A stretch of DNA of 64,000 nucleotides from an uncultured virus (IMG/VR IMGVR_UViG_3300009838_000017) (Duplodnaviria > Heunggongvirae > Uroviricota > Caudoviricetes), in IMG/VR virus record IMGVR_UViG_3300009838_000017, positions 1-64,000 of that record; one strand, 5' to 3'. This document shows positions 1 to 64,000 of the stretch, one piece after another; positions within the stretch are counted from its first letter, which is position 1, and each line of letters begins with the position of its first letter. The notes beneath the pieces are model-generated. The model saw only the letters and a program-made list of their open reading frames with translations. It did no database searches and was not told where the DNA came from. Both the position numbers and the translations under genes were made by a program.

Positions 1-1197
1 CGCTGTGATGAAACCCCGGTGCCCGAAGAAACCAGGGTCCTCGGTTGTGGTAAGGGCTGTCGCCATGTTCGGGGAGACTGCCTGAAGGGGGGTCCAATCT
101 AGGGTACCCGATCCAGTCTCACGCTCGAAGGGCTTGGTTCCAGGGTGGTAGGCCGTGTACTTGAATTTCCCGTCCAGAGCCTTGATGAAGGCCGGGCGAG
201 GGCCATCGATCTTGCAGGTGTTGGTCAGGGACAGCTTCACGTCCGGCTCGATCTTCAGGTCGAACTTGAAGTCCCCGACGAACTTGACCTGGGGGATCGG
301 GTCGATCTTCATCTCCTGGGGGACCGCTCCCAGCCACTTCTGGCAGGGTTCCGACCCCCAAGCGTGCTTGGTATCCAGGTTGAAGTTGAGCTTGGCTCCG
401 TTGACCGAGACCCACAGGTCCCCGGCAGAAGGAGACTTCAGGTCGATGGGGATCACCTCCACGTTCTGAAGGGTCACAGGAGCCGTGTAGAGCCTCTCAT
501 GCGTGACCGTGACTCCACGAGCCTTGACCAGGAGCTTGCCATCCTGGAGGCTCACCGAGAGGCCCTGGAAGGACACTGGGGCTCGGACCAGGGAATCGAG
601 CTGAACCGACCCAACCGGGTCGAAGAAGCCCTTCCCGAAGGAGACCTTACCTACCTTGTGACCCTGGAACTCAAGGTCGGGGGTAGCCTCCCCGCTGGTG
701 AAGGTGACCACCTTGGTCTTCCGGTCCAGGCAGGGGCTCTCCAGGGAGGCTTCCACCCCCTTGTGCTTGGCCGTTGCCTTAGCGCCACAGACCTTGGTGG
801 AGTCCAAGGTCACCCCCTCAGCATCAGCCGTCCACTTGCCCCGTGTGACGTGGACCTGAAGGTTCTTTGCTGTGATTGTGAACCCATCACCCTCCTCTTT
901 GGGATCACCATCCATGAGGGTGACTTCGAGCTTTCCACCGTCAGCATCGAAGGTCTTGGCATCCTTGCAGGCCACTGCCTGAGTAAGCACCCCCTTCACG
1001 TTGGGGCGGTCGATGTGGATTCCCCTGAGCTGGGCACAATCCCAGCTCTTCCACTTGACCTCGTCCACCTGAACCCCCGGCTTGAGGCCGTTGACATACC
1101 TCTTCAGGAAGTAGGGGAAGGTCAACCAGGTGGTGATGGTCGAGACTCCAAAGACTCCAACCGTGATGCCGATGGCCCATTTTGTTCGGGTGTTCAC
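1..1197 (-). CDS. Membrane-anchored peptidoglycan glycosyltransferase (GT51/MtgA-like), 3' end beyond the window
   Basis: Frame is open from GTG 1197 to the window edge; it is absent from the ORF track because there is no stop. N-terminal TM segment (KWAIGITVGVFGVSTITTWLTFPYFL). Last residues WTPLQAVSPNMATALTTTEDPGFFGHRGF match GT51 motif 1 (EDxxFxxHxG). Confidence 0.8.
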   Translation of the reverse strand, partial: MNTRTKWAIGITVGVFGVSTITTWLTFPYFLKRYVNGLKPGVQVDEVKWKSWDCAQLRGIHIDRPNVKGVLTQAVACKDAKTFDADGGKLEVTLMDGDPKEEGDGFTITAKNLQVHVTRGKWTADAEGVTLDSTKVCGAKATAKHKGVEASLESPCLDRKTKVVTFTSGEATPDLEFQGHKVGKVSFGKGFFDPVGSVQLDSLVRAPVSFQGLSVSLQDGKLLVKARGVTVTHERLYTAPVTLQNVEVIPIDLKSPSAGDLWVSVNGAKLNFNLDTKHAWGSEPCQKWLGAVPQEMKIDPIPQVKFVGDFKFDLKIEPDVKLSLTNTCKIDGPRPAFIKALDGKFKYTAYHPGTKPFERETGSGTLDWTPLQAVSPNMATALTTTEDPGFFGHRGFITA

Positions 1198-1221
1198 GAG
1201 CACACACTACACCAGAAATGC

Positions 1222-1254
1222 AGAACGGCGGAGCAGGTAGCCTACTCCGCCGTT
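1222..1254 (-). terminator. Hairpin, probable terminator after the vWA gene
   Basis: GAACGGCGGAG...CTCCGCCGTTC inverted repeat just downstream of the vWA stop; the U-tract is weak. Confidence 0.55.
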
Positions 1255-1272
1255 CAGTATGCCTGATTCAGG

Positions 1273-3624
1273 TCAGATTTTGACTTGAATCTCCTTCATA
1301 TCGACCTTGCAGAGGACGCCCTTCAGGTCACCGAAGTCGAGGGTCATCGAGTTCTCATCGAGGGATGCAAACTCCGAGAACCAGACCTGCCCGACCACGA
1401 TTGCGAACTTGATGCAGGCAATCTCGTAGATGAACTGACGAGCCTTGTTGATGGACTCCTTGGCCTTGCCGTCAATCCAGGAGATGAAGGCTTCATCCTT
1501 GTTGGGGGCCTTCGTGTAGGCATCCGAGGCCAGCCAGGCTTCGACTTCCTTCACGTAGGGAGCCATCAGGGCGATCCCAGGGGTCATCTTCCCGCCCATC
1601 TTGGCCTTCACATCGGCCACCTTGGGAAGGGAAGAGAGGCCCTTGATGCTGACCGAAAGCTCCTTGCCCATGTAGAAGTCGGTGGCTTCGGCCTGGACGA
1701 CCTTGGGTCCGAACCCACTGTAGTCAGTGAATCCTTGGTTCTTCAGCCACTCGGCTGCCGCTTCTCCGTAGGTGAGCTTGAAGGATGCCGATTCCTTCTT
1801 GGCAACCTTCTCGTCACGGTACGCCTTGAAGACCTTCTGGGCAGCCCGAGCCGACTCCAGAGCGAACTGCTCCTCGAAGAGGACCTTGGCCGAGGCCGCC
1901 TTGACCATGCGACGGTTGATCACCGGAAGAGCCCGGAGATTGATCACGCCTTCGACATAGTCCCCAGCAACCGTGAGCTTGGAGGGCTTGGCTTCCTCAG
2001 GGAGGAGGGTGGCGAGCTTGTTGGCCGTTTCCTTCGTCACTCGAACGGGCAACTTCTCGATGTTCACGAGGCCATCCTTGACCACGGCGTAGTTCCGGAA
2101 GATGAACGTCGGGAAAGAGTCGGGTACCTTCCCCTTGAACTCAGCCGGGAGGCGCTTGGAGAGGTCCACCTTACCGGTCTTGCGAACCAGCATGGAGATG
2201 TTGGGGCGGTCCTCGTTGTAGGTCAGGCTGGAGATGGGGTACCCATCCGAAACCGGGTCTGCCTCGAACTTCAGAGCCTCGGGCTTGTTTGCCGTGAGGG
2301 CTGCCAGCTCTTCTTGCAGGGCCTTGATCTTGGAGGCGTTCTTCTCCCCCGCCATCTTCTTGGTGATCTCGGCCACCTTGACCTGCTCTTCTTCGGTCAT
2401 CACCTCGTCAGCATCGATCCGGCCACGGCCGATCCGAGCGTACTTGAACTCGGGGTGGTCGAGGAGAACCCGGTTCGTGTCGTCCGAGGAGAGGAGCTGG
2501 AGAAGGTCGAGCACCGTGTAGGCATCATCCGCCGGGACCTTGTTCGGGTCGTAGCCCTTGGTGAACCGGGCCTTCACGTCGAAAGCTGCTGCCTTCGATG
2601 CGTCCATATACTCGGAATACTTCTGCTTTCCGAAGCAAGTGCTGAACTGCTCGATGAAGGCCACGTCCCCGAGGCACTTCAGGAGGGGAAAGACCGTCTC
2701 GGGCTTCATCCTGACGCTGTAGAGGGAGACCGCCGCATAGAGGGGGGCGATGATCTCCGTGTCCTTGCCGCTCTTGGCGAAGTCCTTGACCAGAGCACCC
2801 GCATCGGGGGACTTCCCGTTCATGGGGTCGAAGGGGGAGAGCCACCAGAGGGACGTGGTATCCTCGGGTACCTGGACTTTCCCTTCCTCCACGGCATAGG
2901 TCGTGAGGTCCCCGTCGGCCAGGGCATAGGCGAACCCGCCCACGGTCCCACCCGGAACCTTGACCTCGATCCGAGGAGCCCCAGAGAGCTTCTTGGACAT
3001 GATGGCCTCGAAGGCGGGCTGGTACTTGTCGAAGTGCTCAGCGAAGATGAGCTGCCCACCGGCCTTCTCGGCCATGGCCGTCAGAAGGGGACGGTCAGCA
3101 TAGTAGCCGTACTCCACGAAGGTGGCAGAGGAGAGGCCCCCAGCAGCCTTCTCGACGGTCTTGAGGATGTCCGCCCGTGACCACTGGTTGTCACAGCCGT
3201 CGCTCATGAAGAAGAGGCTGAAGACCGCCTTGTTCTTCTTGGCTACTCGGTCGATGAGCTTGGAGACCTCTTCCAGGGGCTCCTTGAAGCCCGTGAGGCC
3301 CACCGGCTTCAACCACCGGTCGATGGCCTTGTTCACGTCGGCCAGGTCCGCCAGGGTCGCCACAGGCTCCGCTTCGAGGAGCGCTCCGAACTCTCCACGG
3401 CCAGAGAACCAGATCACCGAGAGGGTGTCCTTGTCTCCGATCAGCTTCGGGAGCTTCTTCTTGAGCTGCTCACGAATCTTCGGCAGTTCCCCGTACATCG
3501 AGCCGGAGCAGTCGATGACGACAATGTGGTTGACCGGAGTCTCAGCAGGCTTGGCCGGAGCCGCTACCTTGGCAACTGGTTGGCGAACGAGGAAAAGCCC
3601 GTCGGAGACCTTGTAGGATGACAT
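1273..3624 (-). CDS. von Willebrand factor A (MIDAS) domain protein, 783 aa
   Basis: VVIDCSGSM (DxSxS) and FFMSDG MIDAS motifs in the N-terminal 220 aa; long uncharacterised C-terminal region; AGGAG RBS. Confidence 0.85.
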   Translation of the reverse strand: MSSYKVSDGLFLVRQPVAKVAAPAKPAETPVNHIVVIDCSGSMYGELPKIREQLKKKLPKLIGDKDTLSVIWFSGRGEFGALLEAEPVATLADLADVNKAIDRWLKPVGLTGFKEPLEEVSKLIDRVAKKNKAVFSLFFMSDGCDNQWSRADILKTVEKAAGGLSSATFVEYGYYADRPLLTAMAEKAGGQLIFAEHFDKYQPAFEAIMSKKLSGAPRIEVKVPGGTVGGFAYALADGDLTTYAVEEGKVQVPEDTTSLWWLSPFDPMNGKSPDAGALVKDFAKSGKDTEIIAPLYAAVSLYSVRMKPETVFPLLKCLGDVAFIEQFSTCFGKQKYSEYMDASKAAAFDVKARFTKGYDPNKVPADDAYTVLDLLQLLSSDDTNRVLLDHPEFKYARIGRGRIDADEVMTEEEQVKVAEITKKMAGEKNASKIKALQEELAALTANKPEALKFEADPVSDGYPISSLTYNEDRPNISMLVRKTGKVDLSKRLPAEFKGKVPDSFPTFIFRNYAVVKDGLVNIEKLPVRVTKETANKLATLLPEEAKPSKLTVAGDYVEGVINLRALPVINRRMVKAASAKVLFEEQFALESARAAQKVFKAYRDEKVAKKESASFKLTYGEAAAEWLKNQGFTDYSGFGPKVVQAEATDFYMGKELSVSIKGLSSLPKVADVKAKMGGKMTPGIALMAPYVKEVEAWLASDAYTKAPNKDEAFISWIDGKAKESINKARQFIYEIACIKFAIVVGQVWFSEFASLDENSMTLDFGDLKGVLCKVDMKEIQVKI

Positions 3625-3694
3625 TCAGTACGCTCCTGTTTCGTGGTTCAGGTTACCCTCGATCTACACCGATGGGTCCTAGGTTCTCTGAAAA

Positions 3695-3734
3695 ATCGAC
3701 TTGACCCACCAAGAAAAGTCTCCAGGTGGGTCAA
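3695..3734 (-). terminator. Rho-independent terminator-like hairpin
   Basis: TTGACCCACC/GGTGGGTCAA 10-bp stem (3701-3734), followed on the minus strand by GTCGATTTTT. Confidence 0.6.
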
Positions 3735-3753
3735 CGATGTTCTCGAAGTAGCA

Positions 3754-3893
3754 GGTGGAACCCTCTTGAATGCCCCTGTTTCAGGTCGAAACCAGTGGCT
3801 AACTTATCTAGCGATTTCGGCAAGATCCGTCCACCAGGTCCGGGTCAACCAGACCCCTGGATCCAGGGGTACTCTTGCATGACGGGTTCCACC
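3754..3893 (-). ncRNA. Candidate rod-shaped structured ncRNA (~140 nt)
   Basis: Intergenic; GGTGGAACCC/GGGTTCCACC closing stem with nested stems containing G-U pairs valid only on the minus strand; CGGTGTA motif upstream (3904-3910) and terminator downstream. Confidence 0.55.
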
Positions 3894-3918
3894 GTCATGC
3901 AGCTACACCGTCACTACA

Positions 3919-5361
3919 TCAGGGAACGGGGAACCACTGAGCTAGAGGGTCTTCCCTCTTGATTCCGGCACATTCGTCACAGAGTCCGATTCGGGTCGTC
4001 TTGTTGGGGCTCATGCACCGGCATTGACTGATCACCGTTCCGCACTTGCCGCAAACCTCTGTGTAGTGCTCAGACGCAATCTTTGCGCCACCTGCCCGGC
4101 AGATGGTCCGGAAGAACTCCTGGGTCCAGGGTCCGAGGGCTCGGGGACCCTTGAGAATCCAGAGCTGGAAACACTCTGCAAAGGCTTCAACAGGGGAGGT
4201 TCGACCATAGTCTGTGATCTCCTCCACCAGAACGGTCTCACCCTCGCTGCCCATCAGGAGGTCCAGGTACTTGCTACGGTCGAAGGTCCTAGCATCCCAG
4301 GAGACAACCGGTAACTTGGCAAGCTCCCTGAAGCGAAGCTCATCCGACTCATTCCGAGCTGCCTGAAGGGCCACCTGGAGAACCTTGGCCTCATCGTTCA
4401 TCGCTCTGGGATTGTCCGGGTCCACCTTGGGAATGACAGCATCAGCGAACCGATGGATGTCCTCCTTGGTGATCTTGATGCCCTTGGACTCCATCACCTC
4501 ATCCCAGTAGGACCGAGCTTGACCAGGGAGGTCTCGGAAGTAGAACCGATGCCCGATCTCGTGGGTCACCGTCCGGATGGTATCATTCCCTGCCATCCCA
4601 AGAGGGAGGAGGGTCAGGGTATCCGTGGCTGGGTTGTACATCCCGTTGGTGAGGGCTTCCTTCTGGTCGAAGTTGATGGTGACTGAGAGGCCCTGAACAG
4701 CCCCAGGGAAGCCTGCCTTCGAGACCCCTGAAACCCACTTCTTGAGCTGGTTCAAGGTTTTGTGGAGGTCGTCCTCACTGTCCTCATCCCGACCATAGTT
4801 CTCAAGGGTGACCCGAATCCCTCCGACATCCAGGGTCTCTACCGGGTCGTGCCGCTGAAGGGGTCCGCCTCCCTGAGAGGCCAGATACTCATCCAGGTCC
4901 TTGAACGCCTTCGTAGCTGCCACCTGGTAGCGCTTGATGTTACGCTCCCGCTCATGCTTGAGCTTCGAGAGTTCCGGGATGTTCCCGTACATGGTGGGGA
5001 ACAGAAGGCTCAGCGTGTACTGGAAGTCCCAAGCAGACTTTGACACCTCACGCTCTAGGTACCCCTGGTCCTTCTTGTCCTTCTTGGGAAGGACCACCTT
5101 GTAGACCCAGTCAGTGAACCCATCTCTGAAGACTCGGAAGAGCTTCTGAGCCTCAAGGAACTGGCTCTTAGCTTTCTCACTGGTGGAATCATCGTCCCAA
5201 GAGAAGTCCAGGGGAATGTCCCTGTAAATCTTGGTCATGACCCGGAGGTCCTTCTTCCACTGCTCCAGCTTTGCCTTGTCAACCACGGCAGCAAACCGAC
5301 GGGCAACATTGGAGGCGATCCGGTATCTCAGGGCCACAGCTTTGATGATCGGGTCCATCAC
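3919..5361 (-). CDS. Zincin-like metallopeptidase domain protein with N-terminal leader and C-terminal Cys cluster
   Basis: HEIGH plus distal EAFAECF; C-terminal CGKC..CRC..CDEC; N-terminal AVALRY/ASNVARRF leader. Confidence 0.75.
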   Translation of the reverse strand: MMDPIIKAVALRYRIASNVARRFAAVVDKAKLEQWKKDLRVMTKIYRDIPLDFSWDDDSTSEKAKSQFLEAQKLFRVFRDGFTDWVYKVVLPKKDKKDQGYLEREVSKSAWDFQYTLSLLFPTMYGNIPELSKLKHERERNIKRYQVAATKAFKDLDEYLASQGGGPLQRHDPVETLDVGGIRVTLENYGRDEDSEDDLHKTLNQLKKWVSGVSKAGFPGAVQGLSVTINFDQKEALTNGMYNPATDTLTLLPLGMAGNDTIRTVTHEIGHRFYFRDLPGQARSYWDEVMESKGIKITKEDIHRFADAVIPKVDPDNPRAMNDEAKVLQVALQAARNESDELRFRELAKLPVVSWDARTFDRSKYLDLLMGSEGETVLVEEITDYGRTSPVEAFAECFQLWILKGPRALGPWTQEFFRTICRAGGAKIASEHYTEVCGKCGTVISQCRCMSPNKTTRIGLCDECAGIKREDPLAQWFPVP

Positions 5362-5415
5362 AAGCCACAGTGCATCGAAGGACTACTCCCCTTATGTGTC
5401 CACCTCTGTAAAGAC

Positions 5416-5682
5416 GTGATCGAGGTTGTGCTTCAACACCTGGAAAAGCAAGGTCTCTACTACGTGGAGATCCAAGGCATCCCAGGGGTCAAACCCATTG
5501 TGGCCTCAAGGGCAATGAGTCTTGCAAGGGCAGAAAGAAGAAGGGCGGAGATTGAATCCGCCCTTCTTGCATACGCTCAGCCGGGTCACCCTGAAAGTGG
5601 ATCCCCAGCAGCTTCACGCTTCGAGAGGGTGCTGACTCACGACTCGATCCCGCCTACTTGTCATCCCCAAGAATGTGGCTGA
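5416..5682 (+). CDS. Hypothetical protein with SRFERVL motif
   Basis: 88-aa ORF filling the gap between two minus-strand genes. Confidence 0.6.
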   Translation: MIEVVLQHLEKQGLYYVEIQGIPGVKPIVASRAMSLARAERRRAEIESALLAYAQPGHPESGSPAASRFERVLTHDSIPPTCHPQECG

Positions 5683-6817
5683 ACCGGTCCCCACCAGCAG
5701 GTGGGATGGCCTTCCACGAAGTCATGAAGGATTCCTCGACAAGTTCGATGCACAGGTCATCGATCCTGGCCCGGTCAGGCTGCTTTGGAAGGGACGAGGT
5801 CTTCATCAGCTCTTCGAGTTCCTTGTCCTGTTGCTCCGCCCAAGCCACCAGCTCGAAGTAGTCCCAGGCCCCAGCCCGGATCCGAAGAAGCTCTTCCGCA
5901 TCCGGGCGACGAACCAAGACCTTGCCCTCGGTCAGGATCTCCCGACACATTCGGAGTAGGCGAACCAGGTGCATCCCATGCTTCGTGTCGTAGCCGAACT
6001 TCTCTTCGAGCTTGGCCCGGTCCTGGTTCCGGTTCTTCTTCCACTCGTTGTACTGCTGCCACTCTCGAAGGCGAGCCGTGTACTGGCGCTCCTTGTCTAG
6101 TAACTCGATGAAGTTGGTAGACAGGCCCAGGCTGTTTGCTGCTGCCTGCCAGACCTTCTCATCAGTCTGCTCCCAGGACCACTGGGTGATCTCGGTCAGG
6201 CGACGGTAGAACTCATCCTGGATGGCCTGACGCATGGCGGGCTCGATGTTCTCCAGCTCATGCCAGTTCCACTCGTCCAGGCGCTTCTTGATGGCAGAGT
6301 TGGCAGCCGCAAGCTGGTCCCCAGGAATGACTGTCCGCTCGGGAAGTCCGAACTCTCCCCTCGAAGGGGCACCCGTAGGTGGGTTCTTCAGCCACCGGTA
6401 GTGGGTGTTGATCCTCTTGAGCTGAGAAACGGCGTACCCAGAGAAGGTGTGCTTGGCCTTCCGGCTCAAGAACAGGTGCCGATGGTCGATGAGTTTCTGA
6501 CCCAGTTGGCTCGTCAGAAGGTGATCCTCAGGGTCCGTATGCAGCAACTCCAGCACGTTCGGGTTAGCATCCGAAGCCAACCGGAGGAACTTCCGGATCT
6601 CGAAGATGCAGAAGTCTGGCTCCTTCTGGTCCGCCTGCTCGAAAACCTGAGAGAATCCGAGGTAGTAGGTCTTCGGGGCGATGCAGATCCCTCGGATGTC
6701 CACATCCGAGGTTGGGAGACTCGTCCCGTAGGCATGGCTTCCGTGCCTCGTGAGATAGAGCGTCCTGTCAGGGAGCCAGGTGAGATTCCCCTTGTACTCG
6801 TTCCAATCGAAGTTCAT
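5654..6817 (-). CDS. Pol-beta superfamily nucleotidyltransferase (RlaP/YcgL/NrdC.11-like)
   Basis: GSHAYG..TSDVDIRG signature, NPNVLELL, and GYDTKHGMHLVRLL helical C-domain. Confidence 0.85.
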   Translation of the reverse strand: MNFDWNEYKGNLTWLPDRTLYLTRHGSHAYGTSLPTSDVDIRGICIAPKTYYLGFSQVFEQADQKEPDFCIFEIRKFLRLASDANPNVLELLHTDPEDHLLTSQLGQKLIDHRHLFLSRKAKHTFSGYAVSQLKRINTHYRWLKNPPTGAPSRGEFGLPERTVIPGDQLAAANSAIKKRLDEWNWHELENIEPAMRQAIQDEFYRRLTEITQWSWEQTDEKVWQAAANSLGLSTNFIELLDKERQYTARLREWQQYNEWKKNRNQDRAKLEEKFGYDTKHGMHLVRLLRMCREILTEGKVLVRRPDAEELLRIRAGAWDYFELVAWAEQQDKELEELMKTSSLPKQPDRARIDDLCIELVEESFMTSWKAIPPAGGDRFSHILGDDK

Positions 6818-6842
6818 GTGACCTCTTACACCGGAGGGCGGT

Positions 6843-7121
6843 ATGGGAAACGTGTTGTCTCGACGGTTCTACCAAGTTTTGCTGGTAGCTAGCATGGACA
6901 GGGACAAAAGAGCCGAGGAAGTTCGGGATTCCGACGGCAATAAGGTCCCCGCCTGGGCCATTCACGAGAGGTCTCTTCTCCTGACCGAGGTCAACTTGGA
7001 GCGGGAAGCCAAAGGGCTTCAGCCGGTTGGGGCAGAGGACATCAAGAAGGGTGAGTCGGTGGGGCACCCCGAGTATGGTCGGGTCCTAGCCGATCACTGT
7101 GCCTGTCTGGCTTCGGGGTGA
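6843..7121 (+). CDS. Hypothetical protein
   Basis: 92-aa ORF filling the gap; start could be 6894. Confidence 0.6.
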   Translation: MGNVLSRRFYQVLLVASMDRDKRAEEVRDSDGNKVPAWAIHERSLLLTEVNLEREAKGLQPVGAEDIKKGESVGHPEYGRVLADHCACLASG

Positions 7122-7456
7122 AGAAGGTAGAAGCACCCAGGTAGGTAGGGGTGCGGCTTGAATCCCAGCTTGTTCACGAGCATCGAAGGGAGTCGAGGGT
7201 TCAGGACACTCTCGACGTACAGCGATAGGTCCGGGTGATCGACCTTCAGACGGGCCACCAACCGGGTGAGGGTTCCGCTTCCCGGCTTCCGTGCCTCCAT
7301 GTTCGCCAGGTCGAGGAAGGTACGCTCGACCCCATCGATCTTCCGTTGGCTGATCCTCACGTAGAGACCAGAGAACCCTGGCTCTCTGACCCATCCGTTG
7401 TGGGGCCAGGAGACCTTGGCCTGAGCGATAAAGGCATCAAGCGTTGGGAGTCGCAT
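7094..7456 (-). CDS. Putative GNAT-fold protein
   Basis: LDLANMEARKPGSGTLTRL resembles GNAT motif A; C-terminal NP...KLGFK. Confidence 0.5.
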   Translation of the reverse strand: MRLPTLDAFIAQAKVSWPHNGWVREPGFSGLYVRISQRKIDGVERTFLDLANMEARKPGSGTLTRLVARLKVDHPDLSLYVESVLNPRLPSMLVNKLGFKPHPYLPGCFYLLHPEARQAQ

Positions 7457-7467
7457 GAATCGACCTC

Positions 7468-7785
7468 TCAGCAGCCTCGACTTATTTGGTACCTAGGGAG
7501 GGAGTCCGGCCAGAGAAGGCTGCAACAAGGGCAGCGCCCTACCGAGGTCCTTCTGGTGCCGCAAGAACAGATGCCTGCCTCTGAGAGCACTTCGACTGCC
7601 AGTGGACGAAGCTCCCTCAACTTGGCGACACTCAACTCGTTGTTGAGTCCTGAGAGTATAACCAGGTCTGAGGCGTCAGGCAGACTGTCGATCACCAGGT
7701 CCGGGGTACTTGGCATGAGCGGGGTCCCTAGTCTCCCCTGAGCCTCATGGAGAGCCTGTTTCAGTTGATCCTTGTCACTGACCAC
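7468..7785 (-). CDS. Hypothetical protein with C-terminal Cys motif
   Basis: GTG start overlaps the upstream gene's end; CSCG...CPCC. Confidence 0.55.
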   Translation of the reverse strand: MVSDKDQLKQALHEAQGRLGTPLMPSTPDLVIDSLPDASDLVILSGLNNELSVAKLRELRPLAVEVLSEAGICSCGTRRTSVGRCPCCSLLWPDSLPRYQISRGC

Positions 7786-8065
7786 TTGCCACCGCCTTCT
7801 CTGCTTCTCCGACTTGTTCGACCAGGTCCTCGTAAATGACCTCGTTGACCAGCAGGTCATCCCAAGTGAATTTGGAGTCGTAGTCGTTGACGTTCCAAAG
7901 CAAGGCCCCGATGGCCTTGACCAGGGTCCAGTGGTACCCGCTCCCCTGGTAGTGCTTGCCCTGAAGGGCAAAGACCCTCATCGCAAGGGCCGGGAGCTGG
8001 GCACCCAGCTCCTTGCGCTTAGCCTGGGTCTCGACTTGGAGAGCGTGAGCTTGAACTTGGTCCAT
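7775..8065 (-). CDS. Hypothetical protein (start revised to ATG 8065)
   Basis: ATG lies 5 nt after a TTGAAA-N15-CGTTGTA element. Confidence 0.65.
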   Translation of the reverse strand: MDQVQAHALQVETQAKRKELGAQLPALAMRVFALQGKHYQGSGYHWTLVKAIGALLWNVNDYDSKFTWDDLLVNEVIYEDLVEQVGEAEKAVASGQ

Positions 8066-8070
8066 GGTCC

Positions 8071-8098
8071 TACAACGTTCGAGGTCCGAGTCTTTCAA
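8071..8098 (-). promoter_or_regulatory. TTGAAA-N15-CGTTGTA promoter element
   Basis: Same spacing as the copies at 8766-8793, 15444-15471, 17906-17933 and 20915-20942. Confidence 0.7.
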
Positions 8099-8106
8099 CC
8101 AGGCGC

Positions 8107-8364
8107 CTAGTATTCCGAGGGGAGGAGGAACGTGGTCACGCTCCGGTCTGCTTCCGTGATGATCCAGAGGGTGTCCGAATCCTTCTTGTAGGACGACAGA
8201 AGACGGCCCCCGGAGGCCAGGGAAGAGTCGTTGGACGCCTTGTCCTCGTCATCGAGGTCGCCCCAGTCCCCGTTCAGGTGGCGGGCGAGGGAGAGGGTCA
8301 TGAAGTCGGTAGAGAAGCGCTCACGGGCACCAGGGGTGGAAACGATCTGGCCGATAGCGAACAT
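8107..8364 (-). CDS. Small conserved mobile-element protein (RH..GDWG...WIITEADRS.TT.LLP.EY family)
   Basis: Recognisable plasmid/phage family motif of unknown function; AGGAG RBS. Confidence 0.75.
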   Translation of the reverse strand: MFAIGQIVSTPGARERFSTDFMTLSLARHLNGDWGDLDDEDKASNDSSLASGGRLLSSYKKDSDTLWIITEADRSVTTFLLPSEY

Positions 8365-8376
8365 GGTTGGCTCCTT

Positions 8377-8760
8377 TCAAGAGGCACGATTGGCGAAGCG
8401 GGCTCGGGACTCCTTCACGAACTCAGTCCCACGGAGGTAGGCAATACGGGCACGCTCGATGATGCGGTCCAAAACCGCTTCCTCAGAACCCGTGCGAAGG
8501 ATCTTCGGGAACTTGCCGATTCCGAAGGACTTTCCGTTGCCCTCGAACACGGTGCAGATCCGAATGGCGTCCTCGCCACAACCACGGGCAACCGAGGCCC
8601 CGTCCCGAAGGCTCGTGTAGACCTTCACCTTGACGCAGGGGTCGGCCTTGTGCGTGAACACATAGACCACCTCACGGTTCTGGACCGTGCGGACGAAGCC
8701 CTTCGAGCTGAGGAGGTTTTCAATCGCCTGGCTGCTGACTTCAACATATCGGGTTGCCAT
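8377..8760 (-). CDS. Hypothetical protein
   Basis: ATG 8760 lies 5 nt after the promoter element. Confidence 0.7.
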   Translation of the reverse strand: MATRYVEVSSQAIENLLSSKGFVRTVQNREVVYVFTHKADPCVKVKVYTSLRDGASVARGCGEDAIRICTVFEGNGKSFGIGKFPKILRTGSEEAVLDRIIERARIAYLRGTEFVKESRARFANRAS

Positions 8761-8765
8761 GTCTC

Positions 8766-8793
8766 TACAACGGGCCAGCCCCGAATCTTTCAA
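8766..8793 (-). promoter_or_regulatory. TTGAAA-N15-CGTTGTA promoter element
   Basis: Conserved bipartite motif with a 15-nt spacer. Confidence 0.7.
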
Positions 8794-8812
8794 CCAGGTT
8801 CGTAGAAAAAAT

Positions 8813-9223
8813 CTAGCTGACCGAAGCAAGGACCTCGTTGACCTCCAGCTCCTCCTCGTAGGTCAACTCGTTGGGGTCCTCTTCATCGGGGTCGTACCCA
8901 TCCCACCCGCCCCGGTCGTCATCGTCCCGAACGAGGTACCCAGGGTGAAGCCCGTCGTGGATCTCTCGGTGGCACCTACAGCAGACCAGAACGCATTTGT
9001 CCAGCTCTGGCCGGATGGTCTCGAACGCCACCACCCGCTTCGAGATGGTGAAGTCTTTGGTCCTAGGGTCAAAATGATGAAAGTCGAAGGCACTCGGGAA
9101 TCCAGTGTAGCCACAGATGACACACTTGCCCCCCTTGTAGGCGACCGCTTGTTCCCGGAGGGTCTTTCGTCTCTGGTAGGCTTGCTGCCGTTTGACCCAC
9201 TTCTTGTCTAGTTCGGAGACCAC
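8813..9223 (-). CDS. HNH-type endonuclease with acidic tail
   Basis: YKGGKCVICGY...FDFHH.DP...ELDKCVLVCCRCHREIH; probable start GTG 9223. Confidence 0.8.
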   Translation of the reverse strand: MVSELDKKWVKRQQAYQRRKTLREQAVAYKGGKCVICGYTGFPSAFDFHHFDPRTKDFTISKRVVAFETIRPELDKCVLVCCRCHREIHDGLHPGYLVRDDDDRGGWDGYDPDEEDPNELTYEEELEVNEVLASVS

Positions 9224-9270
9224 TCTGACCCGAACGCATAAGAGAATCCTGAGTGGTGTAGGAGACTTCA

Positions 9271-9516
9271 GTGTTGTTCGAGGATGACGGCAGTATCGAG
9301 GCGAGTTGGTACTTTGCCCTGGGAAGGCGGCAACCCCGTCCGCCTCCACCACCTCCGTACCGAGGGCTCCACTGGCAGGCGATCCAGGAGATACAAGCCG
9401 AGGAAGATGCTCGGGTTTTTGCCATTTTGGACGAGATAGCGGGTCCACCTCCGCCTCCTACCCCGCCACCCCCGACCCGGCTGGAAAGAATCGTCACCGA
9501 AAACTTGGCCTGCTGA
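9271..9516 (+). CDS. Proline-rich hypothetical protein
   Basis: 81-aa ORF with AGGAG and TGGTGTA upstream; ends PTRLERIV. Confidence 0.6.
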   Translation: MLFEDDGSIEASWYFALGRRQPRPPPPPPYRGLHWQAIQEIQAEEDARVFAILDEIAGPPPPPTPPPPTRLERIVTENLAC

Positions 9517-9568
9517 AGGGACCCCATGTACCACGGGACCAAGCGGAATTTCCCGCTTGGAGGTCCAC

Positions 9569-9820
9569 ATGAACAACGAGTCCACGCTTCCCCGCCCCAG
9601 GTCCCTCTTTCATGTTATCCAGTCGGGGCCATGGGATCCCGCTACCTTCGGGGTCGTCGAAGTAGAGGTGAGGGATTCCCAGGATGGGCTTGAGGCCATC
9701 ATAGACAGTCGAACCGAGCCCCAGATCCGATTCAAGATCGATGCCTACGAACTGAAGGGGGATGTCCTCTTCCTTCGCACCAATGCTGTCCGGAGGTGGA
9801 TCTTCCGGGCACTCAACTAA
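9569..9820 (+). CDS. Hypothetical protein
   Basis: GGAGG RBS before ATG 9569. Confidence 0.65.
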   Translation: MNNESTLPRPRSLFHVIQSGPWDPATFGVVEVEVRDSQDGLEAIIDSRTEPQIRFKIDAYELKGDVLFLRTNAVRRWIFRALN

Positions 9821-9833
9821 GACAGGATGGGTG

Positions 9834-10022
9834 ATGGACGAACAAGACCTTGAGGACATCCTGGTGATGGCCCTCAAAGAGTTTGCTGAGGCCAATGATC
9901 TATCGATCAAAGCTGTAACGGTGAAAGACAAGGGTTTCGGAACGGAGCCCGGCCTCATCGTCACAGTTGGTGCCGTAGAGTTCCACGTAGCCATCACCCA
10001 AACGGTGTTTGAGGATACATGA
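9834..10022 (+). CDS. Hypothetical protein
   Basis: 62-aa ORF whose stop overlaps the methylase start (ATGA). Confidence 0.6.
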   Translation: MDEQDLEDILVMALKEFAEANDLSIKAVTVKDKGFGTEPGLIVTVGAVEFHVAITQTVFEDT

Positions 10023-10846
10023 CCCAGACCAAAGCCTCCCCCTTCGTGAAGTGGGCAGGTGGCAAGAGGCAACTCCTGGCCTCGATTCGCCGCCGTCTCC
10101 CAGCCCAGATGAACACCTACTACGAGCCCTTCGTGGGGGGAGGGGCGGTCTTCTTCGCTCTTGCCAACCGAGGGGCCTTCAAGCGGGCCGTCCTGAACGA
10201 CATGAACTCGGAGCTGGCTGATACCTACCGAGCCCTCGCTACGGGAAAGGCCCAAGGGGTCATCGACATCCTGAAGACCTACCCCTACGACCGGGACTTC
10301 TTCAACGAGATGAGGACCAGGCTCCCCGCCGACCTCCCCCTGGAGGAGCGGGCAGCCCGGTTCATCTACTTGAACAAGGCTGGGTTCAACGGGCTCTACA
10401 GGGTCAACAAGAGCGGGGGCTTCAATGTCCCCTTCGGCAAGTACACGAACCCCACCATCTGTGACTCTGAGGGGATTCTGGAGGCCGCAAAGGTCCTTCA
10501 GGGGGTCACCATCGAGTGCCAGGACTTCGCCCTCTCGGTGGCTGGTGCCCAACCAGGGGACGTGGTCTACTTCGACCCCCCCTACCTCCCTAAGTCCGAT
10601 ACCGCCAACTTCGTCTCCTACACGGAGGACGGGTTCGGAATCGAGGACCACCAACGGCTGGCCCAACTCTACAAGGACCTGGCTGCCCGAGGAGTGTCCG
10701 TTCTCCTGTCCAATGCTGACGTGTCCACCACCAGGAAGCTCTTCCAGGGCTGCCGAATCGCCCGCATCGAGGCCAAGAGGAGCATCAACAGCGACGGGGA
10801 CAAGCGTGGGATGGTCGGGGAAGTCCTCATCGGAGCCAACCTCTAG
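10019..10846 (+). CDS. dam: Dam-family (D12 class) N6-adenine DNA methyltransferase
   Basis: KWAGGK, YYEPFVGGGAVFF, FNGLYRVN..G.FNVPFG and YFDPPY motifs. Confidence 0.92.
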   Translation: MTQTKASPFVKWAGGKRQLLASIRRRLPAQMNTYYEPFVGGGAVFFALANRGAFKRAVLNDMNSELADTYRALATGKAQGVIDILKTYPYDRDFFNEMRTRLPADLPLEERAARFIYLNKAGFNGLYRVNKSGGFNVPFGKYTNPTICDSEGILEAAKVLQGVTIECQDFALSVAGAQPGDVVYFDPPYLPKSDTANFVSYTEDGFGIEDHQRLAQLYKDLAARGVSVLLSNADVSTTRKLFQGCRIARIEAKRSINSDGDKRGMVGEVLIGANL

Positions 10847-10918
10847 CCCCCGTTCTAGGTGGATTCCCATCCTATGTGGAGGGCATCCCCAAATCCCTCG
10901 CACCGAGATCACAAAAGA

Positions 10919-10954
10919 CCAAGGGCCGGAATGGGACTACCACCCGGCCCTTGG
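10919..10954. terminator. Bidirectional terminator between convergent genes
   Basis: CCAAGGGCCGG/CCGGCCCTTGG 11-bp stem with T-rich tracts on both strands. Confidence 0.7.
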
Positions 10955-10972
10955 AATTTTCCCCTATCACGC

Positions 10973-12145
10973 CTACGGCGTATACGCTTTGACGAGATTG
11001 AGGAGGTAGATGTATGGGTTGGGATCCTCCGGCTTCACGTTGAAGCTGAACCCTGCTGCCTTGGTGTGTCCGCCACCCCCGTGGGCCTTGGCGAATGCAC
11101 CCACATCGAACCCGTTACGAGTCCGGCAAGAGACTGCGATCTTGGGTCCAACAGCGTTCCCAGCCCCAGGCCAGTTGACCAGGTCATCGTCCTTCTCTGA
11201 GAAGTAGCTGAACCCGAGGATCAAGTCAACGTTGCCCGTGGACATCTCAGCCACGTCACTTGTGGCCGAGACACCCTGGTGGATGAGCACCTTGAGCCCA
11301 TTGGGAGTGGTACCCTTGTAGGCACCCTCCAGAACCTTGGCCGTCTTCCGATCCTGCTTCTCGACCAGGAAGTGGCCCATGCTCATTCGGATATTCCACT
11401 CCACTTCTTCCCCGTTGTTCGGGAAGATGGGGGTCTTCAGCCAGGTGTCCTTGGAGAAGAACTGAAGAGCCTCATGTGCCTCACGGGCAGCGTGCCATAG
11501 CTCGGACTGAGTCTGCCAGGTGTCCCGAGTGCTGATCAACCTGGCGAACCTCTCCACCGTATTGGAGAAGGTCCCCTTGGTCACAAGGTTCTCGATGAAC
11601 TGGTTGAGTTGGACCACCTCGGGGTTCTGGTCGATTGACTGAACGGAGGGCTTCTCGCCAAGGCTCTTGAGTAGCTGGTCAGAAACAGAAGCCTTCAACT
11701 GTGAAAGCTGTAGCTGATACTGCTCGAAGGCCAAACGAGCACCACCATTCAGGTAGCTCTGGGGATCCGACTTCACGAGGGGAAGCCACACCTCTTGGTA
11801 GGCCAAGAGTGCTCCAGCGACCCCAGGATTGGTGGTCTCATCGGCAAAGACCCCGTTGGCACCGAACGCCTCGACCACGTCCTTCTGGTACTTGTGGTGG
11901 TCCAGAACGATGGCCCCAGCGTCGATGAACTCCTGGACTCGCTCCACATAGGGGCTGAAGTCGCAGAAGATCATCCCAGGGATGGCTGAAAGCTCCTTGT
12001 GAGCTGCCGAGTTGTAAGAGAGGAACACCACGTTGGCGCCAGGAAGAACGCTCTTCAGGATCATGGCCGACGCCAGACCATCAGAGCAGTTCTCATGTGT
12101 CACGATGGTTCTGATGGTTTGTAGCTTATCAGCATCGAGGGTCAT
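10973..12145 (-). CDS. DHH/DHHA1 phosphoesterase (NrnB-like)
   Basis: THENCSDG, DFS, LDHH and C-terminal GGGHTKAAG motifs. Confidence 0.88.
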   Translation of the reverse strand: MTLDADKLQTIRTIVTHENCSDGLASAMILKSVLPGANVVFLSYNSAAHKELSAIPGMIFCDFSPYVERVQEFIDAGAIVLDHHKYQKDVVEAFGANGVFADETTNPGVAGALLAYQEVWLPLVKSDPQSYLNGGARLAFEQYQLQLSQLKASVSDQLLKSLGEKPSVQSIDQNPEVVQLNQFIENLVTKGTFSNTVERFARLISTRDTWQTQSELWHAAREAHEALQFFSKDTWLKTPIFPNNGEEVEWNIRMSMGHFLVEKQDRKTAKVLEGAYKGTTPNGLKVLIHQGVSATSDVAEMSTGNVDLILGFSYFSEKDDDLVNWPGAGNAVGPKIAVSCRTRNGFDVGAFAKAHGGGGHTKAAGFSFNVKPEDPNPYIYLLNLVKAYTP

Positions 12146-12150
12146 CGGTG

Positions 12151-12639
12151 TTAACCTTCCTTGCGCTCAAGAGCGTCCTTCTTCTCTCGGATGCTATCTA
12201 TCAAAACATTCCTAAGCGTTTGAGAGACCACCCGATCACGCTCTGGTTTGGTTTCAGCGTACCACTTGTTCAGCTCGTCCCTACTGACGATCCGCCCGAG
12301 TTCGCCCAGGAGCTTCTTTTGAATGTCATACTCCTGGAACTGGTTCGGGGGTTGGACGAACGGGTTCGAGGCGGTACCCCTGCTCTCTTCTGGTATTTCC
12401 TCGAACTTCTTGCTCAGCTCGGTAGAGGTTCGGACGGCCCCAATGGCCTTCTCGAAGGCATCCCTTGCGTCTGCTTCTCGGTTCCGGTCCCCAGAGAAGA
12501 TCGAGTCACACAGAAGTCGGAAGGAGTCAAAGGCCAGCATGAAGCTGGTGAACTGGGCCTGGGTTTTCATCCCCGGCATCGACTGCCGGAGGGCCTCTGC
12601 CATCATCTGGGCAGCTTCAGGGGGCATTGGTTGGGTCAT
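12151..12639 (-). CDS. Hypothetical helical protein
   Basis: 162-aa ORF in a tight minus-strand operon. Confidence 0.7.
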   Translation of the reverse strand: MTQPMPPEAAQMMAEALRQSMPGMKTQAQFTSFMLAFDSFRLLCDSIFSGDRNREADARDAFEKAIGAVRTSTELSKKFEEIPEESRGTASNPFVQPPNQFQEYDIQKKLLGELGRIVSRDELNKWYAETKPERDRVVSQTLRNVLIDSIREKKDALERKEG

Positions 12640-12646
12640 GGGTCTC

Positions 12647-12949
12647 TCACGAGCGAGGCTTAGGAGTCACAGCCAGGACCTTGTTCCCATACCGCTCCGC
12701 AATGGCCTCAGCATCCTGTACCGATACACCAGCAGAGCGGGCCTTGAACTGGACGATCCCCTTCATCAGGGGAATCGCCGTCTCTGGCTTGGAGAGCAGC
12801 CTAATACAAGCCCGACAGAAGGGGTACTTGTCGAGGGGCTTCTCCTCACCCATCTTCCGCATGGCTGCCTTCTCCTTGGTAGTCGGTGAGAAGATGGTCA
12901 TCGCCTCCTCATCACGCTCTCGACCACATACAGAACATGTGAGTTTCAT
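12647..12949 (-). CDS. Small zinc-binding hypothetical protein
   Basis: CSVC...CRAC. Confidence 0.7.
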   Translation of the reverse strand: MKLTCSVCGRERDEEAMTIFSPTTKEKAAMRKMGEEKPLDKYPFCRACIRLLSKPETAIPLMKGIVQFKARSAGVSVQDAEAIAERYGNKVLAVTPKPRS

Positions 12950-13590
12950 CCCTTTTCCCCGTATTCCTTGAGGAGAATGGAGTCGATGGTGTCTAGATCC
13001 ACCTCCCCCAAGCAGACCCTCTCAGCCAGTAGCAAGGCTGACCCGATGGGCATCGTCATCATCTGGAGGTTGTGCTTTCGCAGAATCTTCTCCTGCTCCA
13101 GGTGGAAAGGATCCGCTATGTCGTCACGAGGAATGATCTGGGTGGAGTCGCCAAGTCGATGAGGGTGACAGTAGTATGGGTCTGAGATGGCGTAGTAAGC
13201 TCGACAGATCAGTGGCCTTGCGAGGTAGGCCATACAGCGCTTCTTCTCGTTCAAGAGGGGGCATGGGATCATCGAGAGGAGCCACATCTCGTAGGTCGTC
13301 CCGAACTGCTTGTCCGCTGTGGACCTCAACCTCTCCTTGAGTCCGAGGGTCCACTTTCGATGCTTCAGGAGCCACCGGTAGATGAGGATTCCCTCAAGGA
13401 TCGAGATGGCTATTGGGTGGTAACAGCACCAAGCACATCCAGTGCTACAGGTGACCCTAGCCCCGTGCTTGGGGATCTCATCCTGGATTCTTCGCTCGAA
13501 GCTCGAAGCCATATCGTGCCGAAGAACTTCGACCTTTCCGACCGAGTTCTCGACCACTATGGGGAGCTTGCGCTTAGTCGTCATCGTCAT
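12946..13590 (-). CDS. YkgJ-family (CxxCxxCC) cysteine-cluster protein
   Basis: CSTGCAWCC...CPLL...CMAY..RPLICRAY. Confidence 0.85.
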   Translation of the reverse strand: MTMTTKRKLPIVVENSVGKVEVLRHDMASSFERRIQDEIPKHGARVTCSTGCAWCCYHPIAISILEGILIYRWLLKHRKWTLGLKERLRSTADKQFGTTYEMWLLSMIPCPLLNEKKRCMAYLARPLICRAYYAISDPYYCHPHRLGDSTQIIPRDDIADPFHLEQEKILRKHNLQMMTMPIGSALLLAERVCLGEVDLDTIDSILLKEYGEKG

Positions 13591-14128
13591 TGAAGAGTCT
13601 GGTGAATCGGTTCTGTTCGGATGGCCTTGCGGCTGGCGCCCTGGCCTTGGAAACTGCCACCCGGTGAGCCACCGTGCCGAACGTCTTGGGCACGACGATC
13701 CGGATCAAGGACCCACTTCTATGGGTTGCCAACAAGAGCATACCGGGAAGGAGTCGGACCTCGGGTCGAACGAAGAAGGACCCGCCCTCTCTGGCAAAGT
13801 CGCTCGGGACCCAATCCACCCAAGGTTCCAGAACCCTCTCAGAGTCCCTGCCAGGGGGTCCAGGGACAACCAACCTGACGAAAGGACCCGCCCCGCTCTT
13901 GAAGGGAGCAGTCAGCATCGGCCATTGCTTCGGAGGGTTGGCAACAACCCCCAGCTCAGCCGTGTGGGTCCGGTCGAACTCCCGAGGAAGCTCTATCTTC
14001 GACCCATCCAGGCTGTAGAGTGTCATCAGGCGAGCTACCCGGTCGTAGCTCGTGACCAGCCACCGCTTGTCTTGGTACTGAACCAGATCGCCAAGCTCCA
14101 TCAGTTGTTCCCTTGGAGGATGCAACAC
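13574..14128 (-). CDS. Hypothetical protein (start may be 14101)
   Basis: ORF in operon; ends NRFTRLFNDDDD. Confidence 0.65.
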   Translation of the reverse strand: MLHPPREQLMELGDLVQYQDKRWLVTSYDRVARLMTLYSLDGSKIELPREFDRTHTAELGVVANPPKQWPMLTAPFKSGAGPFVRLVVPGPPGRDSERVLEPWVDWVPSDFAREGGSFFVRPEVRLLPGMLLLATHRSGSLIRIVVPKTFGTVAHRVAVSKARAPAARPSEQNRFTRLFNDDDD

Positions 14129-14454
14129 CGGCCAGAAGCGAGGAAGTCAGCTAAGATGCTGTCCACCTCCGGAACCCTCTCAGTAAGGGCTCGAACCACC
14201 CCCAACCGAGCCTCCTTGCACCCCTGCTGGACCAGGAAGTCAAGCTCCTCCTTGGACCCACCCTGGGACATCCATTGCTGGAGCACCTCCGTCCACTCCC
14301 CCTGAGCACCGATCAGGAAGTCCTGCTCTACTGTGAGAAAGGGTTCCCAGTAGTCACCTGCCCCCTCGGAACTCTTCCGCTCATAGACAAAGAGCCTCAT
14401 TTGGGACTTCAGGAGTCGGGTAACCGCCAAGAGTGTTCGGTGGCTTGAGGTCAC
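14101..14454 (-). CDS. Hypothetical protein
   Basis: 117-aa ORF preceded by TGGTGTA (14463-14469). Confidence 0.6.
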   Translation of the reverse strand: MTSSHRTLLAVTRLLKSQMRLFVYERKSSEGAGDYWEPFLTVEQDFLIGAQGEWTEVLQQWMSQGGSKEELDFLVQQGCKEARLGVVRALTERVPEVDSILADFLASGRCCILQGNN

Positions 14455-14470
14455 GATGATAATACACCAG

Positions 14471-14516
14471 AAAAAATCAGGGGTGTCGGGTAGTTACCCA
14501 ACACCCCTGATTTTCT
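14471..14516. terminator. Strong Rho-independent terminator
   Basis: AAAATCAGGGGTGT...ACACCCCTGATTTT inverted repeat with T tracts, just after the histone-like gene. Confidence 0.85.
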
Positions 14517-14527
14517 CCTTGGTCGGA

Positions 14528-15403
14528 TCAGGAGAAGGACCCAACTCCGTGACTGCTGAGGATCGAGTCAACGATTGCCTCGGGGGACTCGGGGTCGAGG
14601 GGGTCAACCACCACAGGGGCAGCCTTCTTGGGCTCGGCCTTCTTGGCCTCCACCTTGGGGGCCTCCACCTTGGGCTCAGCCTTCTTGGGCTCAGCCTTCT
14701 TGGCCTCCACCTTGGGCTCAGCCTTCTTGGGCTCAGCCTTGGGGACCTCTGCTACCACTGGTTCAGGGGCAACCACAGCGGCCTTGGGGGCCGGGACAGA
14801 CTCTTCCTTCGGTTCGTCGTGGGTCTTCTTCCCGGAAGCGTAGGGGTTCGACGGATCGAGGTAGTAGTGACCTCGGTCGCCCTCGACACGGAGGAACAGG
14901 TTCTTGTTGGCAGACAGGGTGTAGCGGATGTAACCAAGCGGGTCATCCGAGTTGGGCAGCCAATGCCGTCGCTTCAGCTCAGCATGGATCTCTGCCCCCG
15001 TTGCAGTGGACTTGCCCATCACGATCTGGATGGCTTCGATGAGCCTGGGGACCGACTTGGAGGCGGACTTCCTTCCACCTTTGACCTTGGGTGAAGCCTT
15101 CGCCTTGGGGGCGCTCTTGGCCTTCTTCTTGGCCTTCGCCTTTGGCTTTGACTTGGCCTTGGGGGTGCTCTTGGCCTTGGGGGCGCTCTTGGCCTTGGTG
15201 GGAGCTGCTGCCAACTTGACCTCAGGGAGAGACGCTACGGTCTCATCCATACCAAGAGCAGCCCTGAGCTTCTTGATCTGCTCTGCTGTCTCATTGTAGC
15301 CAGCAATAGCTTCCTCATGCTTGGCAGCCCAGTCAGCCAACTCGGCTTCCTTCGCCGTGAGCAACTGCTCCGCAAGGAGGTCGCTCTTGGATCTCTCTTT
15401 CAT
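14528..15403 (-). CDS. Histone H1-like Lys/Ala/Pro-rich protein with central winged-helix (HARE-HTH-like) domain
   Basis: N-terminal coiled coil; AKSAPK repeats; LIEAIQIVM..EIHAEL..YIRYTLS..F.RV..GHYYL wHTH; KAEPK repeats. Confidence 0.7.
   Translation of the reverse strand: MKERSKSDLLAEQLLTAKEAELADWAAKHEEAIAGYNETAEQIKKLRAALGMDETVASLPEVKLAAAPTKAKSAPKAKSTPKAKSKPKAKAKKKAKSAPKAKASPKVKGGRKSASKSVPRLIEAIQIVMGKSTATGAEIHAELKRRHWLPNSDDPLGYIRYTLSANKNLFLRVEGDRGHYYLDPSNPYASGKKTHDEPKEESVPAPKAAVVAPEPVVAEVPKAEPKKAEPKVEAKKAEPKKAEPKVEAPKVEAKKAEPKKAAPVVVDPLDPESPEAIVDSILSSHGVGSFS
14621..14744 (-). repeat. Coding tandem repeats (KKAEP/KVEA units)
   Basis: Repeated GCCTTCTTGGGCTCA and CCTCCACCTTGGG units. Confidence 0.85.
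15081..15198 (-). repeat. Coding 18-nt imperfect repeats (AKSAPK)
   Basis: Repeated CTTGGCCTTGGGGGCGCT-like units. Confidence 0.8.
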
Positions 15404-15443
15404 CTGTGTTGGTCCTTTCTCATCTGGTAGGCTCTAGCCTCAG

Positions 15444-15471
15444 TACACCGGGTACGGTACCGGTCATTCAA
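15444..15471 (-). promoter_or_regulatory. TTGAAT-N15-CGGTGTA promoter element
   Basis: Bipartite motif upstream of the histone-like gene. Confidence 0.65.
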
Positions 15472-15521
15472 TTTAGAAGGGTCGGAGGTATGATGTGGTG
15501 TCATCGGAATTTAGTCAACTT

Positions 15522-15818
15522 CTACTTGGAGGTCAACTTGTCGATGACACGGGCCTGATGTGGATCTTCGTCCCCCTCCTTGATGTTCTTGAAGTCACAC
15601 CGCTGAATCTGGAAACAAGTGGCAGTGACACCTGGCCCTGCCTTGAGTCCCTCGCAGTTCTGACAGATACCCGTCCCGAAGTTCAGCTTGAATCTCACTT
15701 TCGAGGCTTCGGCCAGTGCTTCTCGATAGGCTACCTGTAGTTCAAGGGCTGCTGAGTAGGCTCGCTCAAAGTTACCATCGAGAAAAGCCTGAAGAAGTAC
15801 CTCTGAGGGGTCACTCAA
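15522..15818 (-). CDS. Hypothetical protein with Cys cluster
   Basis: TTG start coupled to the upstream stop; CQNC...C....C. Confidence 0.55.
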   Translation of the reverse strand: MSDPSEVLLQAFLDGNFERAYSAALELQVAYREALAEASKVRFKLNFGTGICQNCEGLKAGPGVTATCFQIQRCDFKNIKEGDEDPHQARVIDKLTSK

Positions 15819-16036
15819 CCTGGGAACTCTCGCTCCAGGTCCCGCTCGGAGATGATCCCGTACCTCCGGAGAATTGACTCCGACTTCCCCTCTCGGATGG
15901 CCTTCCGAAGACCTTCCAAACGTGGGTCCCCCTTGGCTTCGGCCCGCTTGATGGCCTTCGACAGGAGGGCGTCCCAAGCCAGAGGACCTATCGGAGCTAT
16001 CTGCTTGGTCGGCTCGTGAGTTCTTGAGGTCTTCAT
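15815..16036 (-). CDS. Hypothetical protein
   Basis: 73 aa, translationally coupled (ATGA). Confidence 0.65.
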   Translation of the reverse strand: MKTSRTHEPTKQIAPIGPLAWDALLSKAIKRAEAKGDPRLEGLRKAIREGKSESILRRYGIISERDLEREFPG

Positions 16037-16425
16037 CCTGGTTCATCTGCCTTGGTCGGGGTGAGTTGGGCTTCAAGGGCTTCCAGCTCGGATGGAATCA
16101 GAGAGCCTTCAGTGAAGAACTGCTTGAAGTAGTAGAGTATTCGGAGAACCGTCTTCCGGTGAAGCTCTTGCTGGGCCTCCATGGAAGTAAGGCGTTCCTG
16201 GACAGACTCTACCGCCGCTTGGGCGGTTTTCAAGGTCTCGATGATCTCGTCAAGACCTGCATACCCCTCGGCAAGCTCCTGCATCCGCTCTGAGGCTTCC
16301 ACGAACCTGTCGATCTTCGAGGCCAGGTCTCCTACCTGAGCCAGCCCCTCAAGGGCCTTGGCTGGGTTAGGTACCTGACCCCCGCCCCCTGCCCTCCGGA
16401 GCTTGCGTGCCGGGCTACTGCTCAT
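16033..16425 (-). CDS. Coiled-coil hypothetical protein
   Basis: 130 aa, coupled (ATGA). Confidence 0.7.
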   Translation of the reverse strand: MSSSPARKLRRAGGGGQVPNPAKALEGLAQVGDLASKIDRFVEASERMQELAEGYAGLDEIIETLKTAQAAVESVQERLTSMEAQQELHRKTVLRILYYFKQFFTEGSLIPSELEALEAQLTPTKADEPG

Positions 16426-16760
16426 CGGTCCCCGCAGTTCCCACGAAACAGGTTGTAGAACGGGAGGCAGTCACCTTGATTCAGCCTCCGTTGCTGCTCA
16501 TCGTCTTCCTGGACGGTGGGCAGCAACGGAACATCCCGAAGAAGTTCGTGTAGTTCTTCGCAGGTCGTGACCCTAGCCAGGTCCGTCCTGGCCTTGGGGT
16601 TCCTCTGGATCGTGTAGATGACCTGGTCCTTGGTCATGGTGTCGAGAAGGCACACGCCTTCCCCGAACCATTCGTTGTTCGAGGTGTCCCCATCACAGAG
16701 GGTGGGCTCGAAGCCGATGCCATGGGGCTGCTCATCACAGGGATCATTCGGGTCGCTCAT
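16422..16760 (-). CDS. Hypothetical protein
   Basis: ATG 16760 overlaps the upstream stop. Confidence 0.6.
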   Translation of the reverse strand: MSDPNDPCDEQPHGIGFEPTLCDGDTSNNEWFGEGVCLLDTMTKDQVIYTIQRNPKARTDLARVTTCEELHELLRDVPLLPTVQEDDEQQRRLNQGDCLPFYNLFRGNCGDR

Positions 16761-17029
16761 GGTTTCCTCAGCCACTCGGCTTTGAAGTAGGTGGGGGACT
16801 CTCCGAGGGTGAGGCGTCCATAGAGGATCCCACCCTTTCTTTTCAGGCTGAACACCGGCTCGAATCCAGGAGACCCTAGGACCGCCTCCTTGGCCTTGGC
16901 AACGAAGTCCTCAAGAGAATAGGTCTCGATGGCACCCTGGACCTCCTCAGCGGTAACACCCTCTGAGTCTTCTTCGAGGTCAATCCCCAGGTCTTCTGGG
17001 GTCAGGAATGGGGCAGGCTTGAAGTTCAT
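16757..17029 (-). CDS. Hypothetical acidic protein
   Basis: 90 aa, coupled (ATGA). Confidence 0.65.
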   Translation of the reverse strand: MNFKPAPFLTPEDLGIDLEEDSEGVTAEEVQGAIETYSLEDFVAKAKEAVLGSPGFEPVFSLKRKGGILYGRLTLGESPTYFKAEWLRKP

Positions 17030-17880
17030 GAAACCACGGGGAGGCTTTGGGTTGTATTCCTACGCTTCGGACTCAGGCTCTTGTCGGCAGCGTAGCAGTA
17101 GGAGCACCCCATCGTACACGTTTCGTTGATCGTGAAGGGGTCCACCATGAGTACGCACCCACAACCCTCTGAGGGGGGCTTCTGAAGTCCCTGCATCGAA
17201 AAGTCCTCGGGAGGAGCACAGACCCCGGACCCGAGGTTCGGGTGCAGCTCAGGGTGACCCAAGAGGAACCGGTCTTCGTTGCAAAGAAGGACTCGAACCC
17301 CACGACGCTCCGCCCGTTCGGCAATCTGGACCAGCACGTTGATCCGCTCCTGGTCGGTCCTGGTCTCGGGCATCAGGTCGTTGTCTTGAAGGAACGAGAG
17401 GTAGACCCGCTGAAGACCGTGGTAGGCCGCCATCGCCAGGATGGTGTCGAACCTCTCTACCACGTCCGTGACCATCGGAACCGGAGAGAACCTCCAGAAG
17501 ACGTTCTCCGGCTTGAAGACCGAGGCCGCCATCCCGAGGGTGTTGGCTCCCGCCCGAAGACTGGGCGCCCCCTTCTCTACTTCTTCCCAGCCGGTCACCG
17601 TGATGTGGACCTTGACCTTGTAGCCACGATCTTGGGGGTTCTCGAAGATGAGGTTGGTCGGGTCCTTCGTCCAGAATACCAGCCCGAGGGTATCATCCGG
17701 CCGAAGCGACCAGTGGGCTGGGACCCCGGTGGAGGGATCGAACCCGATCATCCGACCCTCTTTCAGGGCCTCTTTGAACCAGGCCCACTTGGCTACCGGC
17801 ACATCTGTCCAGCGGGAAAGCGAATACGGAAATCCTGCTTCCTTGCCACTTCGGATCGCTCTAGGGGGTCGCACGATCAT
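17026..17880 (-). CDS. DUF1848-family radical-SAM-like protein
   Basis: SRWTDVP, FWTKDP, WRFSP and C-terminal CGC...CTMGCSYCYA; start revised to ATG 17880, just after CGGTGTA. Confidence 0.8.
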   Translation of the reverse strand: MIVRPPRAIRSGKEAGFPYSLSRWTDVPVAKWAWFKEALKEGRMIGFDPSTGVPAHWSLRPDDTLGLVFWTKDPTNLIFENPQDRGYKVKVHITVTGWEEVEKGAPSLRAGANTLGMAASVFKPENVFWRFSPVPMVTDVVERFDTILAMAAYHGLQRVYLSFLQDNDLMPETRTDQERINVLVQIAERAERRGVRVLLCNEDRFLLGHPELHPNLGSGVCAPPEDFSMQGLQKPPSEGCGCVLMVDPFTINETCTMGCSYCYAADKSLSPKRRNTTQSLPVVS

Positions 17881-17905
17881 CTTTACACCGTCGGTCGGTT
17901 TCAAG

Positions 17906-17933
17906 TTGAAAAAATCGTGGCTGAGACGTTGTA
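17906..17933 (+). promoter_or_regulatory. TTGAAA-N15-CGTTGTA promoter element, back-to-back with the minus-strand CGGTGTA at 17884-17890
   Basis: Conserved spacing; ATG 5 nt downstream. Confidence 0.7.
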
Positions 17934-17938
17934 CCATC

Positions 17939-18367
17939 ATGATGGCCTACATCGTTTGCCCCCGCTGCTCCGGAAAGGGTCTCCTCCCTCACTACAGCCA
18001 CGTTCAAGGCGGAATCTGCTTCCGCTGCGTTGGAGCGGGCATCGTCCGGGCCGAGATCAGCCTACATGTAAACGAGGTTCAGGTCGGCTCCGAGCGCATC
18101 CCGGTCGGCCCCTACTTCAAGATGACCCGCAAGGAGCTGATCGAGGTGGCCTTCAACATCTTCGAGATGGGTGACAAGTGCAACGAGGGTTACGCTCTCG
18201 CCACCCTGGCCCTCGTCCTTGGCCTGGCCGACAAGACCCTCCGTGACCGTGGCTACCTAGCCTTCGACAAGCGGTGCTCGGTCGAAGAGGACCGGCTCAC
18301 CCTTCGAGACCTCACCACTCAGGTCATTGCCCGGTGGGGTCGCTTCCGGAAGACCGAGTCGGTGTAG
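17939..18367 (+). CDS. Protein with DnaJ-type CxxCxGxG zinc finger
   Basis: CPRCSGKG...CFRCVGAG at the N-terminus. Confidence 0.7.
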   Translation: MMAYIVCPRCSGKGLLPHYSHVQGGICFRCVGAGIVRAEISLHVNEVQVGSERIPVGPYFKMTRKELIEVAFNIFEMGDKCNEGYALATLALVLGLADKTLRDRGYLAFDKRCSVEEDRLTLRDLTTQVIARWGRFRKTESV

Positions 18368-18376
18368 TCTCCCTCC

Positions 18377-18952
18377 ATGCAAGTTCCCCGGTCCCTCAAT
18401 CAACTCGCCCAGATAGCCAACAAGATCGCTCACGAGAAGGGCTGGTGGGAGAAGCCACGGTCCCGGTCTGCCATCACCCTTCTCATGCAATCCGAGGTTT
18501 CGGAAGTCATCGAGGAGCACCGGGAGCACCACGAACCAACCGAGATTTGGTACGAGAAGTCCTACTCAGAAGGGGGCATCAAGTACACAACCAAGGGTGA
18601 GAAGGGCGACAAGCCATGTGGAATCCCCATCGAGCTGGCTGACTTCGTGATCCGGGTGGCTGACTACGCCGAAGAGCAGAAGTACGACCTGGAGAGGTCT
18701 GTAGTCAAGCTCCCCATCATCTCCAATGCCGATGACATCGAGGAGTACCTGGCCCGTATGAACTGGGCCATCTCGATGGCCTGGAACGCTGACTCCCAGA
18801 CCGCCCTGTCAGAGGAGTTCTTCCTGGCTCTATCGGTCAAGTACGCCTTCGACCTGGCTCAGGGTTTCGAGATTGACCTCTGGGCTGCCATCGACGAGAA
18901 GACCGAATACAACAAGACCCGACCGCATCGCCATGGAAACAAGAGAATCTGA
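18377..18952 (+). CDS. MazG-like all-alpha NTP pyrophosphohydrolase
   Basis: SEVSEVIEE, PIELADFVIR and DLWAAIDEK..YN.TRP.RHG.K motifs. Confidence 0.8.
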   Translation: MQVPRSLNQLAQIANKIAHEKGWWEKPRSRSAITLLMQSEVSEVIEEHREHHEPTEIWYEKSYSEGGIKYTTKGEKGDKPCGIPIELADFVIRVADYAEEQKYDLERSVVKLPIISNADDIEEYLARMNWAISMAWNADSQTALSEEFFLALSVKYAFDLAQGFEIDLWAAIDEKTEYNKTRPHRHGNKRI

Positions 18953-19610
18953 GCCCCCCAAGCGGGATGACAAGGCGGAGTACGAAAAGCTCCGCCTCAC
19001 GGCTCCCTTCATCCTCGGGGCCGATGAGTGTGGCTACGGATCCTGGGCAGGTCCCTTGGTCACCTGTGCCGTCGCTGTCCCGAGGGACTGGAGACCCCCG
19101 AAGGACCTGAACGACTCGAAGAAGCTCCGCCCTGACAAGCGTGAGTACCTGTTCGAGATGCTTCGGTCCAAGGTGACGTATGCCGTCGAGATGGCTCACT
19201 CGGACGAGATTGACCGGGACGGGGTCATCGCTGCCCTCCACAGGTGCTTCCGTACTTGCATCGAAAAGGTCTTGGAGGTCAAGCCAGAGGCCCTGGTGGT
19301 CCTCGACGGGGAGGTCAAGCTCCCAGGGGTCAAGCACCTCCACTTCCCCAAGGCCGATGGGATCGTTCCAGCCGTCATGGCTGCTAGCGTCATCGGCAAG
19401 GTCCTCCACGACCGCTACATGTGGACCCTGGCCGAGAAGTACCCTGGTTATGGGCTGCACAAGTCATCTGGGTATGGTACCCCGGATCACCATGCTGCAA
19501 TCAAACGTCTTGGGCTCACACCTATCCACAGAAAAAGCTACATCCCCTCAGACAAGTCCGAAAGGTATGAAGAAGCGAGCGGCATCAGTATCGACACTGA
19601 CTCCGACTGA
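18933..19610 (+). CDS. rnhB: Ribonuclease HII
   Basis: GADECGYGSWAGPLV, LNDSKKL, VLDG, KAD, AASVIGKV, GYGT..H and HRKSY motifs. Confidence 0.92.
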   Translation: METRESEPPKRDDKAEYEKLRLTAPFILGADECGYGSWAGPLVTCAVAVPRDWRPPKDLNDSKKLRPDKREYLFEMLRSKVTYAVEMAHSDEIDRDGVIAALHRCFRTCIEKVLEVKPEALVVLDGEVKLPGVKHLHFPKADGIVPAVMAASVIGKVLHDRYMWTLAEKYPGYGLHKSSGYGTPDHHAAIKRLGLTPIHRKSYIPSDKSERYEEASGISIDTDSD

Positions 19611-19671
19611 CGCTTCTTACTTGGCTGGGCTGTTCAAGTCCTGGTTGACATTGAAGCGCCAATCGGCATAG
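19567..19671 (+). pseudogene. Possible LAGLIDADG homing-endonuclease N-terminal remnant (34 aa)
   Basis: MKKRAASVSTLTPTDASYLAGLF-KSW...; it breaks off where DGEG is expected. Confidence 0.4.
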
Positions 19672-19691
19672 GTCAGTGAGGGGAGGGCCAT

Positions 19692-20171
19692 CTACTCTCC
19701 CTCACGAGAAGCTGTCTTGATCGCCTCCAAGGAGAGGGTCCCAGTTGGACCCTCGATGATGTCCCCATCCAAGGGCCAGCCCTTCTGAATGGCAAGGCGA
19801 GCCACCTCACGCCCTCGGACGAAGGCGTCAGCAATGGCCTCTGAGACCCCCTTCGAGAGACCCGTAGCATCTCGAATCTTCTTGGAGATTCTCTCGACCT
19901 TGTGTTCCTTGGTTTCCTTCTGCTCGTACTTGAAGGATTCCTTGAATCTGGAGGCAACTCTCCTTGCCATCAGCACATCCTGGAAGTCCTGGAGTGGGTC
20001 TGAGGCAGACTTCCCCTTCAGGTACTCCGAGGGTGGTTTCTTGCAAGACTTCGAGCCTGGATTGACGTGCTTGCAGTAGATGCTCCAAGCCGTTGCCCAA
20101 GCCTGTTCCTCACTGTAGGAAGGGTTCTTGTCCTTTACTTCCTCGTAGTATTTGTCAACCGGAGTCGGCAT
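19692..20171 (-). CDS. Hypothetical protein with ChaB-like N-terminus and internal ARRVASRF motif
   Basis: EEQAWATAWSIY resembles ChaB; possible virion protein. Confidence 0.65.
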   Translation of the reverse strand: MPTPVDKYYEEVKDKNPSYSEEQAWATAWSIYCKHVNPGSKSCKKPPSEYLKGKSASDPLQDFQDVLMARRVASRFKESFKYEQKETKEHKVERISKKIRDATGLSKGVSEAIADAFVRGREVARLAIQKGWPLDGDIIEGPTGTLSLEAIKTASREGE

Positions 20172-20185
20172 GGAACTGCTCCTAC

Positions 20186-20863
20186 TCAGTGAAGCCGAAG
20201 GGACTTCTTGATGTAGGCCAGTTCTTCCTTTCCGAGAGGCTTGCCGTCCTTGCGCTCGATCCAGAGGTGATAGGTGGTGTTGTTCCCCGAGCTGTAGTCT
20301 TCCTCAGCCTGGGAGATGATCCAGTCACGCTTCCCGTCCGGGCTGCTGGAGGACCACTCAAGCCAGGACTTGTCATCCACCGCCTTGAGGACCTCTTCCA
20401 GGGTGTCGTAGGGCTCCGAGCCCTCCTCTTCCCACCCACGATCCTCAGCGTCACCCTCTTCGGCCGACTCCGGGGAGACAACCTCATAGGTCATCTTGTA
20501 GGTGTAGCCCTTCCAAGCCTTCTTGGCCTTCTCATCAAGGCCCTCAAGGTCATCGTCATCCAGGACCACGATGTTCGTGGCTGCTTCCTTGGAATTCCCC
20601 TCACCAAGGTAATCTGGGTTGGCATAGAAGTGCTCTTGGGTCACCTTGCCACGGGTGAGGATCTGGGTCTTGTGCGCCACCTCGGTCCCACGGTCCTTGT
20701 AGTAGGCATCCATGGTCCGCTTCGTGTGGGCATATTCAGGGGAAGGCCAACCAGCGTTGGCGAGCGCCTGCTGGAACTCCTTGAAGGTCACTTCCTTCAA
20801 CCCAGCAGTGCGGGTCGAGGCAGCGTAGCGGGACACTACGTTGGCGATGATCGAAAGGCTCAT
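20186..20863 (-). CDS. Acidic hypothetical protein with ANVVSRY leader
   Basis: 225 aa; AGGAG RBS. Confidence 0.75.
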   Translation of the reverse strand: MSLSIIANVVSRYAASTRTAGLKEVTFKEFQQALANAGWPSPEYAHTKRTMDAYYKDRGTEVAHKTQILTRGKVTQEHFYANPDYLGEGNSKEAATNIVVLDDDDLEGLDEKAKKAWKGYTYKMTYEVVSPESAEEGDAEDRGWEEEGSEPYDTLEEVLKAVDDKSWLEWSSSSPDGKRDWIISQAEEDYSSGNNTTYHLWIERKDGKPLGKEELAYIKKSLRLH

Positions 20864-20914
20864 GAGCTGGGTCTCCTACCACTAGGTCTCTATCAAAAGA
20901 TCCAGAGGTACTTC

Positions 20915-20942
20915 TACAACGACCCAGCTCAGAAAGTTTCAA
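20915..20942 (-). promoter_or_regulatory. TTGAAA-N15-CGTTGTA promoter element
   Basis: Conserved bipartite motif directly after the clpX stop. Confidence 0.65.
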
Positions 20943-20949
20943 CCGTCAA

Positions 20950-23277
20950 TCACGCCTCTGCTCGCTGCTCCCGAAGAGTGATAACCCCCTGCCCACCATT
21001 CACGGTGTCCTCAGTCACAAGGATCCGCTCGATAGTCTCGTTGCTGGGGGTGTCATAGGCAAAGGTCTTCAGGGTCTTCTCGACGATGCTCCGAAGTGCC
21101 CGTGCCCCAGTTGGGCGCTTCTTGGCTTCCCGAGCGATGGCCCTCAGAGCATCCTCCGTGAAGTCCAGGCAGACACCGTCCATCTGGAACAGGCTCTTCA
21201 CCTGCTTGATGATGCTGTTCCGGGGCTCGGTGAGAACCCGAATCATCTCATCCTCGGAAAGCTCGATGGTCGTGGTGATGACCGGGAGACGGCCCATCAT
21301 CTCGGGAATGATGCCGAACTCCATGATGTCGTCTTCGTTGGCAGCCAGGTAGGAGGCCGACAGGTCGAGCTTCTTCTTCTCTGTGTTGGCCCCAAACCCG
21401 AGACGAGCCGACCCCTTGTTCACCCTCTGGGCCACGATGGGTTCGATCCCAGCAAAGGAACCAGCACAGATGAACAGGATGTTGGTAGTGTCGATGGTGT
21501 CATATGCCATCATCATCCCAGCTTTTCCGCCACCACGGGGGACGTTGACCCTCGAACCTTCGAGGAGCTTGAGGAGGGACTGCTGGACCCCCTCTCCCGA
21601 CACGTCTCGGTACCCAGCCCTGTCCCGGCCAGAACCTCGGGCGATCTTGTCCACCTCATCGAGGAAGATGATCCCCCACTGTGCCCGCTCGATGTCGCCC
21701 CCAGCATCCAGGACGAGCCCCTGAAGAAGGGTCTCCACGTCATCCCCGACGTAGCCAGCCTGGGTCAGCCGGGTGGCGTCACCAACATGGAAGGGGACCT
21801 GAAGCATCCGAGCGATGGTCCTGGCAATGTGAGTCTTGCCCGTATTATGGGTCACAGTGAAGTCGTCAAGCAGGTAACGGTGGTCCCCATCGAGGACAAA
21901 CCCGAAGTATTCCTCCGGGGGTAGGTCACGGGTTTTGAACCCTGTCCGAAGCACATTCTTGATGGCTTTCCGAGCAAGGGCCTTCTTCCTCTCAACCTTG
22001 GTTGGAATCTCAGCCACGTCACCAGAAATGAACATCCGGTAGTAGATGCCCTCCACCCCAGTCTGGCACCCCTTCACACATGGCTGAGGATAGCAAGCAA
22101 AACCAAGGCTTCTAGCGATGAAGGCCAGGTCATCAACAAGCTCTTTGGACTTGTTGATGAAGTCGAAACCACACCCGTCCTCATCAAGGGATCCATCAGT
22201 GTCCAGGAGCCCCGCAAGGATTGCCAGTCGATCTGCTCTGGAGGATACCTTGTAGCAGTGAGGGATGAACTTGGACTCACCCGTCACTTCCAGAAGATCC
22301 AGACCCGCCAACCTCTGTGCAATAGGATTGCGAGAAGCCTCGTCTTGGAGACCACCTGGACCCTCTACCTTACACAGGGCATAGGAGGGGCACTTCTCCT
22401 CATTGTAGTCGTAGATAGAGACGACCAAACCGAAGTTGGCCGCCTGCCTACGAGTTTCCTCAAGGATTTCTGGGTCTTCGGTGGTGACTCGGGGAGTCAC
22501 ACCGAGTGACCCATCACCAAGCAAGACGCCCAGAAAGTATGGGTCCAGTGGTAGCTCCTCCTGTGCTTTGAACTCGACAGGTACACGAAACAGCTTGTGA
22601 ACTGACTTCTGAGTCCTTGACCAACCAAGCCAATCACGAAGGGGTACATCCTTGACCTCGTTTACAGGACGGTACCCAGAACCACCGTTGTAGCAAGTAC
22701 GAACCAGCGTCAGAATGTGCCCCCGGTTGACCACCCAGGGCTCACCCTTGAGGGGCACAATCTCAACCATTTCCTCCACCCCCCTATGAAGTTCCAGCAC
22801 ATTTCGAGGAGTGGAGTCAGGCCCCATGAGTTGGTCCCCAACTTGGACGTTCTCCACCGCTTTCAGGGTACCATCATACATCAAGACAAGCTGACCCTTA
22901 CGATGGCAACCCGATGGCCCAAGGAGCAAGATGTTGCTCTTCTCGATCTCGACCAGATCGATGCCATCCTCAGGCTTGGCGTCCCGGAGCTTCCGACGCT
23001 TGAAGTGGTTGTACACTGCGATTGCAATGTCCACCTTGGCCTGGTCTTGCCCGATCACGTACTGGTCTAGGTAGTCCCGGATCTCCCTCGGCTTGCGAAG
23101 GGGATCCTCTTTCTTCTGCTCGAAGCCACCCCTCTTTGCCCCAGCCTTGATTTCGTTGGCTGCCGTCTCCACACAACGGTTGCAAATGAAGGGGCCAGCC
23201 TCAGAGTCGGCAGCAATGATGTTCTTGACCTCGTTCCGAGGACGGCCACAGAACGAGCACTTGATCGGGCTAGGCAT
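20950..23277 (-). CDS. clpX: ClpX AAA+ unfoldase containing an intein (mature ~420 aa)
   Basis: CSFC..CNRC zinc domain, KSNILLLGPSG/TGKT, GYVGDDVE, FLDEVDKI, RDVSGEGVQQ, LGF loop and TGARALRSI. Confidence 0.93.
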   Translation of the reverse strand: MPSPIKCSFCGRPRNEVKNIIAADSEAGPFICNRCVETAANEIKAGAKRGGFEQKKEDPLRKPREIRDYLDQYVIGQDQAKVDIAIAVYNHFKRRKLRDAKPEDGIDLVEIEKSNILLLGPSGCHRKGQLVLMYDGTLKAVENVQVGDQLMGPDSTPRNVLELHRGVEEMVEIVPLKGEPWVVNRGHILTLVRTCYNGGSGYRPVNEVKDVPLRDWLGWSRTQKSVHKLFRVPVEFKAQEELPLDPYFLGVLLGDGSLGVTPRVTTEDPEILEETRRQAANFGLVVSIYDYNEEKCPSYALCKVEGPGGLQDEASRNPIAQRLAGLDLLEVTGESKFIPHCYKVSSRADRLAILAGLLDTDGSLDEDGCGFDFINKSKELVDDLAFIARSLGFACYPQPCVKGCQTGVEGIYYRMFISGDVAEIPTKVERKKALARKAIKNVLRTGFKTRDLPPEEYFGFVLDGDHRYLLDDFTVTHNTGKTHIARTIARMLQVPFHVGDATRLTQAGYVGDDVETLLQGLVLDAGGDIERAQWGIIFLDEVDKIARGSGRDRAGYRDVSGEGVQQSLLKLLEGSRVNVPRGGGKAGMMMAYDTIDTTNILFICAGSFAGIEPIVAQRVNKGSARLGFGANTEKKKLDLSASYLAANEDDIMEFGIIPEMMGRLPVITTTIELSEDEMIRVLTEPRNSIIKQVKSLFQMDGVCLDFTEDALRAIAREAKKRPTGARALRSIVEKTLKTFAYDTPSNETIERILVTEDTVNGGQGVITLREQRAEA
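21844..22908 (-). mobile_element. Intein with LAGLIDADG endonuclease (355 aa) in the ClpX Walker A
   Basis: Starts CHRKG and ends VTHN, +1 Thr; LGVLLGDG and LAGLLDTDG motifs. Confidence 0.93.
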
Positions 23278-23324
23278 GACCGATCATACACCGGAACGTC
23301 GAGAAACTAGAGGTCGATTCGACA

Positions 23325-24272
23325 CTACTTGCCGAGAAGCCGCTTCAGGTGGTCTGGCAGCTCCACCGGCTCAGTCTCGGGAACCTTTCCAGTGGTCATG
23401 TAATCCTCGAACTTGTCGAGGACCGCCTGGTCCCCTTGCCCGGTGATCCCGAAGTTGGTCAGGGCGAACAACTCAGCGAAGCTCTCCCCCTCGGTTCGGC
23501 TGTACCTGCTGGTCCACCACTCGGGTCGGTCGAAGTCTATGCCCGGCTTCCGCTTGTAGTCGTACCGGTGACCCAGCTCATGTACGATGATGTAGTCGAA
23601 GGCTCCGTAGGAACCACGGGTCCGCTTGAGGACAGCGGGGGTTGCCCTGACATAGAGGGTGTCCTCGCTCGACTTGTATTTCCCGCCCGAGGTGCCTCGG
23701 AAGTCGGAGGGTCCCGCCAGGGCAACCTTGAGTCCCCCGGCCAGGGCCTTCTTCCTCCAGCCCTTCAGCTCAGCGAAGACCTGTTCGAGGCTCTTGATGT
23801 AGGTGGTGAGCTGGTCTTCGGAGAACCCCGAGATGTTCAGGTAGGTGTTGGCCCCAACCTTCATCTCCTTGGGCACGACCTTCCCGCCCTCCTCGGAGAA
23901 GAGCTTGACTAGGGTACCCAACTCTTTCTGGATGTCCGACCAGGCTGCTTCGATGGTAGGGCGAAGCCGCTCCGGATCCTGCTGCTGACCGAGGCCGAAC
24001 TTCAGGAACCAGTGGAGCTTGTTCACCTGGTCCTTGAGCACCTTCCCGCCCTTGGGGGTCTTGGTCCCAAGGAAGTGGAAGTTGGCCTCCAGCCACTCAG
24101 CTACATCCTTGCCCTTCTTGGCCTCCAGGGTGCTCCCTAGAAGGTCGCCCATCATTCTCTGAAGCTGGTCAGCCAGACCAGCTACGAAGCGTCTGGCAAC
24201 CCGTGTAGCCATCCCAGGGGGTGGGTACCCTAGGATGTAGCGCTCAAGGACGGTGAGGGTGATCGGGTCCAT
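23325..24272 (-). CDS. Zincin-like metallopeptidase domain protein with ATRVARRF leader
   Basis: HELGH and ESFAELF; similar layout to 3919-5361. Confidence 0.75.
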   Translation of the reverse strand: MDPITLTVLERYILGYPPPGMATRVARRFVAGLADQLQRMMGDLLGSTLEAKKGKDVAEWLEANFHFLGTKTPKGGKVLKDQVNKLHWFLKFGLGQQQDPERLRPTIEAAWSDIQKELGTLVKLFSEEGGKVVPKEMKVGANTYLNISGFSEDQLTTYIKSLEQVFAELKGWRKKALAGGLKVALAGPSDFRGTSGGKYKSSEDTLYVRATPAVLKRTRGSYGAFDYIIVHELGHRYDYKRKPGIDFDRPEWWTSRYSRTEGESFAELFALTNFGITGQGDQAVLDKFEDYMTTGKVPETEPVELPDHLKRLLGK

Positions 24273-24532
24273 CAGAGAGGGAGCTTCCTCATCATCATGC
24301 GGAGCTGGTAGGACTCTTTCTGGGCCTTGATCACCACGTCCATGGCCTTCATCACCTGCTGGTAGTAAGGCTTCAGGGTGGCAGGGATCTCGTGCATGGC
24401 ATCCATGCCCAGCTTGAAGTTCACGAGGGCCTGGTATGCTTTGGTGAGGGCCTCATCCGCCTCAGCAGGCTTGCCAACCATCTGGTTGAAGTTCACACCG
24501 GCAGTCGTAGTACGGTCGTAGTCGTGGGGCAT
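24272..24532 (-). CDS. Small helical hypothetical protein
   Basis: ATG 24532 (MPHDYDRTTTAG) directly after the nitrilase stop. Confidence 0.65.
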   Translation of the reverse strand: MPHDYDRTTTAGVNFNQMVGKPAEADEALTKAYQALVNFKLGMDAMHEIPATLKPYYQQVMKAMDVVIKAQKESYQLRMMMRKLPL

Positions 24533-24533
24533 C

Positions 24534-25295
24534 TCAAACCTCTGCGTAGACGATGCAATCAGAACTCCAGACAAGACCCTCACACAGGACCTCGCCGCTC
24601 TTGGTGACGACACAGACTCCACCCTCCCCAAAGTCGTTCGGACCTTCCTGTCCGTAGCGATTGGAGACGATGAGGGTCGCCTTGTTGTCCTCAACGAAGT
24701 CCATCCAGGAGACCGCTGGGAAACCCCCGTCACCCCAGTTGGTCGAGAGGCAAACCACATCGGCATCCCCAGGGGAGTAGAAGTTCTTCCAGTTCTCGTC
24801 CTTCTTGTCCCGGATGTCCCGACAGATGAGCATCCCCACCCGGAGACCCCCAAGACCCTCAGCCGTGATGACTGGAGGATTGGTCTGCCCAGGGGTCGCC
24901 CAGATGTAGTCGTTGCCCCAGCGGTTCACCTTGTCATAGAACTCGAAGTACCCGCTTGGTTCGAGGTATACCTGGCTGTTGAACACCTTGCCGGTCCCAT
25001 AGTCCTTGCGGACCATGCCCCAAACCAAGTGGATGTCGTACTTGCTGGCTAGTGCCCACATGACGTTCATGGTGGAGGTAGGTCCACCCGAACCGGGCTT
25101 GAACTCCGTGATGACCTCAGCGTCAGCTTCCGCTTCCGCCTTGCTCATGTACGTGTAGCCTGTGGTCGCCAGCTCTGGGAGTACGATGAGTTTGGCCCCC
25201 GCCTCAGCCGCCTGAATGACCAGGGTGGCTAGGCGACGTAGATTCTCCGCCTTCTGGCGAAAAACTGGGGCAAACTGAATGGTTGCAACTTGCAT
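24534..25295 (-). CDS. Carbon-nitrogen hydrolase (nitrilase superfamily)
   Basis: Glu-Lys-Cys triad: LPELATTGY, YDK, MLICRD; NRYG.E..F. Confidence 0.9.
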   Translation of the reverse strand: MQVATIQFAPVFRQKAENLRRLATLVIQAAEAGAKLIVLPELATTGYTYMSKAEAEADAEVITEFKPGSGGPTSTMNVMWALASKYDIHLVWGMVRKDYGTGKVFNSQVYLEPSGYFEFYDKVNRWGNDYIWATPGQTNPPVITAEGLGGLRVGMLICRDIRDKKDENWKNFYSPGDADVVCLSTNWGDGGFPAVSWMDFVEDNKATLIVSNRYGQEGPNDFGEGGVCVVTKSGEVLCEGLVWSSDCIVYAEV

Positions 25296-25305
25296 TGAGT
25301 TGGCC

Positions 25306-27084
25306 TCAGCGGAAGGTAGACTTGGCCTTGGCGGTCAGCCTGGACTTGAGCTTCTCCCACATCGAGTTGGGGACTTCCTTCATCCGTCCCTTCATGGCGA
25401 TCTGCCGCTGGATGTTGCCCATACGAGCTGGGCTCAGCTTGCTCAGGCGACCAGCTTCCCAATCACTCAGGATGGAGGTGCAGAAGTCAAGCTCGAAGGT
25501 AGGGGACTTCGAGTTGGGGTTCGGGGTCGCCGTGTAGAGCTTGAACGCACGTTCCACATCGAAGTCGAGCTGGTCACTCATCAGCTCGAAGACCCTCTGG
25601 TTGTTGGTGCTCTTCACCAAGAGGGCAACGTCCTCAACCTCTTTCTGGACGATCTCCAGGGCCTTGGGGTCCCTGGCCCGGATGAGCTTCCCGAAGTCGA
25701 GGATGGAATCGTCACCCATCACATCCGGGTCGATGACCCCATCATCTCCTGCTCGGAGAATGGAGACCTTCACCCCAACCCGGTCCTTGATGGCACCCTC
25801 CAAGGCATAGGTCCCCTGGATGGCATCCACGATAACGTCAACGGCACCCTTGCCCTTGTTCACCGACTGAACGAACTCGATGATCTTGTAGGCGTTCCGT
25901 TGAACGACATTGTCCGAGCTGGCAAGATCCGGGGAGAAGCTGAAGTTGAGGATCTTCGCCACCACCGAGGCTTCGGACTGGATCTTCTCAATGAAGTCAG
26001 GGTCCTCAACTGCCGCCCTGACCTTCTCCAGTTGGGCATCGAAGGTCTTTCGGAGAGCATCAATCCCCTGAGTGATCATGAAGCTCAGGTGCTCATGGGG
26101 CTTGGTGATGGCAATCTCGTTCCGATAGTCGGAGAGGAGTTCTGCCTTCCCGGTATCGCACTTCTTTGCCACGATATCGACCAGCTTGTTCTTGGCAAGA
26201 CTGACCGAACCCCAGGCTCGGGAAAGGGTGTCCGAGGGGAGCCCACAGTCGAAGAGCCTGCTGATCGCAGAGAGAAGGATTTCCAGGTTGGCAGCCTTCT
26301 TCTCGGGGCTACGCTGGTTCATGATGGTGGTGGTGAGCACCCCGATGCCGAACCCAACGAACTTCTGCTTGGCCCGTGTCTTCTCCATGAAGGAGAGAAC
26401 CGGCTTGATGAGAGTCATGGCACTTCGGGCAGCCGCTATCGAGGCGTCCTTCACCTCAAGGTGATTTGCCACCAGGATGACGCTGTTGAGCGACTCCTGG
26501 TACTCCTTGATGTCGAAGTCGGTGGCCCCTCCTGAGACCACCGCAATCCGCCTACGGATCTGGTGCTCGATCTCGAAGACCTTGGTAGCAGCTTCCACCT
26601 GCTCGTCCGTGGCCTCACCCTTCTCCTTCTTCCGAAGGATGTTGAGCTGAGCGACCAAGAGCTTCCGGAGGGCTTCCGGAGATTCGTACCCACCGATCTC
26701 AAGGTAGTTGTGGACGCATTCGCACCCGACAACGAGCCGGGACCCGTTCATCCGGTTCTTGAGCGGGAAGCAGAACTTGATGGGGGTCTTGCCACAGAGC
26801 TGGCAGGACTCACGGGAGATGTATGGGAGCCCATCTCGCCCCCATTCCTTGATGGCTTCGTCGATGTCCTGGGAGGAGGACTCTTCGAGCAACTTTGCCC
26901 TGATCTTGGGCCAGTAGGGTCCGCTCCTGGGGTTTTTCTCCCGACGAATAGCTTCGTCGATGTCAGCCAGACCCTCCTCCAGTTCATCAGCCTCATCCAT
27001 AGCGGGGCTGATGAGGATGTCGTCTCCAAGAGAGGCGGTCAGAACACGGGCTCTCTTACCGGAAGCAGCTAGCAGTAGGAACAT
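25306..27084 (-). CDS. Large hypothetical protein with N-terminal zinc-binding motif
   Basis: CQLCGK...VGCECV; 592 aa. Confidence 0.75.
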   Translation of the reverse strand: MFLLLAASGKRARVLTASLGDDILISPAMDEADELEEGLADIDEAIRREKNPRSGPYWPKIRAKLLEESSSQDIDEAIKEWGRDGLPYISRESCQLCGKTPIKFCFPLKNRMNGSRLVVGCECVHNYLEIGGYESPEALRKLLVAQLNILRKKEKGEATDEQVEAATKVFEIEHQIRRRIAVVSGGATDFDIKEYQESLNSVILVANHLEVKDASIAAARSAMTLIKPVLSFMEKTRAKQKFVGFGIGVLTTTIMNQRSPEKKAANLEILLSAISRLFDCGLPSDTLSRAWGSVSLAKNKLVDIVAKKCDTGKAELLSDYRNEIAITKPHEHLSFMITQGIDALRKTFDAQLEKVRAAVEDPDFIEKIQSEASVVAKILNFSFSPDLASSDNVVQRNAYKIIEFVQSVNKGKGAVDVIVDAIQGTYALEGAIKDRVGVKVSILRAGDDGVIDPDVMGDDSILDFGKLIRARDPKALEIVQKEVEDVALLVKSTNNQRVFELMSDQLDFDVERAFKLYTATPNPNSKSPTFELDFCTSILSDWEAGRLSKLSPARMGNIQRQIAMKGRMKEVPNSMWEKLKSRLTAKAKSTFR

Positions 27085-27147
27085 GAGAAGGTCTCCCTTG
27101 GCACCGTCGTCAGATGGGTCACCAAGGCAAGGCTGATAGAAACCTTC

Positions 27148-27492
27148 TCAGTCGAACTGACGCTCCCAGTAAGGGTCCCCAGGACCCCGGTAAACCTTCG
27201 GCTCCCTCGGGGCAGCAAGGAGTAGGGTAAACGGGACCTTTCCGTTTCTCGACTTCAAGCGCACCAGGCAGTCTGGGCTGATGGTGCCCCGGCCTTCCGA
27301 AAACAGGACCTCAAGAAGGGCTGTGGGGTCGGCACCCACTCTAAACCTCTGGAACTCGGTAGAGCCAACTTTGGTTCGGTCAAGTGACTCGATCCGAGAG
27401 AACGAGTATCCCGAACTGGCTGCTGCCCGAACGACTGCCTCGACCACACGGAGGCTTGTGTTCCCCAAGGTTTCAACTGCGAAGTGCTTCAT
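27148..27492 (-). CDS. Hypothetical protein
   Basis: 114 aa, coupled to DHFR (ATGA). Confidence 0.6.
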   Translation of the reverse strand: MKHFAVETLGNTSLRVVEAVVRAAASSGYSFSRIESLDRTKVGSTEFQRFRVGADPTALLEVLFSEGRGTISPDCLVRLKSRNGKVPFTLLLAAPREPKVYRGPGDPYWERQFD

Positions 27493-28028
27493 GTGCGCCT
27501 ATACCTACAGTGAGTAAGAGTAGTGTCGGCGGGGTTGATTGAGGTCTCCACCACCTTGAACCCTGGCATCCCACAAACGAAAGTGGGGAGCCGGATGACG
27601 TTTGGCTGACTCAACTCAACTACCGAATCCAGGACCAAGGTGAGGTCTACCTCATCAACCAACGGAAATGCCTGCTCATACACCTCCGCCCCACCTACGA
27701 CCCAGACATCCCTCCCAGACCAGTCAACCTTCTCCCAAGTGCCATTGGCCCAATCCAGGTCACGAGCCTTCTTCAGCCCTTCTTCCAAGGAGGGTGCTGT
27801 CACCACGTCTGGCTGGTGGGTCCGACTGAGAACCAGGGTCCGCCTCCCCGGAAGGAACCTACGTCCAATCGAATCCCAAGTCTTTCGACCCATGATGATC
27901 GTTGACCCCATCGTGACCTTCTTGAAGCGCTTCAGGTCCTCGGGCTTCTTCCATGGCATCTGACCATTTACTGCGATGACACCCTGAGGGTTGATCGCAA
28001 CGATGATACGAGGGGGATCAGTCTTCAT
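27489..28028 (-). CDS. folA: Dihydrofolate reductase
   Basis: MPWKKPEDLKRFK, IMGRKTWDSI, LPGR and VVGGAEVY motifs. Confidence 0.93.
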   Translation of the reverse strand: MKTDPPRIIVAINPQGVIAVNGQMPWKKPEDLKRFKKVTMGSTIIMGRKTWDSIGRRFLPGRRTLVLSRTHQPDVVTAPSLEEGLKKARDLDWANGTWEKVDWSGRDVWVVGGAEVYEQAFPLVDEVDLTLVLDSVVELSQPNVIRLPTFVCGMPGFKVVETSINPADTTLTHCRYRRT

Positions 28029-28386
28029 TCAGAATCCTCTCGAACCTACTTGGGTGCGGCCCACTCGGGGGAAGGTACCTTGAGTCCAGCTCCCAGTCCT
28101 CAAGAGAGTCTCCCTCATCATAGGGGCTATCTACTTGAATCTGGTAGACCTTACCCCTGAAGCCTCGGAGCTTTTCCTCTTTGGTGTGGGCGAAGAATCG
28201 AATTTCTCCGCCAGACTTGAACCGCATGAAGTCCTGACCCTCCTGTTGGAGGAGGGCATTGGCTACCGCCTTGCGAGCCTCACCCTTGATCCAAAGGGCT
28301 CGGCTCGTGTGGTGAGCGGTCACAATCACCCGCTCACCACGATTGGCGGCCGAGATGGCTTCATGCAGCATCCTGGCTTGTTTCAT
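28018..28386 (-). CDS. Hypothetical protein, possibly a degenerate P-loop/terminase-like fragment
   Basis: GGEIRFF...EKLRG; ends SRFERILNED. Confidence 0.55.
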   Translation of the reverse strand: MKQARMLHEAISAANRGERVIVTAHHTSRALWIKGEARKAVANALLQQEGQDFMRFKSGGEIRFFAHTKEEKLRGFRGKVYQIQVDSPYDEGDSLEDWELDSRYLPPSGPHPSRFERILNED

Positions 28387-28391
28387 GTGCC

Positions 28392-29555
28392 TCAGACGGC
28401 CACCTTGAAGTTGATGGCCGGGTGGGGTTCGTAGCCTTCCAGAGTGAAGTGGCTCATGATCTCCTCCGTCGTGACCTTGGGGTCCATCAGGGCTTCGATG
28501 TCCGTCAGGTCCTTGATGGCCGGATCGATAATGAGCTTTGGGAGCGCCTTGGGCTCCCTCTGAAGCTGTTGACGAAGGCCAGGAACGTGGTCGAACTCAG
28601 CCTTGGTCCCGTCTGGCTTGGCCGTGTAGATGTGAGCGTCGATGAGGGTGTGACCGAACGTCCCCACCTCGATCCCGCTCATCTGGGCAAAGAGCTGGAG
28701 CAAGAAGGCGTACCCAGCCAGGTTGTAGGGAACCCCGAGGGCGATGTCACAGCTTCTCTGGGTCAAGTGAAGGCAGAGCTTCTTGACTGGATCCTTGGGC
28801 TTGTCCCCACGCTCCTTCCGGTACCGCTCCTCGTTGTGAGCCATGGGCTTCCGGACCACCAGGGCATCAATGCTCTCCCCGTCAGGCATCCCCTCTGGCT
28901 GGGGGCCGAACTTCGCCAGGGCCTTCTCGTAGGCTTCGTTCTGAGACTTGGCCCAAACGACTCCGAGGTGCTCCGTCCCACAGTGGGAGCTAGCCACAGC
29001 CTCCCAGGGGTCCTCCCCATAGCCCGGCTCATCCATCTGGACGTTGAAGACGTACAGGCAGTGGCAGGGGGGCAGCTTCGAGGTCTGAGCGTTCCCTGGT
29101 GCCCAGGCAGAGACCACCATGCGTCGGCTCATCGGGTTCCGACGCATCTCTTCGAGGACCCACCGGATCTGGTCGTTGTAGCAACCCACCGGGACCTCCC
29201 TTGGGCCAGCCGGGTCGAAGTCCTGCTCGACCATATCCGAGCCGTGAACCGGGAAGTGCCTCCAGAAGTTCCCGTAGGCGCTCGGGACCTTGCCGTTCTC
29301 ATCCGCCCAAGGGTCCCAGAACTTGCAGCCATGACGCTTGAGAATCGAAATATCGGTCTGCCCGGAAAGGAACCACAGGTTCTCGATGACGATGTTCTTC
29401 CACGAAATCGACTTGGTTGTGAGCAGGGGGAACCCCTGACTCATGTCGTGGGAGTAGTTGAAGTTGAAGCAACTGAGGGTGTCAACGCCTGTCCGGTTCT
29501 CCTTCCTGGTACCCAGGGCAAGGACGTGACGAACGAGGTCGAGGTACTGTTTCAT
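28392..29555 (-). CDS. thyA: Thymidylate synthase ThyA with ~80-aa insertion
   Basis: NRTGVDT, FPLLTTK, ENLWF, SRR, LPPCH, QRSCD, GVPYN and DAHIY motifs. Confidence 0.93.
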   Translation of the reverse strand: MKQYLDLVRHVLALGTRKENRTGVDTLSCFNFNYSHDMSQGFPLLTTKSISWKNIVIENLWFLSGQTDISILKRHGCKFWDPWADENGKVPSAYGNFWRHFPVHGSDMVEQDFDPAGPREVPVGCYNDQIRWVLEEMRRNPMSRRMVVSAWAPGNAQTSKLPPCHCLYVFNVQMDEPGYGEDPWEAVASSHCGTEHLGVVWAKSQNEAYEKALAKFGPQPEGMPDGESIDALVVRKPMAHNEERYRKERGDKPKDPVKKLCLHLTQRSCDIALGVPYNLAGYAFLLQLFAQMSGIEVGTFGHTLIDAHIYTAKPDGTKAEFDHVPGLRQQLQREPKALPKLIIDPAIKDLTDIEALMDPKVTTEEIMSHFTLEGYEPHPAINFKVAV

Positions 29556-30307
29556 AGGGGATCCTCTCGGTTGAAGCGGGTGGGGATTTTGGATCGGTCG
29601 ATGGGCTTGGCCTTTGGGACGGCAATGACTTGACTCGGACCCCCATATCGGAACCCGAACTCCTCGTCCTGTACCGGCCAGGTCGCCTTGGCGATGTGTG
29701 CTGAGTACACCCCTTCGGTGAACCCACTAAGGTCGAGGATCAGCCGGGCATGGTGGGTCACAAGTTGGGAGTTGACTCCCCGATCCAAAGGACCACTCCT
29801 CGGGCTCTGGAAGACCATCACCAGGGCACAGTTCTCCAACCGCAACCCCTGAATAGCCGACCCGAGAAACCTAGACCTAGCCGCAATCTGTGGAGCCTGC
29901 CCTGGAGTTGGAGGCAACCCTAGAACGCTGACGGCATCCGCTATGATGAGGTCATACAGGTGAACTGAAGCTCGGATGGCATTGAATAGCCCCACCAGGT
30001 CACTTGGTTGTTGATAATCAAAAGGAGAAGTGTATGAACCTGGAACAACATCGACTGGACCATCAACCCCTACCTCACGGATGAGACTTGAATGTCGGCC
30101 TGGCGGGTTCCCCTCAGCATCACAGAAGAGCACCCGTTGGTGCCCTATGGTTGCTGCATAGTGGGCCAGATGCCGGACCAGAGTTGACTTCCCGGTTCCA
30201 ACCCCGCCACAAATAAGGGTCAAGGCCCCCCGAGGGAACCCTGGACACTCGGTACCCAGGGCAACATCAAGCTCGGCAATGCCTGTTCTGATGTGGGGGA
30301 GTGGCAT
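29552..30307 (-). CDS. RecA/RadA/KaiC-superfamily ATPase
   Basis: TGIAELD.ALG...GFPRG..TLICGGVGTGKST; DLIIAD. Confidence 0.75.
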   Translation of the reverse strand: MPLPHIRTGIAELDVALGTECPGFPRGALTLICGGVGTGKSTLVRHLAHYAATIGHQRVLFCDAEGNPPGRHSSLIREVGVDGPVDVVPGSYTSPFDYQQPSDLVGLFNAIRASVHLYDLIIADAVSVLGLPPTPGQAPQIAARSRFLGSAIQGLRLENCALVMVFQSPRSGPLDRGVNSQLVTHHARLILDLSGFTEGVYSAHIAKATWPVQDEEFGFRYGGPSQVIAVPKAKPIDRSKIPTRFNREDPL

Positions 30308-30852
30308 CAGGCAACCTTTGCCAGGACTTGGTCCCAGGAGAAGACCCGAAGATGGTCAAGCCCGAGAGTCCTGGTGTTGGGGGTGTGCCAGAGCATCGAG
30401 CAACCCTCTGGGTTCTCAGCCGCCCAAGAAGTGACGTGTTCTGGCTTGTCATCCAGGAAGAAGGCCCCCCGAACGAGGTACTTGGCCGAGGTGTGGACAA
30501 CCTGGTTCTTGGCGAAGCCGAAGTGCCGCTTGAGACTGTTGCTCCGTTCGTAGACCCACAGAGGTCCGTGATACGGGCTCGTGACCGCAATCACCTCAGC
30601 GTGCCTTCGGACCCTTTCAAGTGCCGCTACAGCCTCGGGAAAGGGTTGAAGCGAGTCACAGAAACCAGGTGCATCCATCCGGTCAAAGACCCTAGCCTTC
30701 TCGACCTCTGTGAGAACGGAGAAGAGGTCCCAGACCTCGAAGTCTTCGGGTCGGTACTGACGCCCCGTCACCTCCGCCATGATGTCCAAAACAGGACCTT
30801 GGAGGTCGAACAGAACTTCGTCAGCATCCACAAGAAAACGGGGCTTTACCAT
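30307..30852 (-). CDS. 5'(3')-deoxyribonucleotidase (HAD, NT5C-like)
   Basis: VDADEVL.D, VTSP, K and FLDD.PEH motifs. Confidence 0.85.
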   Translation of the reverse strand: MVKPRFLVDADEVLFDLQGPVLDIMAEVTGRQYRPEDFEVWDLFSVLTEVEKARVFDRMDAPGFCDSLQPFPEAVAALERVRRHAEVIAVTSPYHGPLWVYERSNSLKRHFGFAKNQVVHTSAKYLVRGAFFLDDKPEHVTSWAAENPEGCSMLWHTPNTRTLGLDHLRVFSWDQVLAKVA

Positions 30853-30857
30853 GCCCC

Positions 30858-31157
30858 TCACCCTACACCGAAGCGGACCCTCGAACGCTCCAAAGCCTCC
30901 CTCAGCTCAGGCGGGTCCTCATCCTCGTCATCCCCCAGAACGTCATCACGAAGGACCTTCGAGAACCGGTCCTGCTCGGTCTTCCATCCGTGGAATCGGT
31001 GGTCGAGGGCTGCTCGAACCTGCTCCTGTTCCGCTGGGGTCCTGGCCCGTGCGTACATGAGCCGGAACCCCTCGGCCTCTTCAGCCGTCAGAAGGCCCAC
31101 CCGTTGGTAGAGCTGAAGGGAAAGCGTGAGGACTTGCTTGTGCTTCCGGAGCCCCAT
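30858..31157 (-). CDS. Hypothetical protein
   Basis: 99 aa after a CGGTGTA motif; contains DRFSKVL. Confidence 0.65.
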   Translation of the reverse strand: MGLRKHKQVLTLSLQLYQRVGLLTAEEAEGFRLMYARARTPAEQEQVRAALDHRFHGWKTEQDRFSKVLRDDVLGDDEDEDPPELREALERSRVRFGVG

Positions 31158-31165
31158 ACGGGGAT

Positions 31166-31411
31166 CTACACCGTTTTCTTGGTGTACCCGTGCAAGTACC
31201 CCTTCACTTTCAGCTCAGGCTGGGTCAGGTACCTGATGTGCCCTTCTTCAACTAGCTGATCTAGGGCGTTTTCTGCTTCTTTGAGGGAACACTGAAGGTG
31301 GACTGCTACTGGACCAACCAAGACGTAGCTTGGCTCCCGGAAGAAAGTCTCAAGAAGGTTGGACTTCTGCTCTTCCCAGGAGGGCTTCTTCTTGTTGAAC
31401 CAGTGCTCCAT
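31166..31411 (-). CDS. Small winged-helix-like protein
   Basis: VAVHLQCSLKEAENALDQLVEEGHI; GAGGAG RBS. Confidence 0.6.
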   Translation of the reverse strand: MEHWFNKKKPSWEEQKSNLLETFFREPSYVLVGPVAVHLQCSLKEAENALDQLVEEGHIRYLTQPELKVKGYLHGYTKKTV

Positions 31412-31694
31412 GGTCGCTCTCCTCGATCAAAGGGTCATAGCCTAGGGCTACAAGCTCTGGAGGGATTCTTCCTGAGAGGGCTGCCTGAACCGCTGGGTCT
31501 GGCGGTACCTGGTCCAAGGCATCGAGTTGGTTCACCTCAAGGACTTCAACCCCCTCTAAGAGGAGAGACTGTTTGAACTCATCAAGATCGTTGACTGTTG
31601 CGTTGAAAACGTCAACACCTTCACCCAGGGCTAGCATGTAGGTGGGTAGAACCACCTCCCCTTGGGACCGAACCTTGAAGGAGTAGAAGGGCAT
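31350..31694 (-). CDS. Hypothetical protein
   Basis: ATG 31694 (MPFYSFKV). Confidence 0.55.
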   Translation of the reverse strand: MPFYSFKVRSQGEVVLPTYMLALGEGVDVFNATVNDLDEFKQSLLLEGVEVLEVNQLDALDQVPPDPAVQAALSGRIPPELVALGYDPLIEESDHGALVQQEEALLGRAEVQPS

Positions 31695-31719
31695 CAGTAG
31701 TCCATGGCTTTGAGTTGGT

Positions 31720-32313
31720 TCACCATGCACCCCCACCTTGGTCCAGTACACCAAGGATCCCCAGGGACTTGAACATCGCCCTTACTGGCTCTCCGATTCG
31801 AGCAAGTTGGTTCAATGGTACACTGACCTCATCCGACCACTCTACGTCTGTAGTTCCGTCTGGATTCTGAAACACCTGAGCAAATACTACCCCCATCGGG
31901 CCACCCCAGTTGAAGGTTTCGATTTTCCCGTAGGACCCATAGGTAGGGTAGTTGTAGCGAGGAGTGGACTGCGTACCCGTGGTTGTCACAAGGTTACCAT
32001 AGAAAAACCCGTGCCTAGACTCGGGAGCGCTTGTCGAAAAGAGGGTCACCTCATGGATAGCTGTCTCACCTGAGGCGTTCACGATGATGAGCTGACCGGG
32101 GCTGCCTAGAGTCCCAAGGGTCGGAAAGGAGTCTGGGTTCCCGTGAATATCGGTTCCAGTCCAGGTCAGTCCAGTCACCTCCACCGTCCCTAGTTCGGAA
32201 GTGAGGTACATGTTCCCTGCCGTTAGGCCGGTCCCAGTAATTATGACAGTACCGTTTGGAACGATAGTGTTGTCCCCAGCGTTCGCCCGAATGGAGGTGA
32301 TGGTGATCGCCAT
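31720..32313 (-). CDS. Ig-like (IPT/TIG-like) hypothetical protein
   Basis: ITITSI...GTVIITGTGL...W..T.I....P.....GQLIIV pattern. Confidence 0.55.
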   Translation of the reverse strand: MAITITSIRANAGDNTIVPNGTVIITGTGLTAGNMYLTSELGTVEVTGLTWTGTDIHGNPDSFPTLGTLGSPGQLIIVNASGETAIHEVTLFSTSAPESRHGFFYGNLVTTTGTQSTPRYNYPTYGSYGKIETFNWGGPMGVVFAQVFQNPDGTTDVEWSDEVSVPLNQLARIGEPVRAMFKSLGILGVLDQGGGAW

Positions 32314-32339
32314 GTTACCCTAGCCCCTGTATCAAAGGC

Positions 32340-33542
32340 TTAGAGCACCTCAACGCTCACCCCTGAGTCGAAGACCCCACCAACCGGAAGAACCTCGATT
32401 CTACCCCAGTCCACCCAGAGGGTGGCCTCAACCATGGACTCCAACGTCCATCGGTCGTGCATCTCTCGGCTGTGAACCCCAGACTGGCCTTCTGGAAGCT
32501 CCAGGAAGCCCACAGGGCCTCGGAAGAAGAGAGCAAAGCTGCTCGGACCCTGAACGGGGAGAGCCCGGCACCCGAGGCGTTGGAGGGCCAGAGCAAGGCT
32601 TGACTCTGCAACCCAGAAACCCCTCTTGCGATTCTCCACGACCATGTCCAAGGTCATATACGGAACCACAGCATCCCCAAGACGGCTTCGGCCCCTGGTG
32701 AGAAGCTGCCCCGCCATGTCCCGAACCCACCCCGTTGCTACTGAGGCTAGGGTCGAGGCCAGGACATCGTGCTTGAGGTTGGAGGTCAGCGCATCCTGAA
32801 CCGGGCGACGAACAGAGCTTCGAGCTTCGAGCTTGATGGGGTCCAGCCCCTCTCCCGAAGGAGGCTTGCCAGGAGCGAAGAAGACCAGAAAGTCCCCTGC
32901 AATACCCGTGGCACCCTGGAGGAGCTGGGGAAGGGCTTCTTGGACTTGAGCTGCAAGGTTTCGCCGCCCACCCCTGGAAAGAGACAAGACTCGACGGTCA
33001 CCCTCCTCTCGAAGAAGCTCCGTTTGGTTGACACGAGAGAGCATTCTCTCTCGGACCTCCCTCTCCCGAGTTGTCTCGAACTGCCAGTGGACGATGAACC
33101 CCTCGATCTCGGGGCGGATCTTGACCCCAGGCTGGACCATGTTCCCGCTTTCCCTAGGTACCGGGGCGGGCATGTAGAAGTCCTCTTCAGTCAACCGGGC
33201 AATGGCTCGACCGGTCTCGGATGAAACCAGGAGAATCCCATCCCCGATTTGCTCGTACTCATCTGCCAGGTAGGAGGCAACCTCACCGATCCCCTCGTCC
33301 AAGGGGAAGTGATCCTTGAGGCGTTCGGTCAAGAGCTTCCGGTTGACCTGTCCCTTGCGCCCCATCGACTTGTCTTCTCTGGAGGCATCGAAGACAGCCC
33401 GGACCTCGGGGGACTGCTGGACGACAACCCGAGCCAAACGGAGGAGGGCCACTTCCGGATTGGCCCTGGAAAGGACCTCGACCTCGACCTTTCGGCTGAG
33501 GGCCTGGGCTTGATTCTCGGGTCGTACCAGTTCTGAAGGCAT
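32340..33542 (-). CDS. Hypothetical protein (~400 aa)
   Basis: ATG 33542 directly after the upstream stop. Confidence 0.7.
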   Translation of the reverse strand: MPSELVRPENQAQALSRKVEVEVLSRANPEVALLRLARVVVQQSPEVRAVFDASREDKSMGRKGQVNRKLLTERLKDHFPLDEGIGEVASYLADEYEQIGDGILLVSSETGRAIARLTEEDFYMPAPVPRESGNMVQPGVKIRPEIEGFIVHWQFETTREREVRERMLSRVNQTELLREEGDRRVLSLSRGGRRNLAAQVQEALPQLLQGATGIAGDFLVFFAPGKPPSGEGLDPIKLEARSSVRRPVQDALTSNLKHDVLASTLASVATGWVRDMAGQLLTRGRSRLGDAVVPYMTLDMVVENRKRGFWVAESSLALALQRLGCRALPVQGPSSFALFFRGPVGFLELPEGQSGVHSREMHDRWTLESMVEATLWVDWGRIEVLPVGGVFDSGVSVEVL

Positions 33543-33543
33543 C

Positions 33544-33801
33544 TCAAGACCTTTTTGGGGTGTGCCGAAGGATTCGGCTACAAGCAAGACACCAAACTAC
33601 CTGGTCCCCCTTCCGAACCAGGCCACGGTTCTTGGTCTCGGTGTCCTGAGCACAAGTACCAACCTTCTTGGACTCAGCAGGGTGGTCGCAATCCTGCTGG
33701 GATTGCTCGACCAACTCGGAAAGCCTCGCAACTTGCTCAGCGTTCCCAGCAGAACGAGCAATCTCCAGGTCTCGAATGATCTGCCAGTTTCGTGATCCCA
33801 T
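33544..33801 (-). CDS. Small zinc-binding hypothetical protein
   Basis: CDH...WCLAC; GAGG RBS. Confidence 0.6.
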   Translation of the reverse strand: MGSRNWQIIRDLEIARSAGNAEQVARLSELVEQSQQDCDHPAESKKVGTCAQDTETKNRGLVRKGDQVVWCLACSRILRHTPKRS

Positions 33802-33833
33802 GGGTTCCTCTCTGGGGACACCTGAGAAGAACC

Positions 33834-35411
33834 TTAGCCACCCTCTCCCGCCATCACCCGGAAGGACTCCGAACGGTTCTTGGAGGCCAGGCGAGCACGG
33901 ATCCCGTCATCCACCTCGGGGTCGTACCCAACCCAGTCGATGATTTCCTTGATCTCATCACCCATGGTCTTGATGATCCGGGGCTTTCGGGTCAACTCTT
34001 CACCCAGAATTGTCTCATCCAAGGCAGGCTTCTTGGCGTTGAAGCTACGTGTCATGGCCGAAGCGATGGCTTGCTCGATCTCACGGCCGACCAAGAGCTT
34101 GGCCTTCTCTGCAAGCTCAGCCAAGCTGAAGTTCGACACATCCTGACTCACAGCCTTGGCCTGGATCTTGATGATGTCGATGCGAGCCTCCTCATCCGGA
34201 ATGTCGAAGAAAAAGCGTTCCGGCATCCGGTTGACCATCTCAGCCGGAAGGGTCTTCAGGGAGTTGGCCGTCATGACCAGGCAGACGGGAGACTTGGACT
34301 CCTGTGCCCACGTCGAGAGAATCCCGAGGAGACGGGAGGTGGTACCCGCATCAGACTGGGCAGAGGACTGCCCACCGGAGAGGCTCTTCTCAGCCTCATC
34401 GATCCACATGATGCAAGGGGAGACCGACTCAACGATCCGGAGTGCCCGGTAGAGGTTGGCTTCGGAATCACCCACGCCAGAGGAACGGAGCTTGCCCATC
34501 TCGAACTGGACGAGGGGGAGCTTCCACTCAGCCGCCAGAGCCTTGGCCGAAAGGGACTTGCCGCACCCGTAGACCCCGACCAGGAGCACACCCTTGGGAG
34601 GCTTGAGGCCGAAGCGCTGGCCCTCTTCAGACCAGCAAGAGGTAGTCTCAGTGACCCACTCCTTGAAACGGTCGGCCCCACCCACAGACTCGAAGGTGGT
34701 TCCCTCAGTCTCGATGATCTGGACCAGGTCCGTCTTTCGGATCTGGTTGCGCTTGTACTCCGCCACGAAGGTGGGGTCCACACGCTTGGGGTTGACCGCA
34801 TCCTTCTTGGTCTTGACCACCGACTGAGTGATGACTTGCTCGATTTCGTAGCTGGTCATCCCACGGAACAGGGTCTCCGGATTGTTGGGTACCTTGGTCT
34901 GGAGTTGCTTGCAGAAGCCCTCGACCAGTTCGGTAGTCTCTTGCTTGCTGAGACCAGAGCACTGTACCACCTCGAAGTATCGGGCGAGCTTCTCCGGAAT
35001 CACCCGACGGGGACCCACGAAGATCATGCACTTGACGATCCGGAGGTCCTGGTGAAGCTGGTGGATGATGTTGAGCACCCGACGAATGACGTGTTCATCC
35101 TTGAACCAGCGTTCAGGATCCGTGAACAGGTAGAAGTGCTCCTTGTCCTTGGGGTCGTCTTGGTAGACCCGGATGAGGGCTTCGTTGATCTGGGCAGCCG
35201 AGGTCTCCACAGCATGGGCTCGACTCGACCAGTCCTTGATGAGGTCGGTGACTCGCTTCAGGCCCAGAGCTGCGTTGAACACCCAGATCCGGTCCTCATG
35301 CTTCTTCATCTGCTCGTGAAAATCCACGATGAAGCGGTCCTCTTCGTCCGTCACCACGTACACGAGACGAGTGAGGGAGCGCAAGTGGTGGATCATCTCA
35401 GGGGTCAACAT
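33834..35411 (-). CDS. Ycf46-like AAA+ ATPase
   Basis: Degenerate N-terminal AAA (TDEEDR); PKGVLLVGVYGCGKS, WIDEAEK and TAN...LPAE motifs. Confidence 0.88.
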   Translation of the reverse strand: MLTPEMIHHLRSLTRLVYVVTDEEDRFIVDFHEQMKKHEDRIWVFNAALGLKRVTDLIKDWSSRAHAVETSAAQINEALIRVYQDDPKDKEHFYLFTDPERWFKDEHVIRRVLNIIHQLHQDLRIVKCMIFVGPRRVIPEKLARYFEVVQCSGLSKQETTELVEGFCKQLQTKVPNNPETLFRGMTSYEIEQVITQSVVKTKKDAVNPKRVDPTFVAEYKRNQIRKTDLVQIIETEGTTFESVGGADRFKEWVTETTSCWSEEGQRFGLKPPKGVLLVGVYGCGKSLSAKALAAEWKLPLVQFEMGKLRSSGVGDSEANLYRALRIVESVSPCIMWIDEAEKSLSGGQSSAQSDAGTTSRLLGILSTWAQESKSPVCLVMTANSLKTLPAEMVNRMPERFFFDIPDEEARIDIIKIQAKAVSQDVSNFSLAELAEKAKLLVGREIEQAIASAMTRSFNAKKPALDETILGEELTRKPRIIKTMGDEIKEIIDWVGYDPEVDDGIRARLASKNRSESFRVMAGEGG

Positions 35412-35489
35412 GATTCAAGGGCTCCGTGTTTTAGCGTCTGGTGGATCATACACCGAAGGTGACTCACTCCCCACCCCAATAAAGCCGAA

Positions 35490-35522
35490 AGCCCGTCTTT
35501 CTTCGCAGAAGAAAGACGGGCT
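35490..35522 (-). terminator. Perfect 15-bp hairpin, probable terminator
   Basis: AGCCCGTCTTTCTTC-GCA-GAAGAAAGACGGGCT. Confidence 0.75.
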
Positions 35523-35546
35523 CCCAGGAGAGGCTAGCGGCGTAGA

Positions 35547-35888
35547 TCAGGCCATTCGGCAGTGAAGAACGACGCACTCCTCACCGTTGATGACCCTGGT
35601 GGTCCGAGACTGGATCTCGATTCCCTGGATCATGGCTTCGTGTCGGTGGAGTGCCTCAGTGTAGTGCTGACGGAGAACACCGATCTCGGCTGCACTGACA
35701 CGGACATGATCCGTGTCGCCGCTGGTCACTCGACCCGAGCGGGTGTCGATGACCGTGTCACGGTAGTTGCCGGAGGTCAGAAAGAGTTGATCCCCCTGCT
35801 CCCGGAACTCGACCTTGGCGGCCTGGAGTGCCTGCTTGGCGATCTCCTTGTTGGTGATCTGAGTGTTGATGGTGTGTCGATGGGACAT
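35547..35888 (-). CDS. DUF1257 (Ycf35)-like protein
   Basis: MSH..TI.TQI......AL N-terminus, LRQHY......A..QG; upstream of the Ycf46 AAA. Confidence 0.7.
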   Translation of the reverse strand: MSHRHTINTQITNKEIAKQALQAAKVEFREQGDQLFLTSGNYRDTVIDTRSGRVTSGDTDHVRVSAAEIGVLRQHYTEALHRHEAMIQGIEIQSRTTRVINGEECVVLHCRMA

Positions 35889-35923
35889 GGGTTCCTCTCT
35901 CTCGTTCTGTAGTCCTACACCGG

Positions 35924-36100
35924 TCAGCCGTTGACCGTCTCGTGAACGGGCTGGCAGTCATCCCCGGTGCGTTCATCCGATTCGACGGTGCCCATCCGAG
36001 ACACGATCTTCTCGATCTCGGAGCAGTTTCCGTCATGCTGGGTCACCTCGGTGACGAGCTTTCCGTTCGGGTAGATGATGGCATCGTATTCGAGACTCAT
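35924..36100 (-). CDS. DUF2997-like small protein (58 aa, below the ORF-track cutoff)
   Basis: MSLEYDAIIYPNGKLVTEVTQHDGNCSEIEKIVSRMGTVESDERTGDD; context with DUF1257-like and AAA genes. Confidence 0.6.
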   Translation of the reverse strand: MSLEYDAIIYPNGKLVTEVTQHDGNCSEIEKIVSRMGTVESDERTGDDCQPVHETVNG

Positions 36101-36132
36101 GAGTGGTTCTCCGTTGCGCTCAGGGTTGCTTC

Positions 36133-36783
36133 CTACTTTACACCGGACCCACCGCCAAATCGAACGGTGGCCCCTCTTTTAACGATTACCTCGTTTGGCC
36201 CCACTGGTTCCGGGGCTGCCCATGGGTCTCTCTTCACTGGTTCTACCGCAGGCTTTGAGGGTGCCCCTGGAAGGTACGCCCCCTCGTGACCCACGGTATT
36301 CATTAGAAGAACCTCACGAGGCAGGTTCGACCCCACTTTACCGGTTGAGGCCGGTTGAACCTTGGGTACCTCGACTTCGACGGGAGGCCCAGAAGCAGGG
36401 GCTTCCTGGATGACGGGCTCTTCTGGTGGGGGCGGAATGAAGCCAGCGGGGACCACGATGCTGGTCTTCTCGGGCTTCAGATCCCGAGGGTCAAGCCAGG
36501 CTGAGCCCCCACCAGGGTCCTGGTTGGCAGCAAGATCGATGGTGCTGAACCCCTGCCCGGAGATTTCCTGGAACCGGGGGTCGGTCGGGTCCATCCTGGG
36601 TACCTGGGTGAAAAGCCTCTCCACCCAGGTCTGGGTCCGTTGGTCGAACTTGCTGGAGCCATAGGTACTTCGAGTACACTCTGGCTGCAAGCACCGAACG
36701 CAGAAGGCTAGGCGGAAGTCCTCCAGGGGTACCCCCTGGTTGTTGCACTCCCGAAGGCAGTCTCTCCGATTCGTAGGGTTCAC
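36133..36783 (-). CDS. Hypothetical protein with Cys-rich N-terminus and Pro-rich C-terminus
   Basis: CLREC...CVRCLQPEC; coupled to the polymerase stop. Confidence 0.65.
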   Translation of the reverse strand: MNPTNRRDCLRECNNQGVPLEDFRLAFCVRCLQPECTRSTYGSSKFDQRTQTWVERLFTQVPRMDPTDPRFQEISGQGFSTIDLAANQDPGGGSAWLDPRDLKPEKTSIVVPAGFIPPPPEEPVIQEAPASGPPVEVEVPKVQPASTGKVGSNLPREVLLMNTVGHEGAYLPGAPSKPAVEPVKRDPWAAPEPVGPNEVIVKRGATVRFGGGSGVK

Positions 36784-39700
36784 AGGTTCTTACTCCTCAT
36801 GAGAACCTTGAAAGTATCCGGATTTATTCGGATTCCTTGCGACGGGTCGATCAGGATCTCATTGTTGCTCTGGTCGTAGAGTTGAAGGAGCCGACCCTCT
36901 GGGTCATGGCTCTCGATGCACACAGATGCAACCTGCCTCACGGTATCTGAGGTGAGTAGGTTCAGGCCGTAGGAGAAAACATCAACCCTCTTCCCATTGC
37001 CGTTCGTCTTGGGTGGGACCTGTGAGGGTCGGGCTGGCTGGGCCTGTACTGGGGCTGAGGGAGCCACTGATGTCGGAGCTGGGGGGGCCTTCGGAGTCGC
37101 TTCCTTGGGGGTCTCTGGGGCCTGAGTTGGAACCTGGACCGGGGGGGCCACCGGGTCCGAGGGTAGTTGAGGGGCGGGCTTCTCACCAGACCGCATGTAG
37201 TCCGGCGTGATATGGCCCTCCAACCACTTGGGGATTGGCTGATACCACCGGTCCCCTACTTGGATGTCGTTCTTCCCTGGCTTCTTCCCCTTCTCAGGGA
37301 TGTAGCCCTTCATGATCTTGTGGTAGTCGTACTTCGGGTCCCAGTGTAGGTCGAGAAGGGGCTCCACCTCCAGTTGGACATCCCACTTCGGAACCGCCAT
37401 TCGACCAGGGGCGGTCATCAGGTGCTCGATGACTGGCATGACCTCCATGAGGGCTTCGTGCTTCACCTCGAAGACGATTTCGTCATGGACCGTGAGCATG
37501 AACCGAGCGGTAGCGTTCTGGACCCAACCCCGACGCCAGAACTCCTTGTACAGGAGAACCATGGCGATCTTCATGATATCGGCGCCTGAGCCCTGGATCG
37601 GGTAGTTCAGGGAGTAGCGCTCACAGGCAGCCGCAATAGCCTTGTCCGGGCTGTTTGCATCGGGTACCGCCATCCAGCGACCGAAGGCTGTGAAGACCCC
37701 GCAATCCTTCTTGACCTTCTGCTTCTGGGCCTTGACCCACTCGGCAAACTGGGGGAGGGACTTGTCGAAGTTGGCCTTACGGCGGGCAGCTTCTTGCTGG
37801 GTACACTTGGTAGCCCGCATGATTGCCATGGTTCCACCCCCGTACACGAGGGAGAAGTTGGCGCTCTTGCCCATCTGCCGTTGCTGCTTGGTGATCTCCG
37901 GCCCGAAGAAAGCCTTGGCCGTGATGGTGTGGAGGTCTCCGGTACCCTCGTTGAACTCCTTGATCCAGACGGGTTCCTTCGAGAGGTTGGTGACAATGCG
38001 AAGCTCTTCACCAGCAAAGTCCACCTTGACCATCGTGTAGCCATCTCGGGCTACGAAGGCCCGACGAAGGGCCGTTGCTACCTTGGGCTTCTTCTCGTCA
38101 TAGGTGGCTGGGATCCCGTGGATGGGGATCCCTCCGTACCCATGCTCTGGGTCCCCAGCAGGGGCCGTGAAGCGTCCTGTCGGTGCCCCGGTCTGCTTGA
38201 ACTGATACCTCAACTCTGAGTTGGAGTCACAGTTGTTCAGCATCCCTTCGAGATAGGTGCCGATGACTTTCTCGACCTGACGGTACTTGACGATAGTCAG
38301 GAGCACCGAGTTGATGTCAGGGTGGTCCTCAACCAGCTTTTCGAGGGTGTCAGCGTCAGTCTTGTATTGCCCAGACTTCTCGTTCTTGTCCGGTTTCGGC
38401 TCGATGTTGAGCCCAGAGGGGTGGTTGAACAAGAACTCACTGAGCTGCTGGGTCGAGTTCGGGTCGAAATTGGCCCAACCCATCTGGTTAGCCAGTTCGA
38501 GAATCTGCTGGCGATACCCATCAGCCTCAGCCCGAGCCTCTGTGAAGAGGCTCCGAACATACTCGTGATCGATCTTGATCCGGTGACGCTCCATCCACCG
38601 AAGCACCTGGGCCACCTGCTTTTCCAAGCGATAGGTGTTGGCGTACTTCTTGTCCCGAATCGTCGAGAGAAGCACCGGGTTGTCACAGTGAAGGAAGGTG
38701 CAGATGGCATCCGAACAGGCGTACCTTCTGGCCTCCTCTGGACTCAGGCTGGCAAAGTCGATCTTCCTCCCCCGAAGGAAAAGCTCCTTCAGCTCGATCA
38801 TCTTGTAGGGGATGGTCCCGCCCTTGGGGTCCTCCTTGACGATCTCCTGAAGGGGGTTCTTGTGGTCCTTGAGGATGTGGCCTCGAACTGGGGTGCCATT
38901 CTTGTCGAGGACGACCAGCTTCTCTTCACTCTTGTGCTTGAGTCCAAGACCCTTGTCCCCAGTGAAGATGCAGTAGTAGATGAGAAGGGAGTCCTCGAAG
39001 GAGTCTGGGTGCCAGTAGTCAATGCCCGTAACCGGAAACAGGAACTCCTGGTCGAACTTCGCATGGTGGAAGTAAATCTTGACCCGAGGAGGCTTCTGGA
39101 AGATCGGGCTCGCAAGAGGGTCCACCTTGGCTCCCTCAGGGGATAGGACAGGTTGGGCAGCCAAGCACAGCTTCTTGATGATCTTCCCAGCTTCGATGGG
39201 GTCGATGTTCTCCTTGGCACTATCCTCCCCGCTGTGCCTGACAGGAACGTAGTACCCAGTGTGCCCATCGTAGCAAAGGCAGTAACCCACGATCTTGTGG
39301 ACTGTCTGAGGCACTGAAGGGGGCCGGATGTCCTCCCAGTATTCCTCGATAGGCCCCCGGATCTCGTTCGGGTCACGGTAGTAGATTCGGTTGTCCAAGC
39401 CCTCTGTCTCAAGGTCGAGGGCGCATCGGCCAGCCTTGATGGCCTCCGTTACAATCTGGTCTAGCTGCTCAACGCTAGTTACCACGACAAACTCGTGGTA
39501 AAGCATCCAAGCTCGGACGATGTCCGCTGCTCCCCCCTCTTTCTGAGTCCCCTGTGACTCCATAATGGCCTCGGGGGTCATCACAGGCTCATCGTCATCA
39601 TCCTCTTCGAGGTTCCGATAGGGGACGGCCTGAAGGACCTGAGGTTCATCCACGGGAAGGGGGAGGTCCTCTTCTGCTGTTGCTGGCTCTGTCTCCGGGG

Positions 39701-39911
39701 TTGGACTTTGAGCGGAAGGGTTCTCGATCTGCCCAAGGATAAGGGCCAGATCGTCATCATCTTCAGAAGGCGAGGGCAAGGTGGGTACCTGTTCCTGGAG
39801 TGGTAGCTTGGCGAGTACGGACGAGAGGGACAGGGGGACTATCTCTTCCCCCTGAAGCCACTCAGAGATCCCAAGGACCTCCCCAACTGAAAGAAAATCA
39901 CTCAGCGGCAT
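36780..39911 (-). CDS. polA: Family A DNA polymerase with 3'-5' exonuclease
   Basis: ExoI DLETEG, ExoII HAKFD, ExoIII YACSDA; motif A DFAGEELR, motif B RQMGKSANFSLVYG, motif C VHDE. Confidence 0.93.
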   Translation of the reverse strand: MPLSDFLSVGEVLGISEWLQGEEIVPLSLSSVLAKLPLQEQVPTLPSPSEDDDDLALILGQIENPSAQSPTPETEPATAEEDLPLPVDEPQVLQAVPYRNLEEDDDDEPVMTPEAIMESQGTQKEGGAADIVRAWMLYHEFVVVTSVEQLDQIVTEAIKAGRCALDLETEGLDNRIYYRDPNEIRGPIEEYWEDIRPPSVPQTVHKIVGYCLCYDGHTGYYVPVRHSGEDSAKENIDPIEAGKIIKKLCLAAQPVLSPEGAKVDPLASPIFQKPPRVKIYFHHAKFDQEFLFPVTGIDYWHPDSFEDSLLIYYCIFTGDKGLGLKHKSEEKLVVLDKNGTPVRGHILKDHKNPLQEIVKEDPKGGTIPYKMIELKELFLRGRKIDFASLSPEEARRYACSDAICTFLHCDNPVLLSTIRDKKYANTYRLEKQVAQVLRWMERHRIKIDHEYVRSLFTEARAEADGYRQQILELANQMGWANFDPNSTQQLSEFLFNHPSGLNIEPKPDKNEKSGQYKTDADTLEKLVEDHPDINSVLLTIVKYRQVEKVIGTYLEGMLNNCDSNSELRYQFKQTGAPTGRFTAPAGDPEHGYGGIPIHGIPATYDEKKPKVATALRRAFVARDGYTMVKVDFAGEELRIVTNLSKEPVWIKEFNEGTGDLHTITAKAFFGPEITKQQRQMGKSANFSLVYGGGTMAIMRATKCTQQEAARRKANFDKSLPQFAEWVKAQKQKVKKDCGVFTAFGRWMAVPDANSPDKAIAAACERYSLNYPIQGSGADIMKIAMVLLYKEFWRRGWVQNATARFMLTVHDEIVFEVKHEALMEVMPVIEHLMTAPGRMAVPKWDVQLEVEPLLDLHWDPKYDYHKIMKGYIPEKGKKPGKNDIQVGDRWYQPIPKWLEGHITPDYMRSGEKPAPQLPSDPVAPPVQVPTQAPETPKEATPKAPPAPTSVAPSAPVQAQPARPSQVPPKTNGNGKRVDVFSYGLNLLTSDTVRQVASVCIESHDPEGRLLQLYDQSNNEILIDPSQGIRINPDTFKVLMRSKNL

Positions 39912-40344
39912 GGGTCACCACCACTACGTACACCCCTTCTCGCCACAGCCGAACCAACTCAGCAGCAAGACTTCTGGCGTTGGGATCCTCAATGGTTTCA
40001 GGCTCAAAGCACCACGGCATCTTGGGGTGCGTTGGTATGCAGGTCTTTTTCTGGTAGAAGGGGCAGGGATCCCTTCGGTAGCACAGTTGACTTGGGAGCT
40101 TCCGAATCGCCCCCTCAGGGGGGACCCCGAGGGACTTCACCAGGGGACTGGTCCACCCCCGAAGGGCATGGTCCATCGTCTCCTGGGTAACCACAGTCAG
40201 CAGGCCCGTGACTATCTGTCCTTGGAGGGGTAGCCAATCGGACTCCCACTTGTCCCCATACTGGTAGATGAGAAACAACTCTAGGTCCCCCAGCTCCACT
40301 GTTTTGAGCTTCAGTCTCCTAGCCACCTCTTGTCTTCTCCCCAA
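39898..40344 (-). CDS. Hypothetical protein with Cys cluster
   Basis: C....CP......C......PWC; lies between the primase zinc finger and the polymerase. Confidence 0.65.
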   Translation of the reverse strand: MGRRQEVARRLKLKTVELGDLELFLIYQYGDKWESDWLPLQGQIVTGLLTVVTQETMDHALRGWTSPLVKSLGVPPEGAIRKLPSQLCYRRDPCPFYQKKTCIPTHPKMPWCFEPETIEDPNARSLAAELVRLWREGVYVVVVTHAAE

Positions 40345-40951
40345 TCTTGTTGAGGATGAGCTGTACGTTCCTGTCCGCCAGGTCTACGTCAATGAGCCCA
40401 TGCTTCATCTGGTAATGGAGGTTGTCGAGGAGCTTCCCGATGGTGAGGAACCCCTTGAACTGGAAGCTGGGCTTCGCCAACTTCAGCCGTCGCTCACAGA
40501 CCTCCAGCCGGTCCAGAACGGCCTGCTCCTCGTCTGTAGGCCCCCGAGGACCGTAGTCCCGGCTCATGTCCGGAGCCTCGGGGGTGATGATTCCGAAAGC
40601 CTTTTCCAAGCCGAGGAGGACCGCTGTGAACTTCATCTCCGAGTCCCCGTGGAACTCCTTCCACAGACCGAAGATGTCCCACCTCTTCCGACACACCCAG
40701 CAGTAGACCCCCGAGGGACTGTCCCCCTGGGCCGTGTAGATTCGGGCAGAAGGGTCCTTGTCACCGTGGAAGGGGCAACAAATCTGCTCCTCTCGCTCCC
40801 CACTGAACTTCAGGTCAACCCCGAAGTGCCGGAGAACGTCATGAGCAGAGACGCTAGACTTCAGGGTCTCCTTCCGTTGGTTGACCCAGATGAGGTAGGT
40901 CCCCTTCTGCTGGCTATCCTCGTAAGCCTTTCGGAAGTCCTCTTTCTTCAT
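40319..40951 (-). CDS. Stand-alone DnaG-type CHC2 zinc-binding domain protein
   Basis: CCPFHGDKDPSA...YCWVC...DIF; no TOPRIM domain. Confidence 0.8.
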   Translation of the reverse strand: MKKEDFRKAYEDSQQKGTYLIWVNQRKETLKSSVSAHDVLRHFGVDLKFSGEREEQICCPFHGDKDPSARIYTAQGDSPSGVYCWVCRKRWDIFGLWKEFHGDSEMKFTAVLLGLEKAFGIITPEAPDMSRDYGPRGPTDEEQAVLDRLEVCERRLKLAKPSFQFKGFLTIGKLLDNLHYQMKHGLIDVDLADRNVQLILNKIGEKTRGG

Positions 40952-41163
40952 GCACGGTCCACTACCCTCTCGAACCTGGTTGGGGCTGGAACCTCAAGGC
41001 TCGGTGAAATGGGGCCTAGACGAACAATGCGGCAGTCGCAAGTCACGTAGGTAGTCGAAGCAAAGACCGTTCGGGTGTGTCCGTTCTGAGGGTATCCAGG
41101 CACGGGGTCACCGGCCCGAGATACAACCCTCAGGCCGGTCCCCCCACATAGAAGGCAGCTCAT
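40948..41163 (-). CDS. Small zinc-binding hypothetical protein
   Basis: CLLCGGTG...CDC; ends PTRFERVV. Confidence 0.6.
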   Translation of the reverse strand: MSCLLCGGTGLRVVSRAGDPVPGYPQNGHTRTVFASTTYVTCDCRIVRLGPISPSLEVPAPTRFERVVDRA

Positions 41164-41171
41164 TCCCTCTA

Positions 41172-43931
41172 CTACACCTGGATCTGGAACATCATGTCCT
41201 GAACAGCTCGACTTTCATCCATCGAGAGGCCCTTGTCGTTGGCCCCATGGAACGTCTCGTGATTCAGGATGCGTTGTGTCGGCCAGTGGACGGCTGCCAG
41301 GAAGGGTGCGAAAAACGCTCCGTCTCGACGCTTGAGGCAGTCGAAGAGCACGGTACCTGCTTTTCGGTGGTCCTCGTTCAGGTAGGTGGTGGTGATCACG
41401 TCCGCTGAGCGCTCAGCTTCGTTGGCATAGGAGAGAGCCCTGAGCTTGTAGCGGCCCTCCATCTTGTCAGCGTAGTCCTTGCCGTCTCGGTTGATCTGGA
41501 AGAGCAACAAGACTGGGACCTTCTCACCGTGGTTGAAGTGAAGGGCGAGCTTCTTGGCATCCCGTAGGACTGAGTTCAGCTCGATGGTGTAGTCCTTACC
41601 CCTCTTGCGCTTCCTGGCCTCAACCAGGCCACCGTGGTCGATGACCAGGAGGTGGATCTCCTCCTGCTGGTGCCGGAGTTCCGCCTGCATCTTGATGTCA
41701 TCGGTGGTGACATCCTCATCCGGACCCCAGACATCGAAGGAGCCATACTCCGGGTTGTTGCAGAAGTCCTTGATGACGATCTGGTAGAACGCCTCCTCTT
41801 CAGGAGTCAGAGTTCCAGCACAGACCTTGTCGTAGTCGAGAGGCTTGTAGCCCATCTCCTCGAAGATGGGGTTCTCCGAGTGGATGACGTAGATTTTCTT
41901 GCGGACCTGCTCGTAGGGCATCTCCAACGTGACGTAGTAGACGTTGGAACGGTACCGAGTAACGAGGTTGTAGCACCAGTTCATGGCAAACGTGGTGTTG
42001 TGACTCACGATGTCATTCACCACGAAAGAGTGATGTTTCGGAACAGATAGATCGTAGGTCATCTCCATTCCACGACGGGTGACTGACTTGACCTGCTCCC
42101 AATCCAAGTCCCCATCAAGGGCATGATTGAGGAGGGTGTCCCCCGGTTGAGAGAACTTTCTAGCCCACTCAAGAGTAACTGTTGGACGGTCCTTAGCGAA
42201 CTTGGAGTAGCGATAGTACCCCCGTGACATGGGTACTTTGCGGTCATCTGGAAGAAATACCGACGGAACTACCCTCCCGTCGGTATCTGGAAGCCGACCC
42301 CACAAGACTGCAAACCTGGAGTCTTTGCCCACCACATGGATGGTCTCCACGAACTTTCGCTTTGAGTGGTTGGTGACTACCCGCACCGTGTAGAACGTGT
42401 AGGGCTCACCTTTGTAGGTAGTATCTACCTGGGTGACTGAAGACTGGATACCCAATCGCAAAAGGAGGGACTGGATGTCTGAGCACAGAGTCAAGCTCTT
42501 GGAGGCATAGGTGATGTCATTTCGACGACACGGGGTAGCTCGATCACCCATCTCGTAATCTCCGGTGCAGCATGACCCATCTGTTGACCACAAGGCCCCC
42601 ACTAGGAGGGCTACTTGATTCTCCGGTAAGCCAAACAACTCATTGGGGACTCGCTTGTCCCCAGCACCAAGACCCCAAAGTCCCAGTGAGTCCAGGAGCA
42701 ATCTGACAGGGGACACCATCTCCGAGTTCCCAACTCCCGTGCTGTGGCTCACACGAATGCAAGGAGCCCGGTCGTTTGAAAACTCATCTCTGAACGAAGC
42801 TGTGACGTAGTCCGCAGAACCCTCCTGGAGGCCCATCTCAACGAGGCACTCCTTGAAGTCATCTCGAATGTGCTCATTGGATGCCGTGAACGAGATGTAC
42901 TCCTTGAAGGAGCCGTCACCGAGAAGATAGCCGACGACCTTCACCTCTGCATCTGTGAAGAGTGATGTCTTTGCGGCCACCCGCATCTGACGAGGTACCG
43001 CTACGAAGTCACCTTCATGCAAGTCACCAAGTTCTTTCCACCCAGAGGGGGTGAAGAACTTGTGGTTGCTTGTAGCCCCAACCCTCCGACCGGACGAGAG
43101 ATTGAGGTCAAACACCTCACGAACCCCATTCTGGACCAGATGGGAAGCAGGGGCAGGGAGAAGGTTGAAAGTCTCACCTTCTCGGTCCAAGGCAGTCACA
43201 ACGGGGAGGTCACCAGAAGCGTACAGCTCGGAAAGGCAACGCCTGGTACCTGTCCGGTGGTCAAAGACAGTGGCATCTCCAGGAAGGCACTTCAGCTCAC
43301 CTGTGAAGGCAGCGTGAAGCCAGAGTTCACCCTTCTTGATGCCTCGAATGACCTTGTCGATGTTGTTGAGTCCGCAGAACTTGCCCCAGGCGAGAGCCTT
43401 GTTCGACTTGGCGTCCAGGTACTCATCCCAGACAGCCTGCCCGTCTTCCCGGATGTTCCCCTGGAGACGGGAGTTGTGCTCGTACACGAGAAGCTGATGG
43501 GCACTCTGGGTAAAGTGCAGGATCCCATCCCGAAGGCCCTGCTTCTTCTCATCCCCGATCACGAGGCCCTTGGCGATGATCTCCTGGGCCTCTTTGAGGA
43601 TGGCTAGAGCCTTGATCTTGTTCTGTTCCTCGACCGTCGTGCTGAGAAGGTGGGCGTAGTTCGTCCGGATGTACGCCGTGACCCCATCAAAGTCCTTGAG
43701 TCTCTCCTGAGCCTCGTAGTCCTTCTTGGCTTCAAAATAGTCCGCTACCGTCTGCCGGGCAGGAAGTTCGAGCCTTTGATGGAAGTAGACCTTGGCAAAG
43801 TCGAAGATCCTCTGATCGGCAGGTTGGGTCCACTCAACCTTGGAGGCCAAGAGCTTCTGGAAGTTGGAGACCAGGTTCTCTTGGGTGATGCCCCCATCAA
43901 TGTCGAGAACACTTCGCAGAAGGCCCTTCAT
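41172..43931 (-). CDS. dnaB: DnaB-like replicative helicase containing an intein (mature ~488 aa)
   Basis: GIKKGEL..AAFTGELK/TT, TLEM, LLVIDH, QINR and ERSADVI motifs. Confidence 0.88.
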   Translation of the reverse strand: MKGLLRSVLDIDGGITQENLVSNFQKLLASKVEWTQPADQRIFDFAKVYFHQRLELPARQTVADYFEAKKDYEAQERLKDFDGVTAYIRTNYAHLLSTTVEEQNKIKALAILKEAQEIIAKGLVIGDEKKQGLRDGILHFTQSAHQLLVYEHNSRLQGNIREDGQAVWDEYLDAKSNKALAWGKFCGLNNIDKVIRGIKKGELWLHAAFTGELKCLPGDATVFDHRTGTRRCLSELYASGDLPVVTALDREGETFNLLPAPASHLVQNGVREVFDLNLSSGRRVGATSNHKFFTPSGWKELGDLHEGDFVAVPRQMRVAAKTSLFTDAEVKVVGYLLGDGSFKEYISFTASNEHIRDDFKECLVEMGLQEGSADYVTASFRDEFSNDRAPCIRVSHSTGVGNSEMVSPVRLLLDSLGLWGLGAGDKRVPNELFGLPENQVALLVGALWSTDGSCCTGDYEMGDRATPCRRNDITYASKSLTLCSDIQSLLLRLGIQSSVTQVDTTYKGEPYTFYTVRVVTNHSKRKFVETIHVVGKDSRFAVLWGRLPDTDGRVVPSVFLPDDRKVPMSRGYYRYSKFAKDRPTVTLEWARKFSQPGDTLLNHALDGDLDWEQVKSVTRRGMEMTYDLSVPKHHSFVVNDIVSHNTTFAMNWCYNLVTRYRSNVYYVTLEMPYEQVRKKIYVIHSENPIFEEMGYKPLDYDKVCAGTLTPEEEAFYQIVIKDFCNNPEYGSFDVWGPDEDVTTDDIKMQAELRHQQEEIHLLVIDHGGLVEARKRKRGKDYTIELNSVLRDAKKLALHFNHGEKVPVLLLFQINRDGKDYADKMEGRYKLRALSYANEAERSADVITTTYLNEDHRKAGTVLFDCLKRRDGAFFAPFLAAVHWPTQRILNHETFHGANDKGLSMDESRAVQDMMFQIQV
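41997..43289 (-). mobile_element. Intein with LAGLIDADG endonuclease (431 aa) in the DnaB Walker A
   Basis: Starts CLPGD and ends VSHN, +1 Thr; TSNH block B; VGYLLGDG and GALWSTDG motifs. Confidence 0.93.
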
Positions 43932-44875
43932 TGGTCACCCCCAAAGCCACGACCACCCTTGTACTTCTTCTTGGCTCCCGACCCTGTACCCAGGACAGGA
44001 TCGTTGTTGAGGTCAACCGTTGAAGAGGGGGTCAGGTCTACAGGTGGACCCTTGGGTATCTTCATGCGCTGGGGGACCTGGCGAGGTGGGGGAGGGTCAC
44101 CAGCATCATCCAAAGCAAGCCCCTCTTCGTCCCCTGTTGAAATGGGAGCCCCCTGGTAGCCGGTCTCGATTCGCTTCGGCAAGGGGACCTCTCTCTCGAT
44201 CTTGAGGTCCAACTCCAGGTAGCGTAGGGCAAGGTACTCGGCCAAGTCCTGGCTATAGGCATGGTGCCCCGGTTGGAACCTGCCCGCTTCTTCGTTTGGG
44301 TCAACAATCCAGGTGGGCTTGTTGGCAGCCTGTCGGATGAGAAGGGCCTCTTTCAAAGCCCCTGGGGCAGCCACGTTCTTGTGTCCAAGATACCCAAGCT
44401 GAATGACCACCAAGTCAAAGTCCCCACCGATCAGATCGGCCAGGCTGTTGAAGGTGACAACGTCATCTCGCTTCTTCCTCGCCCGAGCATTGTAGGCTTC
44501 GTTCCCGACGTAGACCGACTTGATTCGCTCATCGGTGACGATCTGGAAGTACCACTGAAAGCTGGTCCTCGACAGAAGGTTGGTTGCCGCCAACTTGAAG
44601 TGGGGGAGGAAATCCTCCCACCTGGCACGGATGAACAAGTTCTCGGTCGTCCGGTCTACAGTTGGCAGACCACCGTCTTTGGCGGGCTCGTACAGCGGAG
44701 AGGAGTAGACCGCTGGGTGAGCGTTCATGATGTCCTTCCCAAGCCGACGCTTCACATTCTTGACGAACGCACAACGGCACTGGAAGGTGTCGAGGCCCTT
44801 TCGGATCATACCCAAACCCCCACAAAGAGTGCAGTTTGGGTCCCCTGGCGAGTAGACAGGTTGGTCTTCGCTCAT
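43928..44875 (-). CDS. Degenerate DnaC/IstB-like protein with N-terminal zinc motif
   Basis: CTLCGG..CRC; DLVVIQLG and R..ANKPTWI resemble DnaC, but Walker A/B are degenerate; adjacent to DnaB. Confidence 0.55.
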   Translation of the reverse strand: MSEDQPVYSPGDPNCTLCGGLGMIRKGLDTFQCRCAFVKNVKRRLGKDIMNAHPAVYSSPLYEPAKDGGLPTVDRTTENLFIRARWEDFLPHFKLAATNLLSRTSFQWYFQIVTDERIKSVYVGNEAYNARARKKRDDVVTFNSLADLIGGDFDLVVIQLGYLGHKNVAAPGALKEALLIRQAANKPTWIVDPNEEAGRFQPGHHAYSQDLAEYLALRYLELDLKIEREVPLPKRIETGYQGAPISTGDEEGLALDDAGDPPPPRQVPQRMKIPKGPPVDLTPSSTVDLNNDPVLGTGSGAKKKYKGGRGFGGDQ

Positions 44876-44897
44876 AGCTACCCCCTATACACCGAGG

Positions 44898-46637
44898 TCA
44901 GCCCCGAGCGTCTTCTTTGATGGAATGCAGCAGTTCCTTGAGGTCACCTTCACCACGCTCGAACTTCAAGGCCCCAACGGCTGCCTCACCGATGATTTGG
45001 TCGATGAGCCCCTTCTTCCGGCGGAGCTTTTGGACGACCTTGTGGTCGATGGTCTCACTCTTCTTGCCCTTCTGACCGGGCCTTCGAGCGATGAGGTGAA
45101 TTGCCAGAACGTTCTGGTGGGGAGACCCGATTCGGATCATTCGGCCAAGGAGTTGGACGTAGTTCCCCCAGCTCCAAGGGGTATCGAAGAAGACCATGGC
45201 GGAGGCCGCCTGAAGGTTGATGGCCTCACTCCCGGCGTCAGTGATGAAGATGACCGAGACCTTGCTGTTGAGGTCCTGGAACTGGTCCTGGGCCTTCTTT
45301 CGGTCAGCCGCCTTGTTCACCTTGCCGGTGATGGCAACACTCCTGATCCCTTCCTTGGCTAGGATCTTCTGAAGGCGTCCCACCAGCTTCTCGAAGCGGG
45401 TGTAGATGATGACCTTCTCACCGTCGAACTCCTCGGTGATGAGGTCCACCAAGGCAGACTCTTTCGAGCTTCGACCCTCGAAGGCATGGTCCCCAACCTC
45501 GTCACCATCTTCAAACTTGAGAAGCCCGAGAGAGTCACAGACCTCCTGGGCGTAGATGAGGCTCGTGAGTTGCTTGGTATCAGTGTAGTCCCGAAGCTCT
45601 CCGTCACCCATCTCCAGGATTCCGGCAAGAGCCTCAGCGTACTTCTTATCCTCAACTGGGGACAGTTCGCAGGTGATCTCTCGGGTGGTGAGAGCCGGGA
45701 GTTCAGTAGAGACAGCGTGCTTGGGTCTCCCGTAGAAGAAAGGGTCGATGGTCTTTCGGAAGTGCTCCAGGTTTCGGTACCCGACCACGATGGGAATCTT
45801 GCCCCCTCCCTTGACCCGCTGAAGCTCGGTGACGCAATAGGTGTCGAGGAAGGCACTCTTGGTGCTGAAGGTCTCCGGTCGGATGACCTTGTAGATGCCG
45901 AAGCCCTCCATCAAGTTGTTTTTGAGGAGGGTTGCCGTGAGACCCCAGACCTTCTTGGCCCTCTGGGAGAGGAACTTGCAGGTCTGGTGGGTCTTCGTGC
46001 TCGGGTTCTTGAATGCCGTGGCCTCATCGAAGATGACCGTGAGCTTCGGGAATCGAAACGTCATGGCATCGAGAAGACCTCGACCCAAGGTCGGCTGGGT
46101 ACCTGGCTTCGACCCAGGAGGGGGAGCCTCCTTCTTGATCCCATGGTCCCAGTCTCGGACCAGGCCGTGGTAGTTCACGATCAAGACTGCTGGGCCTACA
46201 TGCTTCTCCCACGCCTGGTAAGCAGCAATCCGTTGCTGAACAGTACCCGAGGCAATGAACCACTTCACCCCAAGGGTGAACTTGTCGATCTCCGAAGCCC
46301 ACTGCCCGATGGCGGACTTGGGACAGACCACCATGACCTTGTACTCTGGGTCCCGATCCCAGACGTAGCAGAGGGCTCCAAGAGCCTGGACGGTCTTCCC
46401 TAGGCCGGTCCCATCCCCCAGAACCATCCGGGAGACCACCAAGAGGTGGTAGATTCCTTGGGCCTGGTAGTACCTGAGCTTGAGTGGCTGGAGGGTTCCG
46501 TCGAAACCCGTGATGGTCTCACGGAGCATCTTGGTCGGCTTCAGCTCTACGGTCTTGCTCGCTCGAACCTTCTGGAGCTGCTCGTAGACCTGCTTGAACC
46601 GTTCGGCGGGCGAAACAGTGGGTGTAGCTTCGGGCAT
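44898..46637 (-). CDS. SNF2-family helicase/ATPase
   Basis: GDGTGLGKT, FDEAT, LTAT..N, AGSEAINLQ and QLLGRMIRIG motifs. Confidence 0.9.
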   Translation of the reverse strand: MPEATPTVSPAERFKQVYEQLQKVRASKTVELKPTKMLRETITGFDGTLQPLKLRYYQAQGIYHLLVVSRMVLGDGTGLGKTVQALGALCYVWDRDPEYKVMVVCPKSAIGQWASEIDKFTLGVKWFIASGTVQQRIAAYQAWEKHVGPAVLIVNYHGLVRDWDHGIKKEAPPPGSKPGTQPTLGRGLLDAMTFRFPKLTVIFDEATAFKNPSTKTHQTCKFLSQRAKKVWGLTATLLKNNLMEGFGIYKVIRPETFSTKSAFLDTYCVTELQRVKGGGKIPIVVGYRNLEHFRKTIDPFFYGRPKHAVSTELPALTTREITCELSPVEDKKYAEALAGILEMGDGELRDYTDTKQLTSLIYAQEVCDSLGLLKFEDGDEVGDHAFEGRSSKESALVDLITEEFDGEKVIIYTRFEKLVGRLQKILAKEGIRSVAITGKVNKAADRKKAQDQFQDLNSKVSVIFITDAGSEAINLQAASAMVFFDTPWSWGNYVQLLGRMIRIGSPHQNVLAIHLIARRPGQKGKKSETIDHKVVQKLRRKKGLIDQIIGEAAVGALKFERGEGDLKELLHSIKEDARG

Positions 46638-46816
46638 CAGGCCACTTGATACACCGGATCCTGAGCCTTTACCGACCCTGTGAGCCGCAACCCGGATTCT
46701 GTTGGAGATGCCTCGCTCAGGGTGGTGACTACTTCATGGAGGTCTTCGACGGCCTTCCGGAACTGCTCTGCCTCTACTTTCAGCTCAGATAGCTGCTGCT
46801 TTTCATTAGCACCCAT
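46637..46816 (-). CDS. Small hypothetical protein (59 aa, below the ORF-track cutoff)
   Basis: MGANEKQQLSELKVEAEQFRK...; GGAGG RBS; stop overlaps the SNF2 start. Confidence 0.5.
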   Translation of the reverse strand: MGANEKQQLSELKVEAEQFRKAVEDLHEVVTTLSEASPTESGLRLTGSVKAQDPVYQVA

Positions 46817-46831
46817 GATGACCCTCCGAGT

Positions 46832-47443
46832 TCACCAGAAAGCGAAGTACAGCCCGGCCTGAGGGTTGTGCTTCAGAGTCCACCAAGAAAAGGCGTAACC
46901 CCCATAGACACCGAAGTTCTTGGTCACATCGAAGCCGACCCCAGCACCAGCCGACCTGAATCCGGTGGCAAGGTTGAGGTTCAGGGACTTCCAGTAGAGA
47001 AATTCCCAAAGAAAACCGACATCAACAGCTTCAGCAGCGGTAGGGCGCTCGAAAGCGTCTACGAAGAGGAAGCTCCCAGCAAACTTGGGCCGGAATCGGA
47101 ACCCCCAAGTGGGGGGCTCTTTCTTGGCAACTACGAGGTCCACCTTCCCAGTGGCGGTCACCTCGTAGTTGCACCAGCTCATCCGAAGAGTGTAGGGGTG
47201 GGGCTCAGCCCCGGAGTAGTAGACCCGGCCATCCTGGTCCACCACGATGTTGACTGGGTCCAGTTTGAAGGTGGGTTGGGTGGTCTGCTGGCACTTCTTG
47301 TCCTTGAGGAGCTGGACGAAGACCTTCAGGTCCTCAGGAGGGACACAGGTTGACCCTGCATCACAGGTCCCCTGGGCCATGACCGGGGAAGCCCCGAGCA
47401 AGAACCCAAGGACCGTCAAGAGTGCCAGGATCCGAGCCATCAC
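46832..47443 (-). CDS. Secreted protein with C-terminal outer-membrane beta-strand signature
   Basis: Signal peptide (ILALLTVLGFLLGASPVMA); amphipathic strands ending GLYFAFW. Confidence 0.65.
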   Translation of the reverse strand: MMARILALLTVLGFLLGASPVMAQGTCDAGSTCVPPEDLKVFVQLLKDKKCQQTTQPTFKLDPVNIVVDQDGRVYYSGAEPHPYTLRMSWCNYEVTATGKVDLVVAKKEPPTWGFRFRPKFAGSFLFVDAFERPTAAEAVDVGFLWEFLYWKSLNLNLATGFRSAGAGVGFDVTKNFGVYGGYAFSWWTLKHNPQAGLYFAFW

Positions 47444-48336
47444 CCCTCCGATCTGGCGAACAAGGAGCGCTGACCTGTGGTCTCCTTGTCTTGGAGCTTG
47501 GACCGGAAGTCACCCCACTCCTTGCCGAACTTCTCGTGGAGCTTGAGGAGGTCCGTACAAGCCTTGCCCATGGTCTTGAGGCACACGTCCACATCCACGC
47601 AATCCTCGAACGAGGAGGCTGCCAGGGGGAGCCCGATGGCATTGTGGCGGACGATGTCTGCCAGGTCGTGAGCTTCCTTGGCAAACTCCCTCTGGGCCTT
47701 GGCATACTTCTCCCACTCTGGATCTGGTCCGAACCCAGAACGGGTTGGCTCAGCAGCAAGCCAACCACCGGCTGAAATGGATCGCTCGATCTCATGAGAG
47801 GCGTTGCTTGCCGACTCGTACCAGTCATCACAGGCACTCTTGAGGGCATCAAGAGACGGAGCCACGTCCGTCTTGAAGAGGTGCTGGACCATGACCGGCT
47901 TGAGAATCTTGGTCCCAACCCCCGAAGACTTCAAGGCTGCACTCCCGAGCGTGACCAGGACCTTCTGGAGCTTGCTGATCGGAGCATCACTCTTGTAGGT
48001 GCTGTAGGCCCGTAGTGGGTGGCCCTTCTGAGCAGCCTTGATCAAGTTCACTGCCTGGGTCTGGTACCTCTGAAGGCCCTTGGGGCTGACCCCGAGCTTC
48101 TCCAGACCAGCCGGGATGCCGTCCACCGCCTTGGCGAGGTCCGCCAGGGCCGACTTGGCTGCACTCTCATACCGCTTGGAGGTGGTGATGAGCCCAGCAA
48201 TAGCAGCATCAGCCGACTTGGTGGCGTTGTAGGCTGCCGGGTAGTCGTTGACATCAGCCACCTTGGTTGAGGAGGCAAACCTGTCCTTGACTCGGGCGGC
48301 AATGAACTGATCGAGAGGATTGAGTTCAGGTTTCAT
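47440..48336 (-). CDS. Hypothetical protein with PLDQFIAARVKDRFA leader
   Basis: 298 aa, helical. Confidence 0.75.
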   Translation of the reverse strand: MKPELNPLDQFIAARVKDRFASSTKVADVNDYPAAYNATKSADAAIAGLITTSKRYESAAKSALADLAKAVDGIPAGLEKLGVSPKGLQRYQTQAVNLIKAAQKGHPLRAYSTYKSDAPISKLQKVLVTLGSAALKSSGVGTKILKPVMVQHLFKTDVAPSLDALKSACDDWYESASNASHEIERSISAGGWLAAEPTRSGFGPDPEWEKYAKAQREFAKEAHDLADIVRHNAIGLPLAASSFEDCVDVDVCLKTMGKACTDLLKLHEKFGKEWGDFRSKLQDKETTGQRSLFARSEG

Positions 48337-48345
48337 GACGATCCT

Positions 48346-48624
48346 TCAGGCCCCGACGGCCTTGGCTGCTTTCTTCAGCTCTTCCATCGAAAGCTCTTCG
48401 AGGACGACGCTAGTGTAGTTGTCTACCCCGTATTCCTTGGCAGACGAGCCAGAGAACATGATGGTGTGCTTGCCACCACGAAGATGCTTGTTCCCGATGG
48501 GCATCCGCTTGTAGATAGCCATCAGGAGCTTCTTCTTGTCCTTCTCCTCGGTATCCTTGGCTGCAAACCGGGCTTTGACTCGGGAGGCGATGAACTGATC
48601 GAGGGGGCTGGAGCTGGGCATCAT
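48346..48624 (-). CDS. Small hypothetical protein with PLDQFIASRVKARFA leader
   Basis: 92 aa; leader duplicated with the downstream gene. Confidence 0.7.
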   Translation of the reverse strand: MMPSSSPLDQFIASRVKARFAAKDTEEKDKKKLLMAIYKRMPIGNKHLRGGKHTIMFSGSSAKEYGVDNYTSVVLEELSMEELKKAAKAVGA

Positions 48625-49196
48625 CCACCATACTTCTTCAGAAGATCATCAACCTTCTGAGCAGGTACACCAGAGTTGTCTTTGACCGTAACCGCAATCA
48701 CGCTTGGAGTGACCACGATGACCTGGTCCACGTCCTTGTTGGTGACCCCATCTGGGAGAACCACCTCGATGGGCTTGGTCTCTCCGGGAGGGGTGAAGAC
48801 CACCGTCTTGGGGTCCGAGAACAACCCAGGCTCCTGGATTGGAACGACCACTGCCTGAGTATCACCCTTCGAGTCTGGCTTCCCGATGGGGATGAGATTC
48901 CCATCCTTGTCCACCCTCTTGGGGTCCACTGTGTTGGCAATCTCAATGGTCTTGGACCCGTCAGCGGGCTTCTTGCCCAGGAGCCAACCAAGGAGCCCAC
49001 CAACCTGAAGCTCCTTGAAGCCCATCGAGATGAGAAGGATGGCCCCCACCACGACCACCACAGCCAGGATCACCCCAAGGGTCTTGGGACTGAGCCAGCG
49101 GATGAAGTCCCAGAGCTTGCCCATGGTAGCCTTGAAGGCTTCCCAGGTGCGTTCTCCGAAGGACTTCTCGGTCGGGGCAGGGGTCGGATCAACCAT
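48621..49196 (-). CDS. Single-pass membrane protein
   Basis: TM segment TLGVILAVVVVVGAILLISMGF followed by a soluble Pro/Val-rich domain. Confidence 0.7.
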   Translation of the reverse strand: MVDPTPAPTEKSFGERTWEAFKATMGKLWDFIRWLSPKTLGVILAVVVVVGAILLISMGFKELQVGGLLGWLLGKKPADGSKTIEIANTVDPKRVDKDGNLIPIGKPDSKGDTQAVVVPIQEPGLFSDPKTVVFTPPGETKPIEVVLPDGVTNKDVDQVIVVTPSVIAVTVKDNSGVPAQKVDDLLKKYGG

Positions 49197-50487
49197 GGAG
49201 CACCATGAACAGGTCGTACATCGGGATCCCAGTGATCACCGACGCCTGCTTCAGTGTCATTGAACACCGAATCTCAGCCAACGAGGCCGACTTGTTGTTC
49301 GAGTCGTACTCCTCCGACGCCTTGATGAGCGCCAGGTGAAGCCAGGAAGGCTCATTGGTCAGAGCATCGGCCAGGGCTTGGATGGCTTCCGAGGCCGGGT
49401 ACTTCAGACCACCACCACGCATCCGGGTCAGGTTCTTCGGGCGACCCTCGGAAATCTCCCAGTTGAGAACCCACGGGATGAACCGCTTCTTGAGGTTCTC
49501 CACCGTGGAATCTGACAACTGACAGTCTTTCCCGTTGACACGGACGAAGAAGTCGTAGCTGTCCGCCCCGTCCTTGAAGGCCCCCTCCGCCTTCCGACGC
49601 TGGATCTTCTCCTTGCTGTACTTGGTGTAAATCTCAACAACGCTCTTCCTCCCTGCGATGGAGGGATCCTCGTCATTGAGAAGGCCGGTTCCAACCAAGA
49701 TGTCCTTGAGAGCGGCCCCCCCAGAACGAGGGAGCTTCTTGATGATCTGATCGGTTGGGCGTCCACCAGGCCAAGCGATGAACTTCTTGGGGGGCTTGGG
49801 CTTGGAGCCATCAGCCCAGCCGGTACTCACCGACTTGAGATACTTCGTAGCGATCTTGGAGATGTTCTGGGACAGAGGAACGTCCACCCAGGAGACCTGC
49901 CAGTCCTCCATCATCTTGGTGAACATCCCCTTGTCGGTAGGGATGGTTCCAGCGCTCTCCCCACGCTCCTTGATTGCGAGGAAGATGTGCTTGGAGTCGG
50001 TCTGCCCGTAGAGGGTCCAGATCCGGTGCCCTGGGTAGTAGGTCTTCTCCCAGTAGTATTCAGGAACCGAGACGAACTTCCACTCAACCCCAGCGGGGGG
50101 CGAGTTGCCAGACCAAGCCTGATCGAAGGTCTGACCCTCCATCACGAAGTCTGGCTCAGGTGCCTTCGGAGGCTCCCTACGAGGGGGTCGAGGGGCTGGT
50201 TCGGGAGTCCAGGTGGCCCGACCCTTCCCCTCCAAGATGTCCTTGGCAACATTGATCTCCACCATCTTCGTGTGGTCACCCCCACGATCCGGGTGGTTCT
50301 CCAAAGCCTTTGCTCGATACGCCTTGGTGATCTCCGTTGGAGTTGGGTTGGACCCAGGAGGGAACCCCAGGATGCTCTTGGCCTGCTCCAAGGACATCGA
50401 GAGGAGAAGGCGTGCGTACCGGTCTTCAAAGGAAAGTCTTGCCCAACTACGGGCGACCTTCTGAATCAGAGGGAGATCATTGTGCAT
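49189..50487 (-). CDS. J-domain (DnaJ) protein
   Basis: ILG.....EITKAYRAKALENHPDRGGD...M.EINVA.DIL; N-terminal QKVARSW leader. Confidence 0.85.
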   Translation of the reverse strand: MHNDLPLIQKVARSWARLSFEDRYARLLLSMSLEQAKSILGFPPGSNPTPTEITKAYRAKALENHPDRGGDHTKMVEINVAKDILEGKGRATWTPEPAPRPPRREPPKAPEPDFVMEGQTFDQAWSGNSPPAGVEWKFVSVPEYYWEKTYYPGHRIWTLYGQTDSKHIFLAIKERGESAGTIPTDKGMFTKMMEDWQVSWVDVPLSQNISKIATKYLKSVSTGWADGSKPKPPKKFIAWPGGRPTDQIIKKLPRSGGAALKDILVGTGLLNDEDPSIAGRKSVVEIYTKYSKEKIQRRKAEGAFKDGADSYDFFVRVNGKDCQLSDSTVENLKKRFIPWVLNWEISEGRPKNLTRMRGGGLKYPASEAIQALADALTNEPSWLHLALIKASEEYDSNNKSASLAEIRCSMTLKQASVITGIPMYDLFMVLHG

Positions 50488-50501
50488 GGCTCAACTCACG
50501 C

Positions 50502-50999
50502 TCAGGGCTTGGGGGTCTCGTCCTTCTTGGTGGTCACTACAACAGGAGTAGTGGCCCCATCAGCAGCCGGAGGCTCCGAAGCACTTGGGGGGAGAGCCTT
50601 GTCATCCTCAGCCGCATTGGCACCCTTCGACGGGGCACTCTTGAGCCAGGCCCGGACACGATTGTACACGAAAGACGAGAACATACCGCAAATGGCACCA
50701 TAGAGGATGCGTCCACCACGGGTACCATTCGTGATCTCAGGCCAGATAAAAGTCTTCGCCATGAGCCCCATGAGCCCACCCACAAGGACGGGAAACACGG
50801 GCAGGAAGACCTCGTTCCAGAGCCGGTCGAGGGTCACTGTCTGCTTGAAAGTCCCGTTGGCTACGAGAATCTTCCAGGTGCCCTCAATCACCTTCCTACC
50901 GAAGTAGGTGATGACGTAGACAGCCATGCAGATGAAGAGGGTTTGTGGGTTGAATACCGCCTGAGCCAGAGCGTCAAGGTTCATGGTGCCTCCATCCAA
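50502..50999 (-). CDS. Three-TM membrane protein, putative holin
   Basis: Three hydrophobic segments (LPVFPVLVGG, GAICGMFSSFVY) and a charged C-terminal tail. Confidence 0.6.
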   Translation of the reverse strand: MDGGTMNLDALAQAVFNPQTLFICMAVYVITYFGRKVIEGTWKILVANGTFKQTVTLDRLWNEVFLPVFPVLVGGLMGLMAKTFIWPEITNGTRGGRILYGAICGMFSSFVYNRVRAWLKSAPSKGANAAEDDKALPPSASEPPAADGATTPVVVTTKKDETPKP

Positions 51000-51044
51000 A
51001 GTGGGCTCATAGAATGAACCTCACCCGACAAAGGCCACCTTGAT

Positions 51045-51368
51045 TCAGTGCTCGGTCACAGAGAGTGATTCAGTGACTTCTATCGTGTGATGTTGAGGCT
51101 CTCGCTGTGCCTCGGCCTGAGCTGGTGGGGCGGGAGGAGGGGCTGCTAGAACGGGTTCAACTGGCTTTGCAAACCGTGGAACCACGTTCTCGATATCAAG
51201 CCTCTCCCAGCGAGAGATCCACTTGAGCTGGTCCTGAAGCTCTCTCCGCTGTTCCGAAGTGAGCTGTGGGTTGTTCAAAAGGAGTTGGAGCTGCCGCCTT
51301 GCACTAGCAGCCCCAACAGCCCGAATCTCCTTCGGAACTTCGTACAGGGTGATGGTTCGGATGCCCAT
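51045..51368 (-). CDS. Hypothetical protein
   Basis: ATG 51368 (MGIRTITL) directly after the structural gene stop. Confidence 0.6.
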   Translation of the reverse strand: MGIRTITLYEVPKEIRAVGAASARRQLQLLLNNPQLTSEQRRELQDQLKWISRWERLDIENVVPRFAKPVEPVLAAPPPAPPAQAEAQREPQHHTIEVTESLSVTEH

Positions 51369-51369
51369 C

Positions 51370-54300
51370 TCAGTAGCCCTCGGTCCTGTTCGGGAGCTGA
51401 ATCGAGTTGGGGTCCACCTCGTACTTCGTTCGGTTCGACACGAGGGGGTGCCCTTCGATTCGGTAGAGGTCTGCCGCTGCTGACCCTTCGCTTGTCCCGT
51501 TCGTCCCGATGACGACGGTGGCACCCTCAGCGTCCACCCCAAGGGTGACCACACGAGTCACCACTGCCATCATCAGCTCGTCTCCGGCACTAGCCTTGTT
51601 GGCACCAACGCTGGTTGGTGCATTCCGGACCAGGTAAGCCCGACCAACGAGGGCCTTGGTTCCACGTCCAGTCCCCTGGATGTTGGAGTAAGTGGCAAAG
51701 ACCTCTCCACCAGGACGGTCCCCAGACCCAACAAACATCGACCCACCCCGGTTGACCCGGAAGTTGGTCAGGAGTTCGTAGAGACCCGGCTCACCATCCA
51801 CATGAATCAGAACATCGCTCGGAAGACCCGAGGAGACCGAAGCAGGCATGAGGGTGATCTCGTCCTGCTCGAACACCTTGGTGCGAGCCAAGCTGCCTGT
51901 GCCCGAACCCAGGCCCGTGTCATCGAGGTAGATGAGGGGAGAGGGGTTCACGTTCGAGAACCGGCCACCGTGGAAGTCCTTGTCCCGGTAGAGTGCCCCC
52001 AGGGGAAGCCTCTCGGTGCAACCCAGGTACTCAGGGCTGGCTTCGAGGTCGAACCCAAGTCCACCAGGGTTCAGGGCTCCCGTCATGAGGCCAGGTCGGC
52101 TGTCAATCGAGGAGGTTGGAGGGTATGCCGTCGGGTCCTCGTAGCCAACGTTCCGGAAGTCGTTCCAGTTCGGTGGGACCAAGTCCCCTGAGAGGCGACC
52201 CGTTCCAAGGGTCGTGATGAAACCGGTCGATGCCAGCACCTCCAGGGCCTTCTGGTTGGGCCGAGTGAGGGAGGCCAGGTCCAGGAACGAGGAGCTGAGC
52301 TGGTACGCTGTAGCGCTCGTCAGAGGCCCTGGCGTGTACCCCAAGTCCAGGTAGGTGGACTGAGACCCCCAGGGGTCACCCTGGTAGGGGGTTCGGCTGT
52401 AGTTGATGAGAGCCGAGTCGAAGCTGGTCAACGGACCAGGGAGAATCGCCCAAGGAGCATGAAGGGGTGCGGTCAAGTTAGCCGTTCGGGTTGCCGCAAT
52501 GACCTCCGTCCGCTTTCGGGACAGAACCATCTTGAAGGGCTTGTTCAGGTCGAAGGACCCACGGTCGAACCCGAAGATGCTTGCCGTGATGACATAGTGC
52601 TTCGACCGGAACGTGCTGATCGGGGTAGGCGACTTGCTGAGATCCAAAGCATCTGCATTCAGAATGAAGACGCTGTCTCCGTCATCATCGATCTCGATCC
52701 AGAAGACCGGCCCGTCGAAGTTCTGCCGAAGCAGGTTCTTGGCTCCGGACCCCTTAGGCTCCCTAGTCACTGAATCGAAAGCACTGCCATTTGCCTTGAA
52801 GTCTGCCGCCTCATAGACTGCCCAAAGACGAGCAATCCCGTAGAACGGTGGGAGCTGGAGCCCCTGACGACCCAAGCCTCGGGTGTCATCGAAGAACTTG
52901 ATTCCAGCGTAGGTATCCCCGCTAAACGAGAAGGTGGAGTTGTAGGTGGCTTCTGTGATCGAGGGAAGAGACAGGTTTCCTGTGGAGAAGACCGCAAAGG
53001 AGAAGTTCCCCCCAGGCTCATAGTTGATGTACTGCTTGTTGTGGTCAGAGTCCGTAACCTCCGTGGGGCCACCCTCATGCGACTGAAGCATGAAGTTGAT
53101 ACCACGATGGAACACAGTCCCATTGGCAGGGAGAATGGGGAGGTAGACCGCACCCCATCCTGGGACCAGGTGCCTTGGGAGGGTGACACAGAAGTTCTTG
53201 AGATTTGCCTCTGACTGAGTAGAGCCTGAGAAGTGACCTAGTGGATCGGTAGTCGCCCACTTGGAGGTCACCCCGTCCACCTTCTTCAAGGGCATGAGAC
53301 CCTGGGCGTGACGGATGACGTACTCAACAGTCCCAGAAACAGAAGGAAAGTCTTGGTAGGTCTCAAGCTGATGATTGTCGTCAACCCCCAGGGCCTTGAT
53401 CACGTAGATCCCCATCGCAGGGCCAGATGTGATCTCGATCACATCACTCTCTAGGAGAAGACCAAGTCCGGTGAACGTAGCTCCGGAGTCAGTCAGCGTA
53501 GACCCCGATAGGGTAGCAGTTCTTGTCCCGGTAATTGGAAAGACAGAACCGTAGGTATTCTCGCCTGCCCCATTGACTGGGGAAGAGGTGGCTGGGAAGC
53601 CCATCCTCTGGAATGGGGTCAGGATGACTGTCTTCGACCCCAGGTCAGCATAGGCTTCAGCCGTCACTGGGATGAGATTCTTGTAGGGCTGGTTCCGGTA
53701 CTTGGACCAGAGCATCGCCCAGGCAGTTCTCAGCGGGAAGTTGGTCTGAGGGACCCCAGAGGGCTGAATCATCAGCTCTGCATAGGGGTTGTAGAGCGCC
53801 AAGTTGTGGATCGAGTCTGGACGCCTTGAGAGTCCACGCCCCCCGCCATACTGAACGTTGACAGTGACGTAGATATTGGGGTTCTCGCTCTTCGCAATCG
53901 GGAAGGGTGCTCCTGACCCAACGAACTGGAGGGTCAGGTCAGAGGTGGACGTGGCATTGTAGGGTTGAACGATGAACCGGTGCTGGGGAAGAGGAACAGA
54001 AGACCCGTCAATCCGGATCTGAACCGACCCACGACCCTTGCGAACCTCATAGTAGCACCCAGCGGTCGCTGGGATTGTACGATCAACGGTGATGGTTCCT
54101 GCTGCAACTGCCTTGATCTCGTAGGTGCCCTTCGCAGCCCCGTAGTAGATCACCAGGGAATCCCCCGGCTCCACCCCAGATGCGATGAAGTCGGCAATAC
54201 CTGGGTCAGAGAAAGAAGTGCCTACGGTTGAGACCCCTGTTGAGCTGGAGAGGGGGACCTCGTTGAGCAAACGAACCTGGTCTGCATCTGCCCCAGGAGT

Positions 54301-55989
54301 CGTGTTCTTGAAGGGGGCGACTGGGATGCGAATCCGATCTCCAGACCTACCAGTTGGATCGGTGTTATCCGCTGGTTCTGAAGTATCTGCTGACCAGTTG
54401 TCCCCCAGTGCTTGACGAGTGGTCGTGGCACTGATGACGTTCAGGGACCAGTTGGAGGCCACTGGCTGAGACCCGCTGACCACCACCCCTGTGTAGGGTG
54501 TGCAGATGATCTCGACAGGCTGTTGGGCAGACGCATCCGAGTAGATCATCCTGATCCGGTCAGGAGCATCGATCTTGGTGATCCCCAAGCCTGCTGGGGT
54601 GGCACTGATCTTGTCCTCATACAGAACGAAAGTTCCCTGGGTACCGCTCCCGGACCTCTTCCAGTTGGCTCGGAGTTGCCCCTTGAGGAGCTTGTCGAGG
54701 TTCGACTGAAGAGTGGCCCTGTAGTCCACCCCATTGGGCGTGACAACGTGCCGAAGGTCAAGGATGTCCGTCAGGGCCACCTGATCTGAGAAGAGGCCGT
54801 CAGGGCGTCCTGAGAGCACCTTGACCACGGACCCTGCCGGGTGAGCCTCGGCAACGGTTCCGTTCTTGGCCCGGACGACTCCACCGATGGTGTTCCCAGA
54901 GATGGTGTTGTAGGAGAGAATCTCCTCCCCAATCTGGATGAGGACGGATGAGGCCGGGTTGGCAGGGAGAGGGATGTCCGCTGCTGAGACCACGGTGATC
55001 GAAGAAGCCGTGTCCGTGATGGCCGTGGCAAGGACTGGCAAGGGGGCGAAGGTCTTGGCCCCAGTTCGGTCGATGGCGGTAGGATTCCGATTCAGACCTC
55101 CGTTGAGGTTCTGAGAGGGGTCCCCCGCCCAAGCCACACCGTTCCTACGGAAGACGACGCACAGAGGGATAGCATAAACGTAGCCATCAACCGTCCCGAG
55201 GTCGTTGACCGTCCCATCCCCAGCACGCCAGAGGCCGGGGTCTCCCAGTTCCTCCTGCATGTTGACGAAGGGATAGCCCCCAGTGGAAGGAGGGGTAGCC
55301 ATGGTCCCCTGGGCCTTGACTGCCGTAGCGTCGAAGCCGTCGGGGTAGTTCGCCAGGCCGATGAGCCCCTTGATGACCCGGATCCGGTACTGGAGCTGGG
55401 TTCGCTGAGAGGTCTCGAACCCGATGGCTGGGTCCTGGATGTCGTCAGGAAGGTAGCTGGCGCCTCCCTCGACGTTTCCGTAGCGGTAGACGGCCGAGGA
55501 GCTGGGCTTGTTCAGGCTGGATGGTCCGGGCGGTACACGGGCCTTCCAGACCTCAAGGAACACGAAGTCCGACCGGAAGTCCCCGCTGTTGGACGGAGGG
55601 GGGTCCAGCGTGATCTTGTTCCACACATCCGTGTTGTTGGGGGCGCCAGGAGGGGTTCCGGTCTTCGTCCCGGCAACCGGAACGAGCCACCCGTTGACCA
55701 CCGCCCACATGATGGACTTCTTCTCGCCCGAGCGCTGACGACCGAACTGGAACCAGTTCGACCAGCTTGAGCTGGTGACGTAGTCCTTCGAGGGGTTGGT
55801 ATCGTTGCCCAGCCACCCTGAAGGGGTCCCCCGGAGAACAAGCTGCTGCCTCCAGTCGTTCTCAAGCTGCTGGATGAGGTTCAACTCCGAGTCCAGCGGG
55901 GGCTTGCCCTGCTGCCAGACGACCTCCAGGTACGCAGAGTTCTTAGGATCCAGGACCCGGCTAACGCCAATTCCGAAGTTATCCGCCAT
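51370..55989 (-). CDS. Large virion structural protein (baseplate/tail-associated; DUF6519-like N-terminus)
   Basis: 1539 aa; VWQQGKPPLDSELN; G/S/T/P-rich beta composition. Confidence 0.7.
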   Translation of the reverse strand: MADNFGIGVSRVLDPKNSAYLEVVWQQGKPPLDSELNLIQQLENDWRQQLVLRGTPSGWLGNDTNPSKDYVTSSSWSNWFQFGRQRSGEKKSIMWAVVNGWLVPVAGTKTGTPPGAPNNTDVWNKITLDPPPSNSGDFRSDFVFLEVWKARVPPGPSSLNKPSSSAVYRYGNVEGGASYLPDDIQDPAIGFETSQRTQLQYRIRVIKGLIGLANYPDGFDATAVKAQGTMATPPSTGGYPFVNMQEELGDPGLWRAGDGTVNDLGTVDGYVYAIPLCVVFRRNGVAWAGDPSQNLNGGLNRNPTAIDRTGAKTFAPLPVLATAITDTASSITVVSAADIPLPANPASSVLIQIGEEILSYNTISGNTIGGVVRAKNGTVAEAHPAGSVVKVLSGRPDGLFSDQVALTDILDLRHVVTPNGVDYRATLQSNLDKLLKGQLRANWKRSGSGTQGTFVLYEDKISATPAGLGITKIDAPDRIRMIYSDASAQQPVEIICTPYTGVVVSGSQPVASNWSLNVISATTTRQALGDNWSADTSEPADNTDPTGRSGDRIRIPVAPFKNTTPGADADQVRLLNEVPLSSSTGVSTVGTSFSDPGIADFIASGVEPGDSLVIYYGAAKGTYEIKAVAAGTITVDRTIPATAGCYYEVRKGRGSVQIRIDGSSVPLPQHRFIVQPYNATSTSDLTLQFVGSGAPFPIAKSENPNIYVTVNVQYGGGRGLSRRPDSIHNLALYNPYAELMIQPSGVPQTNFPLRTAWAMLWSKYRNQPYKNLIPVTAEAYADLGSKTVILTPFQRMGFPATSSPVNGAGENTYGSVFPITGTRTATLSGSTLTDSGATFTGLGLLLESDVIEITSGPAMGIYVIKALGVDDNHQLETYQDFPSVSGTVEYVIRHAQGLMPLKKVDGVTSKWATTDPLGHFSGSTQSEANLKNFCVTLPRHLVPGWGAVYLPILPANGTVFHRGINFMLQSHEGGPTEVTDSDHNKQYINYEPGGNFSFAVFSTGNLSLPSITEATYNSTFSFSGDTYAGIKFFDDTRGLGRQGLQLPPFYGIARLWAVYEAADFKANGSAFDSVTREPKGSGAKNLLRQNFDGPVFWIEIDDDGDSVFILNADALDLSKSPTPISTFRSKHYVITASIFGFDRGSFDLNKPFKMVLSRKRTEVIAATRTANLTAPLHAPWAILPGPLTSFDSALINYSRTPYQGDPWGSQSTYLDLGYTPGPLTSATAYQLSSSFLDLASLTRPNQKALEVLASTGFITTLGTGRLSGDLVPPNWNDFRNVGYEDPTAYPPTSSIDSRPGLMTGALNPGGLGFDLEASPEYLGCTERLPLGALYRDKDFHGGRFSNVNPSPLIYLDDTGLGSGTGSLARTKVFEQDEITLMPASVSSGLPSDVLIHVDGEPGLYELLTNFRVNRGGSMFVGSGDRPGGEVFATYSNIQGTGRGTKALVGRAYLVRNAPTSVGANKASAGDELMMAVVTRVVTLGVDAEGATVVIGTNGTSEGSAAADLYRIEGHPLVSNRTKYEVDPNSIQLPNRTEGY

Positions 55990-56032
55990 TGGGCTTCTCC
56001 GATTTCATCCGTTCTTGGTCAGGTCCAGGGCA

Positions 56033-56692
56033 TCAGTAGAGAACCGCCCAAGATCCAATGAGCACCTTAGCCACCGAATCCACATAGGAAGTCCTAGTGA
56101 ACTTGAGTAGTAGCTGAGTCCCCCTCGACGAAATCGGGATGGACACGAGTGCCTTGTCTTGAACAGGTAGGAATGTAGCTCCACCATCGAAGCTGACCTC
56201 CACCATCACATCGGTATCTGGGGGGAGTTCCTGGTAGTGTCGCTGAAAAGCGGCATCCGCTGGGTCCTCGTCCACGTAGGCGAAAACCTCATAGGTAACA
56301 AGGGCCTGTGAGGGACCTGCCCCAGGTCCTCCCCAGGTAATCCCATAGGGGTCTGTCTGAAGAATCGGAGCCGGGTTGGTCATGTCCACGGGATACAACC
56401 CAACATGACCCTTCAGGCCGGTGAAGATACCCCTACTGCTAGAGAGGTTGACGTTGTCTGGGTCAAACATCGGGTCATAGGTGACTTGAGTGAACAACCC
56501 GTGGGTGCCCAGAATGGCCTGATACTTCTTGTTGAGAAGGTCTGACAGGTCAATCGGGTTCCGAACTGCCACGTCATCCGCCACTCGAACCACATAGTTC
56601 CCAGTGATGACCGTAGATGGTGGGATATTCTGTGGGGTCACCACATCGTTGATGTCGTCGTTGAACAGGTCAACCAGGTAGTGCGTGCTCAC
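56033..56692 (-). CDS. Putative virion structural protein
   Basis: 219 aa between two giant structural ORFs; VEVSFDGGATF. Confidence 0.65.
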   Translation of the reverse strand: MSTHYLVDLFNDDINDVVTPQNIPPSTVITGNYVVRVADDVAVRNPIDLSDLLNKKYQAILGTHGLFTQVTYDPMFDPDNVNLSSSRGIFTGLKGHVGLYPVDMTNPAPILQTDPYGITWGGPGAGPSQALVTYEVFAYVDEDPADAAFQRHYQELPPDTDVMVEVSFDGGATFLPVQDKALVSIPISSRGTQLLLKFTRTSYVDSVAKVLIGSWAVLY

Positions 56693-56695
56693 GGA

Positions 56696-59600
56696 TCAGG
56701 CTCCCTTCTTGCCTTTGGTTGTGGCCGCCTCGGTTGGGTTGTACCCGTACCTACCTCTCGACTTCGACTTCACATTGGTGAATCGGAGAACCTCGACTTT
56801 TCCGAGTGGGGTCGGGGTAACAGGTGCGACGTGCGGCTTCTGTCCCATCTTGGCCCCAGCCAAGGTCGTTGAGGTCATGCCGTAAGGAACCCCACCAGTC
56901 TTCCAGAAGGGTCGAGACATCCTTGGGTAGAACTCGCTCACATCGGAGTTTCCACCTTGGAACTGGACACCCTCGATGTTGACGCCATCAGCATCCTCAA
57001 GCTGAACCAATGGGTTCCAGTCCCCGAGAGTGAAGAGGAACACATCCTCCCGTGGTATCGAGTACAGGACGTGATTGGCCCAAGTGTTGGGTGTGTTGGT
57101 CAACTCCGACACAGAAGGGTTGACAACCAGAGAAGACCCAGAGGGTGTCTGGAGGGTGTGGAACACAAACTCCTTGCATACCCGATCAACGTAGATCCCA
57201 GAGGCACCTGGGTAGCTTGCCTTGTTCTGGAAGTCCAGAGGATACAAGGCCCCCTCTAGCTCAATGTAGTCGATGTTCCCTCGTCCAGGCCAGAGGTACC
57301 GGTACCCATCGCTGGCCGCATGGGTCATCATGATGTCAGAGTTGTCCACCCCAGCCATCCGCACCAAGTCCCCAGCAGCAGTGGAGAGTAGGCTCGAAGG
57401 AACAGAGGCCAGGGTGGATCCACCCAAGTAGCCCTTGTTACCACTGTACAAGGGCTCTACTCGGACAGTGTAGTTAGCTGAGTAGCTTCCTGCAATCGTG
57501 CCTTTTTGGGCACGTTCCAAGTAGAGGGTACTTCCAGAGTGACCGGTAACCAGCGCAATCTCAGATCCGAACCTCACATAATAGGTCGGACTCGGAAGTA
57601 GGCTTATGTCTGCAACTGTAACCGACGTTGAAGCCGGGGTCATGCTTGCAGTGGTTTTTGTATTCGTGTCATCAGTTGTGACATTAAGGCTGGGTCCAAC
57701 TGAAAGTGAGTGCTGACCAAACGTTGGAGGGGAAGTGTCCACCAACGTATCGGTGGAGTTCACCGTGTGTACGGTGGAATAGCGTGTTGCTAGGATCCTC
57801 ACCCCAGGCTGACGATACGAGGTTGACGCACTCAAAGTGAGTGAGTTCCCGGAATAGGTTGAGATGGTAGAAGCAGACCTATGGGCTACCTCCAAGGATC
57901 CGTACTTGCTCCGGTCTGTAGCCTCCTCCCACCACCCAACGGAGGCTGCCACCTGCCACTTGCAGAGCTTGTCGTTCCAAACGACTGAGGCTGCCCGGAA
58001 GGCATAAGTGGGCTGGTAGCTTGTGGACACTGCACCATACCCAGGCCCAGGGATGTACGACCGATCACTGTTCCCGATCAGGTTGTTGATCGAGTTCACG
58101 AGGTACCCTCGACTCATCACCCCAAGGTCGGGAGACACAGCCCAGTAAGCGATGTTGGTGTCGCTCACCCCTACAACCAGGAAGTAGGTCCCATTCCAAC
58201 CAACCGAGAAGCTCAGGAACAAGTCTGGGTTTGGTCCACTGGAGGAGAGCTTGACCTCCGCCGTGCGGATACCATCCCTATTGAAGGAAGTGACCCCGAG
58301 ACGTGTGCCACGGTTGTAGAACAAAACGAACTTGTCCTGGCTCTCTACGTAGAAGCTGCCCCACAGGTCCGTGAACGCATTGTTGTAGAAAATCCCAGGG
58401 ATGGAGTGGGCCGTCTTGAGGATGGAACCCTCCCGAACCGTTCCAGAACTGGTCGAGTAGTCCACACTCTTGGCGTCCATGGCACTAGGACTAATCCCGT
58501 CTCCGGAGAGAACCATGCCATAAACATCGCACCCTGCGTCAACCTGCACACCATGACGCCTCAGATCGACGCCAAGGTCGGCCTCACCGGTTCCAGAATC
58601 AAAGTGTACTACAGTGTAGGCACCTGCGAGGTTACTATCACCAGCACTGTTGTTGTTCCTCTGATTTAGAACATCAATGGTGTCTCCAACAGAGATGTAC
58701 CTGGACGTTCTGGTGATGAGGATGATGTCCCCGGCTCGTACCGGTTGCCGGGTCTGGAGCTTCCCTGTACTGGTAATCCCTCCGATTGCCTGGTCCGAGA
58801 AGTACCCCCGTGGGGACTCCCTGTTCATTGGGCCAAAGGCAGAAACAATCTGGAAGTTCGACTTGAGACCTTCTTTCGGGAAGGTGAAGGTCTTCAGCTC
58901 CAAGGCGGTAGATACCCCAGCGTCCTCCATCTTGAAGAGATAGGTGACCGTGAACCCATCACCATTCCAAGTGATCTTCGGGTCACGAATGTTCCCGTTT
59001 CGGAGCGGACTGTTGTCGGAGGGGCTTACCGGAGTAGTGTCAATGATGTACGAGGTACAGTTGAAGGCCGAGTTGTACCTCCCTTGTTTGGCGGCAATAG
59101 TCCCACCCTGACCCCTACGGAACAAGGTTACTCCGAGCAGAGGACGGCCCAATTCCTGGAGGGTCACCTCTGCTGATGGGTTCCCCCACTTATCATTGAG
59201 GGTAGAACCGTTCAACCCTGCGAGCCAAACCACTGCCAGGGTATCCTCTGCCCAGCAGGTATCAACCTGAACGACATCAACGATCTCAAGAGACCTGGTG
59301 TCCCCGACACACTCGTTGAGGAATCGTTCGACGTTTGTCTTCGGCCCTGGGGGTGTCCCCCCGCCATTCCCGATGTAGGCAAAAGCCTTGATCTTAGGAA
59401 GCTCGAACTGCTTGTAGGTAGAGGTGTCTCGAACAACGAACCCACCCACAACTGCCTCGTCGAGGAACTCATCCTCTTCACTGGAACCAAGGTCGAAAAG
59501 GAGTAGGCCCCGAGGAACCACAAGGAGTCCTAGGAATGTTGAGCCGGTCCAGATTGCCCGAGCACCATAGGTGGGCTTTCGCTTACTTGGGTACTTGGCA

Positions 59601-62600
59601 AGGAGGATGTCCTGAGGAAGTGACCCGATCAGGTAATCCCTTTGCCACTCGGGTATCCCGGTCTTGTAGTCAGAATCATTCTCATCGTAGACGACAGGGG
59701 GCTGAAGTCTACTGATGTTCGGGAAGGTAATGAGCCTCTTCCTGAGGGTGTACTTCCCGGTGATGTCCGTGAAGACTGCACAGAGGCTAGTGTTGTAACC
59801 AGCAACCGTCCTTGGGTCGTGGTTGGTCAAGACTGGGGGATTCAGGACCTTGTTCTCACCCCAAGACTGCCCGTAGGACCAGACCCCGATGTGAAGAAAC
59901 ACGTTCCGATAACCGTCCGTCGCAAAGAACGGGTTGGGGCACCCAGACCCACCATGACGTGTGTACACATGGTTGCGACTCAGTAGAGTCATGTCCCCAG
60001 TGTCAATGTCCGAACGAACAGTGAGGTTCTTGATCTCACTGTTGTAGGGTCCGAAGCTCTGCCGGAAGGATCGAACCCTTACATTCTGCCCGTCAACTCG
60101 CTCACGGTCCAGGAACCCGTACATGTTGTCGCCCCAGGCGATTGCAACATGACTCTGCTCAGTGGGGTGGAGGATCCCACTTCCAGTCCTCCTAGGAGCC
60201 CCCACGACAACACCACGGAAGCCGAGGTCAGCCTCAAGACGAGAACCCTCAATCAGGTCGTTCCAGACCATCCCCTTCTGACCGTACTTGGAGTCAGCAT
60301 AGGTGTAAAGGTCGCCAACAGCAGAGGAGAAGGTCAGCACATCGGTTCCGACCACATCATTTGGGGCTGTGTTGGTAACCGTCCAGGTTCTATTGTAGAG
60401 GGTATCACCCTCTGTTACGTAGATGTGAGTCCCAGCTACATGGGAACCACCAGCGAACTCAGTGGCCCTAACCCAATCGTGCTCAGAGACAATGTAGACC
60501 CCATTGATCGCACCCACTGACTGAGCCGCAAGGAGGACCTTGTCCCCTGGGGTTTTTAGGGCCACTCCGTCAATAGTAACTCCAAGTCCAGTGAGGTTGG
60601 GCACGTTGGTGTTCGCCACCACCCTCACCTGAATCTTGTTGAATAGAGTGTTCCCAAAGAGGTTCCGGCTTAGGACCTCCTGCTTGGGCTTCTCGTACCC
60701 ATAGATGTTGATCTCATCAGCAAACGTAGTGTAGGACGAGCTGACGATGATCTCCCCGTCAAGCCCAACCCTGAATCCAGGGCACTTTGGACGGCACTCA
60801 TTGGACTGCTGGGTCTCGTACCCAGCCCCCTGTTGCACCAGCACCCACTCTACGTTGTTTGCGAAGGTTCCGGCACCAATGAGGGAATCGAGGGCCACAA
60901 CGTGCTCGCTGTAGCTGTCGTTTACCGTCCGGTACACCCCGTAGGCCGGGAAGTACAGTAGGTCACCCACTGAGATAGTCTTCCGGTAGGTCCTTCCTTG
61001 GGGGTCTGCCGTATCAGTTGAGAAGAGGAAGGTGGCATCGTAGAGATACTGGGTTGTGCCGCTCTGAACGAAAAGCGTACCCGTGTCAGACCGAATGAGG
61101 TCCACCGTCGGGCTGACAATGACCCAATCAGACCCGTTCCAGGTAACCCCCGGAATGAAGGATGGCACGACACCACCCTTGATCGGCATCGAGTAGTTCC
61201 TGAGGGAGACATCATCATAGGGGTGATTGGTATTCCCCTGAGTGTTGGGGTACACATCCAACGGGTCTCGGCTTCCGAGAGACCTGCGAATCAACTCCAA
61301 GTCATTGGATCTACGCAGCTCACCCAGGTTGGACGGATAGGTGCTCTGATACCCGTCAGCGGTCGAGACAGTCATCGAGACACTACTCTCGTACCCCTCG
61401 GTCATAGAAGGGGCGATGACCGCCTGATAGGTATAGTCACCAGTAAAACCCTCAGTCAGGTTCTTGTGCGAGACAATGACGAAACTGGTCGAGAGATGAA
61501 CTCTTACCGGGTACGGGGACTTTCCTGGGACCCCAGCGTTGTCCAGGTAGTTGGTGTCCTTCCCGTTGTCGAAGTTCGGGATCCAGGCCCGACTCGCTGC
61601 CGCCCTAGTGTCGAAGTTCTGATAAACGATGATGGCTCGGTCCTTGGACGAACCAGAGATCCGAACGAAGTCCGGCTCACGCTCTTGGAAGTGGAACCTG
61701 GTGCTGCTGGGTACTGGGGAGTCGGGACCCGCAACCTTCACCGAGGCATAAATCTGATTCTCGCTCGTACCTGCTCGGCAATAGACCCGACTGACAGGGA
61801 AGATGGCGTACCTCAAGGAGGAGCCTGAGTTGAACACCTCCGCCTGGTCTCCCTCAGCACCCTCAAACTGGGGGTACAGGGCGGAACCACTGACTGAACG
61901 AACTATCCCAGTTCGCCCCTTGTAGTTGTCTGCCCCAGCGGTTTGATGGAGGAGAAGGAACCGGTCCCCATCCCGTACCCCAGCCGTGCTCCAATTGGGA
62001 TATGCTGAGTCACTGAGGTACCCGCCACCACTGAAGTACCCAGTTGTTCCGGTAATGATAGCGTGGAGCCTCTCAGACCAGCACCAAATGAAGTCACACT
62101 GGACCCCACCAGCAGACCGCCTCCTGACAAGAGATACATCGGTCGAGCTTGTGATCGTCCCAGCATTGTAGCTACTGGTCCCATACGTAGTCAGACCGGA
62201 GACTGAGTCATAGATAATCTGAAGTGCAGCCGTGTTGCTGAAGGCGAGGTCATTGTAGCCCCAGCACCCAATAGCAATGCTGTATGAGTTGTAACTCTGA
62301 ATATCCCCAACAGCAATGGAAGGGTGAACCGTGTACTGTTGGAACCCATACGGAGAGATCACCCTTGGGGATCCGTACCGAATAGAGTACCTCTGGGCAA
62401 CAGGCTGATGGGTGTCCTGGGCACGATAGGTTAGGGCATCGTAGTAGCTTCGTGGGCCAACCCCAGAAGACCCGGAGAACTCCTCAGTCCAAGTGAAGAC
62501 ATACTCATCCAACACCGGATGGTGAGCCGCCCTCGGGTAGTGCCCTGAGGTCAGGTTTGACGAGTTTGGAGAGGTCAACGTGAAGAACTTCCCAGCGGAG

Positions 62601-64000
62601 TTCTTCACGTTGATCCCTAGCCCAGGAAGAACTCTGGTGCCATCCAACCGGATCTCGTTGAACCAGATTGAGTTGGAGGTGGCATCCGCAACGAAAGTGC
62701 CCCAGACCCTTCGAGCACTGTTCCAGACGATGCAGTAGCCCTCAACCTTGAAGGACTCAGGGAACTCGTACCCAGAAATCGGGATGTACGGAGTCCCATT
62801 GACATCTACAGTTGTGGGATCGTAGGTCCCATAGCGGTTGTTAGGACCGATCTTCAACGAACATGAGTTCAGGTCGAGGACGGTCCCATACCCCTCACCC
62901 TCTAGGGTGACACCCGGTGGAATGAAGATGTGGTCAGCCGTATTCCGGTAGACACCCCGACGAAGGTGAACGGTGGAATACTGCCCCTGCTGAAAAGCCT
63001 CAAGAAGGGCATTCTGGAGCGGGATATAGGTGTTTGGGAGACCCGATGAGGCGGCAGACCCGTCGTGGGAGTTGTTGTAGTCTCCGCTAGGGTGAGTCAT
63101 CCCACCAACGGTAATCTTGGTCTTCTCCTCAATCCGGGTCTCAAAGGGGTAGTCATAGCCCGGATACTGAATCATCCGGATCTTGCCGTCTTGTCGGATT
63201 CGGAAACCCCTGAAAGGATCGCCACTAGACCAAAGAACAGCGTTACTAGCCCCGAAGTCTACCTTGGGGGTGATGTCCTCATTAGGACTGGACCCCCACC
63301 CAGATGCCTCAGCGTCCAAGGCACGGACGTAGAAGTCGTTCCCCTGGGAAGTCGTTCCAAGGAGGAGGGCTCCAGGATTGAAGCCATTCGCATCACTTGA
63401 AAGCTCAAGTCGGACCCTAGCCGGTGTCTGATACTTGTTCTGGTTGCTCCGACTGACATAGACAGAAGAAGCGGACCCTTTGGTCAAGGTCTTGTCTGCT
63501 GCCCAGTAGACCGCCCAGAGTTGGAGACGGCCAGTCGTGGTGTTCACCCCTCCGTTGCCCCCAGTGGGCTTCACATCGTTGCCCGCAAGGGGTGGAGTCG
63601 AGAACCGGAAGACACCCGCCTTGTAGTCGATAGTCATCCGCTGATCGGCATCAGGGATCGTACCGTCGATACGGGGGTTCTTCGGGAGGGGGGCGTTCCA
63701 GTCTGGACCCGAACCATCCGGCAAGCTCCGGTAGATGATGGGACGGTAGCCCACCAGGTCCAGAGAGCTACCAGGACCCGCTGGGGGCTGGTAGATTGCG
63801 TCCGCCCTGTCGATTGCCTCACCCCCTGAGAACGAGGGTGAGACCAGGTCCGTGACCCGGTCGATGTTGATCTGATCGAGGGTGGGGGCGGAGATGGTAT
63901 GCAGCAGAGAATCAGGGCTGACTGCAAGGAAAGTCTGCTCCCGACCCAACGGACCAGAACCAGGAACCGCAAAGAGCTGGACAGCACCCTGCCTAACCAC
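56696..64000 (-). CDS. Giant virion/tail-fibre-like protein, 5' end beyond the window (>2434 aa)
   Basis: Open frame; beta-helix entry motif (HLRRGVYR..IPPGVTLEGEG); fibre module (TIDGVAL..GDKVLL..Q....NGVY...W.RA); propeller-like W-x-G repeats. Confidence 0.75.
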   Translation of the reverse strand: MVRQGAVQLFAVPGSGPLGREQTFLAVSPDSLLHTISAPTLDQINIDRVTDLVSPSFSGGEAIDRADAIYQPPAGPGSSLDLVGYRPIIYRSLPDGSGPDWNAPLPKNPRIDGTIPDADQRMTIDYKAGVFRFSTPPLAGNDVKPTGGNGGVNTTTGRLQLWAVYWAADKTLTKGSASSVYVSRSNQNKYQTPARVRLELSSDANGFNPGALLLGTTSQGNDFYVRALDAEASGWGSSPNEDITPKVDFGASNAVLWSSGDPFRGFRIRQDGKIRMIQYPGYDYPFETRIEEKTKITVGGMTHPSGDYNNSHDGSAASSGLPNTYIPLQNALLEAFQQGQYSTVHLRRGVYRNTADHIFIPPGVTLEGEGYGTVLDLNSCSLKIGPNNRYGTYDPTTVDVNGTPYIPISGYEFPESFKVEGYCIVWNSARRVWGTFVADATSNSIWFNEIRLDGTRVLPGLGINVKNSAGKFFTLTSPNSSNLTSGHYPRAAHHPVLDEYVFTWTEEFSGSSGVGPRSYYDALTYRAQDTHQPVAQRYSIRYGSPRVISPYGFQQYTVHPSIAVGDIQSYNSYSIAIGCWGYNDLAFSNTAALQIIYDSVSGLTTYGTSSYNAGTITSSTDVSLVRRRSAGGVQCDFIWCWSERLHAIITGTTGYFSGGGYLSDSAYPNWSTAGVRDGDRFLLLHQTAGADNYKGRTGIVRSVSGSALYPQFEGAEGDQAEVFNSGSSLRYAIFPVSRVYCRAGTSENQIYASVKVAGPDSPVPSSTRFHFQEREPDFVRISGSSKDRAIIVYQNFDTRAAASRAWIPNFDNGKDTNYLDNAGVPGKSPYPVRVHLSTSFVIVSHKNLTEGFTGDYTYQAVIAPSMTEGYESSVSMTVSTADGYQSTYPSNLGELRRSNDLELIRRSLGSRDPLDVYPNTQGNTNHPYDDVSLRNYSMPIKGGVVPSFIPGVTWNGSDWVIVSPTVDLIRSDTGTLFVQSGTTQYLYDATFLFSTDTADPQGRTYRKTISVGDLLYFPAYGVYRTVNDSYSEHVVALDSLIGAGTFANNVEWVLVQQGAGYETQQSNECRPKCPGFRVGLDGEIIVSSSYTTFADEINIYGYEKPKQEVLSRNLFGNTLFNKIQVRVVANTNVPNLTGLGVTIDGVALKTPGDKVLLAAQSVGAINGVYIVSEHDWVRATEFAGGSHVAGTHIYVTEGDTLYNRTWTVTNTAPNDVVGTDVLTFSSAVGDLYTYADSKYGQKGMVWNDLIEGSRLEADLGFRGVVVGAPRRTGSGILHPTEQSHVAIAWGDNMYGFLDRERVDGQNVRVRSFRQSFGPYNSEIKNLTVRSDIDTGDMTLLSRNHVYTRHGGSGCPNPFFATDGYRNVFLHIGVWSYGQSWGENKVLNPPVLTNHDPRTVAGYNTSLCAVFTDITGKYTLRKRLITFPNISRLQPPVVYDENDSDYKTGIPEWQRDYLIGSLPQDILLAKYPSKRKPTYGARAIWTGSTFLGLLVVPRGLLLFDLGSSEEDEFLDEAVVGGFVVRDTSTYKQFELPKIKAFAYIGNGGGTPPGPKTNVERFLNECVGDTRSLEIVDVVQVDTCWAEDTLAVVWLAGLNGSTLNDKWGNPSAEVTLQELGRPLLGVTLFRRGQGGTIAAKQGRYNSAFNCTSYIIDTTPVSPSDNSPLRNGNIRDPKITWNGDGFTVTYLFKMEDAGVSTALELKTFTFPKEGLKSNFQIVSAFGPMNRESPRGYFSDQAIGGITSTGKLQTRQPVRAGDIILITRTSRYISVGDTIDVLNQRNNNSAGDSNLAGAYTVVHFDSGTGEADLGVDLRRHGVQVDAGCDVYGMVLSGDGISPSAMDAKSVDYSTSSGTVREGSILKTAHSIPGIFYNNAFTDLWGSFYVESQDKFVLFYNRGTRLGVTSFNRDGIRTAEVKLSSSGPNPDLFLSFSVGWNGTYFLVVGVSDTNIAYWAVSPDLGVMSRGYLVNSINNLIGNSDRSYIPGPGYGAVSTSYQPTYAFRAASVVWNDKLCKWQVAASVGWWEEATDRSKYGSLEVAHRSASTISTYSGNSLTLSASTSYRQPGVRILATRYSTVHTVNSTDTLVDTSPPTFGQHSLSVGPSLNVTTDDTNTKTTASMTPASTSVTVADISLLPSPTYYVRFGSEIALVTGHSGSTLYLERAQKGTIAGSYSANYTVRVEPLYSGNKGYLGGSTLASVPSSLLSTAAGDLVRMAGVDNSDIMMTHAASDGYRYLWPGRGNIDYIELEGALYPLDFQNKASYPGASGIYVDRVCKEFVFHTLQTPSGSSLVVNPSVSELTNTPNTWANHVLYSIPREDVFLFTLGDWNPLVQLEDADGVNIEGVQFQGGNSDVSEFYPRMSRPFWKTGGVPYGMTSTTLAGAKMGQKPHVAPVTPTPLGKVEVLRFTNVKSKSRGRYGYNPTEAATTKGKKGA

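Follow-up and report, generated by a model that had tools for sequence, protein, structure and literature searches.

We analyzed a 64-kb window, which is the whole stretch of DNA under study, from the complete 407-kb genome of an uncultured jumbo phage. Seven genes of the window encode copies of a basic amphipathic helix of 10-12 residues with the consensus L-x-x-R-V-A-x-R-F/Y (hereafter, the tag). Across the genome, the phage bears it on more than a dozen proteins, most of them unrelated to each other and putatively late. The seven motif copies and the five K/R-x-A strings quoted in an earlier note on this DNA were all recovered in the window, every one on the minus strand (Table 1).

Table 1. 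Tagged genes and associated features of the window
Feature	Position	Strand	Tag core and putative sites	Basis
479-aa zincin-like (HExxH) peptidase, N-terminal tag	3919..5358	-	core 5293-5310	sequence, family clustering
159-aa two-domain protein, internal tag	19692..20171	-	core 19944-19961; K-S-A 20004-20012	sequence comparison
225-aa protein: tag, R-T-A site, domain 1, K-E-A joint, domain 2	20186..20863	-	core 20825-20842; R-T-A 20804-20812; K-E-A 20582-20590	sequence comparison; sites counted from sequence
Promoter-like element match, score 9.1	20892..20901	-		38 nt upstream of the 20186-20863 start
315-aa zincin-like (HExxH) peptidase	23325..24272	-	core 24186-24203	sequence
86-aa protein, second tag type	24272..24532	-	H-D-Y-D-R ... 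T-T-A	sequence
298-aa protein	47440..48336	-	core 48277-48294; K-V-A 48256-48264	sequence; family not recognised
92-aa protein	48346..48624	-	core 48565-48582	sequence
432-aa J-domain protein	49189..50487	-	core 50443-50460	Pfam DnaJ, sequence

Pfam named a single family, DnaJ, among the seven proteins, and PHROGs returned only matches of unknown function. In the larger peptidase, a weaker copy of the tag lies immediately ahead of the core, and a Cys-rich C-terminal module follows a K-I-A site. For the smaller one, Atlas leads reached 0.89, under the Atlas mark of 0.9. The internal tag of the 159-aa protein is preceded by K-S-A and followed by K-E-S, and the second domain of this protein is a separate tagged gene in another of the genomes compared (G002). 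The two domains of the 225-aa protein also occur apart, domain 1 alone and tagged in G003, domain 2 alone and untagged in L344. A paralogue of the J-domain protein at 124488-125711 of the phage genome (G001) has an internal tag flanked by K-H-A and K-E-A. The tag of the 92-aa protein is helical in a single-sequence structure model of low confidence (mean pLDDT 60). The 86-aa protein with the second tag type was absent from the earlier list.

Distribution and conservation of the tag

The comparison set comprised five clade genomes with 465, 402, 688, 624, and 561 called genes, in which we found 70 tagged proteins from 39 body families. The tag thus resembles the T4 capsid targeting sequence (CTS) in being a short N-terminal peptide on unrelated proteins. 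The earlier note had called the bodies unrelated, which holds across these families but fails for the two metallopeptidases of the window. They are homologous (24% identity over 108 aa, E 0.002) and belong to one family of 10. In addition, the leaders of the 298-aa and 92-aa proteins are nearly identical (68% over 22 aa). Hence, the seven copies of the window are not seven independent acquisitions.

The earlier note had also proposed a check against shuffled proteomes, and N-terminal enrichment was indeed found in other genomes. A profile built only from the seven window copies gave 14, 17, 5, and 5 N-terminal matches in four other genomes. Position alone would predict 2.5, 3.6, 2.1, and 1.4, and shuffles (5 per genome) gave 0-3. 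When each of the five clade genomes was left out of the profile in turn, 13, 14, 17, 10, and 8 N-terminally tagged proteins were recovered, versus 0-1 in 10 shuffles each, although the presence of orthologues in the training sets means that these counts are not fully independent. R-V-A was also the top pattern in an unseeded search for N-terminal enrichment (77 observed versus 24.5 expected). The tag is nevertheless more than an N-terminal leader, as it had first been described, since further copies are internal or C-terminal.

The tag is kept as a peptide and not as DNA: the same codon is found at the same residue in 168 of 553 comparisons, versus 183.5 expected from codon usage, so that synonymous codons are fully scrambled while the residues are retained. 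Orthologues retain the tag in all five genomes. It is amphipathic (mean moment 0.57 versus 0.29), and none of the 70 proteins has a transmembrane segment or the 19-residue hydrophobic stretch expected of the h-region of a secretion signal. Among relatives, the profile has one N-terminal match in Tunturi 5, one in phage G, and none in 120 kb of I3.

The genome uses at least two tag types, the second being Y-D-Y-D-R, and the same bodies are found behind different tags, e.g., with 60% identity over 138 aa beginning directly past each tag. In phage G, the tag M-K-R-L-I-K-K is present in 24 of 653 genes, with one internal match, and Tunturi 5 has an analogous tag on about five proteins. The phage G set includes gp17, gp20, gp38, gp53, gp251, gp284, gp334, gp336, gp345-347, and gp351. 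One of its members, gp346, is listed among the particle proteins in a proteomics report (PMC12484599). This is weak evidence, because the same proteome includes DNA polymerase subunits and thymidylate synthase.

We rejected the idea that the tag mimics the N-arm helix of the phage's own major capsid protein. The resemblance was visually convincing in four lineages, but cross-scoring of the profiles gave p of about 0.2 for this tag against the capsid protein of its own phage. The phage G tag profile scored p 0.02 on the capsid protein of G001 and 0.04 on its own, and cross-scoring in I3 gave p 0.012 with two sequences only.

An upstream, promoter-like element was learned from structural genes only. 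It precedes 26 of the 34 testable tagged genes and 8 of 9 genes with the second tag, compared with 61/126 structural genes (the training set), 24/111 replication or metabolism genes, and 240/1225 others; shuffled upstream regions gave a mean of 5.1 and a maximum of 11. Among AT-rich upstream regions the contrast is smaller (15/21 versus 209/616). Within the window, only the 225-aa protein gene has a strong match, and a simple k-mer scan of the tagged phage G genes gave no clear promoter.

Head type, protease, and putative cleavage sites

The head of this phage is of the phage G type. Its major capsid protein has phage G gp27 as the only solved relative by sequence (E 1e-60), with further relatives in cluster C mycobacteriophages, E3, and Tunturi 5; a T4-type gp23 head was looked for, and the gp27 type was found instead. 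Some tagged genes belong to the head gene module and are conserved there. The same genome encodes, at 129378, a prohead protease whose structure model (pLDDT 84) has the T4 gp21/herpesvirus assemblin fold. Its top structural match is the VZV protease (Z 10.2, rmsd 3.0, 117 residues aligned), with T4 gp21 (5JBL; Z 9.4, rmsd 3.2, 127 aligned) and the HCMV protease (Z 7.8) also matching, and Foldseek ranked gp21 first (E 0.004); Pfam matched no protease family. H128, S179, and E242 (full-length numbering) are invariant in 54 of 54 sequences and are the putative catalytic residues, which adds conserved His, Ser, and acidic positions to the fold.

This protease very probably cuts after Ala, mostly at K/R-x-A followed by Ser or Ala, a rule read from the sequences of the putative scaffold and of the protease. 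For the putative scaffold, encoded at 131071 of G001, the assignment follows from gene position and composition only. Relatives by family or structure were sought and none matched, and neither scaffold nor portal has a solved relative by sequence. In 53 scaffold-position proteins, K-x-A is enriched 2.85-fold, the next residue being most commonly Ser, then Ala. We prefer this position-defined set to a 1.73-fold enrichment in "scaffold plus core" proteins, a set picked after the motif was known. At putative sites of scaffold and protease over five genomes, K/R and Ala are constant and the middle residue varies, and K/R-x-A marks the domain borders of the protease itself. In each of G001, phage G, Tunturi 5, and I3, the proteins densest in K/R-x-A are scaffold or head-module proteins. 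Tail proteins show no enrichment (1.0). A K-T-A in the major capsid protein was dropped as evidence, as it is not conserved in phage G.

The earlier claim that K/R-x-A accompanies the tag stands for the residues just after it but not for the cargo bodies, which show no enrichment (observed/expected 0.87). A strict K/R-x-A lies within 12 residues past 20 of 73 tags, versus a 9.7% background. The other 53 would need a looser rule, such as L/I-x-A or x-x-S. Ala occupies position +2 or +3 from the tag's aromatic residue in 46 of 73 cases, versus 16% expected. Such an Ala could also be a mere continuation of the helix. The T4 protease cuts after Glu; at residues +1 to +3 past the tag, Ala is enriched and Glu is not, in contrast to the Glu site of a T4 CTS. 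For internal or C-terminal copies, K/R-x-A lies upstream in 17 of 41, versus 17%, and C-terminal copies have only one to eight residues beyond the tag.

A probable removable label for head cargo and its alternatives

We read the tag as a removable address label for head cargo, with a probability of about 0.7. The earlier note had proposed a portable sorting tag for capsid targeting and processing. This is borne out in part: a portable processing tag is supported by the fold of the protease, the K/R-x-A sites in scaffold and protease, the structural-gene element, and the swapped tags, which tie the tag indirectly to processing by the head protease. The helix would probably dock a protein onto the assembling core ahead of shell closure. 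In a complex prediction made without alignments, scaffold residues 1-145 and the 92-aa tagged protein scored 0.33, just short of the mark of 0.34. The protease would then, with similar likelihood, clip the tag at the adjacent x-x-A site and leave the mature domain within the head. At slightly short of even odds, part of the cargo may reach the host together with the DNA, the candidates being peptidases, ADP-ribosyltransferase-like proteins, the J-domain protein, and topoisomerase IB. Across the phage G-like lineage, each branch would retain the Ala site and have a tag, or several, that is specific to it.

It is unlikely that the helix instead docks proteins at some other late destination (inner membrane, DNA, assembly site, or tail lumen) and never in the head. 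Basic amphipathic helices can bind membranes or DNA, and sharing a putative late promoter is compatible with any late role, but such a destination leaves unexplained why the motif of scaffold and protease borders the tag, and it fits poorly with tail proteins lacking this motif's enrichment and with head-module genes being among those tagged. Somewhat less likely still, the peptide might have no part in packaging and be just a propeptide, either an extended recognition element that draws the protease to the protein or an inhibitor that silences an enzyme until cleavage. R-V-A and K-V-A within the tag already fit K/R-x-A, and enzymes are frequent among the bodies (14 of 70 have HExxH). Yet C-terminal copies could not mask an N-terminal body, the helix is missing from the many sites of the scaffold, and 39 unrelated folds are improbable targets for inhibition by a single short helix. 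In T4, the protease is reported to act only after assembly of the shell around the core (PMC5694885); if the protease acts likewise here, its substrates must be loaded anyway.

That the tag has no function, being a neutral peptide copied with a promoter-plus-start cassette or a generic helix start, is very improbable. The shared upstream element and the adjacent pair with near-identical leaders would suit a copied cassette, but scrambled codons under retained residues largely refute it, and internal and C-terminal copies, retention in orthologues, and a profile nearly silent in Tunturi 5, phage G, and the 120 kb of I3 also speak against it.

Under the cargo-label reading, the tag would, by analogy, work like the T4 CTS, yet it is not a member of the T4 system. 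The likenesses to the CTS of IPI-III and Alt, which gp21 removes, are a short peptide common to unrelated proteins, a gp21-fold protease, and a scaffold-position protein rich in the putative cut motif; the core proteins of T4 are processed to short fragments (PMC5694885). The heads differ (gp23 in T4, phage G gp27 type here), and so do the cut sites, putatively ending in Ala here and in Glu (A-x-E, S-x-E) in the T4-like and phiKZ-like proteases. T4 has four tagged proteins, whereas the clade has 8-17 per genome, with two interchangeable tags that may be internal or C-terminal.

In P1, an N-terminal 30-residue signal of DarB sends a reporter into a non-T4 capsid, and the Dar proteins are reported to have no consensus in common (PMC9024508), unlike the single motif found here on dozens of proteins, where it adjoins a putative protease site. 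The inner-head propeptides of phiKZ and SPN3US likewise belong to jumbo phages, share N-termini, and are processed by a prohead protease, but they are mostly longer than 100 residues, Glu-cut, from paralogous families, and of another head lineage. Herpesvirus assemblins, whose fold the head protease shares, cleave after Ala and before a small residue; here K/R is preferred two residues before the Ala, and we know of no cargo-tag system for assemblins. A literature search, with subscription papers mostly outside it, turned up neither these tags nor a phage G-type cleavage rule.

More tentatively, and at odds a little further below even, the phage G-like lineage (this clade, phage G, Tunturi 5, LR745208, and perhaps cluster C mycobacteriophages) may run a modular cargo code with a conserved Ala site, interchangeable helical tags, and enzymes delivered at infection. 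Tags could stand at the N- or C-terminus or join two domains, with cargo excised from tagged polyproteins. The virion cargo might comprise dozens of fast-changing enzymes, including peptidases and ADP-ribosyltransferase-like, CCA-adding-type, and topoisomerase IB proteins.

T4 and P1 already provide precedents for the principle, and the present case probably belongs to a widespread kind. If the reading is true, the tag predicts virion cargo among hundreds of hypothetical genes in uncultured huge phages, and it would supply the rule by which a head protease of the phage G type cuts. Particle proteomes that already exist make the reading testable through the analogous tags of cultured phage G (24) and Tunturi 5 (about five). 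As with the signals of T4 and P1, a short tag of this sort could be used for protein delivery, in this case with a very large capsid. The tag would also yield a list of candidates for the cargo that large phages bring into the cell ahead of gene expression.

A shared amphipathic tag on mostly unrelated proteins

Mostly unrelated, probably late proteins of this jumbo phage and its relatives share a short, strongly amphipathic helical peptide with the consensus L-[IAV]-[LAS]-R-V-[AV]-x-R-[FY]. This tag is a real and well-supported feature. The window makes up the first 64 kb of a fragment of 129 kb that maps, with one mismatch, to positions 174176-303337 of a 407,078-bp record (G001), classed as complete in IMG/VR. 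Both ends of this record consist of about three tandem copies of a 79-bp unit, and its completeness call by 'direct terminal repeat' may stem from this array. We chose four relatives (G002-G005, 363-513 kb) by tail-tube likeness among 80 listed loci. Genes were called in all five genomes by a simple script (402-688 per genome), so that gene starts are approximate. Near-identical DNA is found in wastewater and digester metagenomes from several studies.

The earlier note had described the motif in seven proteins of the window, in one of them as an internal copy, and all the motif strings it quoted were found there. A profile built on these seven copies only gave 14, 17, 5, and 5 N-terminal matches in G002-G005, where 1.4-3.6 were expected by position. 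When each genome was left out of the training in turn, 13, 14, 17, 10, and 8 tagged proteins were identified in the five genomes, against 0-1 in shuffles. After training on all five genomes, the final profile retrieved 70 proteins in 39 body families; outside the clade it matched one protein in Tunturi 5, one in phage G, and none in the part of mycobacteriophage I3 that was covered. The note's wording needs correction here: the two peptidases are homologues, and two of the leaders are recent copies. Identical tag residues use identical codons in 168 of 553 cases (183.5 predicted from codon usage). This likeness is no greater than codon usage predicts, hence the peptide is the conserved unit.

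Tagged proteins have 88-697 residues, and none of the 70 has a transmembrane stretch. HExxH occurs in 14 of them. Named bodies include a J-domain, a fusion of HD and CCA-adding-type domains, and a topoisomerase IB adjoining the terminase gene, a candidate virion-packaged topoisomerase, but most bodies (22 of the 25 scanned) have no family match. Between tagged genes of the window lies a ClpX-like ATPase with a Hint/LAGLIDADG insertion. Elsewhere in the window, a DnaB-like helicase carries an intein cleanly missing from related strains of two other runs.

We learned a 10-nt element (ATCTTCTTRT-like) from the upstream regions of 126 structural genes. Among the 34 tagged genes whose intergenic gap is at least 30 nt (the other 36 of 70 were excluded as operon-internal), 26 have it, as do 8 of 9 genes of a second tag (see below), compared with 24 of 111 replication or metabolism genes and 240 of 1225 other genes. 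Shuffled upstream regions gave 5.1 matches (maximum 11), and in an AT-matched comparison the counts were 15/21 tagged genes vs 209/616. The element is a putative late promoter.

The head protease and its putative site

PHROGs named the terminase, portal, head protease, and major capsid protein of the head module, which is located beyond the window. By sequence, the sole solved relative of the capsid protein is gp27 of phage G (E 1e-60); the capsid protein and the protease have further matches in cluster C mycobacteriophages, Rhodococcus phages, Erwinia jumbo phages, Tunturi 5, and LR745208. The protease domain, modelled from 54 sequences (pLDDT 84), resembles the VZV protease (Z 10.2) and T4 gp21 (Z 9.4), the best unrelated fold reaching 6.5; Foldseek concurs, with E no better than 0.004. 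The next gene encodes a Gln-rich product that we take, from its position, as the scaffold. It has 10-23 K/R-x-A sites in each of the 14 orthologues listed out of 53, and K-x-A is enriched 2.85-fold over all 53, followed most often by Ser, then Ala. At fixed sites near the scaffold start and immediately ahead of the protease domain, the K/R and Ala are kept across the five genomes while the middle residue varies, as a putative substrate site would behave. In phage G, Tunturi 5, and I3, scaffold or head-module proteins come out on top when proteins are ranked by K/R-x-A; the enrichment is absent from tail (1.0) and replication (1.06) proteins.

The site adjoins the tag. With the tag scored without its downstream columns, 46 of 73 cases show Ala at +2 or +3, against 16% expected. 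The K/R-x-A motifs that the note had placed after the leader and at domain joints are enriched beside it, the strict form lying within 12 residues in 20/73 (9.7% expected), but not through the cargo bodies (0.87). Upstream of internal and C-terminal tag copies, a list that includes likely chance matches, K/R-x-A is found in 17 of 41 (vs 17%, p 2e-4). Two G001 proteins, one encoded at 19692-20171 of the window, have an internal tag flanked by sites on both sides, and the window gene 20186-20863 joins at K-E-A two domains, each of which is found by itself elsewhere.

Other tags on exchangeable bodies

In four of the five genomes, 13 proteins in total begin with a second tag, Y/H-D-Y-D-R/F with x-x-A at its end. 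Either tag is seen on homologous bodies: one pair is 60% identical over 138 residues, with the alignment starting straight after each tag, and another is 26-28% identical over the full body. A tag specific to phage G, M-K-R-L-I-K-K-A/S, stands on 24 unrelated proteins out of 653 called genes, with a single match at an internal position. This pattern was written after the sequences were seen, but an unseeded search ranks R-L-x-K first (32 vs 4.4). A scan of 23 of the 24 identified, among others, ParB, ferritin, GNAT, SLOG, and nucleoside deoxyribosyltransferase domains, as well as three weak PARP-like matches. One tagged protein shares 47% identity with an untagged G001 protein whose start coincides with the end of the tag. 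A clade-tagged HGT-motif protein of G004 aligns over 31 residues with a tagged phage G protein. Our literature search found no description of this shared start.

A related start, L-L-x-R/K-x-A, is seen on about five proteins of Tunturi 5. LR745208 has a two-helix tag of about 28 residues, mostly ending in K-x-A, on 10 proteins, and a few clade-tag copies. In I3, two adjacent, unrelated-looking proteins (NC_067270 53901, 55942) share the start T/S-A-R-E-Q-x-E-M-L. A ferritin-like gene of G001 has a tag-like R-V-A-Q-A-Y about 60 codons upstream of its called start, which is probably where it truly begins; gp346, its homologue in phage G, carries a tag.

Coordinates of tagged genes and other features
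Feature	Genome	Position	Remark
Second-tag protein	window	24272-24532	
ClpX-like ATPase	window	20950-23277	
Intein	window	41996-43290	helicase 41172-43931
Topoisomerase IB	G001	120354-121415	directly after terminase gene; tagged in 4/5 genomes, weaker form in fifth
Ferritin-like gene	G001	~168800-169541	
79-bp repeat array	G001	1-220; 406864-407078	
Capsid-piece genes	G001	342822, 339812	
Capsid-piece gene	G002	283931	
Capsid-piece genes	G003	220848, 222714, 462580	
Capsid-piece gene	G004	105633	
Capsid-piece gene	G005	42960	
Five tandem genes	G000	78269-84433	tail region
Tagged genes, examples	phage G (NC_023719)	28218, 35181, 178671, 244460, 255160	
Two-helix leader genes, examples	LR745208	20283, 351543, 389893, 398171	

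Proposed mechanism and known systems

PMC5694885 describes the T4 capsid targeting sequence, a propeptide of 10-20 residues that gp21 removes, as well as long propeptides of SPN3US and phiKZ head proteins; according to PMC9024508, P1 DarB has a 30-residue signal, with no consensus common to Dar proteins. The clade tag system would work like the T4 sequence but differs from it in head type and in the Glu site. We infer, with a probability of roughly 70%, that the tag helix docks on the assembling core, that the shell closes around the core and its tagged cargo, and that the protease then cuts after Ala, which would destroy the scaffold and free the cargo domain. Injection of the cargo is the weakest step of this proposal.

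The idea that the tag mimics the capsid failed when tag profiles were scored on capsid proteins. Several small genes per genome, outside the head module, contain segments of 45-135 residues that match the major capsid protein of the same phage at 41-56% identity; they are possibly decoys or assembly modifiers. In the tail region, five tandem genes of about 400 codons have related starts.

Term searches of the lineage papers found no mention of such tags in the searched parts of PMC11924767 and PMC12484599 (including supplement 2, parts 1-3 of 5), nor in those of PMC7824862, PMC7150772, PMC8570332, and PMC13282480. What the analysis adds is a link between the clade tag and a cultured phage, phage G.

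Follow-up and report, generated by a model that had tools for sequence, protein, structure and literature searches.

A peptide tag shared by unrelated proteins

The window analyzed here – the whole stretch of 64,000 nucleotides – is part of G001, a 407-kb phage genome belonging to a group of very large bacteriophages in which the same short peptide tag is present on many otherwise unrelated proteins. Eight such peptides, described in an earlier note on this DNA, are all present and in frame where it had placed them, two on the + strand and six on the – strand, with the varied Arg codons that it had reported. SRFERVL (5614-5634, +) lies in an 88-residue ORF (5416-5682) that stops 15 residues on, and DRFSHIL (5669-5689, –), followed by GDDK and stop, is the C-terminus of an RlaP-type nucleotidyltransferase (5654-6817; Pfam RlaP, E=7e-25; PHROG nucleotidyltransferase). 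TRLERIV (9475-9495, +) follows a poly-Pro linker in an 81-residue ORF (9271-9516; tail PTRLERIVTENLAC, then stop) that ends 6 residues on and overlaps the 5′ part of the opposite-strand HNH gene 8813-9448. NRFTRLFN (13589-13612, –), followed by DDDD and stop, ends a 184-residue protein (13574-14128; tail NRFTRLFNDDDD, then stop) whose family is conserved in the phage clade, and SRFERIL (28030-28050, –), followed by NED and stop, ends a 122-residue protein (28018-28386; tail PSRFERILNED). A second form of the tag, TRFNREDPL-stop (29555-29581, –; tail PTRFNREDPL), is the C-terminus of a RecA/KaiC-like ATPase (29552-30307), the final codons of which overlap the thyA ribosome-binding site and start. 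DRFSKVL (30951-30971, –), followed by RDD, lies 30 residues before the stop of a 99-residue protein (30858-31157), and TRFERVV (40960-40980, –), followed by DRA and stop, ends a 71-residue CxxC protein (40948-41163; tail PTRFERVVDRA) encoded between the DnaB and primase zinc-ribbon genes. Because the coding scores of ORFs 5416-5682, 9271-9516, and 40948-41163 are negative (–5.0, –4.3, and –4.8, respectively, by a crude coding measure), all three were left out of the 451-gene motif count given below, and the gene status of ORF 5416-5682 depends mainly on its tag.

The window also encodes a phage ClpX (20950-23277, –) with a C4 zinc-finger N-domain and an intein-split AAA+ module (Pfam zf-C4_ClpX, E=5.8e-11, AAA_2, Hint, and LAGLIDADG), and clpX adjoins several of the tagged genes. 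Directly upstream of clpX is the gene for a 315-residue HExxH (HELGH) protein (23325-24272, –), which has a 68% identical copy in phage G010 and a homologue upstream of clpX in G004. This protein bears the N-terminal leader mentioned in the earlier note.

Form, enrichment, and selection of the tag

Tagged proteins have three parts: a body that varies, a flexible linker that is often rich in Pro, and a constant peptide of 8-11 residues, which in this phage reads [PS]-[ST]-R-F-[ED]-R and continues either with [IV]-L-x-[DE]-[DE] or with [DE]-[DE]-[VP]-[LIV]-stop. The Pro-rich linker and trailing acidic residues noted previously are evident in 25 aligned tails, with Pro at position –2 in 11 and Asp or Glu at the two positions after RFxRIL-x in 24 and 23. 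The earlier description of a C-terminal tag on eight unrelated proteins was correct in that the bodies are unrelated and that the tag is enriched in tails genome-wide, but it understated the number of carriers – about twenty or more in G001, with as much as a tenth of the proteome tagged in one relative – and G001 copies are also found near N-termini and in internal linkers.

The genome-wide enrichment at C-termini in G001, which the note had proposed to check, is seen alike in residue shuffles, a blind scan of tails, and a comparison of tail with body density. Among the 451 called genes of the complete genome, set against 100 residue shuffles, the pattern [STDN]RF.[RHK][ILV][ILVF] is matched 12 times (shuffle mean 0.43, maximum 3), and RF.[RHK][ILV][ILVF] plus two acidic residues eight times (mean 0.05, maximum 2). 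Of ten control motifs made by permutation, reversal, or substitution, eight give 0-2 matches; another, RL.R[IV][LV], which has Leu for Phe and is itself a variant of the tag, gives four, and the tenth, RF.K[IV][LV], gives two. Of the 444 called proteins, 22 have R-[FYW]-x-[RHK] within their final 25 residues, a density of 19.8 per 10,000 residues in tails versus 3.1 in protein bodies. The blind gapped-pattern scan places the RFER class second by p value (16 of 444 tails versus 1.57 expected), and its top eight patterns are all this tag. The RF[DE]R-acidic-acidic-[VP]-[LIV] form occurs five times in G001, 12 times in G004, 38 times in G016, and not at all in the controls. We found no published description of the tag in the literature searched.

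Codon usage is free where the peptide is not. All six Arg codons are used for the first Arg of the tag across the 25 tails; each Arg of the tag draws on six codons, and the fixed Leu and Ile positions draw on four and three, respectively. This synonymous variation at invariant residues argues for selection on the protein rather than for a DNA repeat, as had been proposed, and by the evidence of its sequence the tag is a short linear motif under protein-level selection. Alternatively, there may be no functional protein motif, the peptides being due to chance, to a DNA-level signal at gene ends (a ribosome-binding site, promoter, or terminator), or to a shared ancestral C-terminal segment. The Glu-Arg codons are GAGAGG in three window instances, and two genes, 28018-28386 and 29552-30307, have tag codons that run close up to, or into, the start of the next gene. 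Against this, the nucleotidyltransferase tag has about 290 bases downstream with no same-strand gene, the codons of the invariant residues vary, matches far exceed those in shuffles and reversed-pattern controls, and the tagged bodies are not related; the probability of this alternative is close to negligible. A DNA-level repeat or regulatory signal was rejected as contradicted by both the codon variation and the enrichment over shuffles and controls.

Conservation and genome-specific versions

Conservation in related phages, to which the earlier note had tied its proposal, is borne out behind linkers that have themselves diverged. The tag is kept in all four G001/G004 orthologue pairs, behind divergent linkers with indels; e.g. 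the G004 orthologue of 28018-28386 retains RFERIL behind an indel-bearing linker, the two proteins being 40% identical across the whole alignment (34% in the BLASTP alignment). The 184-residue family (13574-14128) has 27 homologues in which all 26 complete tails are tagged, and its genomic copies carry the tag in 15/15 genomes. In G004 all 13 tag instances lie 3-7 residues before the stop. The exact TRFERIL-x-[DE][DE] DNA pattern is found at only 15 sites in all of IMG/VR (13 stretches, five other records). For the nucleotidyltransferase, the alignment of distant homologues covers only residues 11-380 of 387, and LR745208.1, an unrelated huge phage, has a homologue with no tag at its end.

Each genome has its own version of the tag, and carries it on many proteins. 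TRFERIL-x-DD is the version of G001 and G004, and RF[DE]R-DEVL-stop that of G016, where it is on 54 of 510 proteins (RF-type density 42.4 per 10,000 residues in tails versus 3.1 in bodies) and most of the 54 tails have an aliphatic last residue, with constant spacing to the stop. G010 has an LDRIL version (9/559 proteins; 6.4 versus 0.4 per 10,000 residues), and W-type versions are present in G011 (WQxL; 6/387 proteins; 6.2 versus 1.1) and G019 (10/335 proteins; 11.9 versus 1.2). In LR745208.1 all five tag patterns are at background. Since the tags of a genome change in concert, one co-evolving reader protein is implied, and we think it very probable that a single such reader exists. It would bind the tag and co-evolve with it, and all tags of one genome would shift together from phage to phage because the one reader co-evolves.

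The tagged proteins and their architecture

Carriers in G001 include a nucleotidyltransferase, a kinase, a glucosaminidase, an SNF2 helicase, and zinc-ribbon proteins, and two pairs of tagged proteins in G016 align with each other in the tag alone. In an AF2 model of the 184-residue family, the body is predicted to be an all-beta fold (pLDDT above 90 for most of residues 1-140) and the tail has pLDDT 56-64 with a short terminal helix, a modeled build of folded domain, disordered linker, and short terminal peptide like that of SspB. Two tags in tandem are found in an 81-residue protein of G004 and a 267-residue protein of G010, which fits a dimeric or multimeric reader. The tagged genes are among early or replication-type genes; none is in the G001 structural module (roughly 113-256 kb), and the tails of DNA polymerase, RNase HII, and DnaB carry no tag.

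Pieces of a capsid-family protein are contained in two or three tagged proteins, with one strong case; one tagged protein contains a copy of its first 74 residues, and in ORF 9271-9516 an 18-residue stretch is 72% identical to it (E=0.001). These pieces would suit a cargo or packaging label, in which the tag binds the procapsid interior (scaffold, portal, or capsid), so that enzymes and small effectors are loaded there and then injected with the DNA. Phage T4 has an N-terminal, cleaved capsid-targeting sequence, and encapsulin cargo-loading peptides are a short address on the cargo; the tag is likewise a short address peptide on unrelated proteins with a flexible linker, and encapsulin cargo is built in the same way, from body, linker, and terminal peptide, the peptide being in some cases N-terminal or doubled. 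The glucosaminidase, kinase, and nucleotidyltransferase are plausible as injected proteins. However, tagged genes are absent from the structural module, and here, unlike in those systems, fast-changing tags are paired with a near-invariant capsid-family protein, which is 92-94% identical among G001, G010, and G011 – whose tags differ at most positions – and which shows 93-100% identity across the 80 best of at least 586 IMG/VR relatives. This makes the capsid protein an unlikely co-evolving reader, although a fast-evolving scaffold could take that role, and a packaging label is altogether improbable.

Candidate readers

Another phage-encoded hub could read the tag and so recruit proteins to its own machine. 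Candidates are a CheY-like receiver protein, three other AAA+ ATPases, a vWA protein (the metal site of which could take the acidic residues of the tag), and a divergent DnaN-like clamp. All of their genes are present in G001; three copies of the receiver protein are encoded by G004, and it recurs in G005 and, weakly, in G010, where the DnaN-like ORF and the subunits of the clamp loader are conserved. The vWA and Ycf46-like AAA+ proteins belong to the core gene set, with 48-51% identity in G010 and G011. The tag resembles a common groove-plugging element, a hydrophobic-x-x-hydrophobic-hydrophobic helix followed by acidic residues, and in T4 and RB69 several unrelated proteins share short hydrophobic/acidic C-terminal tails that plug into one phage-encoded hub, the sliding clamp. 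The T4 tails are on a handful of replication and transcription proteins, whereas here each genome has 20-54 tagged proteins, most of them either small and of unknown function or enzymes outside the replisome, and the polymerase is untagged. The bacterial beta-clamp-binding motif (QL[SD]LF or QLxLxL) is, moreover, found on replication and repair enzymes, but the tag has no Gln and a different hydrophobic spacing, and it is missing from DNA polymerase and RNase HII, where a clamp motif is expected. The receiver protein was not found in the genome fragments G008, G009, and G011, and with no single candidate standing out, we consider another phage hub unlikely.

It is also doubtful that the reader is a host protein – a protease, chaperone, polymerase, or division protein – with the tag versions following the hosts. 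The versions differ between genomes of about 50% to 65% G+C, which may mean different hosts, and the early or replication-type character of the tagged genes, none of them in the structural block, is in accord with a host target. However, a GTDB scan (one genome per species) for the exact TRFERIL-x-[DE][DE] version yields 30 stretches versus about 26 estimated by chance, and no host protein family with this version of the tag was seen. The peptide is encoded in frame in 19 of the 30, mostly inside folded enzymes, and only four in-frame matches come within 6 residues of a stop. Of these, two are on small contigs of one Omnitrophota bin that look like phage DNA.

The tag may instead signal a covalent step, i.e. 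trimming or modification by papain-like proteases, HExxH proteases, or R2K-type ATP-grasp ligases. G001 encodes three Peptidase_C1 and two R2K ATP-grasp proteins, the window encodes two HExxH proteins, and RimK-type ligases extend acidic C-termini such as those of the tag. No neighborhood or sequence link of these enzymes to the tagged genes was seen, and internal and N-terminal tags exist too, so that a covalent step is highly improbable.

The leading candidate for the reader is the phage's own ClpX, which the earlier note had put first; this is a circumstantial guess that we make tentatively. It is a core gene product with a zinc-finger N-domain, the zinc finger being present in 14 of 16 large clade records and in all seven records that are at least 90% complete; ClpP was not found in G001 or G004, and the aliphatic-ended tags of G016 and the tandem-tag proteins also favor ClpX. 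The HELGH protein encoded upstream (23325-24272) may be a ClpX partner. Co-occurrence of ClpX and the tag says little because ClpX is in essentially every large clade genome, and LR745208.1, which lacks both, is a distant phage, so that descent confounds this comparison. The tags differ, whereas the zinc-finger domain shows fair conservation; a Glu after its second CxxC is present in 6/7 RF-type genomes versus 0/7 others, but it was picked by eye and tracks phylogeny.

Two ClpXP systems offer points of comparison. In PMC9963277, the ClpXP adaptor SspB is described as a substrate-binding domain, a disordered linker, and a short C-terminal ClpX-binding segment, and the tagged phage proteins similarly have a folded body, a flexible linker, and a short terminal peptide; in addition, the same phage encodes a ClpX with a zinc-finger N-domain, and proteins with two tags are present. 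They differ in that dozens of unrelated phage bodies carry one peptide, as against one adaptor, and in that the peptide lies outside the consensus LKxh given in PMC7226468 for peptide ligands of the E. coli ClpX zinc-binding domain. The tag core, taken as hydrophobic-x-[RH]-[IL]-[LM] or RF[DE]R, does not fit that E. coli consensus, having one residue between the hydrophobic and basic positions, and the phage zinc-finger domain may have a specificity of its own. With ssrA the tag shares being a short C-terminal peptide, and the RF[DE]R-DEVL-stop form ends in an aliphatic residue at a constant distance to the stop; an aliphatic free C-terminus is found on most of the 54 G016 tails and on 29552-30307. 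In contrast to ssrA, which is added by tmRNA, the phage tag is gene-encoded, and the RFERIL-x-DD form that dominates the window ends in Asp/Glu and can be internal or N-terminal. Because of these acidic ends and placements, RFERIL-x-DD tags are not classical C-terminal degrons, and a helicase and a nucleotidyltransferase would be odd clients for destruction, which also counts against ClpX.

If ClpX is nonetheless the reader, it would bind the tag through its N-terminal zinc-finger domain, and for the aliphatic-ending form the ClpX pore would also take part. The tagged proteins would then be either clients of ClpX, to be unfolded or to be destroyed on schedule with host ClpP, or SspB-like adaptors that pass a bound partner to ClpX, e.g. 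the carrier of the capsid-family protein's N-terminal 74 residues.

Genome and gene content

The window covers the first half of a 129-kb record, which coincides exactly with part of G001, a complete phage genome of 407,078 bp in IMG/VR with terminal repeats and a completeness rating of 100%; window position x lies at G001 position 303,338 - x, on the opposite strand. The window genes are those of replication and nucleotide metabolism, and include a family-A DNA polymerase, an intein-containing DnaB (41172-43931, minus strand), a primase zinc ribbon, an SNF2 helicase, ThyA, DHFR, RNase HII, a Dam methylase, an RlaP-type nucleotidyltransferase, a ClpX with an intein inside its AAA+ module (20950-23277, minus strand), a Ycf46-like AAA+ protein and a vWA protein. 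LAGLIDADG-containing inteins are present in ClpX, DnaB and a metallophosphatase (G001 100679-103066). ClpX is about 780-795 aa long in G001 and in the relatives G004 and G015; the G008-G011 proteins and those of several more relatives lack an intein and have 412-455 aa.

Two HExxH proteins begin with the N-terminal leader described in the earlier note (M-D-P-I-..-V-..-R-Y-..-V-A-R-R-F-x-A); leader and HExxH features were recorded at 23325-24272, 3919-5361 and 20186-20863, all on the minus strand. With HELGH at residue 231 and HEIGH at residue 267, respectively, the two leader-headed proteins are likely zinc metalloproteases, and neither has a Pfam match. The 315-aa HExxH protein is encoded directly upstream of clpX and is 68% identical in the relative G010, and the G004 homologue is also upstream of clpX.

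A C-terminal tag on unrelated proteins

Eight otherwise unrelated window proteins had been reported to share a short peptide near their C-termini, and this observation is confirmed: all eight peptides are found in frame where they had been placed. We called 451 genes in G001 by a simple codon-usage score; three of the eight ORFs have negative coding scores and lie outside this set. Among the 451 genes, the motif [STDN]RF.[RHK][ILV][ILVF] occurs 12 times, against a mean of 0.43 and a maximum of 3 in 100 residue shuffles, and a version that continues into two acidic residues is found 8 times against a mean of 0.05 in 100 residue shuffles. Control motifs with permuted, reversed or substituted residues mostly gave 0-2 matches, and a Leu-for-Phe variant gave 4. 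A blind scan of G001 tails for gapped four-residue patterns returned this tag as all eight of its top patterns, with the RFER class ranked second on p value (found in 16 of 444 tails, where 1.57 would be expected).

The tag is enriched at C-termini: 22 of 444 G001 proteins have R[FYW][DESTN][RHK] among their final 25 residues, at a density of 19.8 per 10,000 residues in tails and 3.1 in protein bodies. Its placement is mostly C-terminal but not strictly so, as outside the window it lies within the N-terminal linker of a kinase and between the two lobes of an SNF2 helicase. Other tagged G001 proteins outside the window are a glucosaminidase, a DUF3268 zinc-ribbon protein and several with no assigned function.

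One of the carriers (13574-14128, minus strand) belongs to a 184-aa family for which an AF2 model predicts an all-beta body, with pLDDT above 90 for most of residues 1-140, and a tail at pLDDT 56-64 with a short helix at the tag. A Foldseek search of the body against the PDB gave no match at E <=0.001, and only weak rows resembling tandem SH3, Tudor or KOW domains, which offer no clue to function. Another carrier, an 81-aa ORF (9271-9516, plus strand) with an 18-residue capsid-like stretch, shares 178 bases with the annotated start region of an HNH gene (8813-9448, minus strand). Because the HNH domain begins only at residue 109, the HNH gene may start later than its longest ORF implies.

Conservation in relatives and a second form of the tag

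The tag is conserved in related phages. G004, a genome of 512,571 bp with terminal repeats and a polymerase 70% identical to that of G001, has 13 matches to a strict back-translated pattern and one to the reversed control; all 13 lie 3-7 residues from a stop codon and have the consensus P-T-R-F-E-R-I-L-x-[DE]-[DE]. Many of the G004 carriers are small Cys-rich proteins. When all 2.9 million IMG/VR contigs were scanned for exact TRFERIL-x-[DE][DE], 13 stretches contained 15 sites; these come from G004 and four further contigs, and each of the six that are not in G004 is close to a stop codon (five at a distance of 3-6 residues, one at 18). Orthologues in G001 (34-54% identity) exist for four G004 carriers, and the tag is kept in all four pairs – one G001 copy ending PTRFERIR-stop – while the linkers differ in length and sequence. 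The 184-aa family has 27 homologues in a large protein collection, in which all 26 complete tails have a variable linker rich in Ala, Pro and Lys and then R-[FYL]-x-[RKH]-[ILVM]-[LMI].

In a further relative, G016 (435,218 bp), 54 of 510 proteins have R-[FYW]-[DE]-[RK] within their final 25 residues, at 42.4 per 10,000 residues in tails versus 3.1 in bodies, with the consensus P-[ST]-R-F-[DE]-R-[DE]-E-[VP]-[LI]-stop. This consensus explains the PTRFNREDPL-stop of the window RecA-like ATPase (29552-30307, minus strand), which is a second form of the tag and not a decayed one. The second form occurs 5 more times in G001, 12 times in G004, 38 in G016 and not at all in the distant huge phage LR745208.1, with no reversed-control matches in any of them. 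Strict DNA patterns are too narrow to serve as a census of the tag, G016 having scored 0 and 1 with them, yet having 54 of 510 proteins tagged.

G016 also has two arrays (385648-401851 and 23069-28327) of 8-17 adjoining genes, each encoding about 125-185 aa and all ending RF[DE]R-DEVL-stop. We considered paralogy as the origin of these arrays and rejected it for the two carrier pairs tested, which include neighbours in the same array and align in the tag alone.

Selection at the protein level

Because GAGAGG encodes Glu-Arg in three of the window tags, and two tags lie over the ribosome-binding site of the next gene, we considered whether the motif is simply a ribosome-binding site. In an alignment of 25 tails drawn from G001, G004 and further contigs, the first invariant Arg is encoded by AGG (8), CGG (7), CGA (4), CGC (2), CGT (2) and AGA (2); at the second conserved position 24 tails have Arg, again with all six Arg codons, and one has His, and four Leu codons and three Ile codons are used at the Leu and Ile positions. 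The tag of the nucleotidyltransferase, moreover, is followed by approximately 290 bases with no downstream gene on its own strand. Codon diversity rules out the ribosome-binding-site explanation and, together with the absence of a same-strand downstream gene at the nucleotidyltransferase tag, shows that selection acts on the peptide and not on a DNA repeat, as had been proposed.

The end of the RecA-like ATPase gene (29552-29581, minus strand; ...NREDPL-stop) contains a likely ribosome-binding site, GAGGA, and its last codons overlap the ATG of thyA (28392-29555), so that this copy of the tag is under double constraint.

Concerted change across the clade

A capsid-family protein of G001 (290 aa; 133118-133990, or 19118-19990 of stretch L016) has at least 586 relatives in IMG/VR, the best 80 of which are 93-100% identical; these relatives define a large clade of 230-530-kb phages. 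The G010 and G011 copies are 92-94% identical to it, against 30-60% for most other proteins of these two genomes, and it is unusually frozen for a fast-evolving clade. A tagged protein outside the window (G001 342822-343697) holds a 53% identical copy of capsid-family residues 1-74, and the tag is retained in its orthologues from G004 and G005. Another gene with a capsid fragment (G001 339812-340588, minus strand; 258 aa) ends just upstream of an out-of-frame RSRFERILYEEV-stop, and 339718-340588 (minus strand) may represent a single tagged gene disrupted by a frameshift or by a sequencing error.

Of 18 large records, 15 encode a member of the 184-aa family, always with a tag at its end. The tag differs between genomes: versions include NRFTRLF, NRFSRIL, NRFDRMM, TRFSRLK and SRFTREADD; NAFSRLL, TAFDRIM and TAYDHLL; and SVYDQLM, TTLDRLM and EQIDRIL. 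Whole-genome scans showed that each genome's own version is common to many of its proteins. LDRIL is present in 9 of 559 G010 tails (6.4 versus 0.4 per 10,000 residues, tail versus body; reading by eye gave 11 instances, among them a protein that has two tags in tandem), R-x-[ST]-x-W-Q-x-[LI] in 6 of 387 G011 tails (6.2 versus 1.1), and [WY]-[DE..]-[RH]-[LI]-L in 10 of 335 tails in the first 324 kb of G019 (11.9 versus 1.2). In LR745208.1 tails none of five patterns was above background, and a blind scan gave no coherent pattern.

That many unrelated proteins change their tag together is expected if a single reader – a hub protein recognising the tag – co-evolves with it, and we consider it very probable that the peptide is a functional tag with one reader. 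The docking-motif reading of the earlier note is supported. Two small, apparently disordered proteins (G004 243801-244103, L048:1491-1736; and G010 232006-232809) each carry two tandem copies of their own genome's version, and might serve as bivalent adaptors, or as competitors of the reader.

Candidate readers

The reader is unlikely to be the capsid-family protein, which is nearly invariant while the tags change. A host protein may be the reader, with low probability. A GTDB scan for the exact tag returned about the number of matches expected by chance and no host family with the exact tag, and host mimicry of this exact tag was rejected on these grounds. Small contigs from one Candidatus Omnitrophota bin in GTDB (L090 and L094) have ORFs ending PTRFERILEED-stop and PTRFERILSEEGDA-stop, one of these tails being nearly identical to that of phage contig L054; a 454-kb contig from a deltaproteobacterial bin (L086) was noted alongside them. 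Such tagged contigs are probably phage DNA binned with a bacterium, and possibly hint at the host.

Phage ClpX is the best candidate, and we propose it as the reader only tentatively. Less likely candidates in G001 are a receiver-domain protein (30565-31077), three further AAA+ proteins, the vWA proteins and a DnaN-like ORF (104343-105602). ClpX has the zinc-finger domain at which adaptors dock and is a core gene of the clade, and no ClpP was found in G001 or G004. In the G004 ClpX an MGF tripeptide occupies the place that the ClpP-docking loop has in cellular ClpX. Proteins with two tags would suit a reader that is multimeric, and the second form of the tag ends in aliphatic residues. In addition, the carriers consist of a body, a linker and a tail, matching the build of SspB (PMC9963277). 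However, the tag does not fit LKxh, the peptide consensus reported for the E. coli ClpX domain (PMC7226468).

ClpX is found in all six records with the 184-aa family and in 14 of 16 large records of the clade, but as a core gene throughout the clade its co-occurrence with the tag is uninformative. LR745208.1 lacks both ClpX and tags, but is distant (polymerase 30% identical). Alignments were built of 78 ClpX N-domains (A7) and of 25 tails (A6). We also compared columns of the ClpX zinc finger with tag type; the apparent covariation is a single Glu column, picked by eye and confounded by phylogeny, and is not counted as evidence.

Implications

Docking peptides shared around a few hubs are familiar from clamp tails, the SspB tail and cargo peptides, and the principle of a short peptide common to the clients of one hub is known. 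New here are the clade-wide view, the two forms of the tag and the argument from concerted variation; a full-text literature search, with subscription journals mostly outside its coverage, found no description of a proteome-wide, concertedly evolving phage tag.

A more ambitious reading, which we regard as a long shot, is a programmable virus-encoded protein-targeting system in which modular receptors are wired by a fast co-evolving tag to a ClpX machine. Such receptors would make up as much as a tenth of the proteome and would comprise some enzymes as well as small bodies that bind variable partners or differ among themselves (zinc ribbons, SH3-like barrels and decoy fragments of the phage's own capsid protein). 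ClpX, partnered by host ClpP or by the HExxH protease encoded beside clpX, would eliminate or remodel selected proteins of host and phage in the course of infection, as a viral counterpart of the F-box and SOCS-box receptor families. If the reader is phage ClpX, this would be a virus-encoded system of targeted unfolding or degradation with a receptor library, relevant to phage-host conflict and of interest as a tool.

The tag provides an experimental handle, as a synthetic peptide for pull-downs or fused to reporters, and reduces dozens of proteins without assigned function to one testable question, the identity of its reader. Carried by 20-54 unrelated proteins per genome and changing in concert from phage to phage, in a clade that spans hundreds of environmental contigs, it would add an organisational layer to the biology of huge phages.
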